From positions 1 to 55,970 of the forward strand of contig NKIB01013530.1 in the NCBI GenBank assembly GCA_002256025.1: a stretch of 55,970 nt of DNA, given 5' to 3'. This document shows positions 1 to 55,970 of this stretch, one piece after another. Below the pieces are notes generated by a model that did not search any database, had not been told where the DNA came from, and saw nothing but the letters and a program-made list of their open reading frames with translations. This DNA comes from Asterionella formosa. Lineage: Eukaryota. A program made the position numbers and the translations under genes. Every line of letters begins with the position of its first letter. The first letter of the stretch is position 1.

Positions 1-1606
1 GTTCTTCCTCGTACCACTTGTACTAACGAGCCCGCTACCATGTTGAAATATATGGCGCCACTCTAGCGCGCTCCAGTACTGCCCTGGAATGACCGGTCAA
101 GATCTTTCTCACGCCGCTCGTCTGCAGATTCTTCTGCTATATAAATCCTGTCTATTTCCGTTTAGACATTCCTCAGACTACCTAGTCTTCGGACACCTGT
201 CGACATCAACAGCCTAACAGACACACTCTGACATTGATGTACCGGTAGTATGGGACCGCTTCCAAATGTCATACGACGTAGAATAACTCGCTTGTACCTG
301 GTACCACTCGAGAATACCGGAAGACCAGGGAAACAGGGGATGTGGACGAAGCGCGGCACAGGAGCCAACTAAAAAACCTAGCAAAATTAAGGTGAAGTTC
401 GAAAGCAAGCAAGCAACATGTAAACCATGCAAGAAGGTCATGGAAGAAGCGATCTGCCAGCGAAACAACCATGCAGAGGGTTCAAGGCAGAAAGCTCACA
501 ATTCTGTGAATTAGCTTTCGACAAAGCAAATTGTTGATCACAAAGCCTTGCAAATTTAAAGTCATTAGATGAAAATTCACCCACCAAAGGTTAATGTGCA
601 AAACTCGACTGCAGATATGGGAGACCCAGAGGAAAGGAACTGCACAAGCTACTTAAAAAAAAATTCAAAAAACCAACTACGAGTCTAGAGATAAGTTGGT
701 CAACAAATCAACCTCAACAAAGAATCAAAATAGAAACAAAGGAACATTTGCAGAAAAGGCAGTCAAATGAGTCGGTAATTGAGTTGAAGTAACTTTGCAA
801 TAAAAGAACAACCAACACCTGGGATTACAATGTGATCCCCCACCAAAGTACCGGGTACTAACCAGATCCGATGATGCTTGTTGCCTGTGCTGAGCAGACA
901 AACAGGAAATGGTATTGTCATCGAGGTACGGTCATTCCTAAACATGAATACCCAGTAGGTAATACTGTTTGAGAAATCCTTCAAAATGCCCCAACATAGT
1001 GTTATAACTATAATAAAGCAGCAGAAAAGAGCGTCCATTCACTCCAGGGATCCCAATGTCCTCCACCATATTACTAGCAGGGCCTGATGATCCTTGCCTT
1101 CCCTGAACAGACTTGATGATCGAAACACATTGTATACCTGTTTGAAAAAGATTACACTATCAAGTATCGGCATGGAGTATTCTGTATTATGCATACTTGC
1201 TTTGGCATGTCAAAGCGAAATGTAAATACACAGGCATATGTTGAATAAGTTTCTGACGTTAAAATTGGTCGATGGGTTGGAGAATCGAAATGCGAATGGA
1301 AAATTGAGACAGAGGGGCAACCACCGGATTCTCTCTTTGGAAGGCAAAATGATTCGGCTATAACTCTTGGTCGTGACCACAGTACTGTACTTGATTTAGC
1401 TTCATGACAATGCTCCTGTCAAGTGAGTTGTAGATATCAGGTGGAAGGACAAAAGTAAAGGAATGTTGGCACTGGCCTTATTCTTTGTGTCAACAGAATC
1501 ACCAACATATCAATAAGTATCTATGTATCAATGTCGGGATCATAATGTGATAGACTCTGCACTATCTCGGGTTTGTTGAAAACGAATCTTGTCAATGCGA
1601 TAATAT

Positions 1607-3034
1607 TCAACTTCGTCGTGGTTTGGGCCTCCTCGCTTTGGATGGTCGCTGTGTCTTGTCCGAATCAATCCCTCCTTCACTTCTCCGCTTTGATCGCCTC
1701 CCTTCGCCAGCCAATCCATGCCCACGCTTGCCATTGCCTCGACTCATGGCTCGTTTCAAAACAAGACTGACTCTTCCATTATTCTCAGCTTCCCCTTCTG
1801 CTGCGTATACGGCATGATAAAAGTCATCGTTGCACGTTCCCCACATCTTTACAATGTCGCCCGAAAAGAGATGAATAACTGCTGGTGCATTCGCAGCTTC
1901 TCCAATATTGATGCCAAATCTTTGCTTGCTTGATTCCCATTCGTTCCAAGCTGTCATTCCGGGGATAGGCCGAAAGGCAAAACGTCTCGCATCGCCCGCG
2001 GCCACAACACATGTCAATCGCTCCCAAAAGGTGCCATGTTCCGGATCTGTGTGGAATTTGCATGCAGCTTCAGCATCTGGGTAGTGATTGCATAATGCAC
2101 AGTCAAAGTAAGAAGAAGCTAGTTCGAAATCACAGAGAGCCCGTTCAACCGCTCGCATAGTGGCACCAACAACCGAAGGAATTGGATTGGGGGTCATCAG
2201 CTTGCCACTATAGGCTAATGCACCAATGTCGGAATCGGCCAACCAAGTTGTGGCTCGTCTTTCCGTTACTGTTGATCCAGTTCTAGTCACAATAGTATCA
2301 AAATTGAATGGAATCTCACTGCGTAGTGTGGCAACGACATCGTTACTGGGGACAATCTCAGTCCAATCTAGTCCAAGCGGTATGATATCAAAAGGAAGCC
2401 CCGCGACCAAATCATCGAGGATGGAGAGATCTAGCAAGTCTTTCAGGTTCAATCTAGATATAATTCCCCGGGAAGCCCATCGAATTTCAACGACCTTTGA
2501 CAGTGGCATGTACGGTGCCATTGCAATTGCTCGTGCTATCAACTGTCGAACTCCTTCTACTGCGTCGTCGGCTAGCTTAATGGATTCTGAGTTCCCAAAC
2601 ATACAATGAAGTCCCAATAGAGCTTGTTTAACATAGACTCCTTCCTTTTCCCATCGATCACTCTCAAAGGGAATGGACGCTCCTAAAATCGCTCGAGTTA
2701 GCCGGGTATCCTCTTGTTCCGCATGGTACATGGTTCCTCCAAGTCTTTCCAGTAGCTGAGCACTCCATCGTTGGCGCTTCTCGTGATGCACTCGTTGTGA
2801 TTGTAGATGAGGAGCTATATTTGGGTCGGTTGGTAACCATAAGGACGATGCTACTTGTAGCAAGTCGTGCGCGGTCCTGGCAACTTGAATGGCCTGGCCA
2901 ACGGAATGTGATTTGTTTGGAAGGGCAAGCGACATGGTCGTCACCGCGAAGGATTTCACTTCTCGAAACAAGACGAAAACCAAGAAAGAAAGGATGCATT
3001 GCGGTGGGAGCCGCCGCCGTTTCATTATTTCCAT
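1607..3034 (-). CDS. AlkB-like 2OG-Fe(II) dioxygenase, probable bipartite (plastid) targeting peptide
   Basis: 475-aa ORF. Motifs LAYSGK, FDCALCNHY, HxD (KFHTD), distal His (FYHAV) and GRVSLVLKR match the AlkB/2OG-FeII_Oxy_2 fold. Hydrophobic N-terminus followed by VKS|FAV. Confidence 0.85.
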   Translation of the reverse strand: MEIMKRRRLPPQCILSFLVFVLFREVKSFAVTTMSLALPNKSHSVGQAIQVARTAHDLLQVASSLWLPTDPNIAPHLQSQRVHHEKRQRWSAQLLERLGGTMYHAEQEDTRLTRAILGASIPFESDRWEKEGVYVKQALLGLHCMFGNSESIKLADDAVEGVRQLIARAIAMAPYMPLSKVVEIRWASRGIISRLNLKDLLDLSILDDLVAGLPFDIIPLGLDWTEIVPSNDVVATLRSEIPFNFDTIVTRTGSTVTERRATTWLADSDIGALAYSGKLMTPNPIPSVVGATMRAVERALCDFELASSYFDCALCNHYPDAEAACKFHTDPEHGTFWERLTCVVAAGDARRFAFRPIPGMTAWNEWESSKQRFGINIGEAANAPAVIHLFSGDIVKMWGTCNDDFYHAVYAAEGEAENNGRVSLVLKRAMSRGNGKRGHGLAGEGRRSKRRSEGGIDSDKTQRPSKARRPKPRRS

Positions 3035-4383
3035 TGCTCTCGGGCACTAAATGGGGAATAAATATATACCAGTGTACCGGTAGCCATATGAGCAAATTTC
3101 AGAAATAAAAGCGAAATAAAGAGTGTGTCGAATAGGGGACCAAGTAAATAGCCCAAGAATAGCCAGCTCTCCTATGCTGAATGCAAGCAATAAAACGCAA
3201 CTACCGGTATAATATACCAATAGACAAAGGACTACCGGGTAGACGTAAAATATAAAATATCAAAGCAAGTGGCGGTGGATAGGAATTTTTAGCTATGTTT
3301 TCCTTATAGTTAAAACTGTGTTTTACCGAAACTCCCATAGGTACGCAGAATAGGTATACCGGTACCAGGTACTCTCCTGCCGAAGGTCTCGTTAAACACG
3401 TTTTATGCTTCGAAAAAGGTTAAGCTAAATATCTCGATTACCGCCCCTTCCTTGGAGCTCAGGAATGCGCGGTAATCTGTAGCTGAAGTACCTGTAATAC
3501 TCCCTCTGTCCACTATTAGTTGCATTGAAAAATCTGGCAGATATAGCCAATATAATAGTGATCTGGAGGGATATGTTCTTGAGATCATGTTCTAAAAATC
3601 GAAAAGGAGGAGACTACCTTGTTATGGCTTGATTCTTACTTTGGAGTGCATCTATCCATCTGCTTCTTCTCATTTTCAACATGACCTGCTGTTATGTTGC
3701 CTGCCTTGCAAAGTAAGGAAGAGGAGGGCCCCAACCACCAGACAACAACTTGAGAAGCAATGTATTCCCTAAACAAGGGAAATTCTTCCCAGTTTGAAGA
3801 AGGATTCAAAAAAGTTACAGTTAGAAAAGTATAGACTATTGCCTAATGGATCTGTATGTATTCAGTACCCACATATGATCATGTATTCCTACAGGTCAAA
3901 CCACGTCTATTTATTTATGATTGGGGACAAACCCGAACGAACTGCTTAATAGGCTATGAGCTGTTGACTCCTAGCCAATAGTACACCGGTAGCCAGGTTA
4001 GTGTACATACCGGTAGATCGGTAGTTCATACTATGCAGTGCAGGCACTGGTAACTGTAGCTACCGGTGGCATCGGGGTGTACCTGGTACCTGATACTCGA
4101 ACAGGTAGGGGTATACCTGGTTCCTTTGACATGGTGGTTGTTACCAGGTACCACCCAGTACATATGTACCTGCGTTCACAATAATATTTAAGGGACTGTG
4201 ATAGGATCAATGTTCGCATCTGTACTCCGTCGACCCGCCTCGCCTCACAGCAGGAAAAACATGAGGAATGTACATGTAATTGTTCCTCATAATGACAAGT
4301 AATAATCAAAACTTTACAGCACACATCGTGTTGATAGACTAGAATACCTGGTACCTGGGAATTGACGACTATCATCTTCAAAC

Positions 4384-6522
4384 ATGCCTCCTGTTGGTAA
4401 ACAAATTTTATGTCACTACGAAGTTCTCGACGTGGCTCGAGACGCCGATGCGTCTGAAATCAAAAAGGCGCATCGTAAGCTTGCCTTGAAACTTCATCCC
4501 GACAAGAACAACGGCGAAACGATGGACTCGTTCCGGTTGGTTCAACAAGCATACGAGTGCTTGTCTGATCCTTCGGAACGAAAGTGGTACGATCAACATC
4601 GCGAAGCCATCTTGCAAGGGTGGTCAGGTGTTGGCGAATCGACCAACAAGATGGACATTCTATTCGATGTTGTTCCGTTTCAACATGCGACATGCTACAA
4701 TGGCTACGGAGATGATGAGGAAGGCTTCTATCATGTGTATAACATGGTGTTTGAGCTAGTGTTTGAGGGTGAAGATAAAGGATGGACGAGTGAAGGCAAC
4801 ATTGAAGCCATGCCTCTACTGTTTCTGCCCACTAGATTTGGATTTGCCGATTCTGAGTGGTCTGAAGTTTCGGCTTTCTATCAAGCGTGGGAATCCTTTA
4901 GTTCGTGCCTCGCCTATGCTTGGACTGATAAATACGATACGAAGGAAGCTCCGAACCGCCGGATCCGCCGTGCCATGGAAGACGAAAACAAAAAGGCACG
5001 CCGTACTGCTCGACGAGAACGGAACGAAAATATTGAGGCACTGGTGCATTTCGTCAAACGACGAGATCCTCGTGTGAAGGCACAAAGAATCAGAATAGAA
5101 GAGGAAAGGCAACAAAAGGAGTTGATTCAAAAGGAAGAGGCGACAAGGAAAAAGGAACTGGCCAAAGAAGCACGGGAAGAATGGAAGCGAAATGCTGAAC
5201 TACAAATGGCACAGGCACAGGAGGAGGATCGACTGGCAGGAAGAATTCGGTTGGCTGATTTAGAAGACGGCTACGACTACAGTGGTGGAGGAAAGCGTGG
5301 CAAGGGGAAATGCAAAAAAGGAAAGAATGTCACCGTCGAGCCTGAACTGGAGCCTGAGGAATACTATTGGGCAGACTCTGATGTGGAGGAAGAAATGATT
5401 GCTGGTACCGATATTGTTGCTACAGGCGACCAAGTTGACGCTGGGGGCCAGCAACCGGTTGGAAGTATCGGCAAGACTGAAGTCGAAGAGGCCATCGATA
5501 TCCAAGGGGCGAAATTGACTTGGCGGTGTGAATGCTGTCGAAAGAACTTCGACAATGAAGACTTGTTGAAGAATCACTCAAAGGGCAGAAGCCATCGCGA
5601 GGCCCGTTCGAAGTATCTAGCTAGTCAGGCCGAGCAGCAGAAGAGGCAAGCCGATGAAATTCATGAAAAAAAAGAATACTTGGATCTGGAGGGTGGCAAG
5701 CGACGAGGCGGGCGGAAGCAGAGGTACCAAACCATTCCGTCCGAGTCTTATTCCCCCTACAATATTAGAGATGTGCCATCAGTCACATTACAACGAATGG
5801 AGTTGGGTGAAAAAGAGAAGATAGAAACAATTAATGGATCAGGGGTTACGGAAGAGATTCGGGACAGGACGACCAACGGACAAAAAAATGAATCCGAGGC
5901 AGTGAAGGTTTGGCGGTGCGACTACTGTCTCAAGAATTTCAAAAGTTTGGGACAGATGGAACACCACACCGGTGGCAAGAAACACCAGGAAGCAGTTAAA
6001 ATGCATCAAATGGAGGAAGATCAGAAGAGAGCCAAGGAATTGCAAGCTCTTCAAGATGCTCAAGCCCTAGAACTGGCTGAAAAGATTCAACTCGCCACCA
6101 TTGACACCAGCTATGATTATTCTGGAAATGGCAAACGAAAGGATAACAAGAAGAAAGAAAAAAAGCGTTTAGGCGAGCCAGAATCTGGTAAGGGTTCAGA
6201 CTTTTGCCTCGAAACGAGTGAAGAAGTCACCCCCGAACTGAAAGTTGAAGAGGATATTGATGTGACTTTAGAGGAGCTGTCTTCACCTGACGACTTACCT
6301 GATGTCGACCGTGCGATTTCTGAAGACGAATCAGAGGAGTCTCAACCTCAAATTTGGAACTGTGAAAGCTGCCGAAAGGATTTCAAGAGTGAAGGTCAGA
6401 TGGAGAATCACATGAAAAGCAAGAAACACAAAGAAGCCTTGAAAAAATACCAAGCGCAGCAAAAGAGGGTGGCGATGCAAGACAGGGAAGCACTCCTCGA
6501 CGAGCTAGCCCTACATCCATAG
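4384..6522 (+). CDS. DNAJC21: DnaJ subfamily C member 21 / Jjj1-like J-protein (60S maturation), three C2H2 (JAZ-type) zinc fingers
   Basis: N-terminal J-domain with HPD and WYDQHRE. Zuotin-homology motifs APNRRIRRAMEDENKK and LVHFVKRRDPRV. Three W-x-CxxC-x-K-x-F...H-x5-H fingers. Confidence 0.9.
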   Translation: MPPVGKQILCHYEVLDVARDADASEIKKAHRKLALKLHPDKNNGETMDSFRLVQQAYECLSDPSERKWYDQHREAILQGWSGVGESTNKMDILFDVVPFQHATCYNGYGDDEEGFYHVYNMVFELVFEGEDKGWTSEGNIEAMPLLFLPTRFGFADSEWSEVSAFYQAWESFSSCLAYAWTDKYDTKEAPNRRIRRAMEDENKKARRTARRERNENIEALVHFVKRRDPRVKAQRIRIEEERQQKELIQKEEATRKKELAKEAREEWKRNAELQMAQAQEEDRLAGRIRLADLEDGYDYSGGGKRGKGKCKKGKNVTVEPELEPEEYYWADSDVEEEMIAGTDIVATGDQVDAGGQQPVGSIGKTEVEEAIDIQGAKLTWRCECCRKNFDNEDLLKNHSKGRSHREARSKYLASQAEQQKRQADEIHEKKEYLDLEGGKRRGGRKQRYQTIPSESYSPYNIRDVPSVTLQRMELGEKEKIETINGSGVTEEIRDRTTNGQKNESEAVKVWRCDYCLKNFKSLGQMEHHTGGKKHQEAVKMHQMEEDQKRAKELQALQDAQALELAEKIQLATIDTSYDYSGNGKRKDNKKKEKKRLGEPESGKGSDFCLETSEEVTPELKVEEDIDVTLEELSSPDDLPDVDRAISEDESEESQPQIWNCESCRKDFKSEGQMENHMKSKKHKEALKKYQAQQKRVAMQDREALLDELALHP

Positions 6523-7051
6523 TCAAATTTATAGAGAAAGATTAAATCGTCTGCGACAAGCAGCTGCTAGCGCCTACTACCCAAATATCATTAATGGCCT
6601 TTCTAGGCCTGCTCCAGGGTTAACCTCTCGCCAACAACAATACCGCTCCTTTCGAAATCAGTGCTTGCGTTCGAAGAAAACGAGTTCTGGATCGGAAATC
6701 TAATTCTCTCCGATTTACGGGAATTAAAGGGTCCCAATGAGTTCTCAAGGATGGCCGCGTCATTCCTCATAATTGCTGAGTGGACCAGAGGACAGTACCA
6801 ACACTGCCTGTACTCGCTACAGTTCACTCAAGATCGATAATTAACCGTACAGTATCTGTCGAAATGAGCATTTTCCCATCACTAAATCCATTATCCGTCA
6901 AGCTAAAACTTAGCCATTGTGTTATTGCTCTGGCGGTCTATAGTAAACAGGGCTAAAAGCTAAGTCTCGTAAACGTTTATGGGGGGGGGGGGAAGACATG
7001 CAACTTTGGACTGACTTATTCTGTTCCCGACAAGCTGAGAAGTGGAAACGT

Positions 7052-8665
7052 TTAATTGGCAACAGAGCTAACATCTAATAGATGGGGAGCGGCAAGGATG
7101 ATTCGATACAATTGGTCAATATTGTCATGAGGAACAGCGGCTGCATATTGGTATGGAAGTAAACCGCCATTTTCAGGAACAAAAAGAGCACCTGGGTATG
7201 CATGGATAAGCATTTCTAATGAAGCCCACGGTTGTCCAGATTTGATGGCAAGATGAAGGGGTAAGTGGCCGTCGCTATCTCGATAACTTGCTGTGTCAGT
7301 ACAAGATTCCAATACCAATTGGAGTGCCCTCGTTCTAATGTGTTCCGTGTCGTCTTCGAAAGATGATAACTCATGGGAAGTGATGTAATGGATGGGTAGT
7401 TTTCCATCGCCACTCCTTTCTAGGAGCTCGTGAGGATATAGTTTGGTGGAAAGTATCAATATTCCGACAGGACATCTCGGCAATGAAGCTGCCGCATGAG
7501 TCGTTCTCCATTTGGGCATTTTATGTCGGCATCTCAACAAGCGAGATAGCAGCATCCAGGTTTCAGAATCATAGCATGTAAGAGTATCCTGGAGTAAAGC
7601 TTCGTTAGTGTCTGCAACATCATGAACGACTGGGATCGATACAACAATTGAATTCGTTGCGAAGATGGGACTTAGCTCTATAATTTCGGTAGCGACCGAA
7701 ACCAGGTGAGGAGCACTTCTGAGTAGCTCGTACACCACCGTCAAAGAACAAATTTCACAGGAAGCTGCCATCTGAAACGGATAGAGGCTTGTTTCAAAGT
7801 TTCGTTGACTCAATGCATCCGGAGAAGCATAGATAAGTCGCTTCAGCTGCTCCCACGATCTTCCTGTCTCTACAGCAATATGCAGCGGAAGGCGGCCCTT
7901 TCCATCTCTGATCGTACATGCTTCTGGAAACCACTCAAGTAGAGATGTCATTTTATCAGTTGTGCCTTGTTCGATTTCACTACTGTTGCATGAATCTAAA
8001 ATCACGTGTAGTGGCATTCTACCATACTTGTCTCTTAATCGCACCTGCTCAGGGAATAACCTAAAACTGAGTTGAAGCACCTGTAATGAACAGGATGACA
8101 CCGAAGCTGCCGCATGAAGGCCGTTCCAGTCACGTATCTTCTGAGCGGAACAATAGTGAAGCATTGCGTGCAGTTTGGCCCATATTTGAGCTCCATCTCT
8201 ACCTCCCTCACAAACATATTGAACCAATGTTTCCGTATCCCCACCAAACAATCGTTCGTACGACGACCACAGTGCACAAAGGTCGTGTACATTGAGATCA
8301 CGACTGGGACGAGCATCAATGAGGAGCTGCAGAATCGCATACGGAGCTCGTCTCCAACACGCAGCGTTCATTGGACAAAATTCGTTGGGGGGACAGATCA
8401 TGGCCCCGGGAAACGCGTCCAACAGTAATTGAATCGTCTGTAACCGAGGATAATTGTCCACACGACGGGCAACCGCTCGATACAAGGGAGTTGCACCATA
8501 GATATCCTTTTGCGATGCTTCGACGGGGTGCGTTCTGATACGACTCTCGACAAGGTACCACTTGACGTTGCGTGCAACCAAGTAGCGAAGAAGGATTGTT
8601 GAGCACTCATCCTCAGCTGGTTGTGCCGTGAAGCTGGGCGATCGCGAGCGAAACCGAAGGGACAT
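7052..8665 (-). CDS. Ankyrin-like repeat protein (diatom-type DxxGxLPLH repeats)
   Basis: 537-aa ORF with repeated DIYGATPLY, DKYGRMPLH, DGKGRLPLHIA, GDGKLPIH, DSDGHLPLHLA and LYPFQMAA motifs. Confidence 0.8.
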   Translation of the reverse strand: MSLRFRSRSPSFTAQPAEDECSTILLRYLVARNVKWYLVESRIRTHPVEASQKDIYGATPLYRAVARRVDNYPRLQTIQLLLDAFPGAMICPPNEFCPMNAACWRRAPYAILQLLIDARPSRDLNVHDLCALWSSYERLFGGDTETLVQYVCEGGRDGAQIWAKLHAMLHYCSAQKIRDWNGLHAAASVSSCSLQVLQLSFRLFPEQVRLRDKYGRMPLHVILDSCNSSEIEQGTTDKMTSLLEWFPEACTIRDGKGRLPLHIAVETGRSWEQLKRLIYASPDALSQRNFETSLYPFQMAASCEICSLTVVYELLRSAPHLVSVATEIIELSPIFATNSIVVSIPVVHDVADTNEALLQDTLTCYDSETWMLLSRLLRCRHKMPKWRTTHAAASLPRCPVGILILSTKLYPHELLERSGDGKLPIHYITSHELSSFEDDTEHIRTRALQLVLESCTDTASYRDSDGHLPLHLAIKSGQPWASLEMLIHAYPGALFVPENGGLLPYQYAAAVPHDNIDQLYRIILAAPHLLDVSSVAN

Positions 8666-8859
8666 GGCAAAATCGCTAAATCACAGAAATTTTGGCAGTG
8701 AGGGGAAGAGCGAGGACTCCCTGAGACAATCACAATCACATCTTGGTCATCTATGCAAGTTCTTTGTCGTTTTTGTTCTTCATCACGGCGAGGCTTCTTT
8801 CCATTAGCTAGACTGGTTCAATTTGCGCGATTACTATTATATTTATATTTCATACCGGT

Positions 8860-9521
8860 AGTTGAAACATAGAGATTCCTGATTCCAGATCAGGTTATGA
8901 GAGTGTCAATATATTTTCATCTCTAGTGACCTGATAAGGAACATGTACCTGGTACCACAATCCACTAGAAAGGACACATGGTTAAATATCGCGTGTAAAA
9001 TGCCACAGTTGAGAGAGGAACTTTCAGGAGAAGTTTTCTCTAACCTTTTAAATGGACTCTAGGAGGCAATCAGACCTAGAGGCCAAATCAACAAGTGATT
9101 GATTAGACAATTTCAGAGAAATGTCCGCAAAATCAAGGAACATTAAAGAAGCAAACTAGATATGATCTAGTTATGGTTAACAGGATCATTCTATAAGCAG
9201 TCTTCGATCAAACAGCAATTGGCCTAAGTTGAGACAGGTCAAGATTAGACAAATGTGTATCTAGGATGAGAATGCATGTAGTTTATTCTCAGTTCAAGTT
9301 GGGAACACAAATGAACCTCACCTCCAAAGATCACCTCTATTTTGAAACATGCATGAGTTTGGAAGTTTCAAAATTATACATTCCAATTTACATTTACATT
9401 AAGCTCACTCTTTTATAAAAGCAACTATCAGCAAACAAAGTAAAACAAACAATTGTGTAGAAACAATTTTTCTAGCAATTTTTAATGCGTGAGAGCTACA
9501 GATTCGCAGCATCTACCAACT
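8860..9521. mobile_element. 662-bp interspersed element, copy 1 (solo-LTR-like; AGTTG..CAACT ends; 5-bp TSD CCGGT)
   Basis: Reverse-complement homolog of 49014-49675 over its whole length. Flanked by CCGGT at 8855-8859 and 9522-9526. Confidence 0.85.
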
Positions 9522-9908
9522 CCGGTATGATAGGGTTTTGATACATACCGGTACCGGTAGATAGACTACGGTAGTTAGTTATAGTACTGGTAGTCTCGTT
9601 TACAGTCCGGCGTACAGCTATATACCGGTATATGTTTTATTTATTGAATGTATATTCGTGGATTTACATGTCAAATGCCTACTATCCCTGGAACCGTGGT
9701 GCCTCATTGCGCTCCCATGAACAATTGTAAACTGATACCATGAGGACATGGAGATCGCTGCAATATATCATGTAGGAAATTGAATGACCAAAGCATTACC
9801 TGATAAGGGAGGAGTGCGAGCAAGCTCAACACATATCTAAGATGCCATGTAAAGCAACAGTAAAAGTGATCCAGGCTATAATATTTTTAGACAGGAACAG
9901 AATAATTC

Positions 9909-12881
9909 TTAAACCTGATAGGTCTCTTTCAGTAGCTGTCGAACATTAAGTGGCATTGACCTTTGCACTGTGCTCCACGTATCTTCTCCAGCCGATAGTT
10001 TAATATCTTGCAGCAGCTTACTTATGGAAGCCCCGAGCTCGGCTTCAGCTTGAGGAAATGGTTGAAACTGCACATTGAAAATATTGCTGCTATCTGCATC
10101 TTCCGGCATGTGCCAAGAGACAATGGCAAATAAGATGGATGTGATTGCATCTGCTGGGCTGAGAGTTGCCGACTGGATTGCACCAGGGTTGGCGTAAACA
10201 GTTTGGATAAAGCCTTGGTAGGCATCCCTTCGCTCTGTGGGATCGACTATCTTGGCCATTCCCTCACACCAACCGAGTAAGAAGCGAGGGAGATCTTTTG
10301 CCAAAAAATTAGGATCGACCTTGGCTAATCGGCCAAATGCAGTCGCTGCGTTCTCAGGTAACCCAGGTAAAATTACAGGTCTTCCATCTACACCATTACC
10401 CATCAGTAATGCTATCAAGTGCTGTACCAAGTCAGGCGCAATGGGCTCAAGGAGAGCAGGATTGCCTTGGCACTTTACGCATATTTCACCAATTGCCCAT
10501 ACAGCATTATTGCAAACGGAAGGTTGGACTGGGTCTAGGTTTTCCACCGCCGCTTTCAAAAGCTGCGGCAGGGCCGGCTCAAGTACCGCCGGTGCTCGGT
10601 TTGCCAAGTCGCCGATAACAGCGAATGCACTCATTCGCACGCCGGGAATCTCATGCTGAGTTAAAGCAACAAGAACTGTAAGAAAGAACGGTCCGTACTG
10701 GGAACTGCTAGAAACCAAGCCCGTGAAGTTGACACCTAGACCCTCAACTAGTCCATCGATGACGTCTGCTGCACAGATAATAGGATCCGCGTCTTCGTCG
10801 CTTATCTCAGCACCGGTCAAGTAAAGAGTTATGGTCTCGATCATGCCCATAGCGTTATCAAATGTTTCCAGTGCATATGGCTGGAAATTGGTGCCACAAA
10901 CCAAAGCTATGCTTGCAATACACTCCAGGAGTGGTACGAGAGTCTTATCAGTTGGATCATTCTTGGCCAAGCGATCCCACATCTGCATCAGCGGCGGAAT
11001 GTAGATTCCCGGCAGATTTCCTTCTCCAATAGCAGGTCCGACAAAGTCAGCTAAAATTCCAAGAACATCAAAAACAATCAAGATTGACTTTCCCTGATAC
11101 CTCGTCAACGCTTGGACCAATTGTTGGAAGACTGGCTCTAAATATGGAACCATAAGGTCTCCTGCACTTTCGATCAAAACCCCAAATGCAGAGCAGCAAG
11201 CAATTTGGACTCTAGTGTTTCGATCCCCAAGGCGAGCCAAAAAGACTTCAGTCATTTGGGCCAACAAATGCCCTCGAGCTCCACTTTGAACTTGTTCTAC
11301 TGCCCACGGGGCATATCTTCCTACTGTCCATGCAGCAATACTTTTGACTTGGGGTAATGTGTCTGGGGTTTCGGGCACAGCCAAGTGTCCCATCAAGTAA
11401 CCATGCAACTGACCCATATGCTGAGCCATTGCTTCGCTGCATCCTTCTGATATTGCACCGAGCGCCAGGATTGATGCTTCTTGTACCCAAGGGTCGGGGC
11501 TTGATAAACCTTCTTGCAACGCAGGTAGCAGAGGTGGTAAGATCCCTTCCGGGCCGTACATGTTCGCTAGACAATCAAGACTGGCCGCAGAACACTTTCG
11601 CAACGTCCATGCATTTCCTTCCCCATCATCAAAATCGTCCTCATCGTCGTCTTCATCTTCCTCTCCTCCCTTCTTGGCTTTGCTCCTATGGAAGACTGGC
11701 ATGAATGAGTGGTCCTTATTAGCCTTCGTTTCTAAATCCATCGCGTTTCGATATTTTAATTCGTCTTGTTGTTCCGGTAAATAAACCATGCCTCTCACTA
11801 GATATGGAATAAGTTGAGGAAGGATCTGTGCGACTTGGTGAATCATATCAGGTGTGCACGCTTCATCGTCCAACGATGCAAACGTCAACCAAAATTCGCA
11901 TGCTTCCAACGCCACATCTGGGTTGCCGATATCAGTTGTACTTTTGAGCATAAATTGGGATATCGCTTCCATATGCACTTGTAAATACTCTGTTCTCATG
12001 GAAAGTACCGTAACAATGGAGCGACATACCCACTTGCGGACTTTTGGTGATGGATCGACGGCAAGGTTGCTCAGGCCAGCCAGGTATTCATCAAAATGGG
12101 CCACCAGTGCGGAAGGCATCAAATCACCAAGTACACACGCCACAATGGATTGAAGTGCCGATGTCTTGGATCGCTCGTCAGGCGACTGCAGAAATCGCAA
12201 CAGAACTGGAATGAGGGCATCTATTTCTTCGTGACGAAGGTCGTGTGGACCATCTTCCATGATTTTCCTTACAGTGGACAAGGATCCTTCAACAACGCTA
12301 GGGTCAGACATCTGCTGCATATTCTTTAGAAGAGTCGGCATAAGTTGCGGCCAGGCTTGAACAGCGAGCGCCGGCTGAACGCTATCCGACGATACCGCGC
12401 TGGTGGCAATGACAGTGCTGGCAACATTCCTTAGTTCCTCGTGCGAGCAGCCCAAGCAGTAGAGCAAGACTTCCTTGACGTGATCTGCGGCGGGTGAAAC
12501 CAGATGCAGCGATCTTCCATCGGTCAATATGGGTGGCCTTAGCAACGCTTGCTTTAGAATGAGTCCGGCCATTTGACCAAACGGCGTCCAGAGAGACTCG
12601 TCCTGTTGGAGGCGCATCGCGGTGACTGGGTCCGTTCGAGTCCATTGCTCGAGTTGTTCCGGTGAAATTCGTCGAATCATTTGAGCAGGTTGGTCTGTGC
12701 CAGCCATTAGGTAGACGAGCTGAACACACAGGTTTCCATATGATTCTAGAGACGAGGAGAGTGCATCATCACGTGCCCGAATCGCTTGCACATGCAGTTC
12801 GTGGTTCTGCGTGTTTGACAAGGCTGCCACTAGCAGCAGAACCTGACCTTCAGGTGCTGGAGGAAGGAGGGGAGAGGTCAT
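9909..12881 (-). CDS. TNPO1: Transportin-1 (importin beta-2 / karyopherin beta2)
   Basis: 990-aa HEAT-repeat ORF. VALEACEFW, the acidic H8 loop (EEDEDDDEDDFDD) followed by WTLRKCSAASLD, ILALGAISEGC, and SVCNNAVWAIGEI. Confidence 0.93.
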   Translation of the reverse strand: MTSPLLPPAPEGQVLLLVAALSNTQNHELHVQAIRARDDALSSSLESYGNLCVQLVYLMAGTDQPAQMIRRISPEQLEQWTRTDPVTAMRLQQDESLWTPFGQMAGLILKQALLRPPILTDGRSLHLVSPAADHVKEVLLYCLGCSHEELRNVASTVIATSAVSSDSVQPALAVQAWPQLMPTLLKNMQQMSDPSVVEGSLSTVRKIMEDGPHDLRHEEIDALIPVLLRFLQSPDERSKTSALQSIVACVLGDLMPSALVAHFDEYLAGLSNLAVDPSPKVRKWVCRSIVTVLSMRTEYLQVHMEAISQFMLKSTTDIGNPDVALEACEFWLTFASLDDEACTPDMIHQVAQILPQLIPYLVRGMVYLPEQQDELKYRNAMDLETKANKDHSFMPVFHRSKAKKGGEEDEDDDEDDFDDGEGNAWTLRKCSAASLDCLANMYGPEGILPPLLPALQEGLSSPDPWVQEASILALGAISEGCSEAMAQHMGQLHGYLMGHLAVPETPDTLPQVKSIAAWTVGRYAPWAVEQVQSGARGHLLAQMTEVFLARLGDRNTRVQIACCSAFGVLIESAGDLMVPYLEPVFQQLVQALTRYQGKSILIVFDVLGILADFVGPAIGEGNLPGIYIPPLMQMWDRLAKNDPTDKTLVPLLECIASIALVCGTNFQPYALETFDNAMGMIETITLYLTGAEISDEDADPIICAADVIDGLVEGLGVNFTGLVSSSSQYGPFFLTVLVALTQHEIPGVRMSAFAVIGDLANRAPAVLEPALPQLLKAAVENLDPVQPSVCNNAVWAIGEICVKCQGNPALLEPIAPDLVQHLIALLMGNGVDGRPVILPGLPENAATAFGRLAKVDPNFLAKDLPRFLLGWCEGMAKIVDPTERRDAYQGFIQTVYANPGAIQSATLSPADAITSILFAIVSWHMPEDADSSNIFNVQFQPFPQAEAELGASISKLLQDIKLSAGEDTWSTVQRSMPLNVRQLLKETYQV

Positions 12882-13447
12882 GATTACTGCTGTGTATCGT
12901 CACCGCAAGGAGTAAAGATGGAAGGCAGGAATTAGGGAAGTGGTCACGTTCGATGCAACCGTCCAAGACAATGCTAATGATCTGATCTGCTCTGCTCTGC
13001 TCATCACTCAAATTAGTTTCGAAGGGTTTTATGACCGGATGGAAGCACGGCGCATTTGCATTGTCACACCAGCCATTGGATGACGACGATTGTATGTGGT
13101 GCATATTGTTCCTATGTGCAGATGTACAGTATCTCGTATACGACATTCATGACCGTGTACCGGTATCAGGTACCAGATACCCTGGTACGTGGTACAAGGA
13201 TGATACCGATTTAATTGTTACGTATATTCCTACCAGTAGACTAACTACCTGCTACCGGCATGTCCATAAAGATGATGATGAGAATGGATTTAATTAGTGG
13301 GCGGCTCCATTCTGTGTTCTGGGACAGTTGGACAGGTCTAGGAACACCATTGCCTGCGAAACCTGCGATGTACCGGTATTTGTATTTGTGCGATATCTCT
13401 CGCTAATTAACGCTACAAGATTCATCACCAAAACGGCTACCGGTACA

Positions 13448-13948
13448 ATGGCGCTCCAAGCACTTTATCACAAGGTGATGGGACCTCTTTCGACGTTCTA
13501 TAAACGACAAGTCGCACATGAACTGGCAAAGACTGGTAAGTTGCTTGGAAATCCATCTATCATTCACTGAAAAACACGCCAGCGCAAACTGGTGTCCAGT
13601 TGGATTCCAGTCGGATGAATCGAGATATGCAAAAAGGTGTTTCTCACTTCCTTCTTATTTTCCTTTACTTGATCTTTGATATCTATTATAGGCCTTCGTT
13701 ATGAGGATTTGCTTTATGAAGAGAGCGCCGAAGTTGCGGAAGCAATTGAACTGGCTGACCCTGCTGTTGTGCAGGCACGTAACCGTCGTCATTTGCGCGC
13801 ATTTGACTTGGATGTCAAAAAGAAGAATTTCACTGATTACGCTCCTGCTGTCGATCAAGAAACATTCAAGGTGGAGATATATGACGATATCGTGAAGATC
13901 CGTCAGCGCAATGCTGAGTACGCCATGCTCAACATGTACAAAAAGTAA
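13448..13948 (+). CDS. QCR7: Cytochrome b-c1 complex subunit 7 (14 kDa), two exons: 13448-13535 and 13692-13948
   Basis: Splicing the GTAAG..TATAG intron (13536-13691) joins MALQALYHKVMG..LAKT to GLRYEDLL..RRHLRAFDL in frame. GLRYEDL and RxxRAxDL are UCR_14kD hallmarks. Confidence 0.9.
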
Positions 13949-14372
13949 ATAAAGTTTTTGTGGGATTTTAGTGAGGAGGTATAGGAGTCAAAGAGACCAA
14001 CGTAACAAAGAATAACATTTATTTTAGAATCTACCATTGATTTTTTCAAGTTACTACTTTTCCGGTCTCATTTTGTAATTGACATTAAGGTGCCAAATGG
14101 AGATAGTATGGAAAGACCTTGAAGCCTCTTGTCGTGGGTAGCGAGGGAATTAATTGCTCAGTAAAGGGTATTCTTTCTGCTGGAAAAAAATGGTTGCTGA
14201 ACCGAGGAGGGTCGATGTGGAAGTAAGTGAAACTCACAGTCACCCCAGGCGATTTCACCATGAAGTAATGGCGCAAAAGCACATTACTGTCGTAGCCCAA
14301 GGCTGTTCTGGTGAAGGAACATCAGCCGTGGGTGATATTCACGAATGATTACCAACAGTGTGGTTTCTCTCG

Positions 14373-15116
14373 TTAACCTGGTAACCATCTTTTGACCCGA
14401 CCTATGGATAGATGCATTACTAATGTTACCAGGAAATTATCCATGTTAGAAGGTGACGTCCCTTCCACAACCGCTGCAACTGCACTCACTGCCAAGATAA
14501 TTCGTAGAGGCAAAAACGGCAGGCCCAACATGTAAAGAAAGGTATATGCCCCCACTATCGTCCCCAAGAAGACGCCACATACACTTCCCTCCATGGTCTT
14601 GATCATGGCGAAGGGCATACGATACAGATGTCGTCCATAATGTGAGCCGATCCAAGGTGATATCCCATCACCCACACCAATAGCGGCCATGATTAGGGCA
14701 GCTTCTTCTTGCATGAATTGAGTAAGCCCTAACCATAAAATGATGAGACACAGTTGGAGCGGCCCAAATAAGAGTTCCGATGGCGAGGAAGACCTTGACA
14801 TGACGAGCACTTCTTCGTCATCGGCATCTTGCACGACGAGGCCCTTATAAATTAATCGTGTTGCCACAACCGCAGGGACCAGCACGTTGAGTCTCCAGGA
14901 CCAATCTGATGCATCGTAGAGCGGCCAAAGAATAATGGTGGACGCAATGGAGACATGCACCAGTATTCTCGATTCTCTTCGCTTCCCTTGCTTTCCCAAC
15001 CAAGTGGCCAATTCCATGGATAGTTTGACATGAACGACTGTCACCAGGACACAACAGATGTTGTTCCATTGCGCCGAAAGGGAGGGAACGGCCAGATAGT
15101 CTCGAAGATTCGCCAT
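14373..15116 (-). CDS. Phytol/farnesol kinase-like CTP-dependent polyprenol kinase (VTE5/FOLK/dolichol-kinase family)
   Basis: Multi-TM ORF with RILVH, ELLFGPL, GVGDGISPWIG..G, KTMEGS and VEG..MDN motifs. Start codon uncertain. Confidence 0.8.
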   Translation of the reverse strand: MANLRDYLAVPSLSAQWNNICCVLVTVVHVKLSMELATWLGKQGKRRESRILVHVSIASTIILWPLYDASDWSWRLNVLVPAVVATRLIYKGLVVQDADDEEVLVMSRSSSPSELLFGPLQLCLIILWLGLTQFMQEEAALIMAAIGVGDGISPWIGSHYGRHLYRMPFAMIKTMEGSVCGVFLGTIVGAYTFLYMLGLPFLPLRIILAVSAVAAVVEGTSPSNMDNFLVTLVMHLSIGRVKRWLPG

Positions 15117-15328
15117 GCAACCGGGAATGCAGATCTAAGCCTCCTTCACAGATCCATGCCAGTGGATGCAGTGAAATCACTCAGAAGAAAGGACAAGGAC
15201 TTATTTCTAGTCCGTCGCTTCTTGGGCATTCAGGTAGCCTCTTTCCTTTTTATTCAACAAGGATCGGGACGCGAGGAGCAAGTATTCTGGAACATTGTAC
15301 TGGTACCAGGTATTATGTATTAGAAGTG

Positions 15329-16613
15329 GATTATTACAATGTACTTCTGGTGGAGTCATTCTATGGTTAATTAACAGACGCAAGTATGGTGCAGAGATAC
15401 ATGTGACCAAAACGTATGTAGGTGTGTGCTGGAACTTGAACCTATGGATTTAACAGGTACCAGCAATTCCCGCTCCAGCTATTGTCTTGCCATTCGGGTA
15501 CTTCTAAGTAATTTTTAGTCTCTAAGTAATTTCTTAAGTAATTTTTATTTAAGGGCAATATGGGGCACATCGAATTTTTCGGCAATAAAATTGCCGATTT
15601 TAGCATAACCAAAATAACGGTAATATGCATAGAGATGGTACAACAAGCGTAAAACACACGAGAATGATTGTAACATGCAACATCAACGAAAATTGAACAT
15701 TATGTTTGGAGCAACCAAAGTATGAAATGCGATGTAATAAGTAGCATCAAATGAGAAATAGAAAAAATTGTTTTGGGTTAGATATGAAATAAAAAATAAG
15801 AGTTCCAATGGAGACGTATGCATTGTGAATCATTGTAGTACTTACACACCAGGCAACATTGACTTTCCATCACCATACAATAGAAGACCAAAAGAAGAAG
15901 GGAAAAGCTGAACCCAATCTTGACCTACATCGTTATGTAGCGTAAATGGTCTGGTTTCTGCAACCATGCGCATCGCTGTAGTAGCCTGACACCAGTAGCA
16001 GTATTTCCGCCACAGTCATTCCTCTCCGCTGCCCACCAAACAAGCAACCTTGATCATTCCATTCTGAGCAAGCGTGATCGCCACGCTGCTCCAGCACTAT
16101 TGACTCTCTCTAGCTGAGTATTCATGTAGCTTCTGATACGAACTCGTAGTAGAATTGTAGCAAAGCGCGTTAGTACAAGAAAAGCATTGCTTGGCGGCAA
16201 TATTGACATCATTGTCAACGACTATACAAATCAACAAATATGATCAACAACGGCACAATACCACATCTTCAATGAGTAGTCATTGATAAATGCATTGGTT
16301 CTTATGTAGATATGTACATTGTACCACAGCAGTAACCAATCATTTGAATTGATGAGAAATTTCTTCATATTTGCTCAAATTTTACGCTTGATTCCACAGC
16401 AAACCAGAGTAATCTTGTGGTACACATACCTTGGTTAACAGCTTGACTGAAGGGGGGCAGCAGATGATTATTACAACATACCTCTGCTGGAGTCATTCTA
16501 TGGTTAACAGACGCAGTATGGTGCAGAGATACTTGTGGCATGTGACCAATACGTATGTAGGTGTGAGCTGTAACTTGAACCTATGCATGGATTTAACTGG
16601 TGCTACCAGCAAT
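15329..16613. repeat. Diverged ~140-bp direct repeat (15329-15467 and 16466-16613) flanking ~1 kb of unrelated sequence
   Basis: Both copies read GATTATTACAA..TGGAGTCATTCTATGGTTAA..GTATGGTGCAGAGATAC..ACGTATGTAGGTGTG..AACTTGAACCTATG..TACCAGCAAT. Confidence 0.85.
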
Positions 16614-18094
16614 AAATCCAACAGGGTATGATATAAATTCATAGAGCACACGATAGTAGAATATTATTTGATAAATTGTTTCTCTGTGTCTGGCAGCATT
16701 TGATGGTATCATTGTGATTGTGTCAACAGGTGCTTTATATTTTGCTTGCTAATAAACAAAAGAGTTTATTGTATATGTATCTGATTGATTGGCTGGTGGT
16801 GCCTGTGTATATTTTGCTCTATATGAATATGTACTGGTATCCCGTATTTATTTCCTTTCTGCAAGTGTTTATATATAGTATAAACATCGCCAACTGTACA
16901 TAGTAGCTATGGTATTCAATGTGTTGATTAAAAATAAATATGTGTTAACCTATGATTTTGTCAAAAATAAATGCACTACATTAATACAAGTTACAGGTAT
17001 GTACACATGCTGGCACATACCGGTAGTCTGGTGGGTATACCGGTGTGAACCTGGGAAACTGCTAATAACAATGGATTTAACCCACATATGGGCTATGAAT
17101 AGTAGGTACTGCAAGGGTACATGGAAGGGCCGAATCTATAATGCATAAGGTTTGCAATGCAATTTGAAATGCAATTATGAATGTTGTGGGCATTTCCCTG
17201 CAACCAAGTTTACAAAAAAATACAATTTTTGCACAAAAGTGTCCGAAAATGCTGAAACCGTCAGTCAGGGGAATTCATGACTTCTCACACAATGCGAATT
17301 TTCTAGTCGCTAAAGGAACAAGAAGTGTATTGTTGCATGTCTATATTCAAGATTCCATAGATATATGATCCATGACAATTAGTAAGTTCATGATAGTAAG
17401 TTCAAAATTATAAATTGATTTATTTTGTTGCATTTTGAGATTGTTGCACCCTCTCTGAGATTTCTATCGCTCAAGTTTTCTCATATTTTTGTACAGAAAA
17501 TAGAAATAACTATCTAATAGAAGTTATCAAGCTGGTCACTGCGGACTCAGAAATGTCTCATTTTTTGTATCGCGCCTCAAACAAACTGAGAAAACGACGG
17601 AAAAAATTCTAGTGGCAATTTCAAATTTTTGTTGTCAATCCCAGTGCAAAATTATATTATTCCAGAATGCGATATAAATTTATGGGCAATTAAATAATGC
17701 GAACACATCGACAACAGCATTTCAATTTTGACTTACTGCTTCCTCATCAGTTTGATTGTTCTTGTTGTTCTGGTTATCTATATCAGACACTGATTGTGCT
17801 GGAGAATTCAGAACTCGAAAATACACATGTACAAAGTATCCAGTGCAACAACCATATTACTCACATTATTTGGCAGCGAAAAGAGATGGATTAAATTTCG
17901 CAATCATTCTATACTATGGTTCATCATCAATATCCATCTTCTTCTTTCAACAACCCAAGCCAAAATTCAAGTTTTATCGTGATGCGGCCCACAACTAGGC
18001 TAGTTTGCATCACATCATGATCTGGTAAACAACGCACAATGTTAGAATACATGAGCAAGTAGCAGTCCTTCTCAAATATATATATATATATATT

Positions 18095-18483
18095 CATCAG
18101 AAACGGGAAATACCCTCAGCAAATTTCGACGAAAGAAATCTCTCAATAATGACGTTAACTGGTAAGTCTTCCCTGCGGTGGTTCTTCAACTACGGAAATA
18201 GGCAACCAGGTAAATTCAATGGGAATGAAGTTAGAAATCGGAGTCCTTCGGTAGTGACGTATATATAAATATATATTGCTCTTATTCCCATCAGAAACGG
18301 GAAATACCCTCAGATAACCTTATTCACATTGACTTTACCTGGTTGCCTATTGCCGCAGTTGGAGAACCAACGAAGGGAAGATTTACCAGTTAACTTCATT
18401 ATTGAGAGATTTCTTACGTCGAAATTTGCTGAGGGTATTTCCTGTTTCTGATGGCAATAAAAGCAATAAATTTATCGTCACCA
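18095..18483. repeat. Foldback structure: ~140-bp arms (18095-18233 vs 18314-18453, inverted) built from a 194-bp tandem unit
   Basis: CATCAGAAACGGGAAATACCCTCAG occurs at 18095 and 18289. Its near reverse complement ends at 18453, and the arms align along their full length. Confidence 0.85.
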
Positions 18484-20123
18484 TGTGTGAAAATGGGATA
18501 TTTAACGTTTCTAGCTAAGTAAAAAATTGATTTTATATTTGATTATGATCAATCCGAGCAATTATTAACTATTATGGTTCATTAGAAACACACCTTCATT
18601 GGCCTTATTCACCATTGAGAAGGACGACGACTGTGTTCCTGAGGATACCAGTCCATTCAGAGGTATTCTTGCTCAATGTTACTGCTAGTACAATGTACTC
18701 GATGTTCACCGGTGCTTTGATAGAAGCCTCTCTGGCTCTTAAATGAAACAAGAAAATAATTGTGGAGTTGGTAAGTTCATGATACCCTATTCGACAGTAT
18801 CTTGTTGTTGTTAATTGTTATTTGCCATAATGTCCTGCAGTTTTTCTTGAACTTACGAAAGTAATCACAGTGGATGATGCAATTTTAAGGAGAAATTGTA
18901 TGGAAGGTGAACTGATGGGGCATGGGACCACAGGTCAGGCAGGAAGAATAACTCAGCAATCAGCTGGTGATCGTTCAATAATCAATTCATGAGGAGGCAG
19001 CAATATGTTCAGGAACTGGCAGGACGATTTTGGAAAGGGTAGGACAAGGGTTTCATGTGCAGCAGGGAGGGAGGAGGGGTGGTCGTTTGGCCTGTCCCAT
19101 AAAGTCATGTTGGCTGGTGACAGCATCCAAAAATAACCGAAATATCCCATTTTTGAGAAGGACAAACTATCGTCCATGAAGCTTTGTAGATGTGGTTTCT
19201 AAAAATATAGAGTTTTTACCTACTGCTGTCTAGCTAATAAGCTTTTTCTAGAAAGCAACAACGACATCTTAATTAGCTTTCATCCTGGAAAAGAATTGTT
19301 CTAGCTTGTAAGCAAATGCAAGCGATTCACATGGTGAATACCATGGTGAGTCGGAGTTTCAGCCATCGAAACTTGGGGCAAAAAAGGATTTGGTCGATTA
19401 TCATCAGATAAAGTTGAGAAACTAAAAGAATCGCTTCTTTTAAAGAAATACATGACGTTCCTGTAGGTGACATAGGGGACCAAAAATCTTATCCGCAATG
19501 ACATGTGCTCCATGTGTAGGACGAAAAAAATATATTGCCATATTTATGGTTATGTTTGGTAATTTATGCAATGCTATTGCCCTGGCATCTGAATTCTATC
19601 TGTACCAATATTACTAAGTGCTCCATTTGTAAGAATATTGGGGTTTTACCAGAGAATACGATTCTGTGAGGGTCAGATGCACAAATAGACGTGGTGACAC
19701 CAAAGACTTATGACTTCTGTAAGCAAGCAAGCCGTCAAGAATCATATACTGCTGGTGTTGTTGTAGCAGTTATGCATTAAGCTTGCTGCATTTGAACCCC
19801 TAGATCGAGGTAGGCTAATCAAACACATAATTTTCATGTTTTAAATAAATATTTACATTGCAACTTGGAGCTTTCACCATTGGACACCCTTTCCATATGC
19901 TTAGACAGTATGTACAGTCATTTTTAAAAGTATGTGTATAGGAAAACTCTTTATGTTATCAGGATATAGAATCTGGCAAGAAAGTGCAGGATCGAACTTA
20001 AGTTTTTTACTATGCTGTAATCACTAGAATTTATTGGGCCAAACAGTTTATTCGGCAAAGTAAAAAAGAAGTTCCTTTCTGCAATTTCTTTCCAAAAGTT
20101 AACTTCTATGCCTCTGCATATAA

Positions 20124-20470
20124 AAACCATCATATTCCTATGATGCATCATAGGATTATGATCATCTGGTCATAATTTTTCGTTATATCATCGAACAATT
20201 TTGATAAATGCCCTCGTAATTTAAATAGTCACCCTTTTGACTATGGAAATTTAATTATCGTCTGCAAATAAAAACCATCATATTACTATGATGCATCATG
20301 GGATTATGATCATCTGATCATAATTTTTCGTTATATCATCTAATAATTTTGATAAATGCCCTCGTAGTTTAAATAGTAACCCTTTTGACTATGGAAATTT
20401 AACTATTATATGTATTGTTTCTTTTAGGTTCCTTTACTTAAATTTCTTGGTAGGATAATGTACCAGTTAA
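20124..20470. repeat. Dispersed ~130-200-bp repeat, two tandem copies here; further copies at ~21832-22035 and ~27613-27820
   Basis: Shared core GATTATGATCATCTGATCATAATTTTT..TTTGATAAATGCCC..TTTAAATAGTAACCCTTTTGAC. The minus strand reads LVHYPTKKF..SKGLLFKLxGHLSK..DDIxKNYDQMI. Confidence 0.8.
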
Positions 20471-21329
20471 ATTAATGTGGCTTGGCTCATCATCCTCGCC
20501 AGTCCTCACTCTGATTCTTGCAACAACGACAAAGCAGCCATGTCGAGAGGAACAAGTGTTTGTGATAAAATCTTCATTTGTCGTTCAAGTCATCATATGT
20601 CTTCGATGAATCATCATCTACATTGCACAGTATGTTGCTTCGTACTATGCAATCCGTTAAGAGCTTGAAAAGAAATCCAATGAAAACGAAATGGCTCATC
20701 ACACAAGACGAATATTTCCGGCCAGTCTGTCACCAGAGCATCGATTAGTGTTACAACCTCAATCATAGCTAAACAACATGCATCCATTATAGAACAGCAC
20801 AATCTAGTTCTATATTACATCGTCTCTCTCTAACGAGAACATAATACATTTAGAATTGAAACGCAGCATAGGAGGCGATATGCACAAAGAAGCAAGATAC
20901 TGTCTATTTATACTAACAGAGTGATTCTGGTTTCATAATTTTCATGTCTCATTAGATTTCCTTTGTCATCATACTGTTTCCTTACCTTTGAAGACAGTAG
21001 CGTATTCTTTGATGCATCTAGAATGTTTCAATGGATGGCAGCAGTTGGATTTAGACATAAAACTCGACAAAAGCAGTACTTTGTAGATGTTCATGAAAAG
21101 CCAGACACTTTGGCCTATTGACCACCAGCCAGTCCACACTGCAAAAATGCAAGAAGCATGCACAAGTTGAATGCCCATTTATGGATTCAAGTTTCAGTAG
21201 TGCAACAATGTAAAATATTAGAAACCGGAAGTCACATTTCATCAAATTACGGTTTTCATTAGCTATACTAGCTAGTATTGATTGAGAGGAAGTAATGGTG
21301 GAATGCCAAACAGGCGGGATCAAACAACA

Positions 21330-21826
21330 CAGAGAAGCCTAATTTTTCTCCCCAGTGATCCCAGACCCTCTTGGATGTCACTTGCTACAGAAAATGGAGA
21401 ACAGCCGCCATGATCTGTTGATTGTTGCTGTATGGTCCCACTGACCGATACCTCCAGAAATCTCAATGAGTTGCTTGTTTCTTGACTTGAATACCAAAGG
21501 CATTGAAACCAGTGGAAAAAGCAAAAGGGAACTAATAATTCTCTGCAAACATCAGGACAATTGTGAACGAGAAAGGAAAGGTTGGGAGGTGAAGTTAAGG
21601 GATTATTGCTGGTCTTGCGGGAACAAGGATGGATTGACCCAATCAATGTTGACAAATAGATACCTACCGGAAAAATGAAGCAATGCTTTTGGCATCATCA
21701 ATTTATATACAAGCCTGCGCCACCTGACGTCAATATAGCTACCTCGATTCCTTCTTCATCAATGAAGAAAGTATGATGGGCGGAGCATGTGAGAAAGTCG
21801 GCGTTGAGGTGAGCCGTTTGTCTCCA
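21330..21826 (+). pseudogene. Fragment of an IS630/Tc1-type DDE transposase
   Basis: Frameshifted pieces FLPSDPRPSWMS, KGWEVK/KGLLLVLREQGWIDP and FINEESMM..VGVEVSRLSP resemble the GWEGKxKGLxQVLWERGWID..DFxxExS..GVxVDRTPK region of stramenopile/fungal Tc1-like transposases. Confidence 0.6.
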
Positions 21827-22036
21827 ATTAAAAATATCATATTCCCATGATGCATCATAGGATTGTGATGATCTGATCATAATTTTTCGTTAAATCATCT
21901 AATGACTTTGATAAATGCCCTTTTAATTTAAATAGTAACCCTTTTGACTACATATATTTAATCATTATATGTATTGTTTCTATTAGATTTCCTGTGTTCG
22001 AATTTCTTGGTAGGATAATGTACCAGCTAAAGTAAC

Positions 22037-22810
22037 AGCGATAACTCTAGCAAGTACAAAATAGAAAAAGAAGCAAAGGATGAGCAGCTGTCATCGATTG
22101 AATTCGCAAAATAGTTTAGAAACAGCTGTTATATATTTTAACATTCAATGCATGTCGCTGTAGTGAGATTTGCCGCAATGGCCTTCTCCGTTTTGGAGCA
22201 GCTACAAACAGTCTACAGCGATAACTTTAGCAAGTACAATATAGAAAAAAAAGGAAAAAGGATGAGTAGCTGACAACAATTGAATTTGTAAATTCGTTAA
22301 GAAATAGCTGTTGCATATTTTTAGTATTCAATACATGTCGCTGTAGTGACTCGAAATTGAGATGTGCCGCAATGGCCGTCTCCTTCCCGGAGCGGCCACA
22401 AATAGTCTACATCGATAACTCTAACAAGAGCAATATAGAAAAATAATCAGAGGAGGAGCAGGTGTCAACTATTGAATTCGTAAATTTGATTAGGAACAGC
22501 TGTTGCATATTTTAACATTCAATGCATGTCGCCGTAGTGAGTCGAAATTGAGATGTGTCATAATGTCCTTCTCCGGTTTGGAGCAGATAGCAATAGTCTG
22601 AAGCGATAACTTTAGCAAGCACAATATAGAAAAAAAGCAAAGGATGAGTAGCTGACAGCAATTTAATTCGTAAATTTGTTAAGAAACAGCTGTTACATAT
22701 TTAGCATTCATTGTATGTCGCCATAGTGAGTCAAAATTGAGATGTGCCGCAATGGTATTCTCCTTTTCCGATCGGCTAGATTACATCTATATTGATAACT
22801 GTAGCAATAA
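22037..22810. repeat. Tandem array A, ~190-bp unit, 4 full copies plus the start of a fifth
   Basis: Anchor GATAACT at 22040, 22220, 22414, 22605 and 22794 (spacing 180, 194, 191, 189). Units align throughout. Confidence 0.9.
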
Positions 22811-23089
22811 TAAATTGGTCGTAAAGTCAAGGGCAAAGGAGATGAGGATTATAAACTTCATTGAATTCAACCACTCCATAGCTAACATGTTTTTTCGCAA
22901 TATTTCGCACTTTTTCTGTACACCACCAGTCAATAAAAAATATTTGCTGATGTCTGATTTGACCAATGAAACTCTTAGCAGCTTAGTAGATGGATGCCAT
23001 TTGGTAGAAAATAATAGCTTTGAGTTTTGGTGCACCCCTGCTGATGTACTAACTATCATCATGGCAAACTAGCACATCCTATGGTAGTG

Positions 23090-25075
23090 GATAAAAGTCG
23101 GCTTTAAATTGGTGGAGAAAGGCTGTTTGGAATTTTTGTTGCCACAGCACTTATGATCAATGCACAGCAAGCACCGAAAATTTACACACCCTCTTGGCTG
23201 ATGACCAAAATCGATCAATATACGTTTGTTCTGAGAATATTGATATTCGAAATGACGGCAGTGATCTCGTGTACATCGAATACTATGCTGGATAGAAATC
23301 GGCCTTAAATTGGTGGAGACAGATGGTTTGGAATTTTTGTAACGACAGCACTGGCTAATGATCAGTCCAAAAGCAAAGTAAATTTACACACATCCTGCCT
23401 GATGTCTCCTTTGATCAATATATGTCCGTTCCAAGAATATCGACATTCGAAATGACAACATTGATGTCTTGTGCATTGAAAACTATGTTGATAAAAATCG
23501 GCTTTAAATTGGTGGAGAAAGGAGGTTTGGAATTCTTGTTGCCACAGCACTGCTGATCAGTCCACAAGCATCCAAACATTTTACTCATCCTGATGCCTCC
23601 ATTGATCAAGATATAGTATTTCTGAGAATATCTACATTGTCGATGACGACTTTGATCTCGTGTACATCAAAAACTTTGTTTGATAGAAATCGGTCTTAAA
23701 TTGGTGGAGAAAGATGGTTTGGAATACTGGTCATGCGCGCAGCAGTCCAAAAGAACCGAAATTTTACACATCTTGATGAACAATTTGATCAATATATGTT
23801 CGTTCTGAGAAATCATGATTCGAAATGATGGCACTGATACACATCTTGATGACCAATTTGATCAATATATGTTCATTCTGAGAATATTGTTATTCGAAAT
23901 GACGGCACTGTTCTCGTGTACATCGAATACTATGCTGGATATAAATCGGCCTTATATTGGTGGAAAAATTTGCAACCACAGCACTGTTGTTCAGTTCACA
24001 GCAAGCACCGAAATTTTACACACCATCCTGATGACCAATTTGATCAATATATGTTCATTCTGAGAATATCGACACTCTCCATGACGGCATTGATCTCGCG
24101 TACATCAAATACTATGCTAGATAGAAATCAGCCTTAAAATCGTGGAGCAACATGGTTCGGAATTTCCGTTGCAACAGCACTGGTCATGCAGCAGTCCACA
24201 GCAAGCAGCGAAAAATTACACACCATCCTGATGACCAATTCGATTTATATACCATGTTCGTTCTGAGAATATCATGCTTCGAAATGACGGCGGTGATCTC
24301 GTGTACATCGAATACTATGCTGGATAAAAATGAGCCTTTAATTGGTGGAGAAAGATGGTTTGGAATTTTTGGAATTTTTGTAATCACAGCACTGATGTTC
24401 AGTCCACAGCGAGCACCGAAATTTTATACACCATCCTGATGACCAATTCAATTAATATATGTTTATTCTAAGAATATCGACATTCGCCATGTCGGTATTG
24501 ATCTTGTGTATATCGAATACTATTCTAGATAGAAATTAGCCTTAAAACGGTGGAGCAAGATGGTTTGGAAATTTTGTTGTCACAGCACTTACAATCAGTC
24601 CACAAGCACCAAAAATTTTATTTCACATCCTGATGAACAATTTGATCAAAATATGTTCCTTCTTGTTAGTATATCGACATTCATTATGACGGCATTGCTG
24701 TCGTGTTCATCGAATACTATGAATGATATAAATTAGATTTAAATTAGTGGAGAAAGATGGATTGGAATTTTATTGCCACAGCACTGATGATCAGTCCACA
24801 AGCATCTGAAAAATACACATCCGGATGCCTCCTTTGATTAATTTATGTTCGTTTTGATCTCAACATTCGACATGACTGCATTGATTTCGTGTACATCAAA
24901 TACTATGCTAGATAGAAATTGGCCTTAAATTGGTTGAGAAGGGTTATTTGGAATTTTTGTTGCTTCTGCACTAATGATCAAGCCACAAGTTCCGAAAATT
25001 TACACACCATCCTGATGACCAGCCATTTGATCAATGTATGATCGTTCTGAGCGAGCATATCGACATTCAATATAA
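23090..25075. repeat. Tandem array B, ~195-bp unit, about 10 diverged copies
   Basis: GGTGGAG-like anchor at 23111, 23312, 23511, 23703, 23959, 24141, 24344, 24549, 24746 and 24932. One unit carries an extra partial duplication. Confidence 0.9.
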
Positions 25076-25130
25076 CGCCATTTCGTTCTTCCTCTTACTT
25101 GTGCCGTTTGTAATTGGAAAAGTGGTCAGT

Positions 25131-25815
25131 CATGAACTTACTCTGCAAACCTTGTTCTTTTCCTACAGACAATCAATCTGTTTTTGGCAGGGCGGGGTTG
25201 AACCTTGGGAATAATGAAATGCGTCGTGCTCTCAGGAAGGCTATCCTGCTGTGTCATGCAGGCTAACAATCATCTTTTATTCGCATTGTTTAAAGGATTC
25301 CTCTGGTGCATAGGGGGCAAATATATACATGGTAATCAAGTGCAATGTTTTCTTGCCTTCTGCTGTTATTGTTTGCTGTTGCTTGTTGTGGGCGGATCTC
25401 CTCTCCTATGCCTTCGTCTTTGTTCGGAATTGTTAGCGCAAGCATTGCTTCTTTGTAATGAATTAGAAGAAGGGCTTGATTGTGTGCTTGTTAATTGATG
25501 ATCACGAACTTACTCTGCAAATGCTGTTCTTTGTCTATAAGCAATCAATCTGTTGAGCAAGGGATTTGTTGGGAATCAGGCGGCATGGTAAGCACAACGA
25601 GAACGATGCCTTTGTAACAATTGTTTGTCCATGAACTCACTCTGCGACCGTTGTTCACTGATTGCAGACAATCAATTTGATGAGGGCTGGGTTGTACATT
25701 GGGGAACATGTTAAGGAGCACAATAGAACCGAAATCATGGCTTCGCAACTTTTGTTTTCTCATCAACTCACTCTGCAAATGTTGACCTCTTTCTACAACA
25801 GACAATCAATCTGAG
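25131..25815 (-). pseudogene. Array of four homologous micro-exons (36, 36, 36, 39 nt) with flanking splice signals
   Basis: Minus-strand units AG|ATTGATTG..GCAGA|GT(A/G)AGT at 25772-25810, 25641-25676 (acceptor mutated to AA), 25514-25549 and 25142-25177. Predicted introns of 95 and 91 nt. Confidence 0.65.
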
Positions 25816-26019
25816 CAATGAGAATGAGCAGCCGGCTCATTTGCTATGAATTGATCTACCGATAGTTGCAACAGGGACATCAAAGTAAAGATAAAATGGG
25901 AGCAAACAAACTGAATTAATGGTAGTTAGAGTGAATAATATTTTTAGATGGAAATGTTGCGAATTGTCGAGAAAAGTACCGTATTATAGAGATTATTACT
26001 GAACAAATTTTTCTTTGTG

Positions 26020-26278
26020 TGGCCAGAAAATATTGTCAGTTGGCCCCAAAAATTATGTGGGTTTCTAAAATAATTATGGAAGTTGTCGAAACTATTTTAG
26101 TTCACTCCCTTCATTTATATTGTACGATGCATCATATTTTTTATGTGATGTCATACCCATAAATTATGTTCGTAACTAAATTCGTCATATTGGGCCACCC
26201 AAATAATTAAATTGGATGATCATATTTGACTAGCGTTTTTTTCTGGCGGCTGTACCAGTAATCGGCGTTGTAGATTTA
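26020..26278. mobile_element. Inverted homolog of 45155-45395 (subterminal region of a CCCTGC-ended DNA transposon family)
   Basis: Reverse complement aligns through ATCTACAACG..TGGTACAGC..TTTGGGTGGCCCA..TATGACGAA..AAACCCACATAA..TTTTGGGGC. Confidence 0.7.
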
Positions 26279-26281
26279 ATC

Positions 26282-29238
26282 GTCATGTGCAGTGAACCCA
26301 TGTTCATAATCATCCAATTAAGAGTTTACAGAGAAGAAATCATTCGAACTCGTAATGGTTCCACACACAGTGCAAATAATAAATCCGTTTCGTCGACCAC
26401 CAGCATTACAATCTAGCCAATCAACTCATAAACAAACACACTCTACTTGCTCTCGTTGACATTTTCAATTCTCACATGATACTAGATTTTCAGCATAGAA
26501 ATAGGTTCAAAAATGTAACAGACTGCTGTCCACTTTTTTATAGTCATAGTTATAGAATGATTCTGATTACATTTTCTTTTTCATATCGCTCGTTTCCGCA
26601 TTTGGGATGTTGTTCTTGTATTAACTGTTGAACTTTTCTGCATCCTTGTTACCATCAATAGAGTGTTAAGTGGCTCTCTTCGTTGTTGTTTGCTCATGGA
26701 AAACCCGCCTGGTAGCTATCCATATCATCATCAATAGAGGGATGAATGTCCTTTATCATTATCATTGTGGTTCACCGCTGGAAAAATTGGTATCCGTATT
26801 GTCATTTGCTTGTTGGAACTGTCCGTTGCCTCAAACCTGCTAAGCGTGTGTGTACACACATTGGTATGTTGTTCTTGTATTCACTGTTGAACTTTTCCGC
26901 ATCTTTGTTACCATCAATAGAGGGACGATTGGCTCTGTTCATTGTTGTTTGCTCCTGGAAAAGTCGGTGTCCGTGTCATCAGCAATAAAGGGACAAGTGT
27001 CCTTCACCATTGTGGTTTACCGCTGAAAAGATTGGTACCCATATTGTCATTTGCTCGTTGGAAATATCCATTGCCTCAAAGCTGCAAAGCGTGTGCATAC
27101 GTACACTGTCTACTTACAGTAGTAACTTAGCTACTAAAGTGCGTGTTACAATATCATACTCCGTAGTACGATGCAGAATACAGTTCCCAATCAACATTGA
27201 ATGATTGAAAAGATGATAATGTGATATCACGATAGGGTTACTTCGATGCATACATCACCAAAATATGATACGTAATATTGAATAATGTTTATCACATAGC
27301 TATGATACATTGATCATAGAACTATGATTTCTTAAAATGTTTATGATATATCTTTAATCAAATATGATCATCTTAAAAGAATACAATGGTAATAAAATTC
27401 TATAAAATATGCACGCAAGTGTTATCAATACATCATAGAAGAAAGATCAATCAATCATAAAGCATATTAGTTAATATATATATTCGACTTTAAATGTATA
27501 CAGTAAAAGCAAATAGTTAATATGATAGTATTAAATGGTGAATAGTATCTAAGTATACGGATGCGTTGATATGTACATCACCATAGTATGATTTGTGCGT
27601 CTGTAAATAAAAACTATCATATTTCCATGATGAATCATAGGATTGTGATCATCTGATCATAATTTTTAATTATATCATCTAATGATTTTGATAAATGCCC
27701 TTGTAATTTAAATAGTAACCCTTTTGACCACATATACTTAATTTTCATATCTATTGTTTCTATTAGATTCCTGTATTCGAATTTCTTGTCAGGATAATAT
27801 ACCAGCTGAAGTAATGTAATTTGGCTCGTCATTTCCATCCGTCATCACTCTAATTTTTGCAACAACAACGAAATACTAGCGATGACAGGTGGAATGATTG
27901 TTTGCGATAACAACGTCTTCAATTGTTGGTCATGTGATCATTATATATTTGAGTAATTGTCATGTGCAGTGAGCCTTTGTTCATAATCATTCAAGTAAGA
28001 GTTTACAGAGAAGAAATCATTCAAACTTGTAATGGTTCCGCACACAGCGCACATTGTGAATCTGTTTCGTCGACTTCAGCATTACAATCTCGTTAATCAA
28101 CCCATAAACAAACACGTTCTACTTGTTCTCGATGACATTTTCAATTCTCACATGATACTACATCTACTATTGAGATTCAGCATAGAAGGAGCTACGAAAA
28201 TGTAACAGACTACTGTCCACATAGCTATAGTTATAGAATGATTCTAATTACAATTCCTTCTTCATGTCGCTCGTTTCTGCATTTGGCATGCTGTACTTGT
28301 CTTTACTATTTAACTTGTCTGCATCTTTGATGCCATCAAGAGATCGAAAGCAAGTGGCTCACTTCATTGTTGTTTGCTCGTAGGAAATATTTGATATCCG
28401 TATCGTCATTTGCTTGTTGGAACTGTCCGTTGCCTCAAACCTGCTTGGCGTGTGCGTACACACACTGCCGACTTGTTTTCATTGGTATGTTGTTCTTGTA
28501 TTCACTGTTGAACTTGTCCGCATCTTTGTTACCATCAATAGAGCGACAAGTGGCCTGGCTCTCTTCATTGTTGTTTGCTCCTGGAAAAGTCGGGTGTCCG
28601 TGTCATCCTCATCAATAGAGGGAGAGGGACAGGTGTCCTTCATCATTGCGGTTTGCCGCTGGAAAAATCGGTACCCGTAGTATCGTCATTCGCTCGTTGG
28701 AACCACTTTCCGTTGCCTCAAACCTGATTAGCGTGTGTGCATGTGCACTGTCGACTTGTTTACAATGCAGGAGTGACTTAGCTACTAAAGTGCGTGTTAT
28801 AATATCATACTCCGTAGTACGATGCAGAATACTACAGTTCCCAATCATCTCATCATGATTGAAAAGATGATAATGTGATATCACGACAGGTTTACATCGA
28901 TGCATACATCACCAAAGTATGATACATAATAATGAATAAAGTTTATCACATAGCTATGATGCATTGATCATAGAACTGTGATGATTTCTTGAAATGTTTA
29001 TGATATAATTTTGATCAAAATATGATCATGTTAAAATAATACAATGACAATAAAATGTACGCAAGTGTTATCGATACATCACAGAAAACAAATAAATCAT
29101 AATTATGTTACTTAATATATAAATTCGACTTTTAATGTATACAGTAAAAGCCAACTGTTATTATGATAGTATTATATGGTGGATAGGATCAAAGTATACG
29201 GATGCGTTGATATGTATATCACTATAATATGATTTGTG
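26282..29238. repeat. Diverged ~1.3-kb direct duplication (26282-27597 and 27959-29238), each copy with internal ~250-bp sub-repeats and a decayed minus-strand ORF
   Basis: Both copies start GTCATGTGCAGTGA and end GTATACGGATGCGTTGATATGTA..TATGATTTGTG. The minus strand gives repeated SIDGNKDAEKFNSEYKNNIP. Confidence 0.85.
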
Positions 29239-29289
29239 TTATGGATTGATGCATATCACATACCGGTAGGAAACCCAAACAGTTGTTCT

Positions 29290-31170
29290 TCGCGGATGAA
29301 GACTCTATTCCTACAGAGTTACAGGTCCATTCAGTGTCGTATTTTCCTCCTCATTCTTCTGAAATCGCTGATAATGAAGAAGAACTCAGTGATTCTCATT
29401 CATTTGATGAACAAATTCATGCGATGAATGAAAATACCTGCGAAAATTCAGAAGTAAAAATGGTTGGAAAGCTGTAAAACCAAGATATATGTCTCACTAT
29501 TCGTCCAGAACATCAAGATGAACATCATGAAAGCAGAGAAACTATTACATTTCTAAAAGCAAAGATATTCAAGAAAAAGTCCGGGCTAGATCAAGACCTC
29601 GAATTCAAGAAGATCAATGCAGACAGAGATGTGATGCTGGCTAAGGCAGTTGATGCACTGAGTCGGGAGCGAAGTTTGAAGCACAAAATTGAATCTTTTT
29701 CCAAATCATACAAGGAAGAAAAAAGAATTTCTCTATAAAATCATCGAGAACAATCCCGAACGCAGCTACTTTTGTGAAGAGTCAGCATGTGAAATGTGTA
29801 GAGCTATTATGCCAAAGCAAACTGCATTTTCCTTGAGTTTGCCGAAAACTCATGGACAGCTAAAATTGTGGAAAGATTTGTACACACGTACCCCACAAGA
29901 AATATGCAATTACGCCTCTGTATTTTATGGGGTCAAAGGTATCAAAAAATCATCTTCAGATTTTAAAGATCTTTCATATTGGGACCTTGAAACAATTACT
30001 ATTACCTCTATGATCCATTATATAATTCACGAACTTCATCCAACTGATGTAAAGATTGACTTATATTTGATCTGGATGAGAACCCAGAAAAGGGTAATGA
30101 CAAACCGTATATATACCAAGGTGATTTTCATCCGACTCATCATGACAGTAACTATGTGCTAATTGTTTATTGCAAAAGATCAGATGAGGAGGAAAACAAT
30201 CATTTTGTGCATTATTTTTTTGCTATAAATGATGGATTATGTCATGTCCGTGATCCAGGAAAAGATGCAAGTTTGGATGAAAATTATGATCAAGTATTTC
30301 ACCTTGCCCGTAAGTACTGCATCATCCCTGTATGCACAAAACAATTGGAATTGTCATGGAACGATACAGGATATCTTCCACAAGAATCCCATACACATGA
30401 AGAAATTTGTTTATCGGAATCTTTCTATACTGGCACCAAAGCACGGCACCATTGCAGATCATAATGGCCACTGAACATGATTCCATGTTATTTCAACCAG
30501 AAGATGATAGTAGATGGTCATGTAGATCATTTAAAATTGTGAAAGTATTGGAAACTCTATTGCAACTAGAAAGGAATGGCAAAACCAAATTTCTTGGCAA
30601 CCGGGCACAATTCCGTTTGGAGACGGAGTCCTGGAAAGTTTTAAAACGTCAGGTGGTAGCAACTGATCGAACAGACGATTTGTTATCTGTTACATCTGAC
30701 CCACCAACCAAGTCAACATACTTTCATCTTGGAAAAGTTTGGCCTCAAGTGAAAACGACAAATTCTCGTGAGGATATGTTTCAGTTGGAAATAACTGTTC
30801 TTCAATTTTGTATCGACAAAATTTTGACCTCCTAATTAGATATAAAAATGTTGAACGAAGTTTTTGGACGACTTCCTTGCAATTCATCTTTCAATAAGGA
30901 TGATGTTGTCTACGTAATATCCATGATCCAACAAATGAATGAAAAAGGTGATCCTTTCAAATGGTATAATCATGCACCTCTTGGCCAAATTTCTGGATGC
31001 ATCAAAATTGACAAAAGAAAATTTTGTCACTGCTGATAATAGCCTTCTGGAATCAAATTGAAATGAAAAAGTTTACAGAATAAAACAGGACTGCAGTTGA
31101 AAAGTGGAGAAGAAGAATTTCTGACGAAACGAGAAAGACCATATTAGGTTCTTTGGGAGTGAAAAAGAAC
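29290..31170 (+). pseudogene. Decayed long ORF of unknown function, convergent with the Plavaka transposase
   Basis: A chain of overlapping, frameshifted plus-strand ORFs (29689-30162, 30156-30464, 30407-30835, 30848-31036) with protein-like composition and a CxxxxCxxC cluster. No family recognised. Confidence 0.5.
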
Positions 31171-31309
31171 AAATAATGGGCGGACCATTGGGATCATCCA
31201 ATGTCATCATTTGTTAAGATATTGTAGTTTGTGAAAACCTCATAATAACCAATAAATTATGTGAAAGTTTATTGTTACCATTATCATTTACATTATTCTT
31301 GTGTATTTA

Positions 31310-33617
31310 TCAACGTTCGCTTGTTAGTTTTTGGTCCCACCCGATTGATTTCCATAAATGATGTGGAGGCATGACAACATAAAAATTATCTTTCCGTATC
31401 TGTCTCAAAACTTCTTGCGGTTTCAGAGATTTTCTTGGCTTGATTCCTGTGGTGTCAAAGCAGGAACAAGCAACAAATGCTGCTGAAAGTATGTTACGAA
31501 ATTCAAGAACGCTCAATTGAACTTTTCAAGGAACGAATACACGCTGAGAGAATGGTTGTTGTGTTGGAGAAAATACCATTTCCCCAAAGAAGTAGTCTAG
31601 CCGAAACTTTGTAGGAACTTGATCCATCTCCTTTCTCCCAGTTCGCTCACTTCGACCCAGTCAAACCATTCAGGACCAGAGATTCCCGCATTTGAATCAT
31701 TATTCCATTTCGGATGGCATCTGAAAATAGTAGTTTGGCCGGGAACGTTACTTTCAATTTTAACATGATGATATAAGTCAATCCTTACAATGGAAACAGG
31801 CCCAACCCCATCTTCATGACTTTTTATTCTTGCTATTTCTATTGCTGAATTCGCAATGCTCTTTACATCGTAGTTGGCCCCCTTCGGTAAATCAGGATGA
31901 ACCAAGCAATTGAGACAAGGGTGCATCCTTACTCCGTGATACATGCCCAATCTTATTAGGGACACCTGCTATAGTCCATTGACCATTTGATGATGAAGCA
32001 GAGAGTTGAACTTTAACAGGAAGGGATGCATGGTGAATGGATCTTGGTAGGCGATATTCCCTAATTATACTAGGGAACATCCTTGTATCCTGAATCATTC
32101 CTTCGAAATCAATCTCTGTTGAAATACCATCAGTCACATTGAAATGTACTTGACTCATCTTCTTCTATTTGTTTTCTGTTTGTAATGAATCACTTGTAAA
32201 AACAATTTTTCGTGCCAAGGAAAACTGCCTTGTTTCATATGACCTTGTTAAAATGTCATGCTTTAATCGATGTGTGTAATTGTCCATTGACACACTTACT
32301 GGGTCACTCGTTTCAATTTGTCTTTAAAAAAACTCCAAATATCCACCAAAGAATTAAGAGGCGATCCGAGCTTCCTAATCAGATGAGGGTAATGTTTCAT
32401 TCCATGAGAATTTGCCATTCGTAAGCCAATTTGAGATATCATTTCCCTTTGGGGACCAATCATAATCTTAGTAACTGACATAAATCTCTTAACCCTTTCC
32501 TCTATAATGTCAATACATGTTGATAAATACTGCGGAATGAATGAAGTGTCATTGATAGATATACATGACCATAACAGCAATGTGAAATCCTTTTCTAGGT
32601 GCAGGTTCTCTGAACCCATCATTCCACCCATTGAAAAAATAGTTAACAGGCATAATCCGGGAATTTCTTGACCTGACATTTCTGACAAAGCTGTCATCCC
32701 AGATCTGTATGACAATTTTGGAATATCACGATCGCTTTGCCTTTCCAAATGACTATTGATATATCTAGCAGCCACTTTGTTCGAAGTATAGTTTCGAAAA
32801 TACATTTCTGGTGCTGGTACAAGTGTTGGGTCTTGATTTTTGCCAGTAGATACTTTTGGTAACTGGTGCGTGTGTCTTTTTGGGTTTTTGCCCGTTCCTT
32901 CGGTTGCTCTTGATCAAGAAAAGCAGTGTCTGCTGTTTCAGTGCTATGTTTCTGATCAGAGATGTTCTCTGGAATATCTGGAGATTTTATTTCTTTAAAC
33001 AATTATGTCCATTCTTCAGGGATAGTTCGATAATTGTACAATGATTCCAAGATGTACTTAAATAGTCCAAGGATTAATTGATGAAGAACCTCAAATGGAG
33101 TTGAATTGTTGAACGCATTTTCTAACCGGCACTAATTGTGTCCATCTATTTGGTTGGCCTGAGCGCAATTATTGGATAGCTTTAATGTACTATAGAATTT
33201 CGTTGACATTTATAAAAAAAAGTCTGGTAGGATGGAGCTTGATACCTGCCTTCCATCACATATTTCATTGCTTTTGCCTTGAACAGCCATTTCATTAGAT
33301 GATCAAAGTAAACTGGTGGAAGGTAATTCTCGTTAAGGAATAACATGAGTTCTAATTCGATTGGATGCATGTTTAGAGAATGCTTACTTGGAAGTTGAAA
33401 TTGAGGAGGAAGGGGCATTTCCATTGCATTTTCAGGGGCGGAGAAAGCCTTTGTGATCTTGAAAATCTGAATATTGCATGGTTTCTGCATTCAATCCTTG
33501 GAGAGTTTTTAGTCTAAATTTTTCGTCTTGTTGTGACTGAATATTATAACAAACTGAATCATTGCTGTTGTCATGAAATGGATGATTATGACCACTTGAT
33601 TCAATGATAGGAAACAT
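31310..33617 (-). pseudogene. Plavaka-type (CACTA/EnSpm-related) transposase, frameshifted and internally deleted
   Basis: Ordered motifs ELELMLFL..LPPVYFDHLMKW, STPFEVLHQLILGLFKY (~33050-33110), RQSDRDIP..MSGQEIPGLCLL, GLRM..HGMKHYPHLIRKLGSPLN and IFRCHPKW..EWFDWVEV. The central part appears missing near 33130-33180. Confidence 0.75.
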
Positions 33618-35000
33618 GTAAAAGGATAGGACACATAATCTCTTCTTGTCTACTCTCCCTAAATGCTGCAGTTACATTGACATTAACTTCTTTCCTTGAA
33701 TGATTCGATGCACTACCGCAATACATAATTTCATTATGTATTCCAGGAACTCGATGTTCTTGCATGCAATGTCGACAGTGACCATATGCATAAAAAACAC
33801 GGTTGCTACAATTTAGATTGTGAGACTCAGATGGGGTTTTGTTCTTCCAAAATTTGTAGCTACACAGATAACACCTTTGCAATGTCCACAAAGACATTGC
33901 AAATTTCAAATGATGACCAAGTCAGAATATGAACAAGATAGAATGAAAATGAATTATTAATAATAAATTTGGCATAACTCCGAGCATGCTGTGCTTGACA
34001 ATACAGAGTCGTGAAATTATCACTCCACCATAGTAGGAAAAATGCAGGAATACCGCTACATATATTACAGGCGGCACTCTATTATAGAGCAGCATCAATG
34101 TTTTCTTAACATCTATGATACGGCTTGCATTGTAGAAGTCTCACTAAGTATTTTTATTATGTAACTAAGGATGCATTGGATTCTATTAGGTCCATTCAAA
34201 ATCAACTTCGTCATCAATGTCCCGTTGATTAATGGGTTCATTGTAATCAATATTCTTCTCAGGAACTTTTGGTTGAAGTGGGTCAACATATTGATGCATA
34301 TCCTCTTCACTTACGTTGGAATTGAGAAGCATGAGTGTGGGTAGCTAGATGATATTTGTGATGGAAGTAGCAATTCCACTAGGATTCCTCCATATTCAGA
34401 TCGATTCTTTTGTGAAAGTCCAGTGTAGATTTCCTTATAATGAACGAGTAAATAATCATTCCATTGATCAGTGAGACAATTTGAAACTGAACTTTCTTCC
34501 CTCACACTTTCTTGATAAGTGGTTTCCCACCCATGTCGACAAAATCAGTAGAATGACGAATATCGTTCTCTGAAATTTCATGGGTATCTGGATTGAAACC
34601 CAAATATTTTGGTTGCAATCGGAATTTTCCTTTCAGCACCAAGGAGCAAAAGGCTTCTGTACTGGCATTGATCAGCGAACCAACAAAACGTGATTGCAAT
34701 TCACACTGTGCTCAGATTTGTCTCCTGTTAGCTAGAAATGATTCTCCACGGCTTGTCCTGCCTATAAAATACACTCGAGCAAGAACATCACGCCAGACTT
34801 GCTATCCTTGGCTTCCCATGTCAATGTCCTTTGACTGCGCATAAAGCGTGAACGCCCACCTAATAAAGTCATCATATCCATAGTCTGGAAGTTATATTCT
34901 GTTTGACCAGCTGGTGTGTCATTAACTATATTAGCATTTTTAAATTGAAGCATATTTGATAAGTATATAATCACCAAATCAAAACATCATGCTTTGGCTG
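33601..35000 (-). pseudogene. Decayed companion ORF(s) upstream of the Plavaka transposase, including a small Cys/His-rich ORF
   Basis: Co-oriented fragments at 33601-33909 (CYLC..C..HCRHCMQEH) and 34113-34977, which read through frameshifts. No family recognised. Confidence 0.4.
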
Positions 35001-35289
35001 GGAGTATCTGTTCTGTTGCTCGCTTATTATATACATTGCAAGCAATTAAAATTTGAAATCGTTCTGTCATGTTAACAAACAATGCCTGCTTCATGAAAAG
35101 AAATATCTTAGTAAAGCACATGACAAGAAGGAAAAGTTTATGCAAGAACGAAAAACATTGTAGCTTCGACACATTGCGCCTTCGAAAGATTGGAGCATGT
35201 TTAAGGTAATGAAGCTATCAATGTGGTACTTTGATGAAAATCGTTGGGAGGCAGGACAACAACAAATTGTAAACTAAAAGCAAATTTCC

Positions 35290-36230
35290 TTTTTTTTCTC
35301 AGTTGATTCAACAGCTCGTTTCGCTTGTTGGGGAGCACCAATGTAAAACAAAACAAAATTGGTAAGTGCTCTTGTCGTTGGACTTATTCACTTCTGTTGG
35401 AACATAACCGACGGACACGCCATGTTTAACTTCTCTCAAAGTTAAGCTAACGAAAATGAATCGGTAAGTTTTATTCGACAACATTGGAAGCCTGAAACCT
35501 ACTTATTCAAGAATTTACTGACAATTTACCATATATGCATTAGTTGCTTTGATTTGTTGTAAGTGAAGCAAGAGAACACGATGGAATGGCGTGATGTTGT
35601 GTTAGTGTAACATGACTAGCTAACAAGTCATTCCTTCTCATTGTTTCTGTAACTTCATAGGACAATAAAACCAATCAAACAACGGAATAGTCGGTGAGTT
35701 CAGAATGACACAAACAGCAGGGAGAGAGACAAAGCACTGCTTGGCACAACATTCAAAATAGAGGAAGAAAACGGCAAGACAGGAACAATATACATTGAGC
35801 TGAGTAGGGAGAGAAACGTTGGGTCACTGGCCTGTGCATGGTACCGCATCAAGAGCAAATGCCAGGATGATCAATTGTTGGGATTAAATTTATGGAATGA
35901 CTCATTCCCTTTCAGTGATTCAATAGCTTCTTTTCGATTTGGTGGCCAACAATCAATGTGGACAAAATAAATCGGTAAGTGATATCATCTTTGGATCAAT
36001 CCACAACTGTTAGAAAAACTGACACATGGCTGTGTGTTGCTTCTTTCAGGATAATGGTAAACAAACAGTATTTGTAAGTTACAAACAGCAGCGTTGGAGA
36101 CTATTTATTGATCCTCGATACTTGCTTATTCAATGTTCAACTGACACATTCTTTTACAGTAATATACATCAGTTACTTCCTCAACTTGTGGTAAGTGAAG
36201 ATAGAAGCGAATTGCATGCTGTTGTGTAAG
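35290..36230 (+). pseudogene. Second micro-exon-rich segment
   Basis: Seven GT(A/G)AGT donors at 35362, 35464, 35559, 35694, 35975, 36074 and 36191. Several are preceded 22-33 nt upstream by pyrimidine-AG acceptors. Confidence 0.5.
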
Positions 36231-37167
36231 CAAAACATGAAGAGCTAATCAATGATATGCTTCTTTTTGCTAGCAAGAATATTGGGACAACAAAACGGAT
36301 TCAATAGTAATGGAAACATGCGTGAATGCAAACTCAGATCCGTCAGGAGTAAAAGGAAAGCAGGGGAACAAGGGCAAGGAAACCAGTACAACAACATTCA
36401 GAATTGGATTGGGGGGAAGGTGGAAGTGAAAGCACCAATCACTGCGATGAGAGAATCCTATTTTAGTAGACAGTGACTTCGATGAGAATTAAGATCATGC
36501 TAAGATAGATGCATTACAAAAGTATACACATCATAGGCCCATTTTTTGATGCAATGGTATTATTATACATATGATAGTATCATCATACTTCAACCTCAGT
36601 AAAAGTTTACTGCATGATCATGATTATATGATACATTGATCATATTTTTATCCAAAAATTATCATTTCTGTAAAAATCATGTGCCACTTAGTGTATGATA
36701 CCATTGATCCTATATTCATGATAGTTTTTATTTGCAGACATGGCTATATGAAGTCTACCTATGTAAATCATTCGCCTTCAAACCCAGCCAACTTTCTTCC
36801 GCCCCAAAAATTCGACAAAATAGCCTTTTTCAACGGTCTCCAACTAATTTCAGAATCAGAATCACTAAGTGCCAAAATGTCATCATTGGAATAGTAGTCT
36901 TGTGCTAAATTTTCTAGTTGTAAAATCTCCTGTACAAGAAATCCAGTTTAAGTGCCTGCTGCATTTTTTTATATTTTGATTGTTTACATAGTATAACTTA
37001 CCTCGATTTGATTGGCCCAGTTTGAGAAGTCTTGCAAACCCTTGCAGGGCACAATGGATGCACATGCAAAATTTTGTGTGTGTGTTTGCCAGTACTATAT
37101 CCACTACCAGGTACCTTGGATGAGTGTCTGATCATGATTGATCATACATCATAGACGTACCAGGGTA

Positions 37168-38600
37168 CCACTTAAAAACTGTTAGCCACCGTTGTTTTAC
37201 TCTATCTTTCGACTAACAATATTTATGTAATTCAACGATCAAAGCTTGATGCAAGTACAAAGCTATGTTAGAGAATGCTCTCTGCTATACTATTCAGGAA
37301 TCAGTTTTGATACAGTGCATCTAGCCATGAAGAAATAATTTTTCCAAGTCACTAAGATTATTGCATAGCGGTGGCTTGCAGTGTATATTTTTCTATGTGT
37401 ACATGTATATATTTTCCCCCCAAACTGTGATTATTTTTACTCCGTTAATACTACAATAATTTATTTTCTTATTACTTCACGTTTTACACTTTTGCAGGGC
37501 AGCTTCGTCATCGTTGGAGAATTCTTCTGATGCATTACATTAATCTCAAGCTTCTTTGCATCCAATTACTTGCTTGCGGAGTCTCAAGCTTCTTCATGGA
37601 ATGGTGGATTTACAGTAGCAGTTGTAGAAGGACAGAGAATAGAAACAGGAGGAGGTGCAGTAACAACAACAACAGCAATAGGAGATGTATGGAGAGGGAA
37701 TGGCGGCTGCTGGTTACCACAGTGATTGGTGTTGTCGAATCTTGTAATCAGAGCTTGCCTTGTTTGTGGAATTGGCAAATCACCTGATTGTTTGTACCAA
37801 CGCACCATTAATTTCAATTCTGGCACAGACATCTGTTCTTTTGTTTTGTTCTGTTCCTTCAATGTAAGTACTTTTCCGCGAAGTAAATTGAATTCTTGTT
37901 GCCTTTTTGTTTCTTTTGTACTAATGACAATGTCTGAAAATCGCTTCTGTTCCAGTGTAACAGCAAGAATATTTGGCCCAAGGGCAAAGGTTTGCAGAGG
38001 CCAGTATTCCTGCTGCTATCCTCTTCTTGCGTCCCTCAATGTGTGAATCCGCTGTCTCCTTTCTCTTTCTAACAACCGTTTTGCTCACTACTATCTCCAA
38101 CCTGCCAGTAGCTTGTACCATAAGGAACACCAATACAGACTGTCCAATTGTGTTCTGGGTTGTTTATGTATTCAAGGAGCAAAATGTCAAATCGAGACCC
38201 ATGTCCATCAAGTATTAGGAATGGTGGGGGCCCGTTGTTTTGAGGAAAGATGCCAGAGTCATCCATGTGCTTTAGCATGCCAACCAGAAGCTCTGCAGTG
38301 ATTGAGCCATTTTCCGCACACAGCAGTATGTAGGCAACTGTTTCCCTTCCACATCACAGACTGTTCCTTGTGGATATTGTTTTCCCTTTCCACTGTTGCC
38401 ATTTATGTTTTCATCTTCTCCTTCCCAAGCAGCAAATGGATCTAGGCCAAGCTTCTAGTTCCCTAATCACATTGTTAAGACAAATCTGAACAATGACCAA
38501 CTCTGCAGGAGACAATTTTTTTCGAGGCAAGGCATTGCCTTGTTGAGGCGCTTTCGAGGTCATGATGTTGGTATTGTGATGGGTGATGGGTGATTTTTGT
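37168..38600 (-). mobile_element. Truncated pogo-like (DDE_1) DNA transposon with transposase pseudogene
   Basis: TA|CCACTTAAAAACTG TIR at 37168. About 370 bp shared with 48184-48560. The minus strand gives PFLILDGHGSRF..CIGVPYGTSYWQVGDSSEQNG and a C-terminal ELKLMVRWYKQSGDLPIP. No second TIR found. Confidence 0.85.
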
Positions 38601-39264
38601 GTTTGCATTTAAATTTTGTACTCGTATTTCCTTGGTTTAGCAAATCACTGAAGCGACCCATTCTCGACACACCACCACCATTGCATTCTTTGCTGAAGGC
38701 AAAAAGCGGGACACCAACCGCACCGGTACGTAGAAGGTATGATTCCTATGATTACCTACTACAGCAGGTTACATATCGGTACAAACATGAGACGCACTAC
38801 TACTGCTTGTGGGGAAAAAGAATTTCATGATTGCTATTAGCTACATAGCTAATGGGGTGGGGTACCAGGTACAATATTTCAAACACTACCATCACGTTTT
38901 ACGTCCGGCCCAGTTGCCAGGTACCGTCCATGTATGTAAACTGTGTGCAAATATACAGAGGTTGTGAATTACTGGTATAAATTTTAACATACGCACTATA
39001 ATGATCTACATTTTGTCTATTCTTGTCACCTCACCACTAAGAATACGACAAGTTCGGTTTCCTTGCTGCCGGTAGTGACTAAAATTGAGTTCGCTTCGCC
39101 GTCGCTTCCTTGCTTTACAAGTGACACTGTGTTTGGATTCATTCTATTCTGCTCGTTCAATCTCACCAGGCCTAGAGTAGTGTTAACACCAAGCTAGGCA
39201 GAACGAGGAGAAACGAACGGACGCGAAGTAACCGACAAAACGAAAAGCACAAGCAAGCAAAAAT

Positions 39265-41316
39265 ATGGCGACAGTGCCAGCAGTGGCATCGCCTCCTGGA
39301 GACGACGATACCAGCTTGTCGATATGCGCCACAAAAACTGCTACACCTGCTGTTGAAGACGATATTTTTGTAGAATCTTCGGCTGATAAGGACGACGAGG
39401 GCAAAGGAGAAGTAGACTACGACGAGGACAATGGGGCAACTGCTTGGAATGTTTTGACAACATTGTATCTTCCCATTGTACTTATTTGGCTCCGCCGTAG
39501 CATGTTTGGAACAGCCAATTTGATTCGTTCCCTAATATTGGGGCAACTATTGCATTTGCTGCTGAATTATGTCGCTCCACTTGATCTTCAGAAGCATTCC
39601 TCGATGACAGACTCGTGGTGGGACGCCGTCACGAGATGGTTGCACCTCGCGTTGGCTGGAAGTTCGGCGAACAAACATACAGATGCATGGCCTCCGCCTG
39701 CATTGACAGCGCTGGCTATGTTGACCGTATTTTGCTTCGTCGTTCATCCGGATGGATTGACTTGGATCATGTTGGGCAAAGTTCGGTAAGTCTATTGTGT
39801 CACGTTGTGTTGTGCTGTTGCTCCTCGCTCGTTGTCGAGACTGTCGGTATTTAATTTTTAAGTGTCTCCATGAATTGCGGGAGACGTGGATGTGTTTTTT
39901 GCTTCCAGGTTGCAAAACTGTATGGCTGCTTTTTCACGTCAACCCAGTCGTGCGATCTCACATTATGTTATTTTACTTGAATGCATTCACAGCTCCGCAA
40001 TGTTATCCTTACTACAATCGTCGACGACCTTTTGGACCATGTTGATACATGATTACGGAATCATCTCGACGATTGCAGCGGGCCTGACATTGGCCGCTAT
40101 TGGATGCCTCCTTGCGATCATGCTACGAACGCTCACACCACGGAAACGGGATCGCCTTTCACAACTGCACCACGCACAGCAACACCCAGAGAGAAAGAAG
40201 AAGAAGAAAAAGGGACAGTATACACGCGGTAGAGGGCGTATACGAGCAATAAATACAGCAAGAGCTATTCCAGAACATGAAGAACAGAATGTGGAAACAA
40301 CAGAAGAAGGCCTAACACCCTTGATGCACGATCCAGCAACTGGCTTAATTTTAAATGTGTTGCCACCAGTTCCAGAACCTAGGTCGATATCTCCAGAGAT
40401 TGCTTTACGACCAAGAATTCAGAGCTATTCCACTTTGGAGTCCGTGGTGGCGTCGGCAGACGATCAATCAGCAACATCATCTGTTGGGTCCTTTGCGTCA
40501 GCCCCTACTGTGCAGACGACAATGACAACAAATTCGGATCAATCTATTGCAACTCCTGTTTCAGATGTGCCTATTACTAGAAGAAAAATTATCCATTCTA
40601 AATCATTGCATGGAATGAAAAAGACACAGCCAACCAAGAGGGGAACAAATCTATCGGTAGAACGTGGAGACGGTCAACTTACCCCAGAAAAAACGGCTCG
40701 TGTTGCGAGAAAAGTGCAGAAATCTTTGCGAACTATCAATGCTGAGTTGAAGGATTCAGCTCACGCATCTGCCGTACCTGAAAGCAGGAGCACGCCTCGA
40801 CGCGGACGCGCCAACCCTCGCCAACAAAGGGGTAGCGTTCCAAGTCGGAACCAGCATCCACCTCCGGTGTCTCCCGTGCCATCAGTTGACACAGATTCAT
40901 TCTTCTCCTCTTCTATTTCCCCATATACATTGTCGACCTTGAATGCAGTAGGTTCTTCTTATGTCCCCAAACGTATGCCATCCTCAACTCATTACGGTCA
41001 AGCCCCCATCGGCAGTTCTGCTCCTCCTGGAATACCCATGCAACATAGCCCACTTCTTCCCATTTCGACGAGTTACAGTTCTCCGAGTTATACCCAACCC
41101 TATTTACAAGATGTAGCCAAGTCGCCATGTTGGGGGACTACGCCTGTCAGACCACCACCCGGCTTAGGCGGTCTTCTGGTGTCACATCATCAGTTCGACC
41201 ATACGTCGTATTCCCCAGATTTGAACGAAAATGTCGTGGGGGGAGATGAAAGTAGAATTGAAGCTGAACTACAGGAGCTTGGGGGCCGAATGGTTGGAAG
41301 TATTCTGGATTTTTGA
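39265..41316 (+). CDS. Hypothetical membrane protein, two exons: 39265-39785 and 39993-41316
   Basis: The GTAAG..CACAG intron (39786-39992) joins ..HPDGLTWIMLGKVR to SAMLSLLQ.. in frame. Several TM segments, a KKKKKK patch, a long S/P-rich tail and a structured-looking end IEAELQELGGRMVGSILDF. Confidence 0.8.
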
Positions 41317-41623
41317 TTAAAAGACGATTGCATGAAATACTAGCTATTGAGTTTTTTCAAATGAAGCCTATGTATAACTATTTAGATTTTACAATCATGT
41401 ACAGGTCGCACAGGACGAATCTACTCTCCAGAGCGGGACAATGTTGACTGCTAGGTGGGTCTATCTGATTATCCGGAAAGTAATTGCTTCTGGCGGCTTT
41501 CGTCTCAAGTCCTCAGACAGGGCCCATTGCGTCGTGTACATACTAACATACCAGGTACCACAGGTTAAAAAAATGCAACTTTTCTCCTATTAGCTGGAGC
41601 TGTAAAGATCTTAGTAACATACT

Positions 41624-41697
41624 GGCGCGCTCTGATCATAAAAAAATAATTATATCGTGTGTTAATTAAACACAAATCGTTGTACCCATAACCCCAA
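41624..41697. mobile_element. Isolated end fragment of the Harbinger family found at 42113-44798
   Basis: GGCGCGCTCTGAT..AATAATTATATC..ACACAAATC..TGTACCCATAACCCCAA matches the reverse complement of ~44720-44797. Confidence 0.75.
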
Positions 41698-42399
41698 GGA
41701 CTGTTATGACTTCTCTTCACATTCTAATCATGACTGTGAATTGTGTTATTCCTTTTCCCACAAGTATTTAAGTGGCTGGTCAATGTAAACAGTATTTGGT
41801 GATATGTAGATGTACTCAATGAATACATGTATGTTAAATTTCTTTCAATCAATTTATTTAGATGCTAATGAAATATTTAATGATTGCAAGTTCAAACTCA
41901 TGTGTATGTAACTCATGAAAACGCATTTTTACAAGTAAACCGACCCTCACATAGAAAAATGGTTTGTAGTCTACGTTATCCGTCCCAAAATAAGCTGCTT
42001 GGCACTGAGGGTTCCGACATAATTCATGTGACTGTTATTGGAAGGAGGGAGTACTACTGGTAACTGGTACCTAACATCTAAATACACACAGTGGTATAAA
42101 TTTGTAAATAGTGGGCGCGCTCTGATAATAAAAAATTATTATATCATGTGTGTATTATTGCACAAATTATTCTGGTGATCTGCTACATAATATCGTCCTT
42201 GCGCTCTGATAATAGAGATATTTTAGATTACTTCTCTGACATTATATATATTTTTAACTTTAATTTTCAACAGTTAAATTTTCATATCGATGCATCCTCT
42301 TGTATGCTATGCCGCCTCTTGTTCATTATGTGCATGAGTTCTATATATTCATCATTGTTGGTCACTGACCATGTTGACTTTCATCTCATCTCATCTCCT

Positions 42400-43603
42400 G
42401 ATGATGATGATGATGATGATGATGATGACATTATGATCACATTGCTACTGTTAGCAATGTGCTATCCACCAGTAAATAAGACGCCATCGTTCAGGGAAAG
42501 TTTGACTGTTGATGAGGTCAGAAGAAGAAGTGGCAAAATCCGTTGCCACGCACTACAGTATCCATTATCGAGTTCATTCTGGACTTTGTTCAACAGCAAG
42601 CATGATGATGCTCTGATTACCTTGTGTGGGTTTGACCATTCTTCTTTCCAGCTCCTACACCAGCTGTTCAAACCTTGTTTTTATTCCTTCACTCCCTGTA
42701 GGAAAAAATGGATTTCATTGTTAGAAATTCAACAACAAAGAAAGGTCGGCAAAGATACCTCTGTTGCTTCCATCAGTTGTCTAGCGCTTGGGTTAGCATG
42801 GACCAGGACTCGTGGTTCCTATATGATTCTTCAGATTATTTTCGAATTAACTCATGGTTCTTTGAGTGTTTGGTTGAGGTTTTCAAGGCAAATGATTGTG
42901 AAAGTACTTCTGACACCACATGAAGCTGCCGTTGTGGTGAGACTGCCTACTGCAGAAGAAGCCACCTTGTTTACAACCATGATCAATCAGAAATTCTCAC
43001 TTATAACAAGTTGTTGGGGAGCAATGGATGGTCTGAAACTGACCCTGCAATGGGCTGGAAATGAAACACAGCAGAACAACATCTACAACGGATCATGGAC
43101 TCATGAACACTATGTGACAAACTTGTTTCTTTTTTTTGCCTGATGGCAAAATTCGCTGCTCATATTTCAATGCACCTGGTGTTCTACATGACTCCACCAT
43201 GGCAACTTGGTCATCGATCTATGATCAGATTGAAACAGTTTACAGGGATATAGGTTAAAAAATAGTTGTGAATTCAGCATTTGCATCTAAGAAATCAAAT
43301 GCAATGTTGAAATCGCATTATAATAATGTTGATGCAAATGGTAATCCTCGACAAAGATTTGGTATGAATCGCCAAGCCAACTAAATTTGACAGCTGTCGG
43401 AATGGGGAATGCGATGCCTTCAGGGATCGTTTCCGAGAATCAAAGACAAATTTCGTTATGAAGAAAAAGGTGAGAGAAAAATAATTCTCCAAATGATTGT
43501 ATTGCTCTACAACTCTTGTGCTAGCAAAGTTGATCAGTACCAAATTGCTTCAGTGCTATATATGCCCTATTTGCATAGGAATGCAAATAGATATGCCATG
43601 TAA
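42400..43603 (+). pseudogene. Harbinger DDE transposase (DDE_Tnp_4/HARBI1-like) with frameshifts and a stop
   Basis: LALGLAWTRTRG, WGAMDGLKL, YNG.WTHEHYVTNLF, PDGKI..NAPGVLHDS, VVNSAF and EWGMRCLQGSFPRIKD. A (GAT)n run at 42400-42429 gives poly-Asp. 5' boundary approximate. Confidence 0.85.
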
Positions 43604-43671
43604 TTCAAAGAAATAATTCATTCATGATTATTTACCACCACTTCTTTCATTTTATATTAGAATGAATTAAT

Positions 43672-44700
43672 TTAAGGTTGTTCATCATCACTACTACTAC
43701 CACTGTTGTTTTTTAGTGTTTGACATTGAGTTGAGGCAGACAAAGTTTGTTGTGCATTGGCACCTGCTGTTGAGGTTAGATTTTGGCTTTGCATTGTTTG
43801 CTGCATTGAAATCATGTTCAAAGCAATAATTGAATTCATCATTGCCTGAATGGGATCAGCTCTGTCAGTGGAGGTGGTTGTTTGAGATACCCCACAATTC
43901 AATGATGATGCCATGATTGACATCATCATCATGTTCATCATGTCCTGTTGCTGCAGTTGTTGCTGCTGCAGGTTATCAGTATCAGCTCGAGTAGCCTTGT
44001 GAAGAAACTGCATCGAAAGAAGAGAAAGCACTTTCTCAACAGGCCCAGTATTGCTCGACACTGCCTTATCTCTAAATCGAGGGGACACCATAGGTCGAGG
44101 AAATCTTGAACCAGAGAAATTAGCATAAGCGGCAGATGTTGCTCCACCATTGTCTTCACTCTCCCCAGAAATCGCTATAAAAATCATCATCAACATTTGG
44201 ATCATCAATATTGGGCTCATTGTGCTCCCTCTCTATTCCAAGCAAGATCAGTGGATTCAATCTCAGCACTTGCATCGGCTCGTTGCTCGATTCTTCAAAA
44301 ACTTTGTTTGGCATATCTCACCTCAGCAGGGCATGTTGGGTCCCCAATTGGTTTCTTAACTTTGTGCAGCTGTGTAAACTTTCGGCGAAGTGAAGGTCCT
44401 GTCCATTCTTTGTCTGGGAAATTCTCGTTGTGCTGTGAAGCAACTACTTCCCATTCATGGGACCCAATTAACAGGTGAGTAGAAATGGCGTTCAGTAAGG
44501 GATGAGAGAATCTCATTGATCCTGAACTGTTGACCCCGACTCTGCATGCTTCGGCGAGCCCTTGGAAACGTTGGTGGTCGCCTGGCAGTTGCCGTTCTTG
44601 CAACTGAATTAGTAGGAGCACGTGAAAAATCGTTGTTGTTCCTTGATGGGGACTGAGTAACCCCAGAAACACCAAGGTGCTTACCAGGTTTACCAAATTT
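43672..44700 (-). pseudogene. Harbinger ORF2, Myb/SANT-like (DUF6818-like) DNA-binding protein, frameshifted
   Basis: IGSHEWEVVASQHNENFP..SLRRKFTQLHKVKKPIGDPTCPAEVRYAK followed by an acidic and then an M/Q-rich C-terminal region. Confidence 0.7.
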
Positions 44701-44981
44701 GGTCAACACAAACACAAATTTTGGGGTTATGGGTACAAAGATTTGTGTTATATAATTCACTTGATATAATTATTTTTTATTATTATCAGAGCGCGCCCAC
44801 TGTTTACAAATCTATACCACGGTGCGTATTTAGATGTTAGGTACCAGGTACCAGTAGTACTCCCTCCTTCCAATAACAGTCGCATTATAGACATGGATCT
44901 GGAGCTTAGGGCAAGCCGCTATGGCCCCCCTTGTGCTTCGTCCTCTTAATCGATCCCCTCTTCCCCTTAGTCAAGTAAAAT

Positions 44982-46979
44982 CCCTGCTTAAAGACCTCTT
45001 GAACATGAAACTATTTTTCACTAACATGAACCCAATTGTATAACCCAAATTTACCTGGATCAAAAGCCACTTTGGGTGAAGTGTGAAGCTGTTCAGGATG
45101 ATTCAACTGTAGGTGGTCAACGCAATATAAAAACTTACTTGTCTTAAATTCTTCATCTACAACGTCAATTATTGGTACAGCTGCTAGAAACACCCAAATT
45201 GAAAATTTGGGTGGCCCACTACTATGACGAACTGGGCTATTTAGTACATAATTTAAGGGTATGATATCAAATATAAAATGCTGTGCATCATATGATTCAT
45301 AATATGATAGGATGGAATATTTAAAAAATTTGACAACTGGCATAATTTATTTTCTAAACCCACATAAGTTTTGGGGCTAACTAACAGTATTTTTGCATGA
45401 CTGATCACATAGTTTCTGTATCAACGACAACAACTATTTTTTTGCATCAATCAACTATGACTTCTATGACGGGGAAAGTAAAATGGAAATGCTATTGCAC
45501 TTGCTATTAATGATGTTTTTGTAGTATGACATTTTATATATTATCTGAATGGCTAGTGTACTAGTAATATAGCAAAAATTTCTGAACAGCATGCTGATAT
45601 AAAATCACTGCTCTGCTTGCGTTGGTTGGCAACCTTCAAATTAATTTTCTACAACCTTCTCTTCAAGCACAGCATTAGCTGCTGTTTCACTAGCTAGCAT
45701 CTGGTGATGACTGTTTGTTGTATAACAAGCAATGTTTCCTGCAGCCAAAAAAGGAGAGAAACAAATAAATATGTTAGAATTGCACAACTGATAAAAATGG
45801 CAAAGCGCATAGTCAAATCATCTTGATTCTTACCTTATTTTAAATCTGTCATACTTTCCAATTTTGGATGACATGATACAAAATTCAAGTAAGAACGAAG
45901 CTAACTGTAAACAATCACTTCATGACTTTGACTATTTGCATAAGTTCAATTTGACTGAAACCACCAGCACAGCAGCAATGGCGCGTAATGCTGCTGCAGG
46001 GACAGAAGGTTTGCTTATCAGGACTTGAGACTGCTGGAATGATGGAAGCCGCCAATGCATTGTTTGCTTTTTTGGCAGTCAACGCATCTTACTATCATCC
46101 AAAGGTGAAATCATTCCTAAGCAAAGAGTTCTGATTCTTTGTTTGCTCTAGTAAGATGAAGGATTTGGCACAGAACAGCGTCAATTCATCGTCGATTGCT
46201 GGTTTCGCAACGTCAAAAAGGAGCAAGCAGATGGCAATGATGAAATGGACAGTCAGTCATGATAGTAAATTGGGTGCTCACCTTGCTTGAAGTCAGTAGA
46301 ATCACATTTTCGTATCTGGAAGCGCGAGCTCGCGTTGTTTACAAACACAGTAGTGAATACTAGCTACCAGGCACTTTTCCGCAATTATAGGAGTGGCAGA
46401 TGAATAATATACCAGTACTCGCCAACTGATATATAATAGCTAACAGCAGGCAAGTTGATCCTCACCATCAGCTTCAGACAAATCGTACATTCATCCAGAA
46501 GCTTGGTATTCTTACTATTACAGAATAACCACCCCTTCAATCAACAGCCTAGCCAAATAAAGTTAAGGGTCATTACACATCGTACAAATATTTAAGCCAC
46601 CACATCAACCCAGGAGACCAAATTTGCTTAGGTTTTGGTAACCAATGGCCCATTTATCTACCAAGTATCAGATTTGGTTGATCACACTCCGACCGTAGCC
46701 AAATAGAAGAAGAGCTTCTTGCTTTTCCATTGGATTAGATTGTGGCTGCTTGTTTCGGCAAAATAACGCCTATGGTTTAATAGTGCCGCAACGTACACAC
46801 CTCTGTAGTATTGAAATGATAAACTACAGTGAATACTATACTAGTAAATTGGAATAATACCGACAGCTATATGTAGGAAGCATTTCATGCATAAAAATGA
46901 TAGATTTTTTGCTGAATGTTGTCCTTCCGGTCCTTGACAAACCCAATGAGATATCATTGTCCATTGTCGTCAAAGCAGG
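44982..46979. mobile_element. Putative non-autonomous CACTA/EnSpm-like element (CCCTGC end)
   Basis: Starts AT|CCCTGCTTAAAGAC. Candidate imperfect end GTCAAAGCAGG|AT. The subterminal region is repeated at 26020-26278. Right boundary weak. Confidence 0.35.
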
Positions 46980-47923
46980 ATGCTAAAGGAGCAGCAGCAG
47001 CAGCAGCAGCAGACAAAAAGGATAATTCATTGTCTGTTTCATAAAAGACCAGCGCAACTACTCAAAAGTTGAATTGACTTCGCGCTGTTGAGAGCTGACA
47101 ATCGATTACGATGTACAAGTTTCAAGACGGCATGTATCTATGATGTGCCATCATTGGCAGACTGCTGCATGTGCCTAGCTAGTATCGCTCACTCCTTCCT
47201 TTGAAGATCGACATTATGCTCAAGTCTGTTCAGAATTATGTGAAGTTATGCCATTAGTACTATATATTGAAGAAAAGGTATCTATTTCTATACATTTATT
47301 TATACATATATATTTACTTCTATATGATGCATAGATGACTGATGTCTATTGGCATAGAATGAAAAATGCCAAGAATTGAAAAAAATATCATATCGAAAAT
47401 CTAATTCATTTAGAATAGTATACTAAACCATTTCTATGACCTGCTATTCTTCTTTGAATTCATTCTTACGTTTTTTAGATGGTTTGACATTTTCCACATT
47501 GTCAACATCAACAACCTCCTTTTTTGTGATATGTCCAAGAATAAAAATTTTGCGATTCCAAATCAGCATCCCCTTTCTTCTCCTAACTGAAACATCCAAT
47601 GAGTTTTCCAGCAAGTAGCTGACGTACTTCAGCATAACTCCTAACATAGCACTTCGCATTTGTGATGACATCATGCCTACCTAAGAATCCAACTCAACAA
47701 CATGCCTTTTTGCCATTCTCCCTGATGCCTTCTCCATTGTTGCCTCCTAACAAAATATCTGCAATAACAGTCTCTTCTTCATTTGTCGAGATAACCGTGA
47801 TGATAAAAATTACTTGAAAGCTAATGATGCTGCCTGGCAAAATGTTGCGGCCACAGATATGCGAAATGATTGTCGCGTACTTTTCAAGAAGGTGGGGAAT
47901 TTTAGGTTAAATTAATTGCCCCT

Positions 47924-48083
47924 GAGGGTCATTTTAGGTTATTCCGCACCTAAAATTCAGGAAATGATTGAGAATATTTTCTCGTCCTACAGACAAATGT
48001 TGGTACAAGGCTACAGACGAAGTTAAACTTCCTTTTCAGTTCTTGGAATTTTAGGTGCAGGAAAACCTAATAATGACTCCCTG
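47924..48083. mobile_element. ~160-bp MITE with ~45-bp imperfect TIRs
   Basis: GAGGGTCATTTTAGGTTATTCCGCACCTAAAATTCAGGAA pairs with TTCTTGGAATTTTAGGTGCAGGAAAACCTAATAATGACTCCCTG. Related motifs at ~47895-47924 and ~51039-51070. Confidence 0.65.
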
Positions 48084-48183
48084 CATTCAATACTTTTGTA
48101 CAGTTTAAAACGGATGACGGATTCTGATGGTTCATACCGTACTTAGCTTGAGGTCGGTACGTGATGCATTGGATGTACCAGTA

Positions 48184-48931
48184 CCACTTAAAAACTGTAA
48201 GCAACCGTTATTTTACTCCATCTTCCGACTAAAAAATATTCAAGTAATATAACAATCGAAACCTGATGCAAGTACGAAGTGTATGTTACACGATGCACTC
48301 TTTTCTACGAATAAGTTATCAGTTTCGATTCAGTGTATAAAGCCATGAAGATCTAATTTTTTTAAAGTCATTAAGATTGTTGCATAGCGGTGGCTTACAG
48401 TGCATATTTTTCTATACATACATGAGTATATTTTCCCCCCAAACCGTGATTATTTTTACTCCGTTTACACTACAGAAACTATTTTCGTATTACTTTACCT
48501 TTTTTGCGCGATGCAGTATGCTTTTTGCGCTTGCATCATCACCGAATTCTTCTGATGCATAATGTATTCGAAAGCACAATGACGTCGTACACACATTTAA
48601 TAATGCTAAATTAATTCTATGGCAAGAATTTCTCCAAATACATGTGCACGTGTAGAAAGACGATGCCAGTTCAATAGAGTAAACATGAAATTTTCCATTT
48701 TTCGCAATTTCGCGTCGACAGCAACCTTTGGGCCGTAATAAGTAGTTAACAACTTACACAATGCAACAATACAAGTACGTACGTATTTACTCGCTATATA
48801 AATCTGAACAACTCCTTCGTGACAATAATTAACGTATCTTCCAAACTAAGTTCAAACCGTGCGTTTACTCCGTTTAGCGGTGGCTTACAGTTCAAAAGTC
48901 GTCATAGCGGTGGCTTACAGTTTTTAAGTGG
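48184..48931. mobile_element. Complete 748-bp non-autonomous pogo-like element, TA TSD
   Basis: 28-bp TIRs (CCACTTAAAAACTGTAAGCAACCGTTAT and ATAGCGGTGGCTTACAGTTTTTAAGTGG, 2 mismatches) with TA on both sides. Internal TAGCGGTGGCTTACAG repeats at ~48385 and ~48876. Same family as 37168. Confidence 0.92.
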
Positions 48932-49013
48932 TACCAGGCACCAGGTACCTGATAGGCACCTGACATCGAGCATTGATGTACCGGTAGATAAATAGAGAAT
49001 TATACTGGACGGT

Positions 49014-49675
49014 AGTTGGTAGATGCTATGTATCTGTAGCTCTCACGCAGTAAAATTTGCTAGAAAAAATGTTTCTACACAATTTGTTTGTTTTACTTTG
49101 CTTGCTAATAATTGTTTTTATAAAAGAGTGAGCTTAATGTAAATGTAAATTTAAATGTATAATTTTGAAACTTCCAAGCTCATGTATGTTTCAAAATAGA
49201 GGTGATCTTCGGAGGCGAGGTTCATATGTGTTCCCAACTTGAACTGAGAATAAACTACATCCTCTTCCTAAATACACATTTGTCTTAATCTTGGCCTTGT
49301 CTCAACTTAGGCCAGATGCTGTTTGATCGAAGACTGCTAACAGAATGATCCTGTTAATCATAACTAGATCATATCTAGTTTGCTTCTTTAATGTTCCTTG
49401 ATGTTGCGGACATATCTGTAATTGTCTAGTCAATCATTTATTGATTTGGCTTCTAGGTCTGATCGCCTTCTAGAGTCCAATTAACAGGTTAGAGAGAACT
49501 TCTCCTGAAAGTTCCTCTCTCAACTGTGGCATTTTACACGCGATATTTAACCATGTAATCTTGAATCAATCATCTAGTGGGTTGTGGTACATGTTCCTAA
49601 TCAGGTCACTAGAGGCGAAAATATATTGACACTCATAACCTGATCTGGAATCAGGAATCTCTATGTGTTTCAACT
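49014..49675. mobile_element. 662-bp interspersed element, copy 2 (AGTTG..CAACT ends; 5-bp TSD ACGGT), inverted relative to copy 1
   Basis: Flanked by ACGGT at 49009-49013 and 49676-49680. TATAAAAG at ~49119 and AATAAA at ~49249 on the plus strand. Confidence 0.85.
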
Positions 49676-52184
49676 ACGGTACTCATGACTTACTATGATA
49701 TTATGGAGTATTAATACCGGTACGAGGTACCAGGTAACTGGTACCTGATGGATGCGCATACATACATGTCAGTACGTACCGGTGTGTTGTAGAATTTTGT
49801 CGGCATGAACTTTTCTTTGTCCTGCTTGTCATTAAATATTGCGAAACCATATGATCGGTCTACAGTTTGCCACGGCTCACCTTTGTCATTGCTAGCTACG
49901 GATGTGCTCATTTGTATGAAGCGACGATCGATTATCGCAGCAATCAACCGAAATCCATGCTGTCTCGTCAATCTCTGAAATACTAGCTAGTATGCAGCAA
50001 AATTGCAGGTGAACTTTGGGTTGTAGTATCTTGTGACAGTTGCATGTTGGTAATGCGACCACCATTCTAACAGCTCGTTGCATGTGTGGATGTCATTTTA
50101 AAATAGAATGTTGATGACTAGATATCATGACAGCCATGAAAATGTTTGTTTGATTATGCAGTCGTCTGATTTATACTGTTTACCATCCATGCCTAGTATA
50201 GAGTCATATGTCTTCGTTTTCGTCGCCAATTCAAGCCCAATTGGTTGCCCGCTATCATCGATTAACCACCCTGTTCTTATTGCTAAAAAACCCTTCGAAC
50301 GTGTTTGTCTATTATTCTCCGAATTCAAGTTTTTAAACTCTGGCGCATTTTTGATTGTTGAATTGAATCAAGCTTTCTGGATTCTCTATCACCATGTCAT
50401 GCAAATTTGTCACTGAAGGTCCACCATTTGTTGCAAGCTGATAAAGCAGGTCGGGTAGTTAAAAATTCACACAAATAACATGATTCTTTGATGGATTTAA
50501 GAGATGATTGAACTCGCTCCATAAGCCTATCATTGAGGCTTCATCAGCGATGCAAGGAGTGCATGAAGCTAAACTCACAATGTGCAAGATTATTCAAAGT
50601 AGCTAGGAGTATGGATAAATCTACTACTAAAGAATACAATGTTACCATCGAAACTCTGATTTTGAAACTTTGATGCTAATGAATTGCTACTAGTAGTTAT
50701 TGAAATGAACAAAGGAATTAATTTGGTTCAAGCAGTCAACCGAAGAATCAGGCCACGATTGTTGAATGTTGTCAACAATTTTCAACAGAACAAGTAGTAC
50801 TGACACTACTAATAGCTAGATATTCATTTCATCTACATTCTATCATTTGGTTGAGGTTGAAATGAAGTGATAGTGAGTCGTAATTTACATATTGTGTGTA
50901 TGCTATAGTTACAATATTTTTTGTCATCTGCTCCACCACCCTGCAACGTATTATCAGTACTTTCTGTATTAGGTATGGATGGGTGTGGTCCGCCCGAGGT
51001 AGAAGTCGTTCTCGTGTGTACATTTTGCTCCGACCATTTTTTAGGTGTCGGTTTGACCTAAAATTCAGGGTGTGAATAAGAAGTACCGGTACGTGCGAAT
51101 AGAATTTCGCATGAAATTTGGAAAATAAACAGCGAGGTCTGTGCATTAGGTATACACAAAAGGAATTTTCCGCATAGCGAGGAAATACGGAGTTTCCCGT
51201 ACCTCCATGTATGTACTTGTTTGTACCTGATGCAATTACCCGGTAATATACTTAGATGCTAGAGGACTAACTGTTTTTATACAGATCGACAGTTTCCGAT
51301 TCACATCTATGTAACTAATTAAAAACGCAGTTTTTCGAGTAAGCGAGCCACTCGTAGACAACGGTATGCAGGCAACACTCATCTTTAACAAGAGTACCAG
51401 GAACCAGGGACTGAAAAAAAGCACAAGCAAGGACTATCGAATGGCCCGACGCCTGCCGACTCAACTCCAACCAGGTTACAATGTCAAAAAGTAAAATAAA
51501 TATTCTTGTAATCTTTAAATAAAGTACCGGTAGGTAAATTGTAATGTTCAGAAGTGAAGAATTCATTTCGCTCTCCAAGCAGGCAGTGGGGCTCCTCGGC
51601 TCATTCCCAGATGTCCCTGTGGTCAAATGGCGGACCGGCGACAACACTCGTTTTCACCCGTATTATAACAGTTTGTCGCGCTGGCTGGTATTCAGTTTAA
51701 TTCCTTGCATGTTGGCTGCGGCTTTTGAGGAAGAGAATACCGGGTATGCTCCCCGTTAAATATGTTTTAATTGTGAGTTGCATGCATCCGTTCATTTATA
51801 TAAGTATATTGTGTTTCAATTAGCATCAACATACAGCTACGTATACATCATTTCTCCGTTGAAACATTTTTGTGGGGGTCAATCGATAAATCATATGTTT
51901 GTAATTTTGTGCGAAGCAATGCTGGCGTAACTCTTTATTCATGTTATCTACCGCTCAGACCGATTCCAGTTAACAGCTTCCATCGCCTGATCACAAACGA
52001 AGATCAACTGTCCCATTCTGTATCAAGGAGCATTGTTGACGTCTAAAAAAACTTCCAGCTTGCGAGATCTTGGATTAATCCCTTAATTTGCGATTGCTCA
52101 GTAGTCTTGTCAATAGGGCGCCAAACTTCCGTAGTCCCACCCAGCGCCTTTGCCTTCAATTCTCTTCGATAGCACTCCGTCACG

Positions 52185-53801
52185 ATGGTGGCTGCACCTC
52201 CATTGAACTTCTGTGTCGGTCCCTTGCCTTCCGACATGCGAAGATCTAACCCCTGCGGGCCTCCATCCGGCGGTAGCGTGATGGGAGGGTTCATGACGAA
52301 TATCATGACGCCGATCATGTCGTGCTGGCAGCCTCCTATCAATGCTTGCGTCACGCCGTCGCGACCCTTACAGCGAACGCCCCCTGTCATGGTGTCACCA
52401 GTGGTGGATCGGTATAGGCAAGGATCGAAGACAGAACATATTAGAGACCCTCATGCCAACGATGTCCTGTGCGGCAGAGGCGGTTCAAGCAATCGCCATG
52501 TTGGGAATTTGAATTTCAGGAGCCTGGTATCTGCCAACAAGGAAATGTATGTCACGCTCACGAAGAAACAAAAGATGATGGTTGCTCGAAAGATTGTCGA
52601 GACGATTCACGGACAAGAACCTCCTGGGAGATTTCTGCAGAAGGATCTCAACACAGGAACGTGGTTTGATATTGGCTTGCCGCGATCGTTGGAGAAGACT
52701 TCGCAAGCATTGAGGGAAAAGGCGTCCACGGGGCTTTCGTCACCAGACGACGCACTTTCTGATGTTGGAACCGACGTTGACACTGATGTGGGCACTGATG
52801 TCGGGACCGACCCCGGTACAGATCCAGGCTGTCATTCACCGACTCCTGTGTCTCCTCAAAGCATTGGACATAGCTCTCCTGTGGCGAGTTCGGCATCAAA
52901 GAGCAAACCGATTGTTGAGATCCCTGATATCTGTATCCCTCAACATCTGACTGCTCAATTCAGCCCTCACACCCCAGTAGTGGACTCCCATCCCCCCAGG
53001 CATGGGCTACCCCCTGCATCGTGGGACTACGGTCCCACACCTTCCCAACCCTATCTGCATCACTATCCTCCGCCACCTGACAGTGTCTACTCTCACTATC
53101 ACCAGCCCCGTCCTACGTATTCCTCAGGTCCACCACCTTCTTATGATCACCACCGTGATTACAGACACGTGTACCGACAACCGTATCCTCAAGCGTACCC
53201 TCCACAAGCCTATCATTCGCGGCATGCTCCTGCACCATATCCACCTGTCACAAGTTCGGGTCCTCCACCCTCCAGCCACTATCATTCTGCTCATCCTATC
53301 CCATCGTCACCTGAACGACATCACAGTTATAGATTACCTCCACCAACTACTCCTGTGCTTAGCTCAAGTCGCAACGGCTCACAGTCCGGTCACCCAAGCA
53401 AATCATCCCCTGGGCCCATGCCGTCCACTGCTAATCGAGCGAGTCGAGAAAAGGTCGACGTTTCTCCAGGCCGTGCCCAACTCCCAAAGAAACCCAGACA
53501 CCACAGTCCTCTCTCGAACGCAGCAAAGCAAGAATCGCATCGGTCATCCTCCAGCAGTCATAACAGTGCATCATCGCTGTCACGAGATATGCAGAATCGC
53601 CTCACGTTCCATGACCATTCGAATCCAATGCAAATTGGTAGTACTGCTCATGCGATTATATCGCCAACAAGTTTGTCCCAGTCTCGAGTTAGTGTCCGAC
53701 GATCGGCTTCAAAGGACTCAAGATCGAATCCTTTATCCGGTCTGGCTGCGCTGTCGAGTGCTGCGTTGATGAAGCTTGACGAAGGGGAGAAGAAGGATTG
53801 A
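52185..53801 (+). CDS. DUF6824-domain protein (diatom-expanded putative DNA-binding regulator)
   Basis: PHANDVLCGRGG..HVGNLNFRSLV..K..VARKIV..PPGRFL..W..EKTSQALRE. Followed by a (TDVG)-type 4-aa repeat, a P/Y/H-rich region and C-terminal LSGLAALSSAAL. Confidence 0.9.
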   Translation: MVAAPPLNFCVGPLPSDMRRSNPCGPPSGGSVMGGFMTNIMTPIMSCWQPPINACVTPSRPLQRTPPVMVSPVVDRYRQGSKTEHIRDPHANDVLCGRGGSSNRHVGNLNFRSLVSANKEMYVTLTKKQKMMVARKIVETIHGQEPPGRFLQKDLNTGTWFDIGLPRSLEKTSQALREKASTGLSSPDDALSDVGTDVDTDVGTDVGTDPGTDPGCHSPTPVSPQSIGHSSPVASSASKSKPIVEIPDICIPQHLTAQFSPHTPVVDSHPPRHGLPPASWDYGPTPSQPYLHHYPPPPDSVYSHYHQPRPTYSSGPPPSYDHHRDYRHVYRQPYPQAYPPQAYHSRHAPAPYPPVTSSGPPPSSHYHSAHPIPSSPERHHSYRLPPPTTPVLSSSRNGSQSGHPSKSSPGPMPSTANRASREKVDVSPGRAQLPKKPRHHSPLSNAAKQESHRSSSSSHNSASSLSRDMQNRLTFHDHSNPMQIGSTAHAIISPTSLSQSRVSVRRSASKDSRSNPLSGLAALSSAALMKLDEGEKKD

Positions 53802-54645
53802 GTAATGCCTTTATAACCCTTGTGCATTGCATTGAAAAGCAAGAGCAATACCTGAAGGGAAATCAAAGCCAAATCCAGGGAATCGTGTTCAATCTCGCGG
53901 AAGTTAAATTCTTACATTTTATTATATCCAATGATAACTATAGTAGCTTTTATGAGCAATCACCTTGTGCAAGAAAACTCCTCTAATACTATGTCTGTTA
54001 ATTCAATATCCTGCAAACTACTATATCAATGACCATAACATGTTATATTATCTGGCCTGAAACGAAGAAAGAATTTGTTGATGGTTTAATGGCAAGAACG
54101 AGAAAAAAAAGGGATTTGATAAACGCATACCATGTCCTTTGCCATGGAACTTGCCAATAAGCAAAACGAAAAAGCCTAAGGAACATGTTAATAAAAAATT
54201 CCTCTTCTTATACCCTTCCATACACGATAGTATAATTTAAGCCGGCGATGGGAGAAGCAAGTGAAGTCGATACTGGGTTCCGAAATCATGCTGTTGAATT
54301 CCTCCAAAGATCGAGTTAACGTTTCATTATTGCCAAACTCAACATCGAATTCCTTGTCTGGATCGAGTGGGACATTAATGACGCTAGCTGATGAGCAGAG
54401 GAATAGATAAATAGTGTCTTGTATACTGATTTGCTGTTGAGTGTTCAAGAGCAAGTGGCATGATAAACCAAATGTAAATCAAAGCAATATTCCATGAATT
54501 CTTTTACTCTCACTTCCGTGTAAGTTTTCAATTTCTAGTATCCTATTTTGTAGCAACAGATGTGATTATAAACACACTTGCAACATTTTCTACATATAAT
54601 ACATTACATAATCTATCAAGCTGAAGTTTAGGTCTGAGAAGCTTG

Positions 54646-55605
54646 TTATGAAGAAGATAAGGTGGCGTCCTTGACCTCTTGTGGTAGTTCCATCTTGGCC
54701 AGTCTCATGGCATGTCCATCGTGCGCCCAAACAACAGCTGCTGTCGCCGACAAGAAATGCCATGCACTGTGCAGAAAGGCATAATGAGGTCCTGCAACCA
54801 CCAATGTTCCGAATCCGACGGCACTCAGAATGGTGGTGGTTCGACTGGGTTTCCCACACCGGTGCCAAAAGTAGAAAATTGCCGAAATTGCAACTGCATG
54901 ATCAATATAGCAAAGCATTTCTGCCAATTTAAAACTGCCTAATGCTTGAACCGTATGAAAGCATGTGCTAACAAAACCAGCTGTCAATACCAGGACTCCA
55001 AGCAAAGGGTAACCTTGAAGAGTTTTTGGCAACTTGGCATGCGCCAAAGTGCCCGTTTCGCGGAGGAGAAGATAAGAGCCTGATATAAAGTAAGAAATGT
55101 TGCTTCCGAGAAAGAAGCCGATGATGAGTTTGGCGTACGGTGAATTGAGAATGTGGTCCATCCTAGTAAGTGGCCACCATTTAGGCATGGAAGCTACAGT
55201 TCCAAGAACGAGGGAAGAATACACTGGTACAAAAGCAAGAAGCATAGGCAAGCACCACCAGCATCGGCGAAATGATTTCCAGACAGAAATCACAGTAGAT
55301 CCAATGACAGTGGGCAGGGTCATTATGGCCGGACCATTCACGGCAAAATTTTGGTGAACGTCATCATTTATAGCTTCATTAGATACAGTCGCCAAATCAC
55401 TGGATAAGTTGTTGTCTGTCTTCGAAAGTTTGGTTTTGTGAATACCATCATCGTGCCATACTGAAATACCCTTCCAATTTGAGCCTTTGACGCTCGTTTT
55501 GGCCAATGATACTTGCAGAGCATCTGCTACAGATACATCGATCCAGACGAGGAGGAGAACCAACACAGCGAGTGAGGCCTTATGGTAGTTTGCCCTTATG
55601 AGCAT
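54646..55605 (-). CDS. CREST-superfamily membrane protein (ceramidase/PAQR/Per1/SID-1/TMEM8-like) with signal peptide
   Basis: Multi-TM protein with SxxxH (STCFH), Asp (YIDH) and HxxxH (HSAWH). ATG at 55605 precedes a hydrophobic signal sequence. The track start at 55659 is GTG. Confidence 0.7.
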   Translation of the reverse strand: MLIRANYHKASLAVLVLLLVWIDVSVADALQVSLAKTSVKGSNWKGISVWHDDGIHKTKLSKTDNNLSSDLATVSNEAINDDVHQNFAVNGPAIMTLPTVIGSTVISVWKSFRRCWWCLPMLLAFVPVYSSLVLGTVASMPKWWPLTRMDHILNSPYAKLIIGFFLGSNISYFISGSYLLLRETGTLAHAKLPKTLQGYPLLGVLVLTAGFVSTCFHTVQALGSFKLAEMLCYIDHAVAISAIFYFWHRCGKPSRTTTILSAVGFGTLVVAGPHYAFLHSAWHFLSATAAVVWAHDGHAMRLAKMELPQEVKDATLSSS

Positions 55606-55970
55606 GCTGTTATTGTTATCGGTCAATTTATGGACAATAAACCCGCGAATGCTGAACACCTACATAACACTTCCTCCACCCGAAAGTGCAGAATTCAACT
55701 GGTGCTGTGGCGCGAGACTGACTACGGTACCGGTATAATGGGAACAAAAAGGATTCGAATTCTCAGCCAACGGTATGATAAACATGTAAGTACTGTGGTA
55801 TTACTTGTAAAAATCAACCCAGGTTGTATTTTTCTGTAGGCCTCAAGTATCGTTCTACTGCGGATGGTAAAATACCTTGACGGTATTTTTCCGTACTTGA
55901 TCACGAGAAAATACAGTATTGTACAACAAAGAAAAAATCAACCCGGTTGCATTGACGGTTGATTTTGTAC

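Follow-up and report, generated by a model that had tools for sequence, protein, structure and literature searches.

The window, by which we mean the whole 55,970-nt stretch of DNA analyzed here, contains eight long ORFs that together occupy 13.7 kb (24% of its length), five of them with Pfam support, and a repeat block of about 20 kb between 17.1 and 37 kb. It also contains two copies of a MITE (the '662-bp element' of an earlier note on this DNA), the first of which has a high copy number judging by read depth, and a PIF/Harbinger element, the sole transposase found in the window being of this type. An element type ending in TA-CCA...TGG-TA, announced in the earlier note under a pogo label, does exist at 48184-48931. 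This element A copy 1 is a non-autonomous element with a TA duplication, CCA...TGG ends, internal AGCGGTGGCTTACAG copies and a perfect 19-nt inverted repeat (by eye about 27 nt, 25/27), and it has no ORF of ≥90 aa within it. The elements and the short TA-bounded units around them are listed in Table 1.

Table 1. Transposable elements, adjoining units, isolated units and chains in the window.
Feature	Position	Strand	Remarks
TACCGGTA unit	240..247		CATTGATG just before, as at 48979
TACCTGGTA unit	295..303		CCAC after
TACCGGGTA unit	849..857		S centre
TACCGGTA(G)	3075..3082		partner at 3202 faces inward, total 135 bp
TACCGGTA	3202..3209		reverse strand TA-CCGGTAGTTG, like left end of MITE copy 1
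TACCGGGTA unit	3233..3241		S centre
Two-unit chain TA-CCGG-TA-CCAGG-TA	3357..3371		
TACCGGTA(GAT)	4008..4015		in strain X12 too, ungapped
Chain TA-CCTGG-TA-CCTGA-TA	4080..4095		in X12 too
TACCAGGTA	4142..4150		CCAC after; in X12 too
TACCTGGTA	4345..4353		DnaJ ORF boundary 13 bp on; in X12 too
TACCGGTA at MITE copy 1 left end	8853..8860		
MITE copy 1	8861..9520	+	GTTGAAAC...CTACCAAC
TACCTGGTA within MITE copy 1	8946..8954		7 bp missing in copy 2
TCCGGTA at MITE copy 1 right end	9521..9527		one base short
Two-unit chain TA-CCGG-TA-CCGG-TA	9546..9559		
TACCGGTA	9623..9630		
Three-unit chain (CCGG, TCAGG, CCAGA)	13158..13179		script
TACCGGTA	13371..13378		
(C)TACCGGTA	13438..13445		
Chain TA-CTGG-TA-CCAGG-TA	15298..15312		in X12 too
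TACCGGTA(GT)	17018..17025		
TACCGGTA	29261..29268		sole perfect unit of 17.1-37 kb repeat block
TACCAGGTA	37105..37113		
TA-CCAGGG-TA	37158..37167		adjoins truncated element A copy 2
Element A copy 2	37168..37600	+	only left part recognizable; end approximate
TACCAGGTA	38863..38871		ORF at 39232 about 360 bp further
TACCAGGTA	41549..41557		adjoins CCACAGGTTAAAAAAATG, by eye like an element A end
PIF/Harbinger element	42026..44885	+	long inverted repeats with TACTGGTA(A/C)CTGGTACC
TACCAGGTACCAGTA in right Harbinger repeat	44842..44856		left repeat: one substitution
TA-CCAG-TA at element A copy 1 left end	48176..48183		
Element A copy 1	48184..48931	+	TA-CCACTTAAAAACTGTAAGC...-TA
TA-CCAGG-CA-CCAGG-TA at element A copy 1 right end	48932..48947		
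TACCGGTA	48979..48986		CATTGATG just before, as at 240
ACGGTA at one MITE copy 2 end	49009..49014		defective unit
MITE copy 2	49015..49674	-	
TACGGTA at other MITE copy 2 end	49675..49681		one base short
Four-unit chain (CCGG, CGAGG, CCAGG, ACTGG)	49715..49743		
TACCGGTA	51084..51091		
TACCCGGTA	51237..51245		inverted partner TACCGGGTA at 51738, total 510 bp
TACCGGTA(G)	51525..51532		
TACCGGGTA	51738..51746		
TACCGGTA	55728..55735		69 bp past 5' boundary of ORF 54649-55659

The 19 sites of TACCGGTA and the 12 of TACCWGGTA that the earlier note had listed were all found at their positions. Each word had been estimated to occur about once or less by chance; shuffles of the window put the expectation at 0.19 and 0.22, an enrichment of ~100-fold and ~55-fold, respectively, and the observed count of either word was matched in 0 of 100 shuffles. 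Within the window, the comparison against a Markov background that had been asked for places TACCGGTA first among all 8-mers by over-representation, under order-1 and order-3 models alike (both-strand count of 38 vs 0.5 and 1.8 expected). Enriched related words include TACCSGGTA (4 sites vs 0.1 expected), TACCAGTA/TACTGGTA (10 vs 1.1) and GGTACC (29 sites). Taken as TA-bounded units, perfect forms number 35 vs 0.54 in 50 Markov simulations, and forms with at most one mismatch 72 vs 10.4. The length of the unit centre varies (CCGG, CCWGG, CCSGG), while the TA bounds are constant.

All ten definable ends of TA-duplicating elements (four of the MITE, four of element A type and two of CATTGATG) adjoin a CC(N)GG-TA unit with the TA in common, four of these units being perfect and six off by about one base. 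The chained forms described in the earlier note were also borne out: 8 of the 61 unit runs defined by script hold 2-4 units, with periods of 6-7 bp and 11 shared-TA links vs ~3 by hand estimate. By eye, the chain at 13158 continues with more GG-TA units up to about 13196. Flanking bases are biased as well. CC lies outward of TACCWGGTA in 13 of 24 flanks vs a background of 4.6% (P=6e-12), yielding a (GG)TA(CC) context, and A never lies outward of TACCGGTA (0/38, P=1e-5).

On balance, we lean toward reading the TA-CCGG-TA and TA-CC(N)GG-TA words as debris of TA-duplicating cut-and-paste transposons with CC.../...GG ends, most likely left by an ordinary transposon process whose density here is unusual. 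When such an element exits, both TA copies would remain, each side also keeping two or three end bases, and end-joining would seal the gap; CCA/TGG ends would yield CCWGG, and CC(G)/(C)GG ends would yield CCGG, where the central CG could pair. If the transposase prefers TA in a (GG)TA(CC) context, which would be its own end junction and that of every older scar, new insertions would hit the TA of an older scar or settle next to resident element ends, creating both the chains and a unit at each element end. Insertions would gather near genes, chiefly on the 5' side, and be absent from CDS and the 20-kb repeat block, and the units, presumably neutral, would later decay through point mutation. 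Some sites would be no bare excision scars: they are probably the ends of truncated or internally deleted elements, seen as a TA with the outermost element bases. The earlier footprint proposal is supported in its link to TA-duplicating transposons (the ten ends, the chains, the context and element A), and as a whole only in part.

Element A carries the TA duplication and CCA...TGG ends that excision scars of this kind need. Against such scars, no pogo/mariner transposase domain was found in 13 ORFs ≥150 aa or in 43 of 85 ORFs ≥90 aa, seven ORFs having been rescanned at a loose threshold. Furthermore, a CCWGG joint could draw on no microhomology between CCA overhangs, the complete junction TACCATGGTA has 0 occurrences in the window, and the one-sided junctions TACCATA/TATGGTA are at background (6 vs 6.7 expected). 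A product this uniform is unusual for end-joining. The 9 vs 2 orientation skew of TACCGGTAG sites also sits poorly with scars.

TA-duplicating elements elsewhere leave comparable marks. After excision, Mariner/Stowaway footprints retain end bases along with the TA duplication (PMC4561436), in canonical Sleeping Beauty footprints the two TAs enclose cag or ctg (PMC5224488), and the pogo element Passer leaves a footprint of 0-4 bp (PMC9976928). The window units likewise have a TA on each side and a 4-5-base centre that matches resident element ends (CCA...TGG), their W centre being analogous to the C(A/T)G of Sleeping Beauty. They differ in supplying the top 8-mer, with perfect units at roughly one every 0.15-0.6 kb of the more crowded gene-side spacers, and in a near-uniform product that forms chains and adjoins element ends; neither an excision event nor a mariner-type transposase was seen in the window.

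Only two sites, at 8946 and 44842, lie within window-internal repeats. Alignment of the two MITE copies shows a clean 7-bp presence/absence at 8946, in keeping with a scar, as the earlier note had claimed. The direction it assigned is not fixed because there are just two copies, and since the 7 bp are flanked by two TACC repeats, a microhomology deletion in MITE copy 2 fits equally well. The insertion can also be read as the adjacent GTACCA repeated in inverse orientation, as if hairpin or snap-back synthesis at a GTAC/TACC break had copied the flank during repair with no transposon end involved. P nucleotides in V(D)J joints are palindromes that arise from hairpin opening. The hAT (Ac/Ds) footprints, likewise products of hairpin opening, are palindromic junctions copied from flanking DNA (PMC4561436). 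These palindromes copy any flank, whereas the window repeats one fixed word, and of 13 oriented cases only 4 have the centre that snap-back predicts, complementary to the base that follows the repeated TACC. As snap-back repair would also leave unexplained why TACC(N)GGTA alone is enriched among palindromes and why it abuts transposon ends, we consider it very improbable. At 44842, where a clean indel had been expected of repeat copies, the partner in the left Harbinger repeat differs by an A/C substitution with no indel, the outcome that the earlier note had named as refuting; the word lies at an equal position in both inverted repeats and is therefore not a local scar.

It is doubtful, although conceivable, that most sites combine a TA duplication with the outermost six or seven bases of an element end, several families sharing terminal CCGGTA(G) and mariner-like CCWGGTAC(C). 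If end bases 5-6 or 6-7 are TA, the palindrome arises automatically with each insertion, truncated or internally deleted copy. Consistent with this, CGGTAGTTG occurs 3 times exactly, including the left end of MITE copy 1 and the reverse strand at 3202, and 10 times with one mismatch (13 vs 6.0 expected). G lies on one side of 11 of the 19 TACCGGTA sites vs ~6.8 by hand estimate, but on neither side of the other 8. Inward-facing pairs occur at 3075/3202, at 4008, whose partner near 4062 is imperfect, and at 4237/4434 in diatom locus L002. The 3363 and 4080 units may bound a 726-bp element with CCAGGTAC ends, and read depth is elevated in the 3336-4002 bin. At spacings of 40-1500 bp, 20 of 1110 TA-CC...GG-TA pairs show ≥10/14 inverted matches vs 5 of 966 controls, numbers that are inflated in that the word itself gives 6-7 of the 14 positions.

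The Mos1 5' repeat begins CCAGGTGTAC and its cleaved end has a 3-base overhang (PMC3419177). TA plus CCAGGT makes up the first eight bases of TACCAGGTA, and element A with its outer unit reads CCAGGGTACCAC, similar by eye to the beginning of Mos1; the mariner start exceeds CCGGTA by one base. However, the outward base of TACCWGGTA is C in 18 of 24 flanks, so that 6 or more of the 12 sites must have C outward on both sides, a symmetry that a one-sided end would not predict. The units at three element A ends are unequal (CCAG, CCAGGG, CCTGG), as from separate events and unlike a conserved terminus, and no mariner transposase was seen among the scanned ORFs. Moreover, a further MITE copy, a loose end in strain X2, has ...CGTATA ahead of GTTGAAAC without CCGG.

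The sites are not distributed evenly over the TA sites of the window. None of the 31 lies within the eight long ORFs (P=1.7e-4), in agreement with the claim that intact CDS are free of them. The repeat block contains 1 of 31, even though 45% of non-ORF TA sites are found there, which weighs against scars. By our reading of the ORF and spacer lists, a unit lies no more than about 650 bp upstream of each long ORF; this, too, weighs against scars, as a regulatory element also fits. Including one-mismatch forms, a 1319-bp divergent spacer has 11 units, two convergent spacers have 0, and the 19.9-kb repeat block has 10, one of them perfect. All such units sum to 466 bp. As this amounts to 0.8% of the window, and their share exceeds 5.5% in no spacer, the idea that footprints built a considerable part of the intergenic DNA does not hold here.

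This distribution would also suit palindromes selected as cis-regulatory sites for a dimeric factor with TACC/GGTA half-sites and no transposon source, which we regard as quite unlikely. In five loci of other diatoms (27.6 kb; L001 and L002 are 99.9% identical), TACCGGTA is enriched, with four sites. It lies ~140 bp ahead of the start of a DnaJ/zuotin-like protein match in L005 and near the end of a DnaJ/zuotin-like gene in L001 and L002. The Tc1-type footprint has the form TA-CA-TG-TA. In another stramenopile, Phytophthora infestans, the predicted promoter motif M93 (TACATGTA) has this form, and M94 is the identical octamer TACCGGTA, promoter-enriched, flagged as conserved and present at 0.03-0.22 per kb of the promoter sets in Table S1 (PMC3597505). 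Its conservation there and its enrichment in the other diatom loci argue against scars. Both motifs are read as transcription-factor sites from over-representation and conservation; they are predictions, a transposon origin is not considered in the available part of that account, and both M93 and M94 are outside the six motifs functionally tested (PMC3597505). A regulatory site accords poorly with a varying centre between fixed TA bounds, with chain periods of 6-7 bp, with a unit at 10/10 defined transposon ends and with the presence/absence inside the MITE.

A surplus of one-base variants suggests decay, which likewise disfavors selection. In the spacer 3047-4365, 0 of 13 listed X2 differences fall in the 75 unit bases, where just 0.7 would be expected. 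Among one-base variants of TACCGGTA, transitions number 21 vs 3.2 expected, led by CpG changes (10 vs 1.1), and transversions 8 vs 6.1. The transition excess is far above the strain ratio of transitions to transversions, roughly 1:1, so that some of the seemingly decayed forms may have arisen directly as primary products.

The window is rich in short CC(N)GG palindromes bounded on each side by TA, which we call units: TACCGGTA, with a CCGG centre, TACCWGGTA, and CCSGG forms. An earlier note had listed 19 TACCGGTA and 12 TACCWGGTA sites and read them as excision footprints of Tc1/mariner-type (pogo) transposons. All of these sites were recovered where it had placed them, and they are over-represented as it had supposed: shuffled sequences are expected to hold 0.19 and 0.22 copies, respectively, and none of 100 shuffles came near the observed counts. 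TACCGGTA leads all 8-mers of the window under Markov backgrounds of order 1 and of order 3. Counting every TA-x-TA word in the window gave 19 perfect sites with a CCGG centre, 12 with CCWGG and four with CCSGG, along with 10 sites that carry CCAG or CTGG between the TAs (1.1 expected), and the enrichment of the units thus belongs to a small word family. GGTACC (29 sites) and ACCGGT (30 sites) are likewise enriched. When one centre mismatch was allowed, 72 TA-bounded units were counted, compared with 10.4 in 50 simulated sequences. The unit words are real, strongly non-random and most likely transposon-derived, and on balance we lean, with some reserve, towards a model that combines excision scars with a target preference.

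The main new point is that units abut transposon ends. Every element end that could be defined has a CC(N)GG unit beside it, with one TA common to both; four of these units are perfect and six off by about one base. The elements include a 662-bp MITE, of which the window has two copies, and an inverted-repeat element, here element A. This abutment is not predicted if the units are regulatory, but it is predicted by two transposon readings: either the units are the outermost part of the element termini, or insertions were attracted to TAs of units already in place.

Positions of elements, abutting units and other features in the window (a slash marks an element boundary)
Feature	Position	Details
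MITE, copy 1	8861-9520 (+)	
MITE, copy 2	49015-49674 (-)	
Element A	48184-48931	TA/CCA...TGG/TA
PIF/Harbinger element	42026-44885	inverted repeats of ~117-145 bp
Units abutting the MITE		four ends
Units abutting element A		TA-CCAG-TA/CCAC; TA-CCAGGG-TA/CCAC; GTGG/TA-CCAGG-CA-CCAGG-TA
Unit abutting an end-like stretch	41557	
Units abutting a shared stretch, CATTGATG running into TACCGGTAG	240 and 48979	
AT-rich block	17100-37000	GC 0.34-0.39; several families of ~190-200-bp tandem repeats
Duplication of ~1.65 kb inside the AT-rich block	26277-27600 vs 27954-29240	

The bases that flank the units bear on this choice. Reading outward from TACCWGGTA, CC follows at 13 of 24 flanks, compared with 4.6% at TA sites generally (P=6e-12), and since C is the outward base in 18 of the 24 cases, no fewer than six of the 12 sites are symmetric. 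A one-sided terminus cannot yield symmetric TACCWGGTA sites, and the context statistics favour target preference. Similarly, A is never the next base outside the TA of TACCGGTA when read outward (0/38 over all 19 sites; background 26%; P=1e-5), for which an R-TA-Y target preference is one guess. The chained forms described in the earlier note, in which units share a TA, do exist: eight of 61 unit runs are chains, with 11 shared-TA links, compared with ~3 by a hand estimate that assumes uniform choice among gene-side TA sites. A preference for (GG)TA(CC) would account for these chains.

It is unlikely, in our estimate, that the sites are mainly element termini and not bare scars, given that units of differing length lie beside the ends of element A, that G is missing from both flanks of eight of the 19 TACCGGTA sites and that TACCGGTAG is oriented one way at nine sites and the other way at two. 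Termini would nevertheless fit the G found on one side of the other 11 TACCGGTA sites, the inward-facing pairs at 3075/3202 and 4008/~4062, and the 3363/4080 pair, which encloses 726 bp, has CCAGGTAC at each end and falls in a bin where read depth is raised. They would also fit the TACCAGGT that arises when TA is joined to a mariner-like start, the Mos1 mariner repeat starting with CCAGGTGTAC according to Table 1 of PMC3419177. We conclude that the sites are a mixture of scars and termini; an internally deleted element, taken to its limit, is in any case an excision scar. At 51237-51746, TACCCGGTA and TACCGGGTA are inverted relative to each other at a distance of 510 bp and match at 10 of 14 inverted positions; this stretch may be a small element whose ends read CCCGG.

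When the window was scanned for inverted repeats flanked by TA, element A was the sole clear element. A TA borders it at either end, and its inverted repeat, which starts CCACTTAAAAAC, is perfect over 19 nt and by eye extends to ~27 nt, 25 of which match. The inner repeat word recurs inside the element, which contains no ORF as long as 90 aa. A second, truncated copy begins at 37168, and a degenerate end-like stretch was recognized by eye after the unit at 41549. Under the footprint reading, the centre of a unit should consist of the terminal bases of a resident TA-duplicating element, and element A provides such bases for CCA...TGG. The family TA/CCA...TGG/TA that the earlier note had called pogo is thus present in the window, but the pogo label found no support, as no Tc1/mariner/pogo domain was found in the scanned ORFs. 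Neither a DD(E/D) transposase of the Tc1/mariner/pogo group nor a transposase of pogo type, which would combine DDE_1 and a CENP-B-like DNA-binding domain, was found among the window ORFs scanned with Pfam (13 ORFs of at least 150 aa and 43 of the 85 of at least 90 aa, with seven rescanned at a loose threshold). Scanning viral_contigs with an element A end gave one match, which was judged to be chance (no preceding TA, coding-like context).

For the CCGG centre, the source is ambiguous because the MITE terminus is itself ambiguous and can be read as TA/GTTG or TA/CCGGTAGTTG. TA lies directly before GTTG or after CAAC at three of the four window MITE ends, as it also does at the terminus of a further MITE copy, a loose end in strain X2. 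CCGG-like flanks are present at all four window ends (TACCGGTA/GTTG; CAAC/TCCGGTA; TACCGTA/GTTG on the reverse strand; ACGGTA/GTTG), and CGGTAGTTG is found again at 3202, outside the MITE bodies. The MITE is very high-copy, with a depth of ~467,000 in bin 8672-9338 of read run X1 compared with ~640-1,340 in neighbouring single-copy bins. Its core had no match in scans of viral_contigs and genome_contigs.

Overhangs of three bases at the 3' end are described for Mos1 (PMC3419177) and Sleeping Beauty (PMC5224488). With such overhangs, pairing at the central CG could turn CCG ends into TA-CCGG-TA, and joining by a one-base overlap would give CCSGG from CCG ends and CCWGG from CCA ends. The C(A/T)G footprint of Sleeping Beauty is an analogue of the CCWGG centre in the window. 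The joining model has weak points: CCA ends lack microhomology, the full junction TACCATGGTA does not occur in the window, and one-sided junction forms are at background there (6 vs 6.7 expected), which leaves an unusually uniform product spectrum. The one-base-short forms TACCGTA and TACGGTA number 6 against 2.4 expected.

One-base variants of TACCGGTA comprise 21 transitions (3.2 expected) and 8 transversions, the latter near background (6.1 expected), and are led by the CpG changes TACTGGTA and TACCAGTA (10 vs 1.1 expected). Those of TACCWGGTA are in excess as well (~29 vs 7 by our own sum). This variant spectrum looks like that of decaying relics rather than that of a strictly conserved site. 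Since the transition bias exceeds the ~1:1 ratio between strains, some one-base variants may be primary products. Snap-back templating of the palindromes was considered and rejected, as its rule holds in four of 13 cases.

Self-BLAST placed only two of the 35 perfect units in repeats internal to the window. At 8946, MITE copy 1 reads ATG-TA-CCTGG-TA-CCAC and copy 2 reads ATG-TA-CCAC, the clean 7-bp presence/absence that the earlier note had described, but the polarity it had assigned does not follow from two copies compared without an outgroup: because a TACC repeat borders the 7 bp on each side, loss from copy 2 by microhomology deletion explains the difference as well as an insertion in copy 1. 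The site at 44842 differs from its paralogous arm by substitution and not by the indel expected of a footprint (left repeat GGTAACTGGTACC, right repeat GGTACCTGGTACC). A 2.9-kb element carries this site in its right inverted repeat, and since the structure occupies the same position in both arms, it is part of the element's repeat and no local scar. Relatives of the 343-aa ORF of this element (42112-43140; best match 84% identity) carry PF13359 (DDE_Tnp_4), so the element is PIF/Harbinger and not pogo; a scan of viral_contigs with the ORF gave no match. The element also contains convergent minus-strand ORFs, one matching DUF6818, and a third partial copy of its inner repeat lies at 41620-41700. 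That homology in this third fragment (41510-41780) starts at a TACCWGGTACC word was rejected, as it begins further in.

Consistent with the earlier observation that no site lies inside an intact CDS, the eight long ORFs, although they occupy 24% of the window, contain none of the 31 perfect sites (P=1.7e-4). Pfam domains support five of the ORFs, namely 2OG-Fe(II) oxygenase, DnaJ/zuotin-like, ankyrin, HEAT/importin-like and DUF6824, which we take to be a diatom family. The AT-rich block (17.1-37 kb) holds one of the 31 sites despite containing 45% of non-ORF TA sites (P=1.8e-7). The units show a promoter-ward bias, being crowded in 5' spacers and missing from both convergent spacers (1385 bp in all). 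Eleven units make up 5.5% of the bases of the divergent spacer 3047-4365, seven lie in the spacer 8681-9911 and eight in the spacer 12900-14375; by our own reading of the maps, all eight long ORFs have a unit within ~650 bp of their 5' boundary. Units including one-mismatch forms nevertheless amount to 466 bp, or 0.8% of the window, far from the considerable part of the intergenic DNA that had been proposed.

This positional bias is what one would expect if the units were transcription factor-binding sites, and that reading stays alive because TACCGGTA is listed as M94, a predicted promoter motif of Phytophthora infestans that is marked conserved, with a frequency of 0.03-0.22 per kb in the Table S1 promoter sets (PMC3597505). 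A loose hint in the same direction is the occurrence of TACCGGTA upstream of a DnaJ-like gene in a locus from another diatom. However, the 5'-spacer bias is not exclusive to such sites, since promoter-biased insertion predicts the same pattern. The abutment to element ends is unpredicted by a regulatory role and the variants resemble decaying relics; we consider regulatory sites to be quite improbable.

TA-CA-TG-TA is a Tc1-type footprint. The motif M93 (TACATGTA), a sister of M94 with 4150 occurrences in P. infestans promoters, has this form, so that both motifs are possibly scars, and M93 in particular could be a transposon relic rather than a site of protein binding; six motifs were tested in that study, neither M93 nor M94 among them (PMC3597505). 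Our literature search, which covered diatom footprints, MITEs, genome-wide over-representation and stramenopile promoters, found no paper describing mass footprint accumulation, and found the octamer TACCGGTA named in a stramenopile context only in the P. infestans motif paper (PMC3597505). A further idea, which we put forward as a doubtful one, is a self-reinforcing ratchet in which the transposase of a TA-duplicating family with CC...GG ends prefers the (GG)TA(CC) made by its own scars or ends, so that cycles of insertion and excision would write growing arrays of 6-7 bp palindromes in promoters; were such a ratchet also at work in other stramenopiles, M94 and M93 could be its products. If so, part of the stramenopile 'regulatory code' would be transposon scar tissue, or scars would have been recruited as binding sites.

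If the scar reading is right, the promoter regions of one diatom hold a dense and legible record of insertions and excisions, in which scars outnumber surviving elements and from which transposon activity, target choice and repair pathway could be read. Published over-represented palindromic octamers in stramenopile promoters, regarded as candidate transcription factor sites, may then be mutational debris, or alternatively may show how debris turns into regulatory raw material. If, contrary to this reading, the words are sites of protein binding, they would represent a widespread, uncharacterised promoter element common to diatoms and oomycetes.

The window is of eukaryotic origin, the source probably being a freshwater diatom. 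The sequencing runs that contain it are labelled as algae, freshwater or lake-water metagenomes, and four of them (X1, X2, X6 and X12) were compared with window positions 1-20000. In X12, sites 4008, 4080, 4142, 4345 and 15304 lie in contigs listed without gaps; for X6, the contig with site 8853 is free of gaps, and the one with 13371 and 13438 has a single gap letter. The X2 contig over 701-8870 has 52 gap letters and that over 9434-15486 has nine (net +7). Among the indels listed for the four runs (12 of 44), high-copy repeats dominate. Very high-copy repeats occupy 1-667, 15342-16675 and 19344-20000, with depth up to ~2.2 million compared with ~640-1,340 for single-copy sequence (X1). All four runs part from the window at 16318, a high-copy repeat boundary that shows no clean element end. 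A foldback element at 18074-18473, with 139-nt arms that are 91% complementary, lies beside a (TA)n run.

A metagenome search with the DnaJ-like protein returned five loci from other diatoms (42-59% identity), none from the same species. Two of them, L001 and L002, are 99.9% identical and hold no informative indel. The five loci contain four TACCGGTA in 27.6 kb, counting this near-identical pair. In L002, TACCGGTAG and CTACCGGTA form an inward-facing pair that spans 205 bp, and another of the loci, L005, has a TACGGTA/TACCGGTA cluster ~140 bp before the start of the DnaJ-like protein match. Searching viral_contigs with a double unit gave at least 120 matching stretches, of which the eight richest in units look like coding or repeat DNA unrelated to the window. 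In unrelated viral contigs with TACCGGTA, A often follows. A repeat at 191-214 had no match in scans of viral_contigs and genome_contigs.

Finally, TAGCTA is a second enriched TA-bounded palindrome, with 33 sites across the window (for example at 8806-8811 and 38839-38855) compared with ~9-10 expected. The related words CTAGCTAG and TACTAGCTA occur at five and seven sites, respectively. TAGCTA may represent another kind of scar, TA-GC-TA, or else the seed of a microsatellite. Between the TACCGGTA pair of L002, a (TAGC)n run is found at 4335-4354.

What the first reader, a model, noticed from the sequence alone, without database searches (positions are those of the whole stretch)
8855..9526. 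Solo-LTR-like element with non-canonical AG..CT termini and 5-bp TSDs
Seen: two 662-bp copies (8860-9521 and 49014-49675). Both are bounded by the 5-bp inverted repeat AGTTG..CAACT, and each has its own perfect 5-bp TSD (CCGGT; ACGGT). There is no ORF and no long TIR, and a TATAAAAG precedes an AATAAA. Established: 5-bp TSDs with TGTTG..CAACA ends typify Ty1/copia LTRs, while AGT..ACT ends are known mainly from insect errantiviruses. Inference: these are solo LTRs of a diatom retrotransposon lineage whose integrase uses AG..CT ends. Standard TG..CA LTR finders would miss such a lineage.
Basis: partly seen in the sequence, partly recalled or inferred. Interest (0 to 1): 0.7.

Follow-up and report, generated by a model that had tools for sequence, protein, structure and literature searches.

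The report
Diatom Copia solo LTRs, AG..CT ends
These two 662-base repeats are leftover end pieces (solo LTRs) of a Copia-type jumping gene of a diatom whose ends read AG...CT instead of the usual TG...CA, an uncommon variant that software demanding TG...CA would miss.

Summary
Confirmed, with two corrections: the copies lie on opposite strands (89% alike), and the TATA-then-AATAAA order holds only on the antisense strand. Both are LTRs of a Ty1/copia family with at least 40 matches in this diatom genome: 17 of 30 loci read are lone LTRs with a perfect 5-bp duplication, 30 of 30 end CT, none TG..CA. A full-length copy has paired LTRs and a shared duplication; an intact metagenome copy shows gag and PR-IN-RT pol, a primer site matching the 5' half of the host tRNA-Met, and a polypurine tract. 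Sister families also start AG and end CT or GT, while relatives with the same primer site and tract end TG..CA: only the outermost base pair is swapped. One origin of the AG ends is neither shown nor rejected; no integrase residue tracked them. Non-TGCA Copia ends are in print (TG..CT, AA..CA; three CoDi families lack TG/CA, ends unseen); I found no AG..CT Copia in my searches. This scan noted the same ends before on three other contigs of this genome. New variant of a known kind; interest 0.4.

The parts
8855..8859 (.). left target-site duplication of copy 1 (CCGGT)
8860..9521 (+). solo LTR, copy 1 (AGTTG...CAACT); older copy, about 90% identical to its best other match
9400..9407 (+). TAAGCTCA motif shared with the LTRs of sister families B, C and E; candidate promoter element (inferred)
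9414..9421 (+). [quoted passage not shown]
9522..9526 (.). right target-site duplication of copy 1 (CCGGT)
49009..49013 (.). target-site duplication of copy 2 (ACGGT)
49014..49675 (-). solo LTR, copy 2, inverted; younger copy, 98% identical to other genomic copies and 97.4% to the 3' LTR of the intact element L199
49676..49680 (.). target-site duplication of copy 2 (ACGGT)

Best explanation
Both repeats are solo LTRs of an autonomous Ty1/copia retrotransposon family of a diatom. Shown: the family's full structure is LTR - primer site - gag - pol (protease, integrase, reverse transcriptase, RNase H) - polypurine tract - LTR; the primer site starts at the base after the LTR's last T and is complementary to the 5' half of the host tRNA-Met; the tract ends at the base before the LTR's first A; insertions carry 5-bp duplications directly outside AG and CT. 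Inferred from known Copia biology: a half tRNA primes the minus strand and the tract the plus strand, giving a cDNA with no spare bases to trim, so the integrase joins a 3'-terminal T (not the usual A of CA) on both strands across a 5-bp staggered cut; later recombination between the two LTRs of an inserted copy left one LTR between the duplications. The ends differ from canonical relatives by one swapped base pair at each end (T>A at the start, A>T at the end), fixed in the lineage and accepted or preferred by its integrase.
For: 17 of 30 loci lone LTR with perfect 5-bp duplication, 5 with polypurine tract on the left, 3 with primer site on the right, 3 at contig ends, 2 unclassified; AG start in 28 of 28 readable, CT end in 30 of 30. 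Full-length L057: LTRs 97.3% identical, shared ACCTT. Intact L199: 687-codon frame with zf-CCHC, 1313-codon frame with Pol_BBD and gag_pre-integrs (both under the curated cut-off), SH3_retrovirus and RVT_2 (over it) in Copia order; HHCC and D-D-E nearly invariant in 76 sequences, model pLDDT 83.5 whose best PDB matches are retroviral intasomes. Primer site matches two tRNA-Met genes over 20 bases in L009. Controls: the same primer site is preceded by T at 20, A at 16, G at 4 places, and all 15 of the 16 A places read end CA; relatives of 40-46% protein identity have the same tract followed by TG (3 of 3 readable) and CA before the primer site (3 of 3 readable).
Against: No integrase residue separates AG from TG elements in 24 rows read by eye. 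AG families are not shown to be one clade (best trees need 3 changes, 0 of 200 bootstrap trees have 1; p-AU 0.21 for RT-RNase H and 0.050 for integrase). The assembly is fragmented and can collapse a whole element into one LTR: L002 (duplication on both sides) and L009 (primer site on the right) share a left flank at 424 of 425 bases. RNase H was recognised by recalled motifs only, and Pfam rve did not match the integrase core. Only 40 of 175 candidates were scored and 30 read.
Confidence: 0.88

Rival explanations
1. The copies are true LTRs, but one or both window loci hold a whole element that the short-read assembly collapsed into a single LTR.
For: L002/L009 show one locus assembled both ways; copy 2 is 98% identical to many young LTRs, including ones next to a tract or primer site.
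Against: Copy 1 is about 10% away from every other scored copy, including all that flank internal sequence; contigs of four runs laid on 7400-11000 listed no loose end into a primer site or tract at copy 1 (80 loose ends not shown). Copy 2 was not tested with reads.
Confidence: 0.15
2. The integrase has not switched specificity but merely tolerates other end bases; A...T ends became fixed by descent or arose several times.
For: The next-to-last base varies (CT in families A, B, D, E; GT in C, F, H); family G of the same large clade has TG and TA starts; no diagnostic integrase residue; monophyly unproven. In lotus, Copia elements with the same odd end are not always monophyletic (PMC9804982, passages).
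Against: Both outermost bases changed and stay complementary in families whose RT regions are only 46-56% identical to family A (D, E); 30 of 30 family A copies keep the final T.
Confidence: 0.3
3. The outermost bases come from the primers: the tRNA fragment ends in an A (the tRNA reads ...CATAACC then CA, so its own later A with one C bulged out, or an added A making a CCA end) that pairs with the LTR's last T, and the first A is the last base of the polypurine primer; RNase H leaves one ribo-A on each cDNA 5' end.
For: Both changes are exactly those that lengthen a primer by one pairing base (T before GG; a purine after the tract); the final T is constant while its neighbour varies. Errantiviruses have similar AGT..AnT ends (PMC5408687, passage); overlap of their primer site with the LTR is recalled, not checked.
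Against: The tRNA base that follows the 20-base match is C, which does not pair with T; relatives with the identical primer site and tract end CA and start TG; I saw no report of A-extended half-tRNA primers in the passages read.
Confidence: 0.12
4. A MITE or other non-autonomous DNA transposon moved by a DDE transposase.
For: No ORF, short inverted ends, target duplication, many dispersed copies.
Against: The same 662-mer flanks gag-pol as a direct pair and abuts a primer site and a polypurine tract; the terminal inverted repeat is only 5 bp.
Confidence: 0.01

Closest known systems
CoDi elements (Ty1/copia of diatoms; Maumus et al. 2009, PMC2806351; abstract, section 7 and passages read, supplement not readable)
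   Same: Diatom host, Copia order, two-ORF layout, LTR length (153-844 bp reported) and element length (5.2-8.1 kb reported; about 7.5 kb inferred for an intact copy from L199). The paper states that TG/CA is missing in CoDi3.2, CoDi4.2 and CoDi4.3.
   Different: The passages read do not say what those three families end in, so AG..CT may or may not be among them. No reference CoDi sequence could be put in my trees. CoDi-A (with CoDi4.3) is tabulated with a chromodomain and no CCHC (PMC2774666 supplement 3); this family has one CCHC and no chromodomain hit.
Drosophila copia and yeast Ty5 (half-tRNA priming; PMC5371799, passages)
   Same: Primer site complementary to the anticodon half of a tRNA-Met, directly next to the LTR.
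   Different: Ends read AG..CT instead of TG..CA; host and RT lineage differ; priming itself not tested here.
Plant non-TGCA Copia elements (Ou and Jiang, 10.1101/137141, passages; lotus, PMC9804982, passages; Rosaceae TGTT and AACA, PMC5659011, abstract and section 12)
   Same: Copia elements with 3' ends CT, GT or TT, or a 5' start with A (AA..CA), flanked by normal duplications.
   Different: Two surveys report the first base as always T; the A-starting AACA type ends CA and is not palindromic. Here both outermost bases are changed together and stay complementary, in several diverged families, with LTRs of 390-870 bp.
Insect errantiviruses (gypsy, ZAM, Idefix; PMC5408687 and PMC3601003, passages)
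   Same: LTR ends AGT...AnT in place of TG..CA.
   Different: Ty3/gypsy order with integrase last and an env frame; this family has integrase before RT and only about 25 bases between pol and the 3' LTR. A convergence of end sequence, not kinship.

Membership tests
Ty1/copia LTR retrotransposon | Direct LTR pair with shared target duplication around gag-pol | tested here: met
   L057: 97.3% identical LTRs, ACCTT on both sides
Ty1/copia LTR retrotransposon | pol order protease-integrase-RT-RNase H, RT of the RVT_2 type | tested here: met
   P0003/L199: Pol_BBD 62-141, gag_pre-integrs 207-263, SH3 474-541, RVT_2 815-1056; integrase fold; RNase H by recalled motif only
Ty1/copia LTR retrotransposon | Primer site after the 5' LTR and polypurine tract before the 3' LTR | tested here: met
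   3 and 5 of 30 loci; both in L199
Ty1/copia LTR retrotransposon | TG..CA ends (typical, with published exceptions, so not taken as defining) | tested here: not met
   0 of 30 loci
Solo LTR | Single LTR between matching duplications, no internal sequence at the locus | tested here: met
   Both copies in the assembly; collapse by the assembler not excluded without long reads
Half-tRNA-primed Copia (copia, Ty5; Hemivirus-like) | Primer site complementary to the 5' half of initiator tRNA-Met | tested here: met
   20-base match in L009 to two tRNA-Met genes; most family A copies have one extra base in the site; initiator identity read from recalled features
Half-tRNA-primed Copia (copia, Ty5; Hemivirus-like) | Priming by a cleaved tRNA fragment | not testable with these tools
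   needs particle RNA
CoDi (CoDi1-7 / CoDi-A to D) | Diatom host | tested here: met
   nearest named relatives of the gene at 9909-12899 are pennate diatoms; RT relatives include Fistulifera and Chaetoceros records
CoDi (CoDi1-7 / CoDi-A to D) | RT clusters with reference CoDi sequences of a named group | not testable with these tools
   no named CoDi reference was among the 120 listed hits; supplement of PMC2806351 not readable
CoDi-A | Chromodomain at the integrase C-terminus | tested here: not met
   no chromodomain hit at E 0.05 in P0003; the CoDi-A domain is only putative, so Pfam could miss it
Errantivirus | Ty3/gypsy domain order and env frame | tested here: not met
   integrase precedes RT; pol ends at 6231 and the LTR starts at 6259 in L199
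MITE / DDE DNA transposon | Terminal inverted repeats and a cognate transposase element | tested here: not met
   5-bp inverted repeat only; longer copies hold gag-pol

The most novel reading that the evidence does not exclude
A broad, undescribed group of diatom Copia elements joins a 3'-terminal T at both ends, and these A...T ends are set by the primers themselves (an A-ended half tRNA and an A-ended polypurine primer each leaving one base), the same route by which insect errantiviruses would have reached AGT..ACT independently. Canonical and swapped families using the same tRNA half and the same tract sit side by side in one genome, a natural pair for testing why integrases need CA.
Probability: 0.12. 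Interest if true: 0.7.

Novelty: new variant of a known kind. Interest (0 to 1): 0.4.

Why it matters
The terminal CA is treated as the near-universal integrase signal, and two plant surveys call the first T invariable. Here several diverged Copia families keep a symmetric A...T end, with canonical relatives using the same primers as controls, so end recognition can be tested directly. In practice, LTR finders set to TG..CA or to the T-starting exception list would drop these families from diatom repeat annotations. The two window copies themselves are inert relics.

Tried and rejected
TATA-then-AATAAA as the LTR promoter and poly(A) signal: antisense only. A shifted boundary (TG..CA hidden three bases inside): the 5-bp duplication lies outside AG/CT in 17 of 30 loci, and family B has no CA near its right end. 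A full-length tRNA primer (T+GG as the CCA complement): the site matches the anticodon half, not a 3' end. Diagnostic integrase residue: none seen. One origin of AG ends: not shown, not rejected; rows dropped from those trees were near-copies, short or badly broken rows (7 of 25 and 9 of 24); the 118-row tree is the quick one only. Strict target consensus: none in 17 sites, only a lean to C/A at position 2 and G/T at position 4. Empty site for copy 1: no joint skipping the LTR in 4 runs; contigs show presence, not absence. Viral contigs: 0 relatives among 23 candidates. Sequence searches of solved structures found nothing useful. Placement among named CoDi groups failed for want of references. 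A look-up of earlier findings by the LTR sequence gave nothing.

Full report
Observation. The window holds two 662-bp copies, 8860-9521 and 49014-49675, each reading AGTTG...CAACT between perfect 5-bp duplications CCGGT and ACGGT. The second is inverted and 89% identical (44 substitutions and 30 gap columns in 677). The perfect terminal inverted repeat is 5 bp and the longest stop-free frame 61 codons. Copy 1 lies about 195 bp upstream of the likely start of an ankyrin-repeat gene and about 390 bp downstream of a transportin-like frame, both on the minus strand; that frame's nearest named relatives are pennate diatoms.

The family. A search of the own genome (68 Mb, 15,436 contigs) gave 40 matches of 40 scored among 175 candidates; 30 were read. 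Seventeen are lone LTRs with a perfect 5-bp duplication (both window copies among them), 5 have a polypurine tract on the left, 3 a primer site on the right, 3 touch a contig end and 2 are unclassified; 28 of 28 readable starts are AG and 30 of 30 ends CT. Duplications of 4 or 6 bp occur in 0 of 30. L057 is a full-length, decayed copy: LTRs 97.3% identical, 8743 bp, ACCTT on both sides. [quoted passage not shown] Pfam places a protease-type barrel and the pre-integrase domain (both under the curated cut-off), the SH3 domain and RVT_2 in Copia order. Pfam rve missed the core, but HHCC and D-D-E are nearly invariant in 76 aligned sequences and the predicted structure matches retroviral intasomes best. 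Copy 2 differs from the L199 LTR at 14 of 659 sites and copy 1 at 38 of 645, so copy 1 is the older relic; its right junction is bridged by contigs of two runs from other studies, its left junction only by the possible source run, and no empty site was seen in 4 runs.

Where the odd ends come from. The primer site begins at the base after the final T and matches the 5' half of two tRNA-Met genes over 20 bases in L009; the next tRNA base is C and does not pair with that T. Half-tRNA priming is described for copia and Ty5 (PMC5371799, passages). In this genome the same site is preceded by T at 20 places, A at 16 and G at 4, two of them the tRNA genes; all 15 A places read end in CA (1 of 16 not fetched). 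Relatives of 40-46% protein identity on contigs filed in prokaryote bins (probably eukaryotic contaminants, my inference) have the same tract followed by TG in 3 of 3 readable cases and CA before the primer site in 3 of 3. So geometry and primers are unchanged and only the outermost base pair is swapped.

Sister families. B: AG start in 22 of 25 loci, ACT end in at least 15, 4 with a perfect duplication; C: AG start in 19 of 25, GT end in 20, 2 lone LTRs with a duplication and one full-length pair with CCATG. D is full-length, AGCCG...TTCGCT, duplication CCAGG; E reads AGTCAG...CTGACT, with no duplication tested. H starts AGTT and ends CAAGT in 2 of 2; F ends CAAGT and its start is unclear. 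Family G of the same large RT clade reads TG or TA...CA, and distant Copia families start TG. A, B and C form a clade at 100/99-100 in both careful trees; D, E and F are unresolved, and one clade of AG elements is neither shown nor rejected (p-AU 0.21 and 0.050). No integrase residue tracked the end type.

Mechanism. Shown: structure, boundaries, duplication length, primer complementarity, integrase fold. Inferred from established Copia biology (recalled): blunt cDNA without trimmed bases, joining of a 3' T at both ends, solo LTRs by recombination between LTRs. Open: whether the integrase prefers the T, merely tolerates it, or receives it from the primers. A caution on 'solo': L002 and L009 share a left flank at 424 of 425 bases yet continue into a duplication and a primer site, so collapse by the assembler is possible, more for copy 2.

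What is known. Maumus et al. 2009 state that TG/CA is missing in CoDi3.2, 4.2 and 4.3 (PMC2806351, passage); their table could not be read and may hold these ends. Plant surveys list non-TGCA Copia ends, TG..CT and TG..GT among them, with the first base always T (10.1101/137141; PMC9804982; passages), but AA..CA Copia families are described (PMC5659011, abstract and section 12). Errantiviruses have AGT..AnT (PMC5408687; PMC3601003; passages). Nine full-text searches and passages of two diatom genome papers (PMC8147415; 10.1101/2025.10.24.684338) showed no AG..CT Copia; the library lacks most subscription papers and Repbase. PMC2774666 (passages and supplements 2 and 3), PMC5445492 (passages) and PMC1635307 (passages) did not settle the point.

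Earlier notes of this scan. Three report the same ends on other contigs of this genome; by length they correspond to L057, the family C pair and family D, which I had fetched and read myself. The phrase 'swap of the outermost base pair' is taken from e1-7577389 and was tested here with other controls.

Verdict. Real solo LTRs of a diatom Copia family with AG..CT ends; a new variant of a known kind, possibly already present unremarked among the CoDi families of 2009. Interest 0.4.

Noticed in passing
L199:2289-2311: gag and pol frames are in the same phase, parted by a single TGA; pol could be made by read-through or from its own start.
   Followed up: no
window 42026-44885: 117-bp inverted arms (91%) enclosing 2.6 kb with a DUF6818 match at about 44298-44702; looks like a DNA transposon.
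   Followed up: partly
window 48181-48934: 31-bp inverted arms 692 bp apart, about 80 bp from copy 2; part of it recurs at 37339-37466; MITE-like.
   Followed up: no
window 18095-18471: 139-bp inverted arms with a short spacer, a hairpin-type element.
   Followed up: no
window 20113-29238: Several arrays of 148-, 191- and about 200-bp units and a 1.65-kb duplication, without long frames.
   Followed up: no
L148 and L116 (G000 C13064, C971): Full-length distant TG-starting Copia elements appear to have 6-bp rather than 5-bp target duplications (2 of the 5 pairs looked at; the other 3 showed no duplication).
   Followed up: no
L002 and L009 (G000 C1339, C1872): One flank assembled once with a solo LTR and once with an LTR running into the primer site: solo and full-length alleles, or an assembly collapse.
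   Followed up: partly
L212-L226: A CA-ending group (three clusters) uses the same half-tRNA primer site but did not match the 5' regions of the AG families.
   Followed up: partly
L203, L207, L209, L210: Contigs in prokaryote genome bins hold near-whole Copia elements of this clade, probably eukaryotic contamination.
   Followed up: no
whole window: ACCGGT occurs 30 times against about 9 expected from base composition; it is frequent beside the insertions.
   Followed up: no
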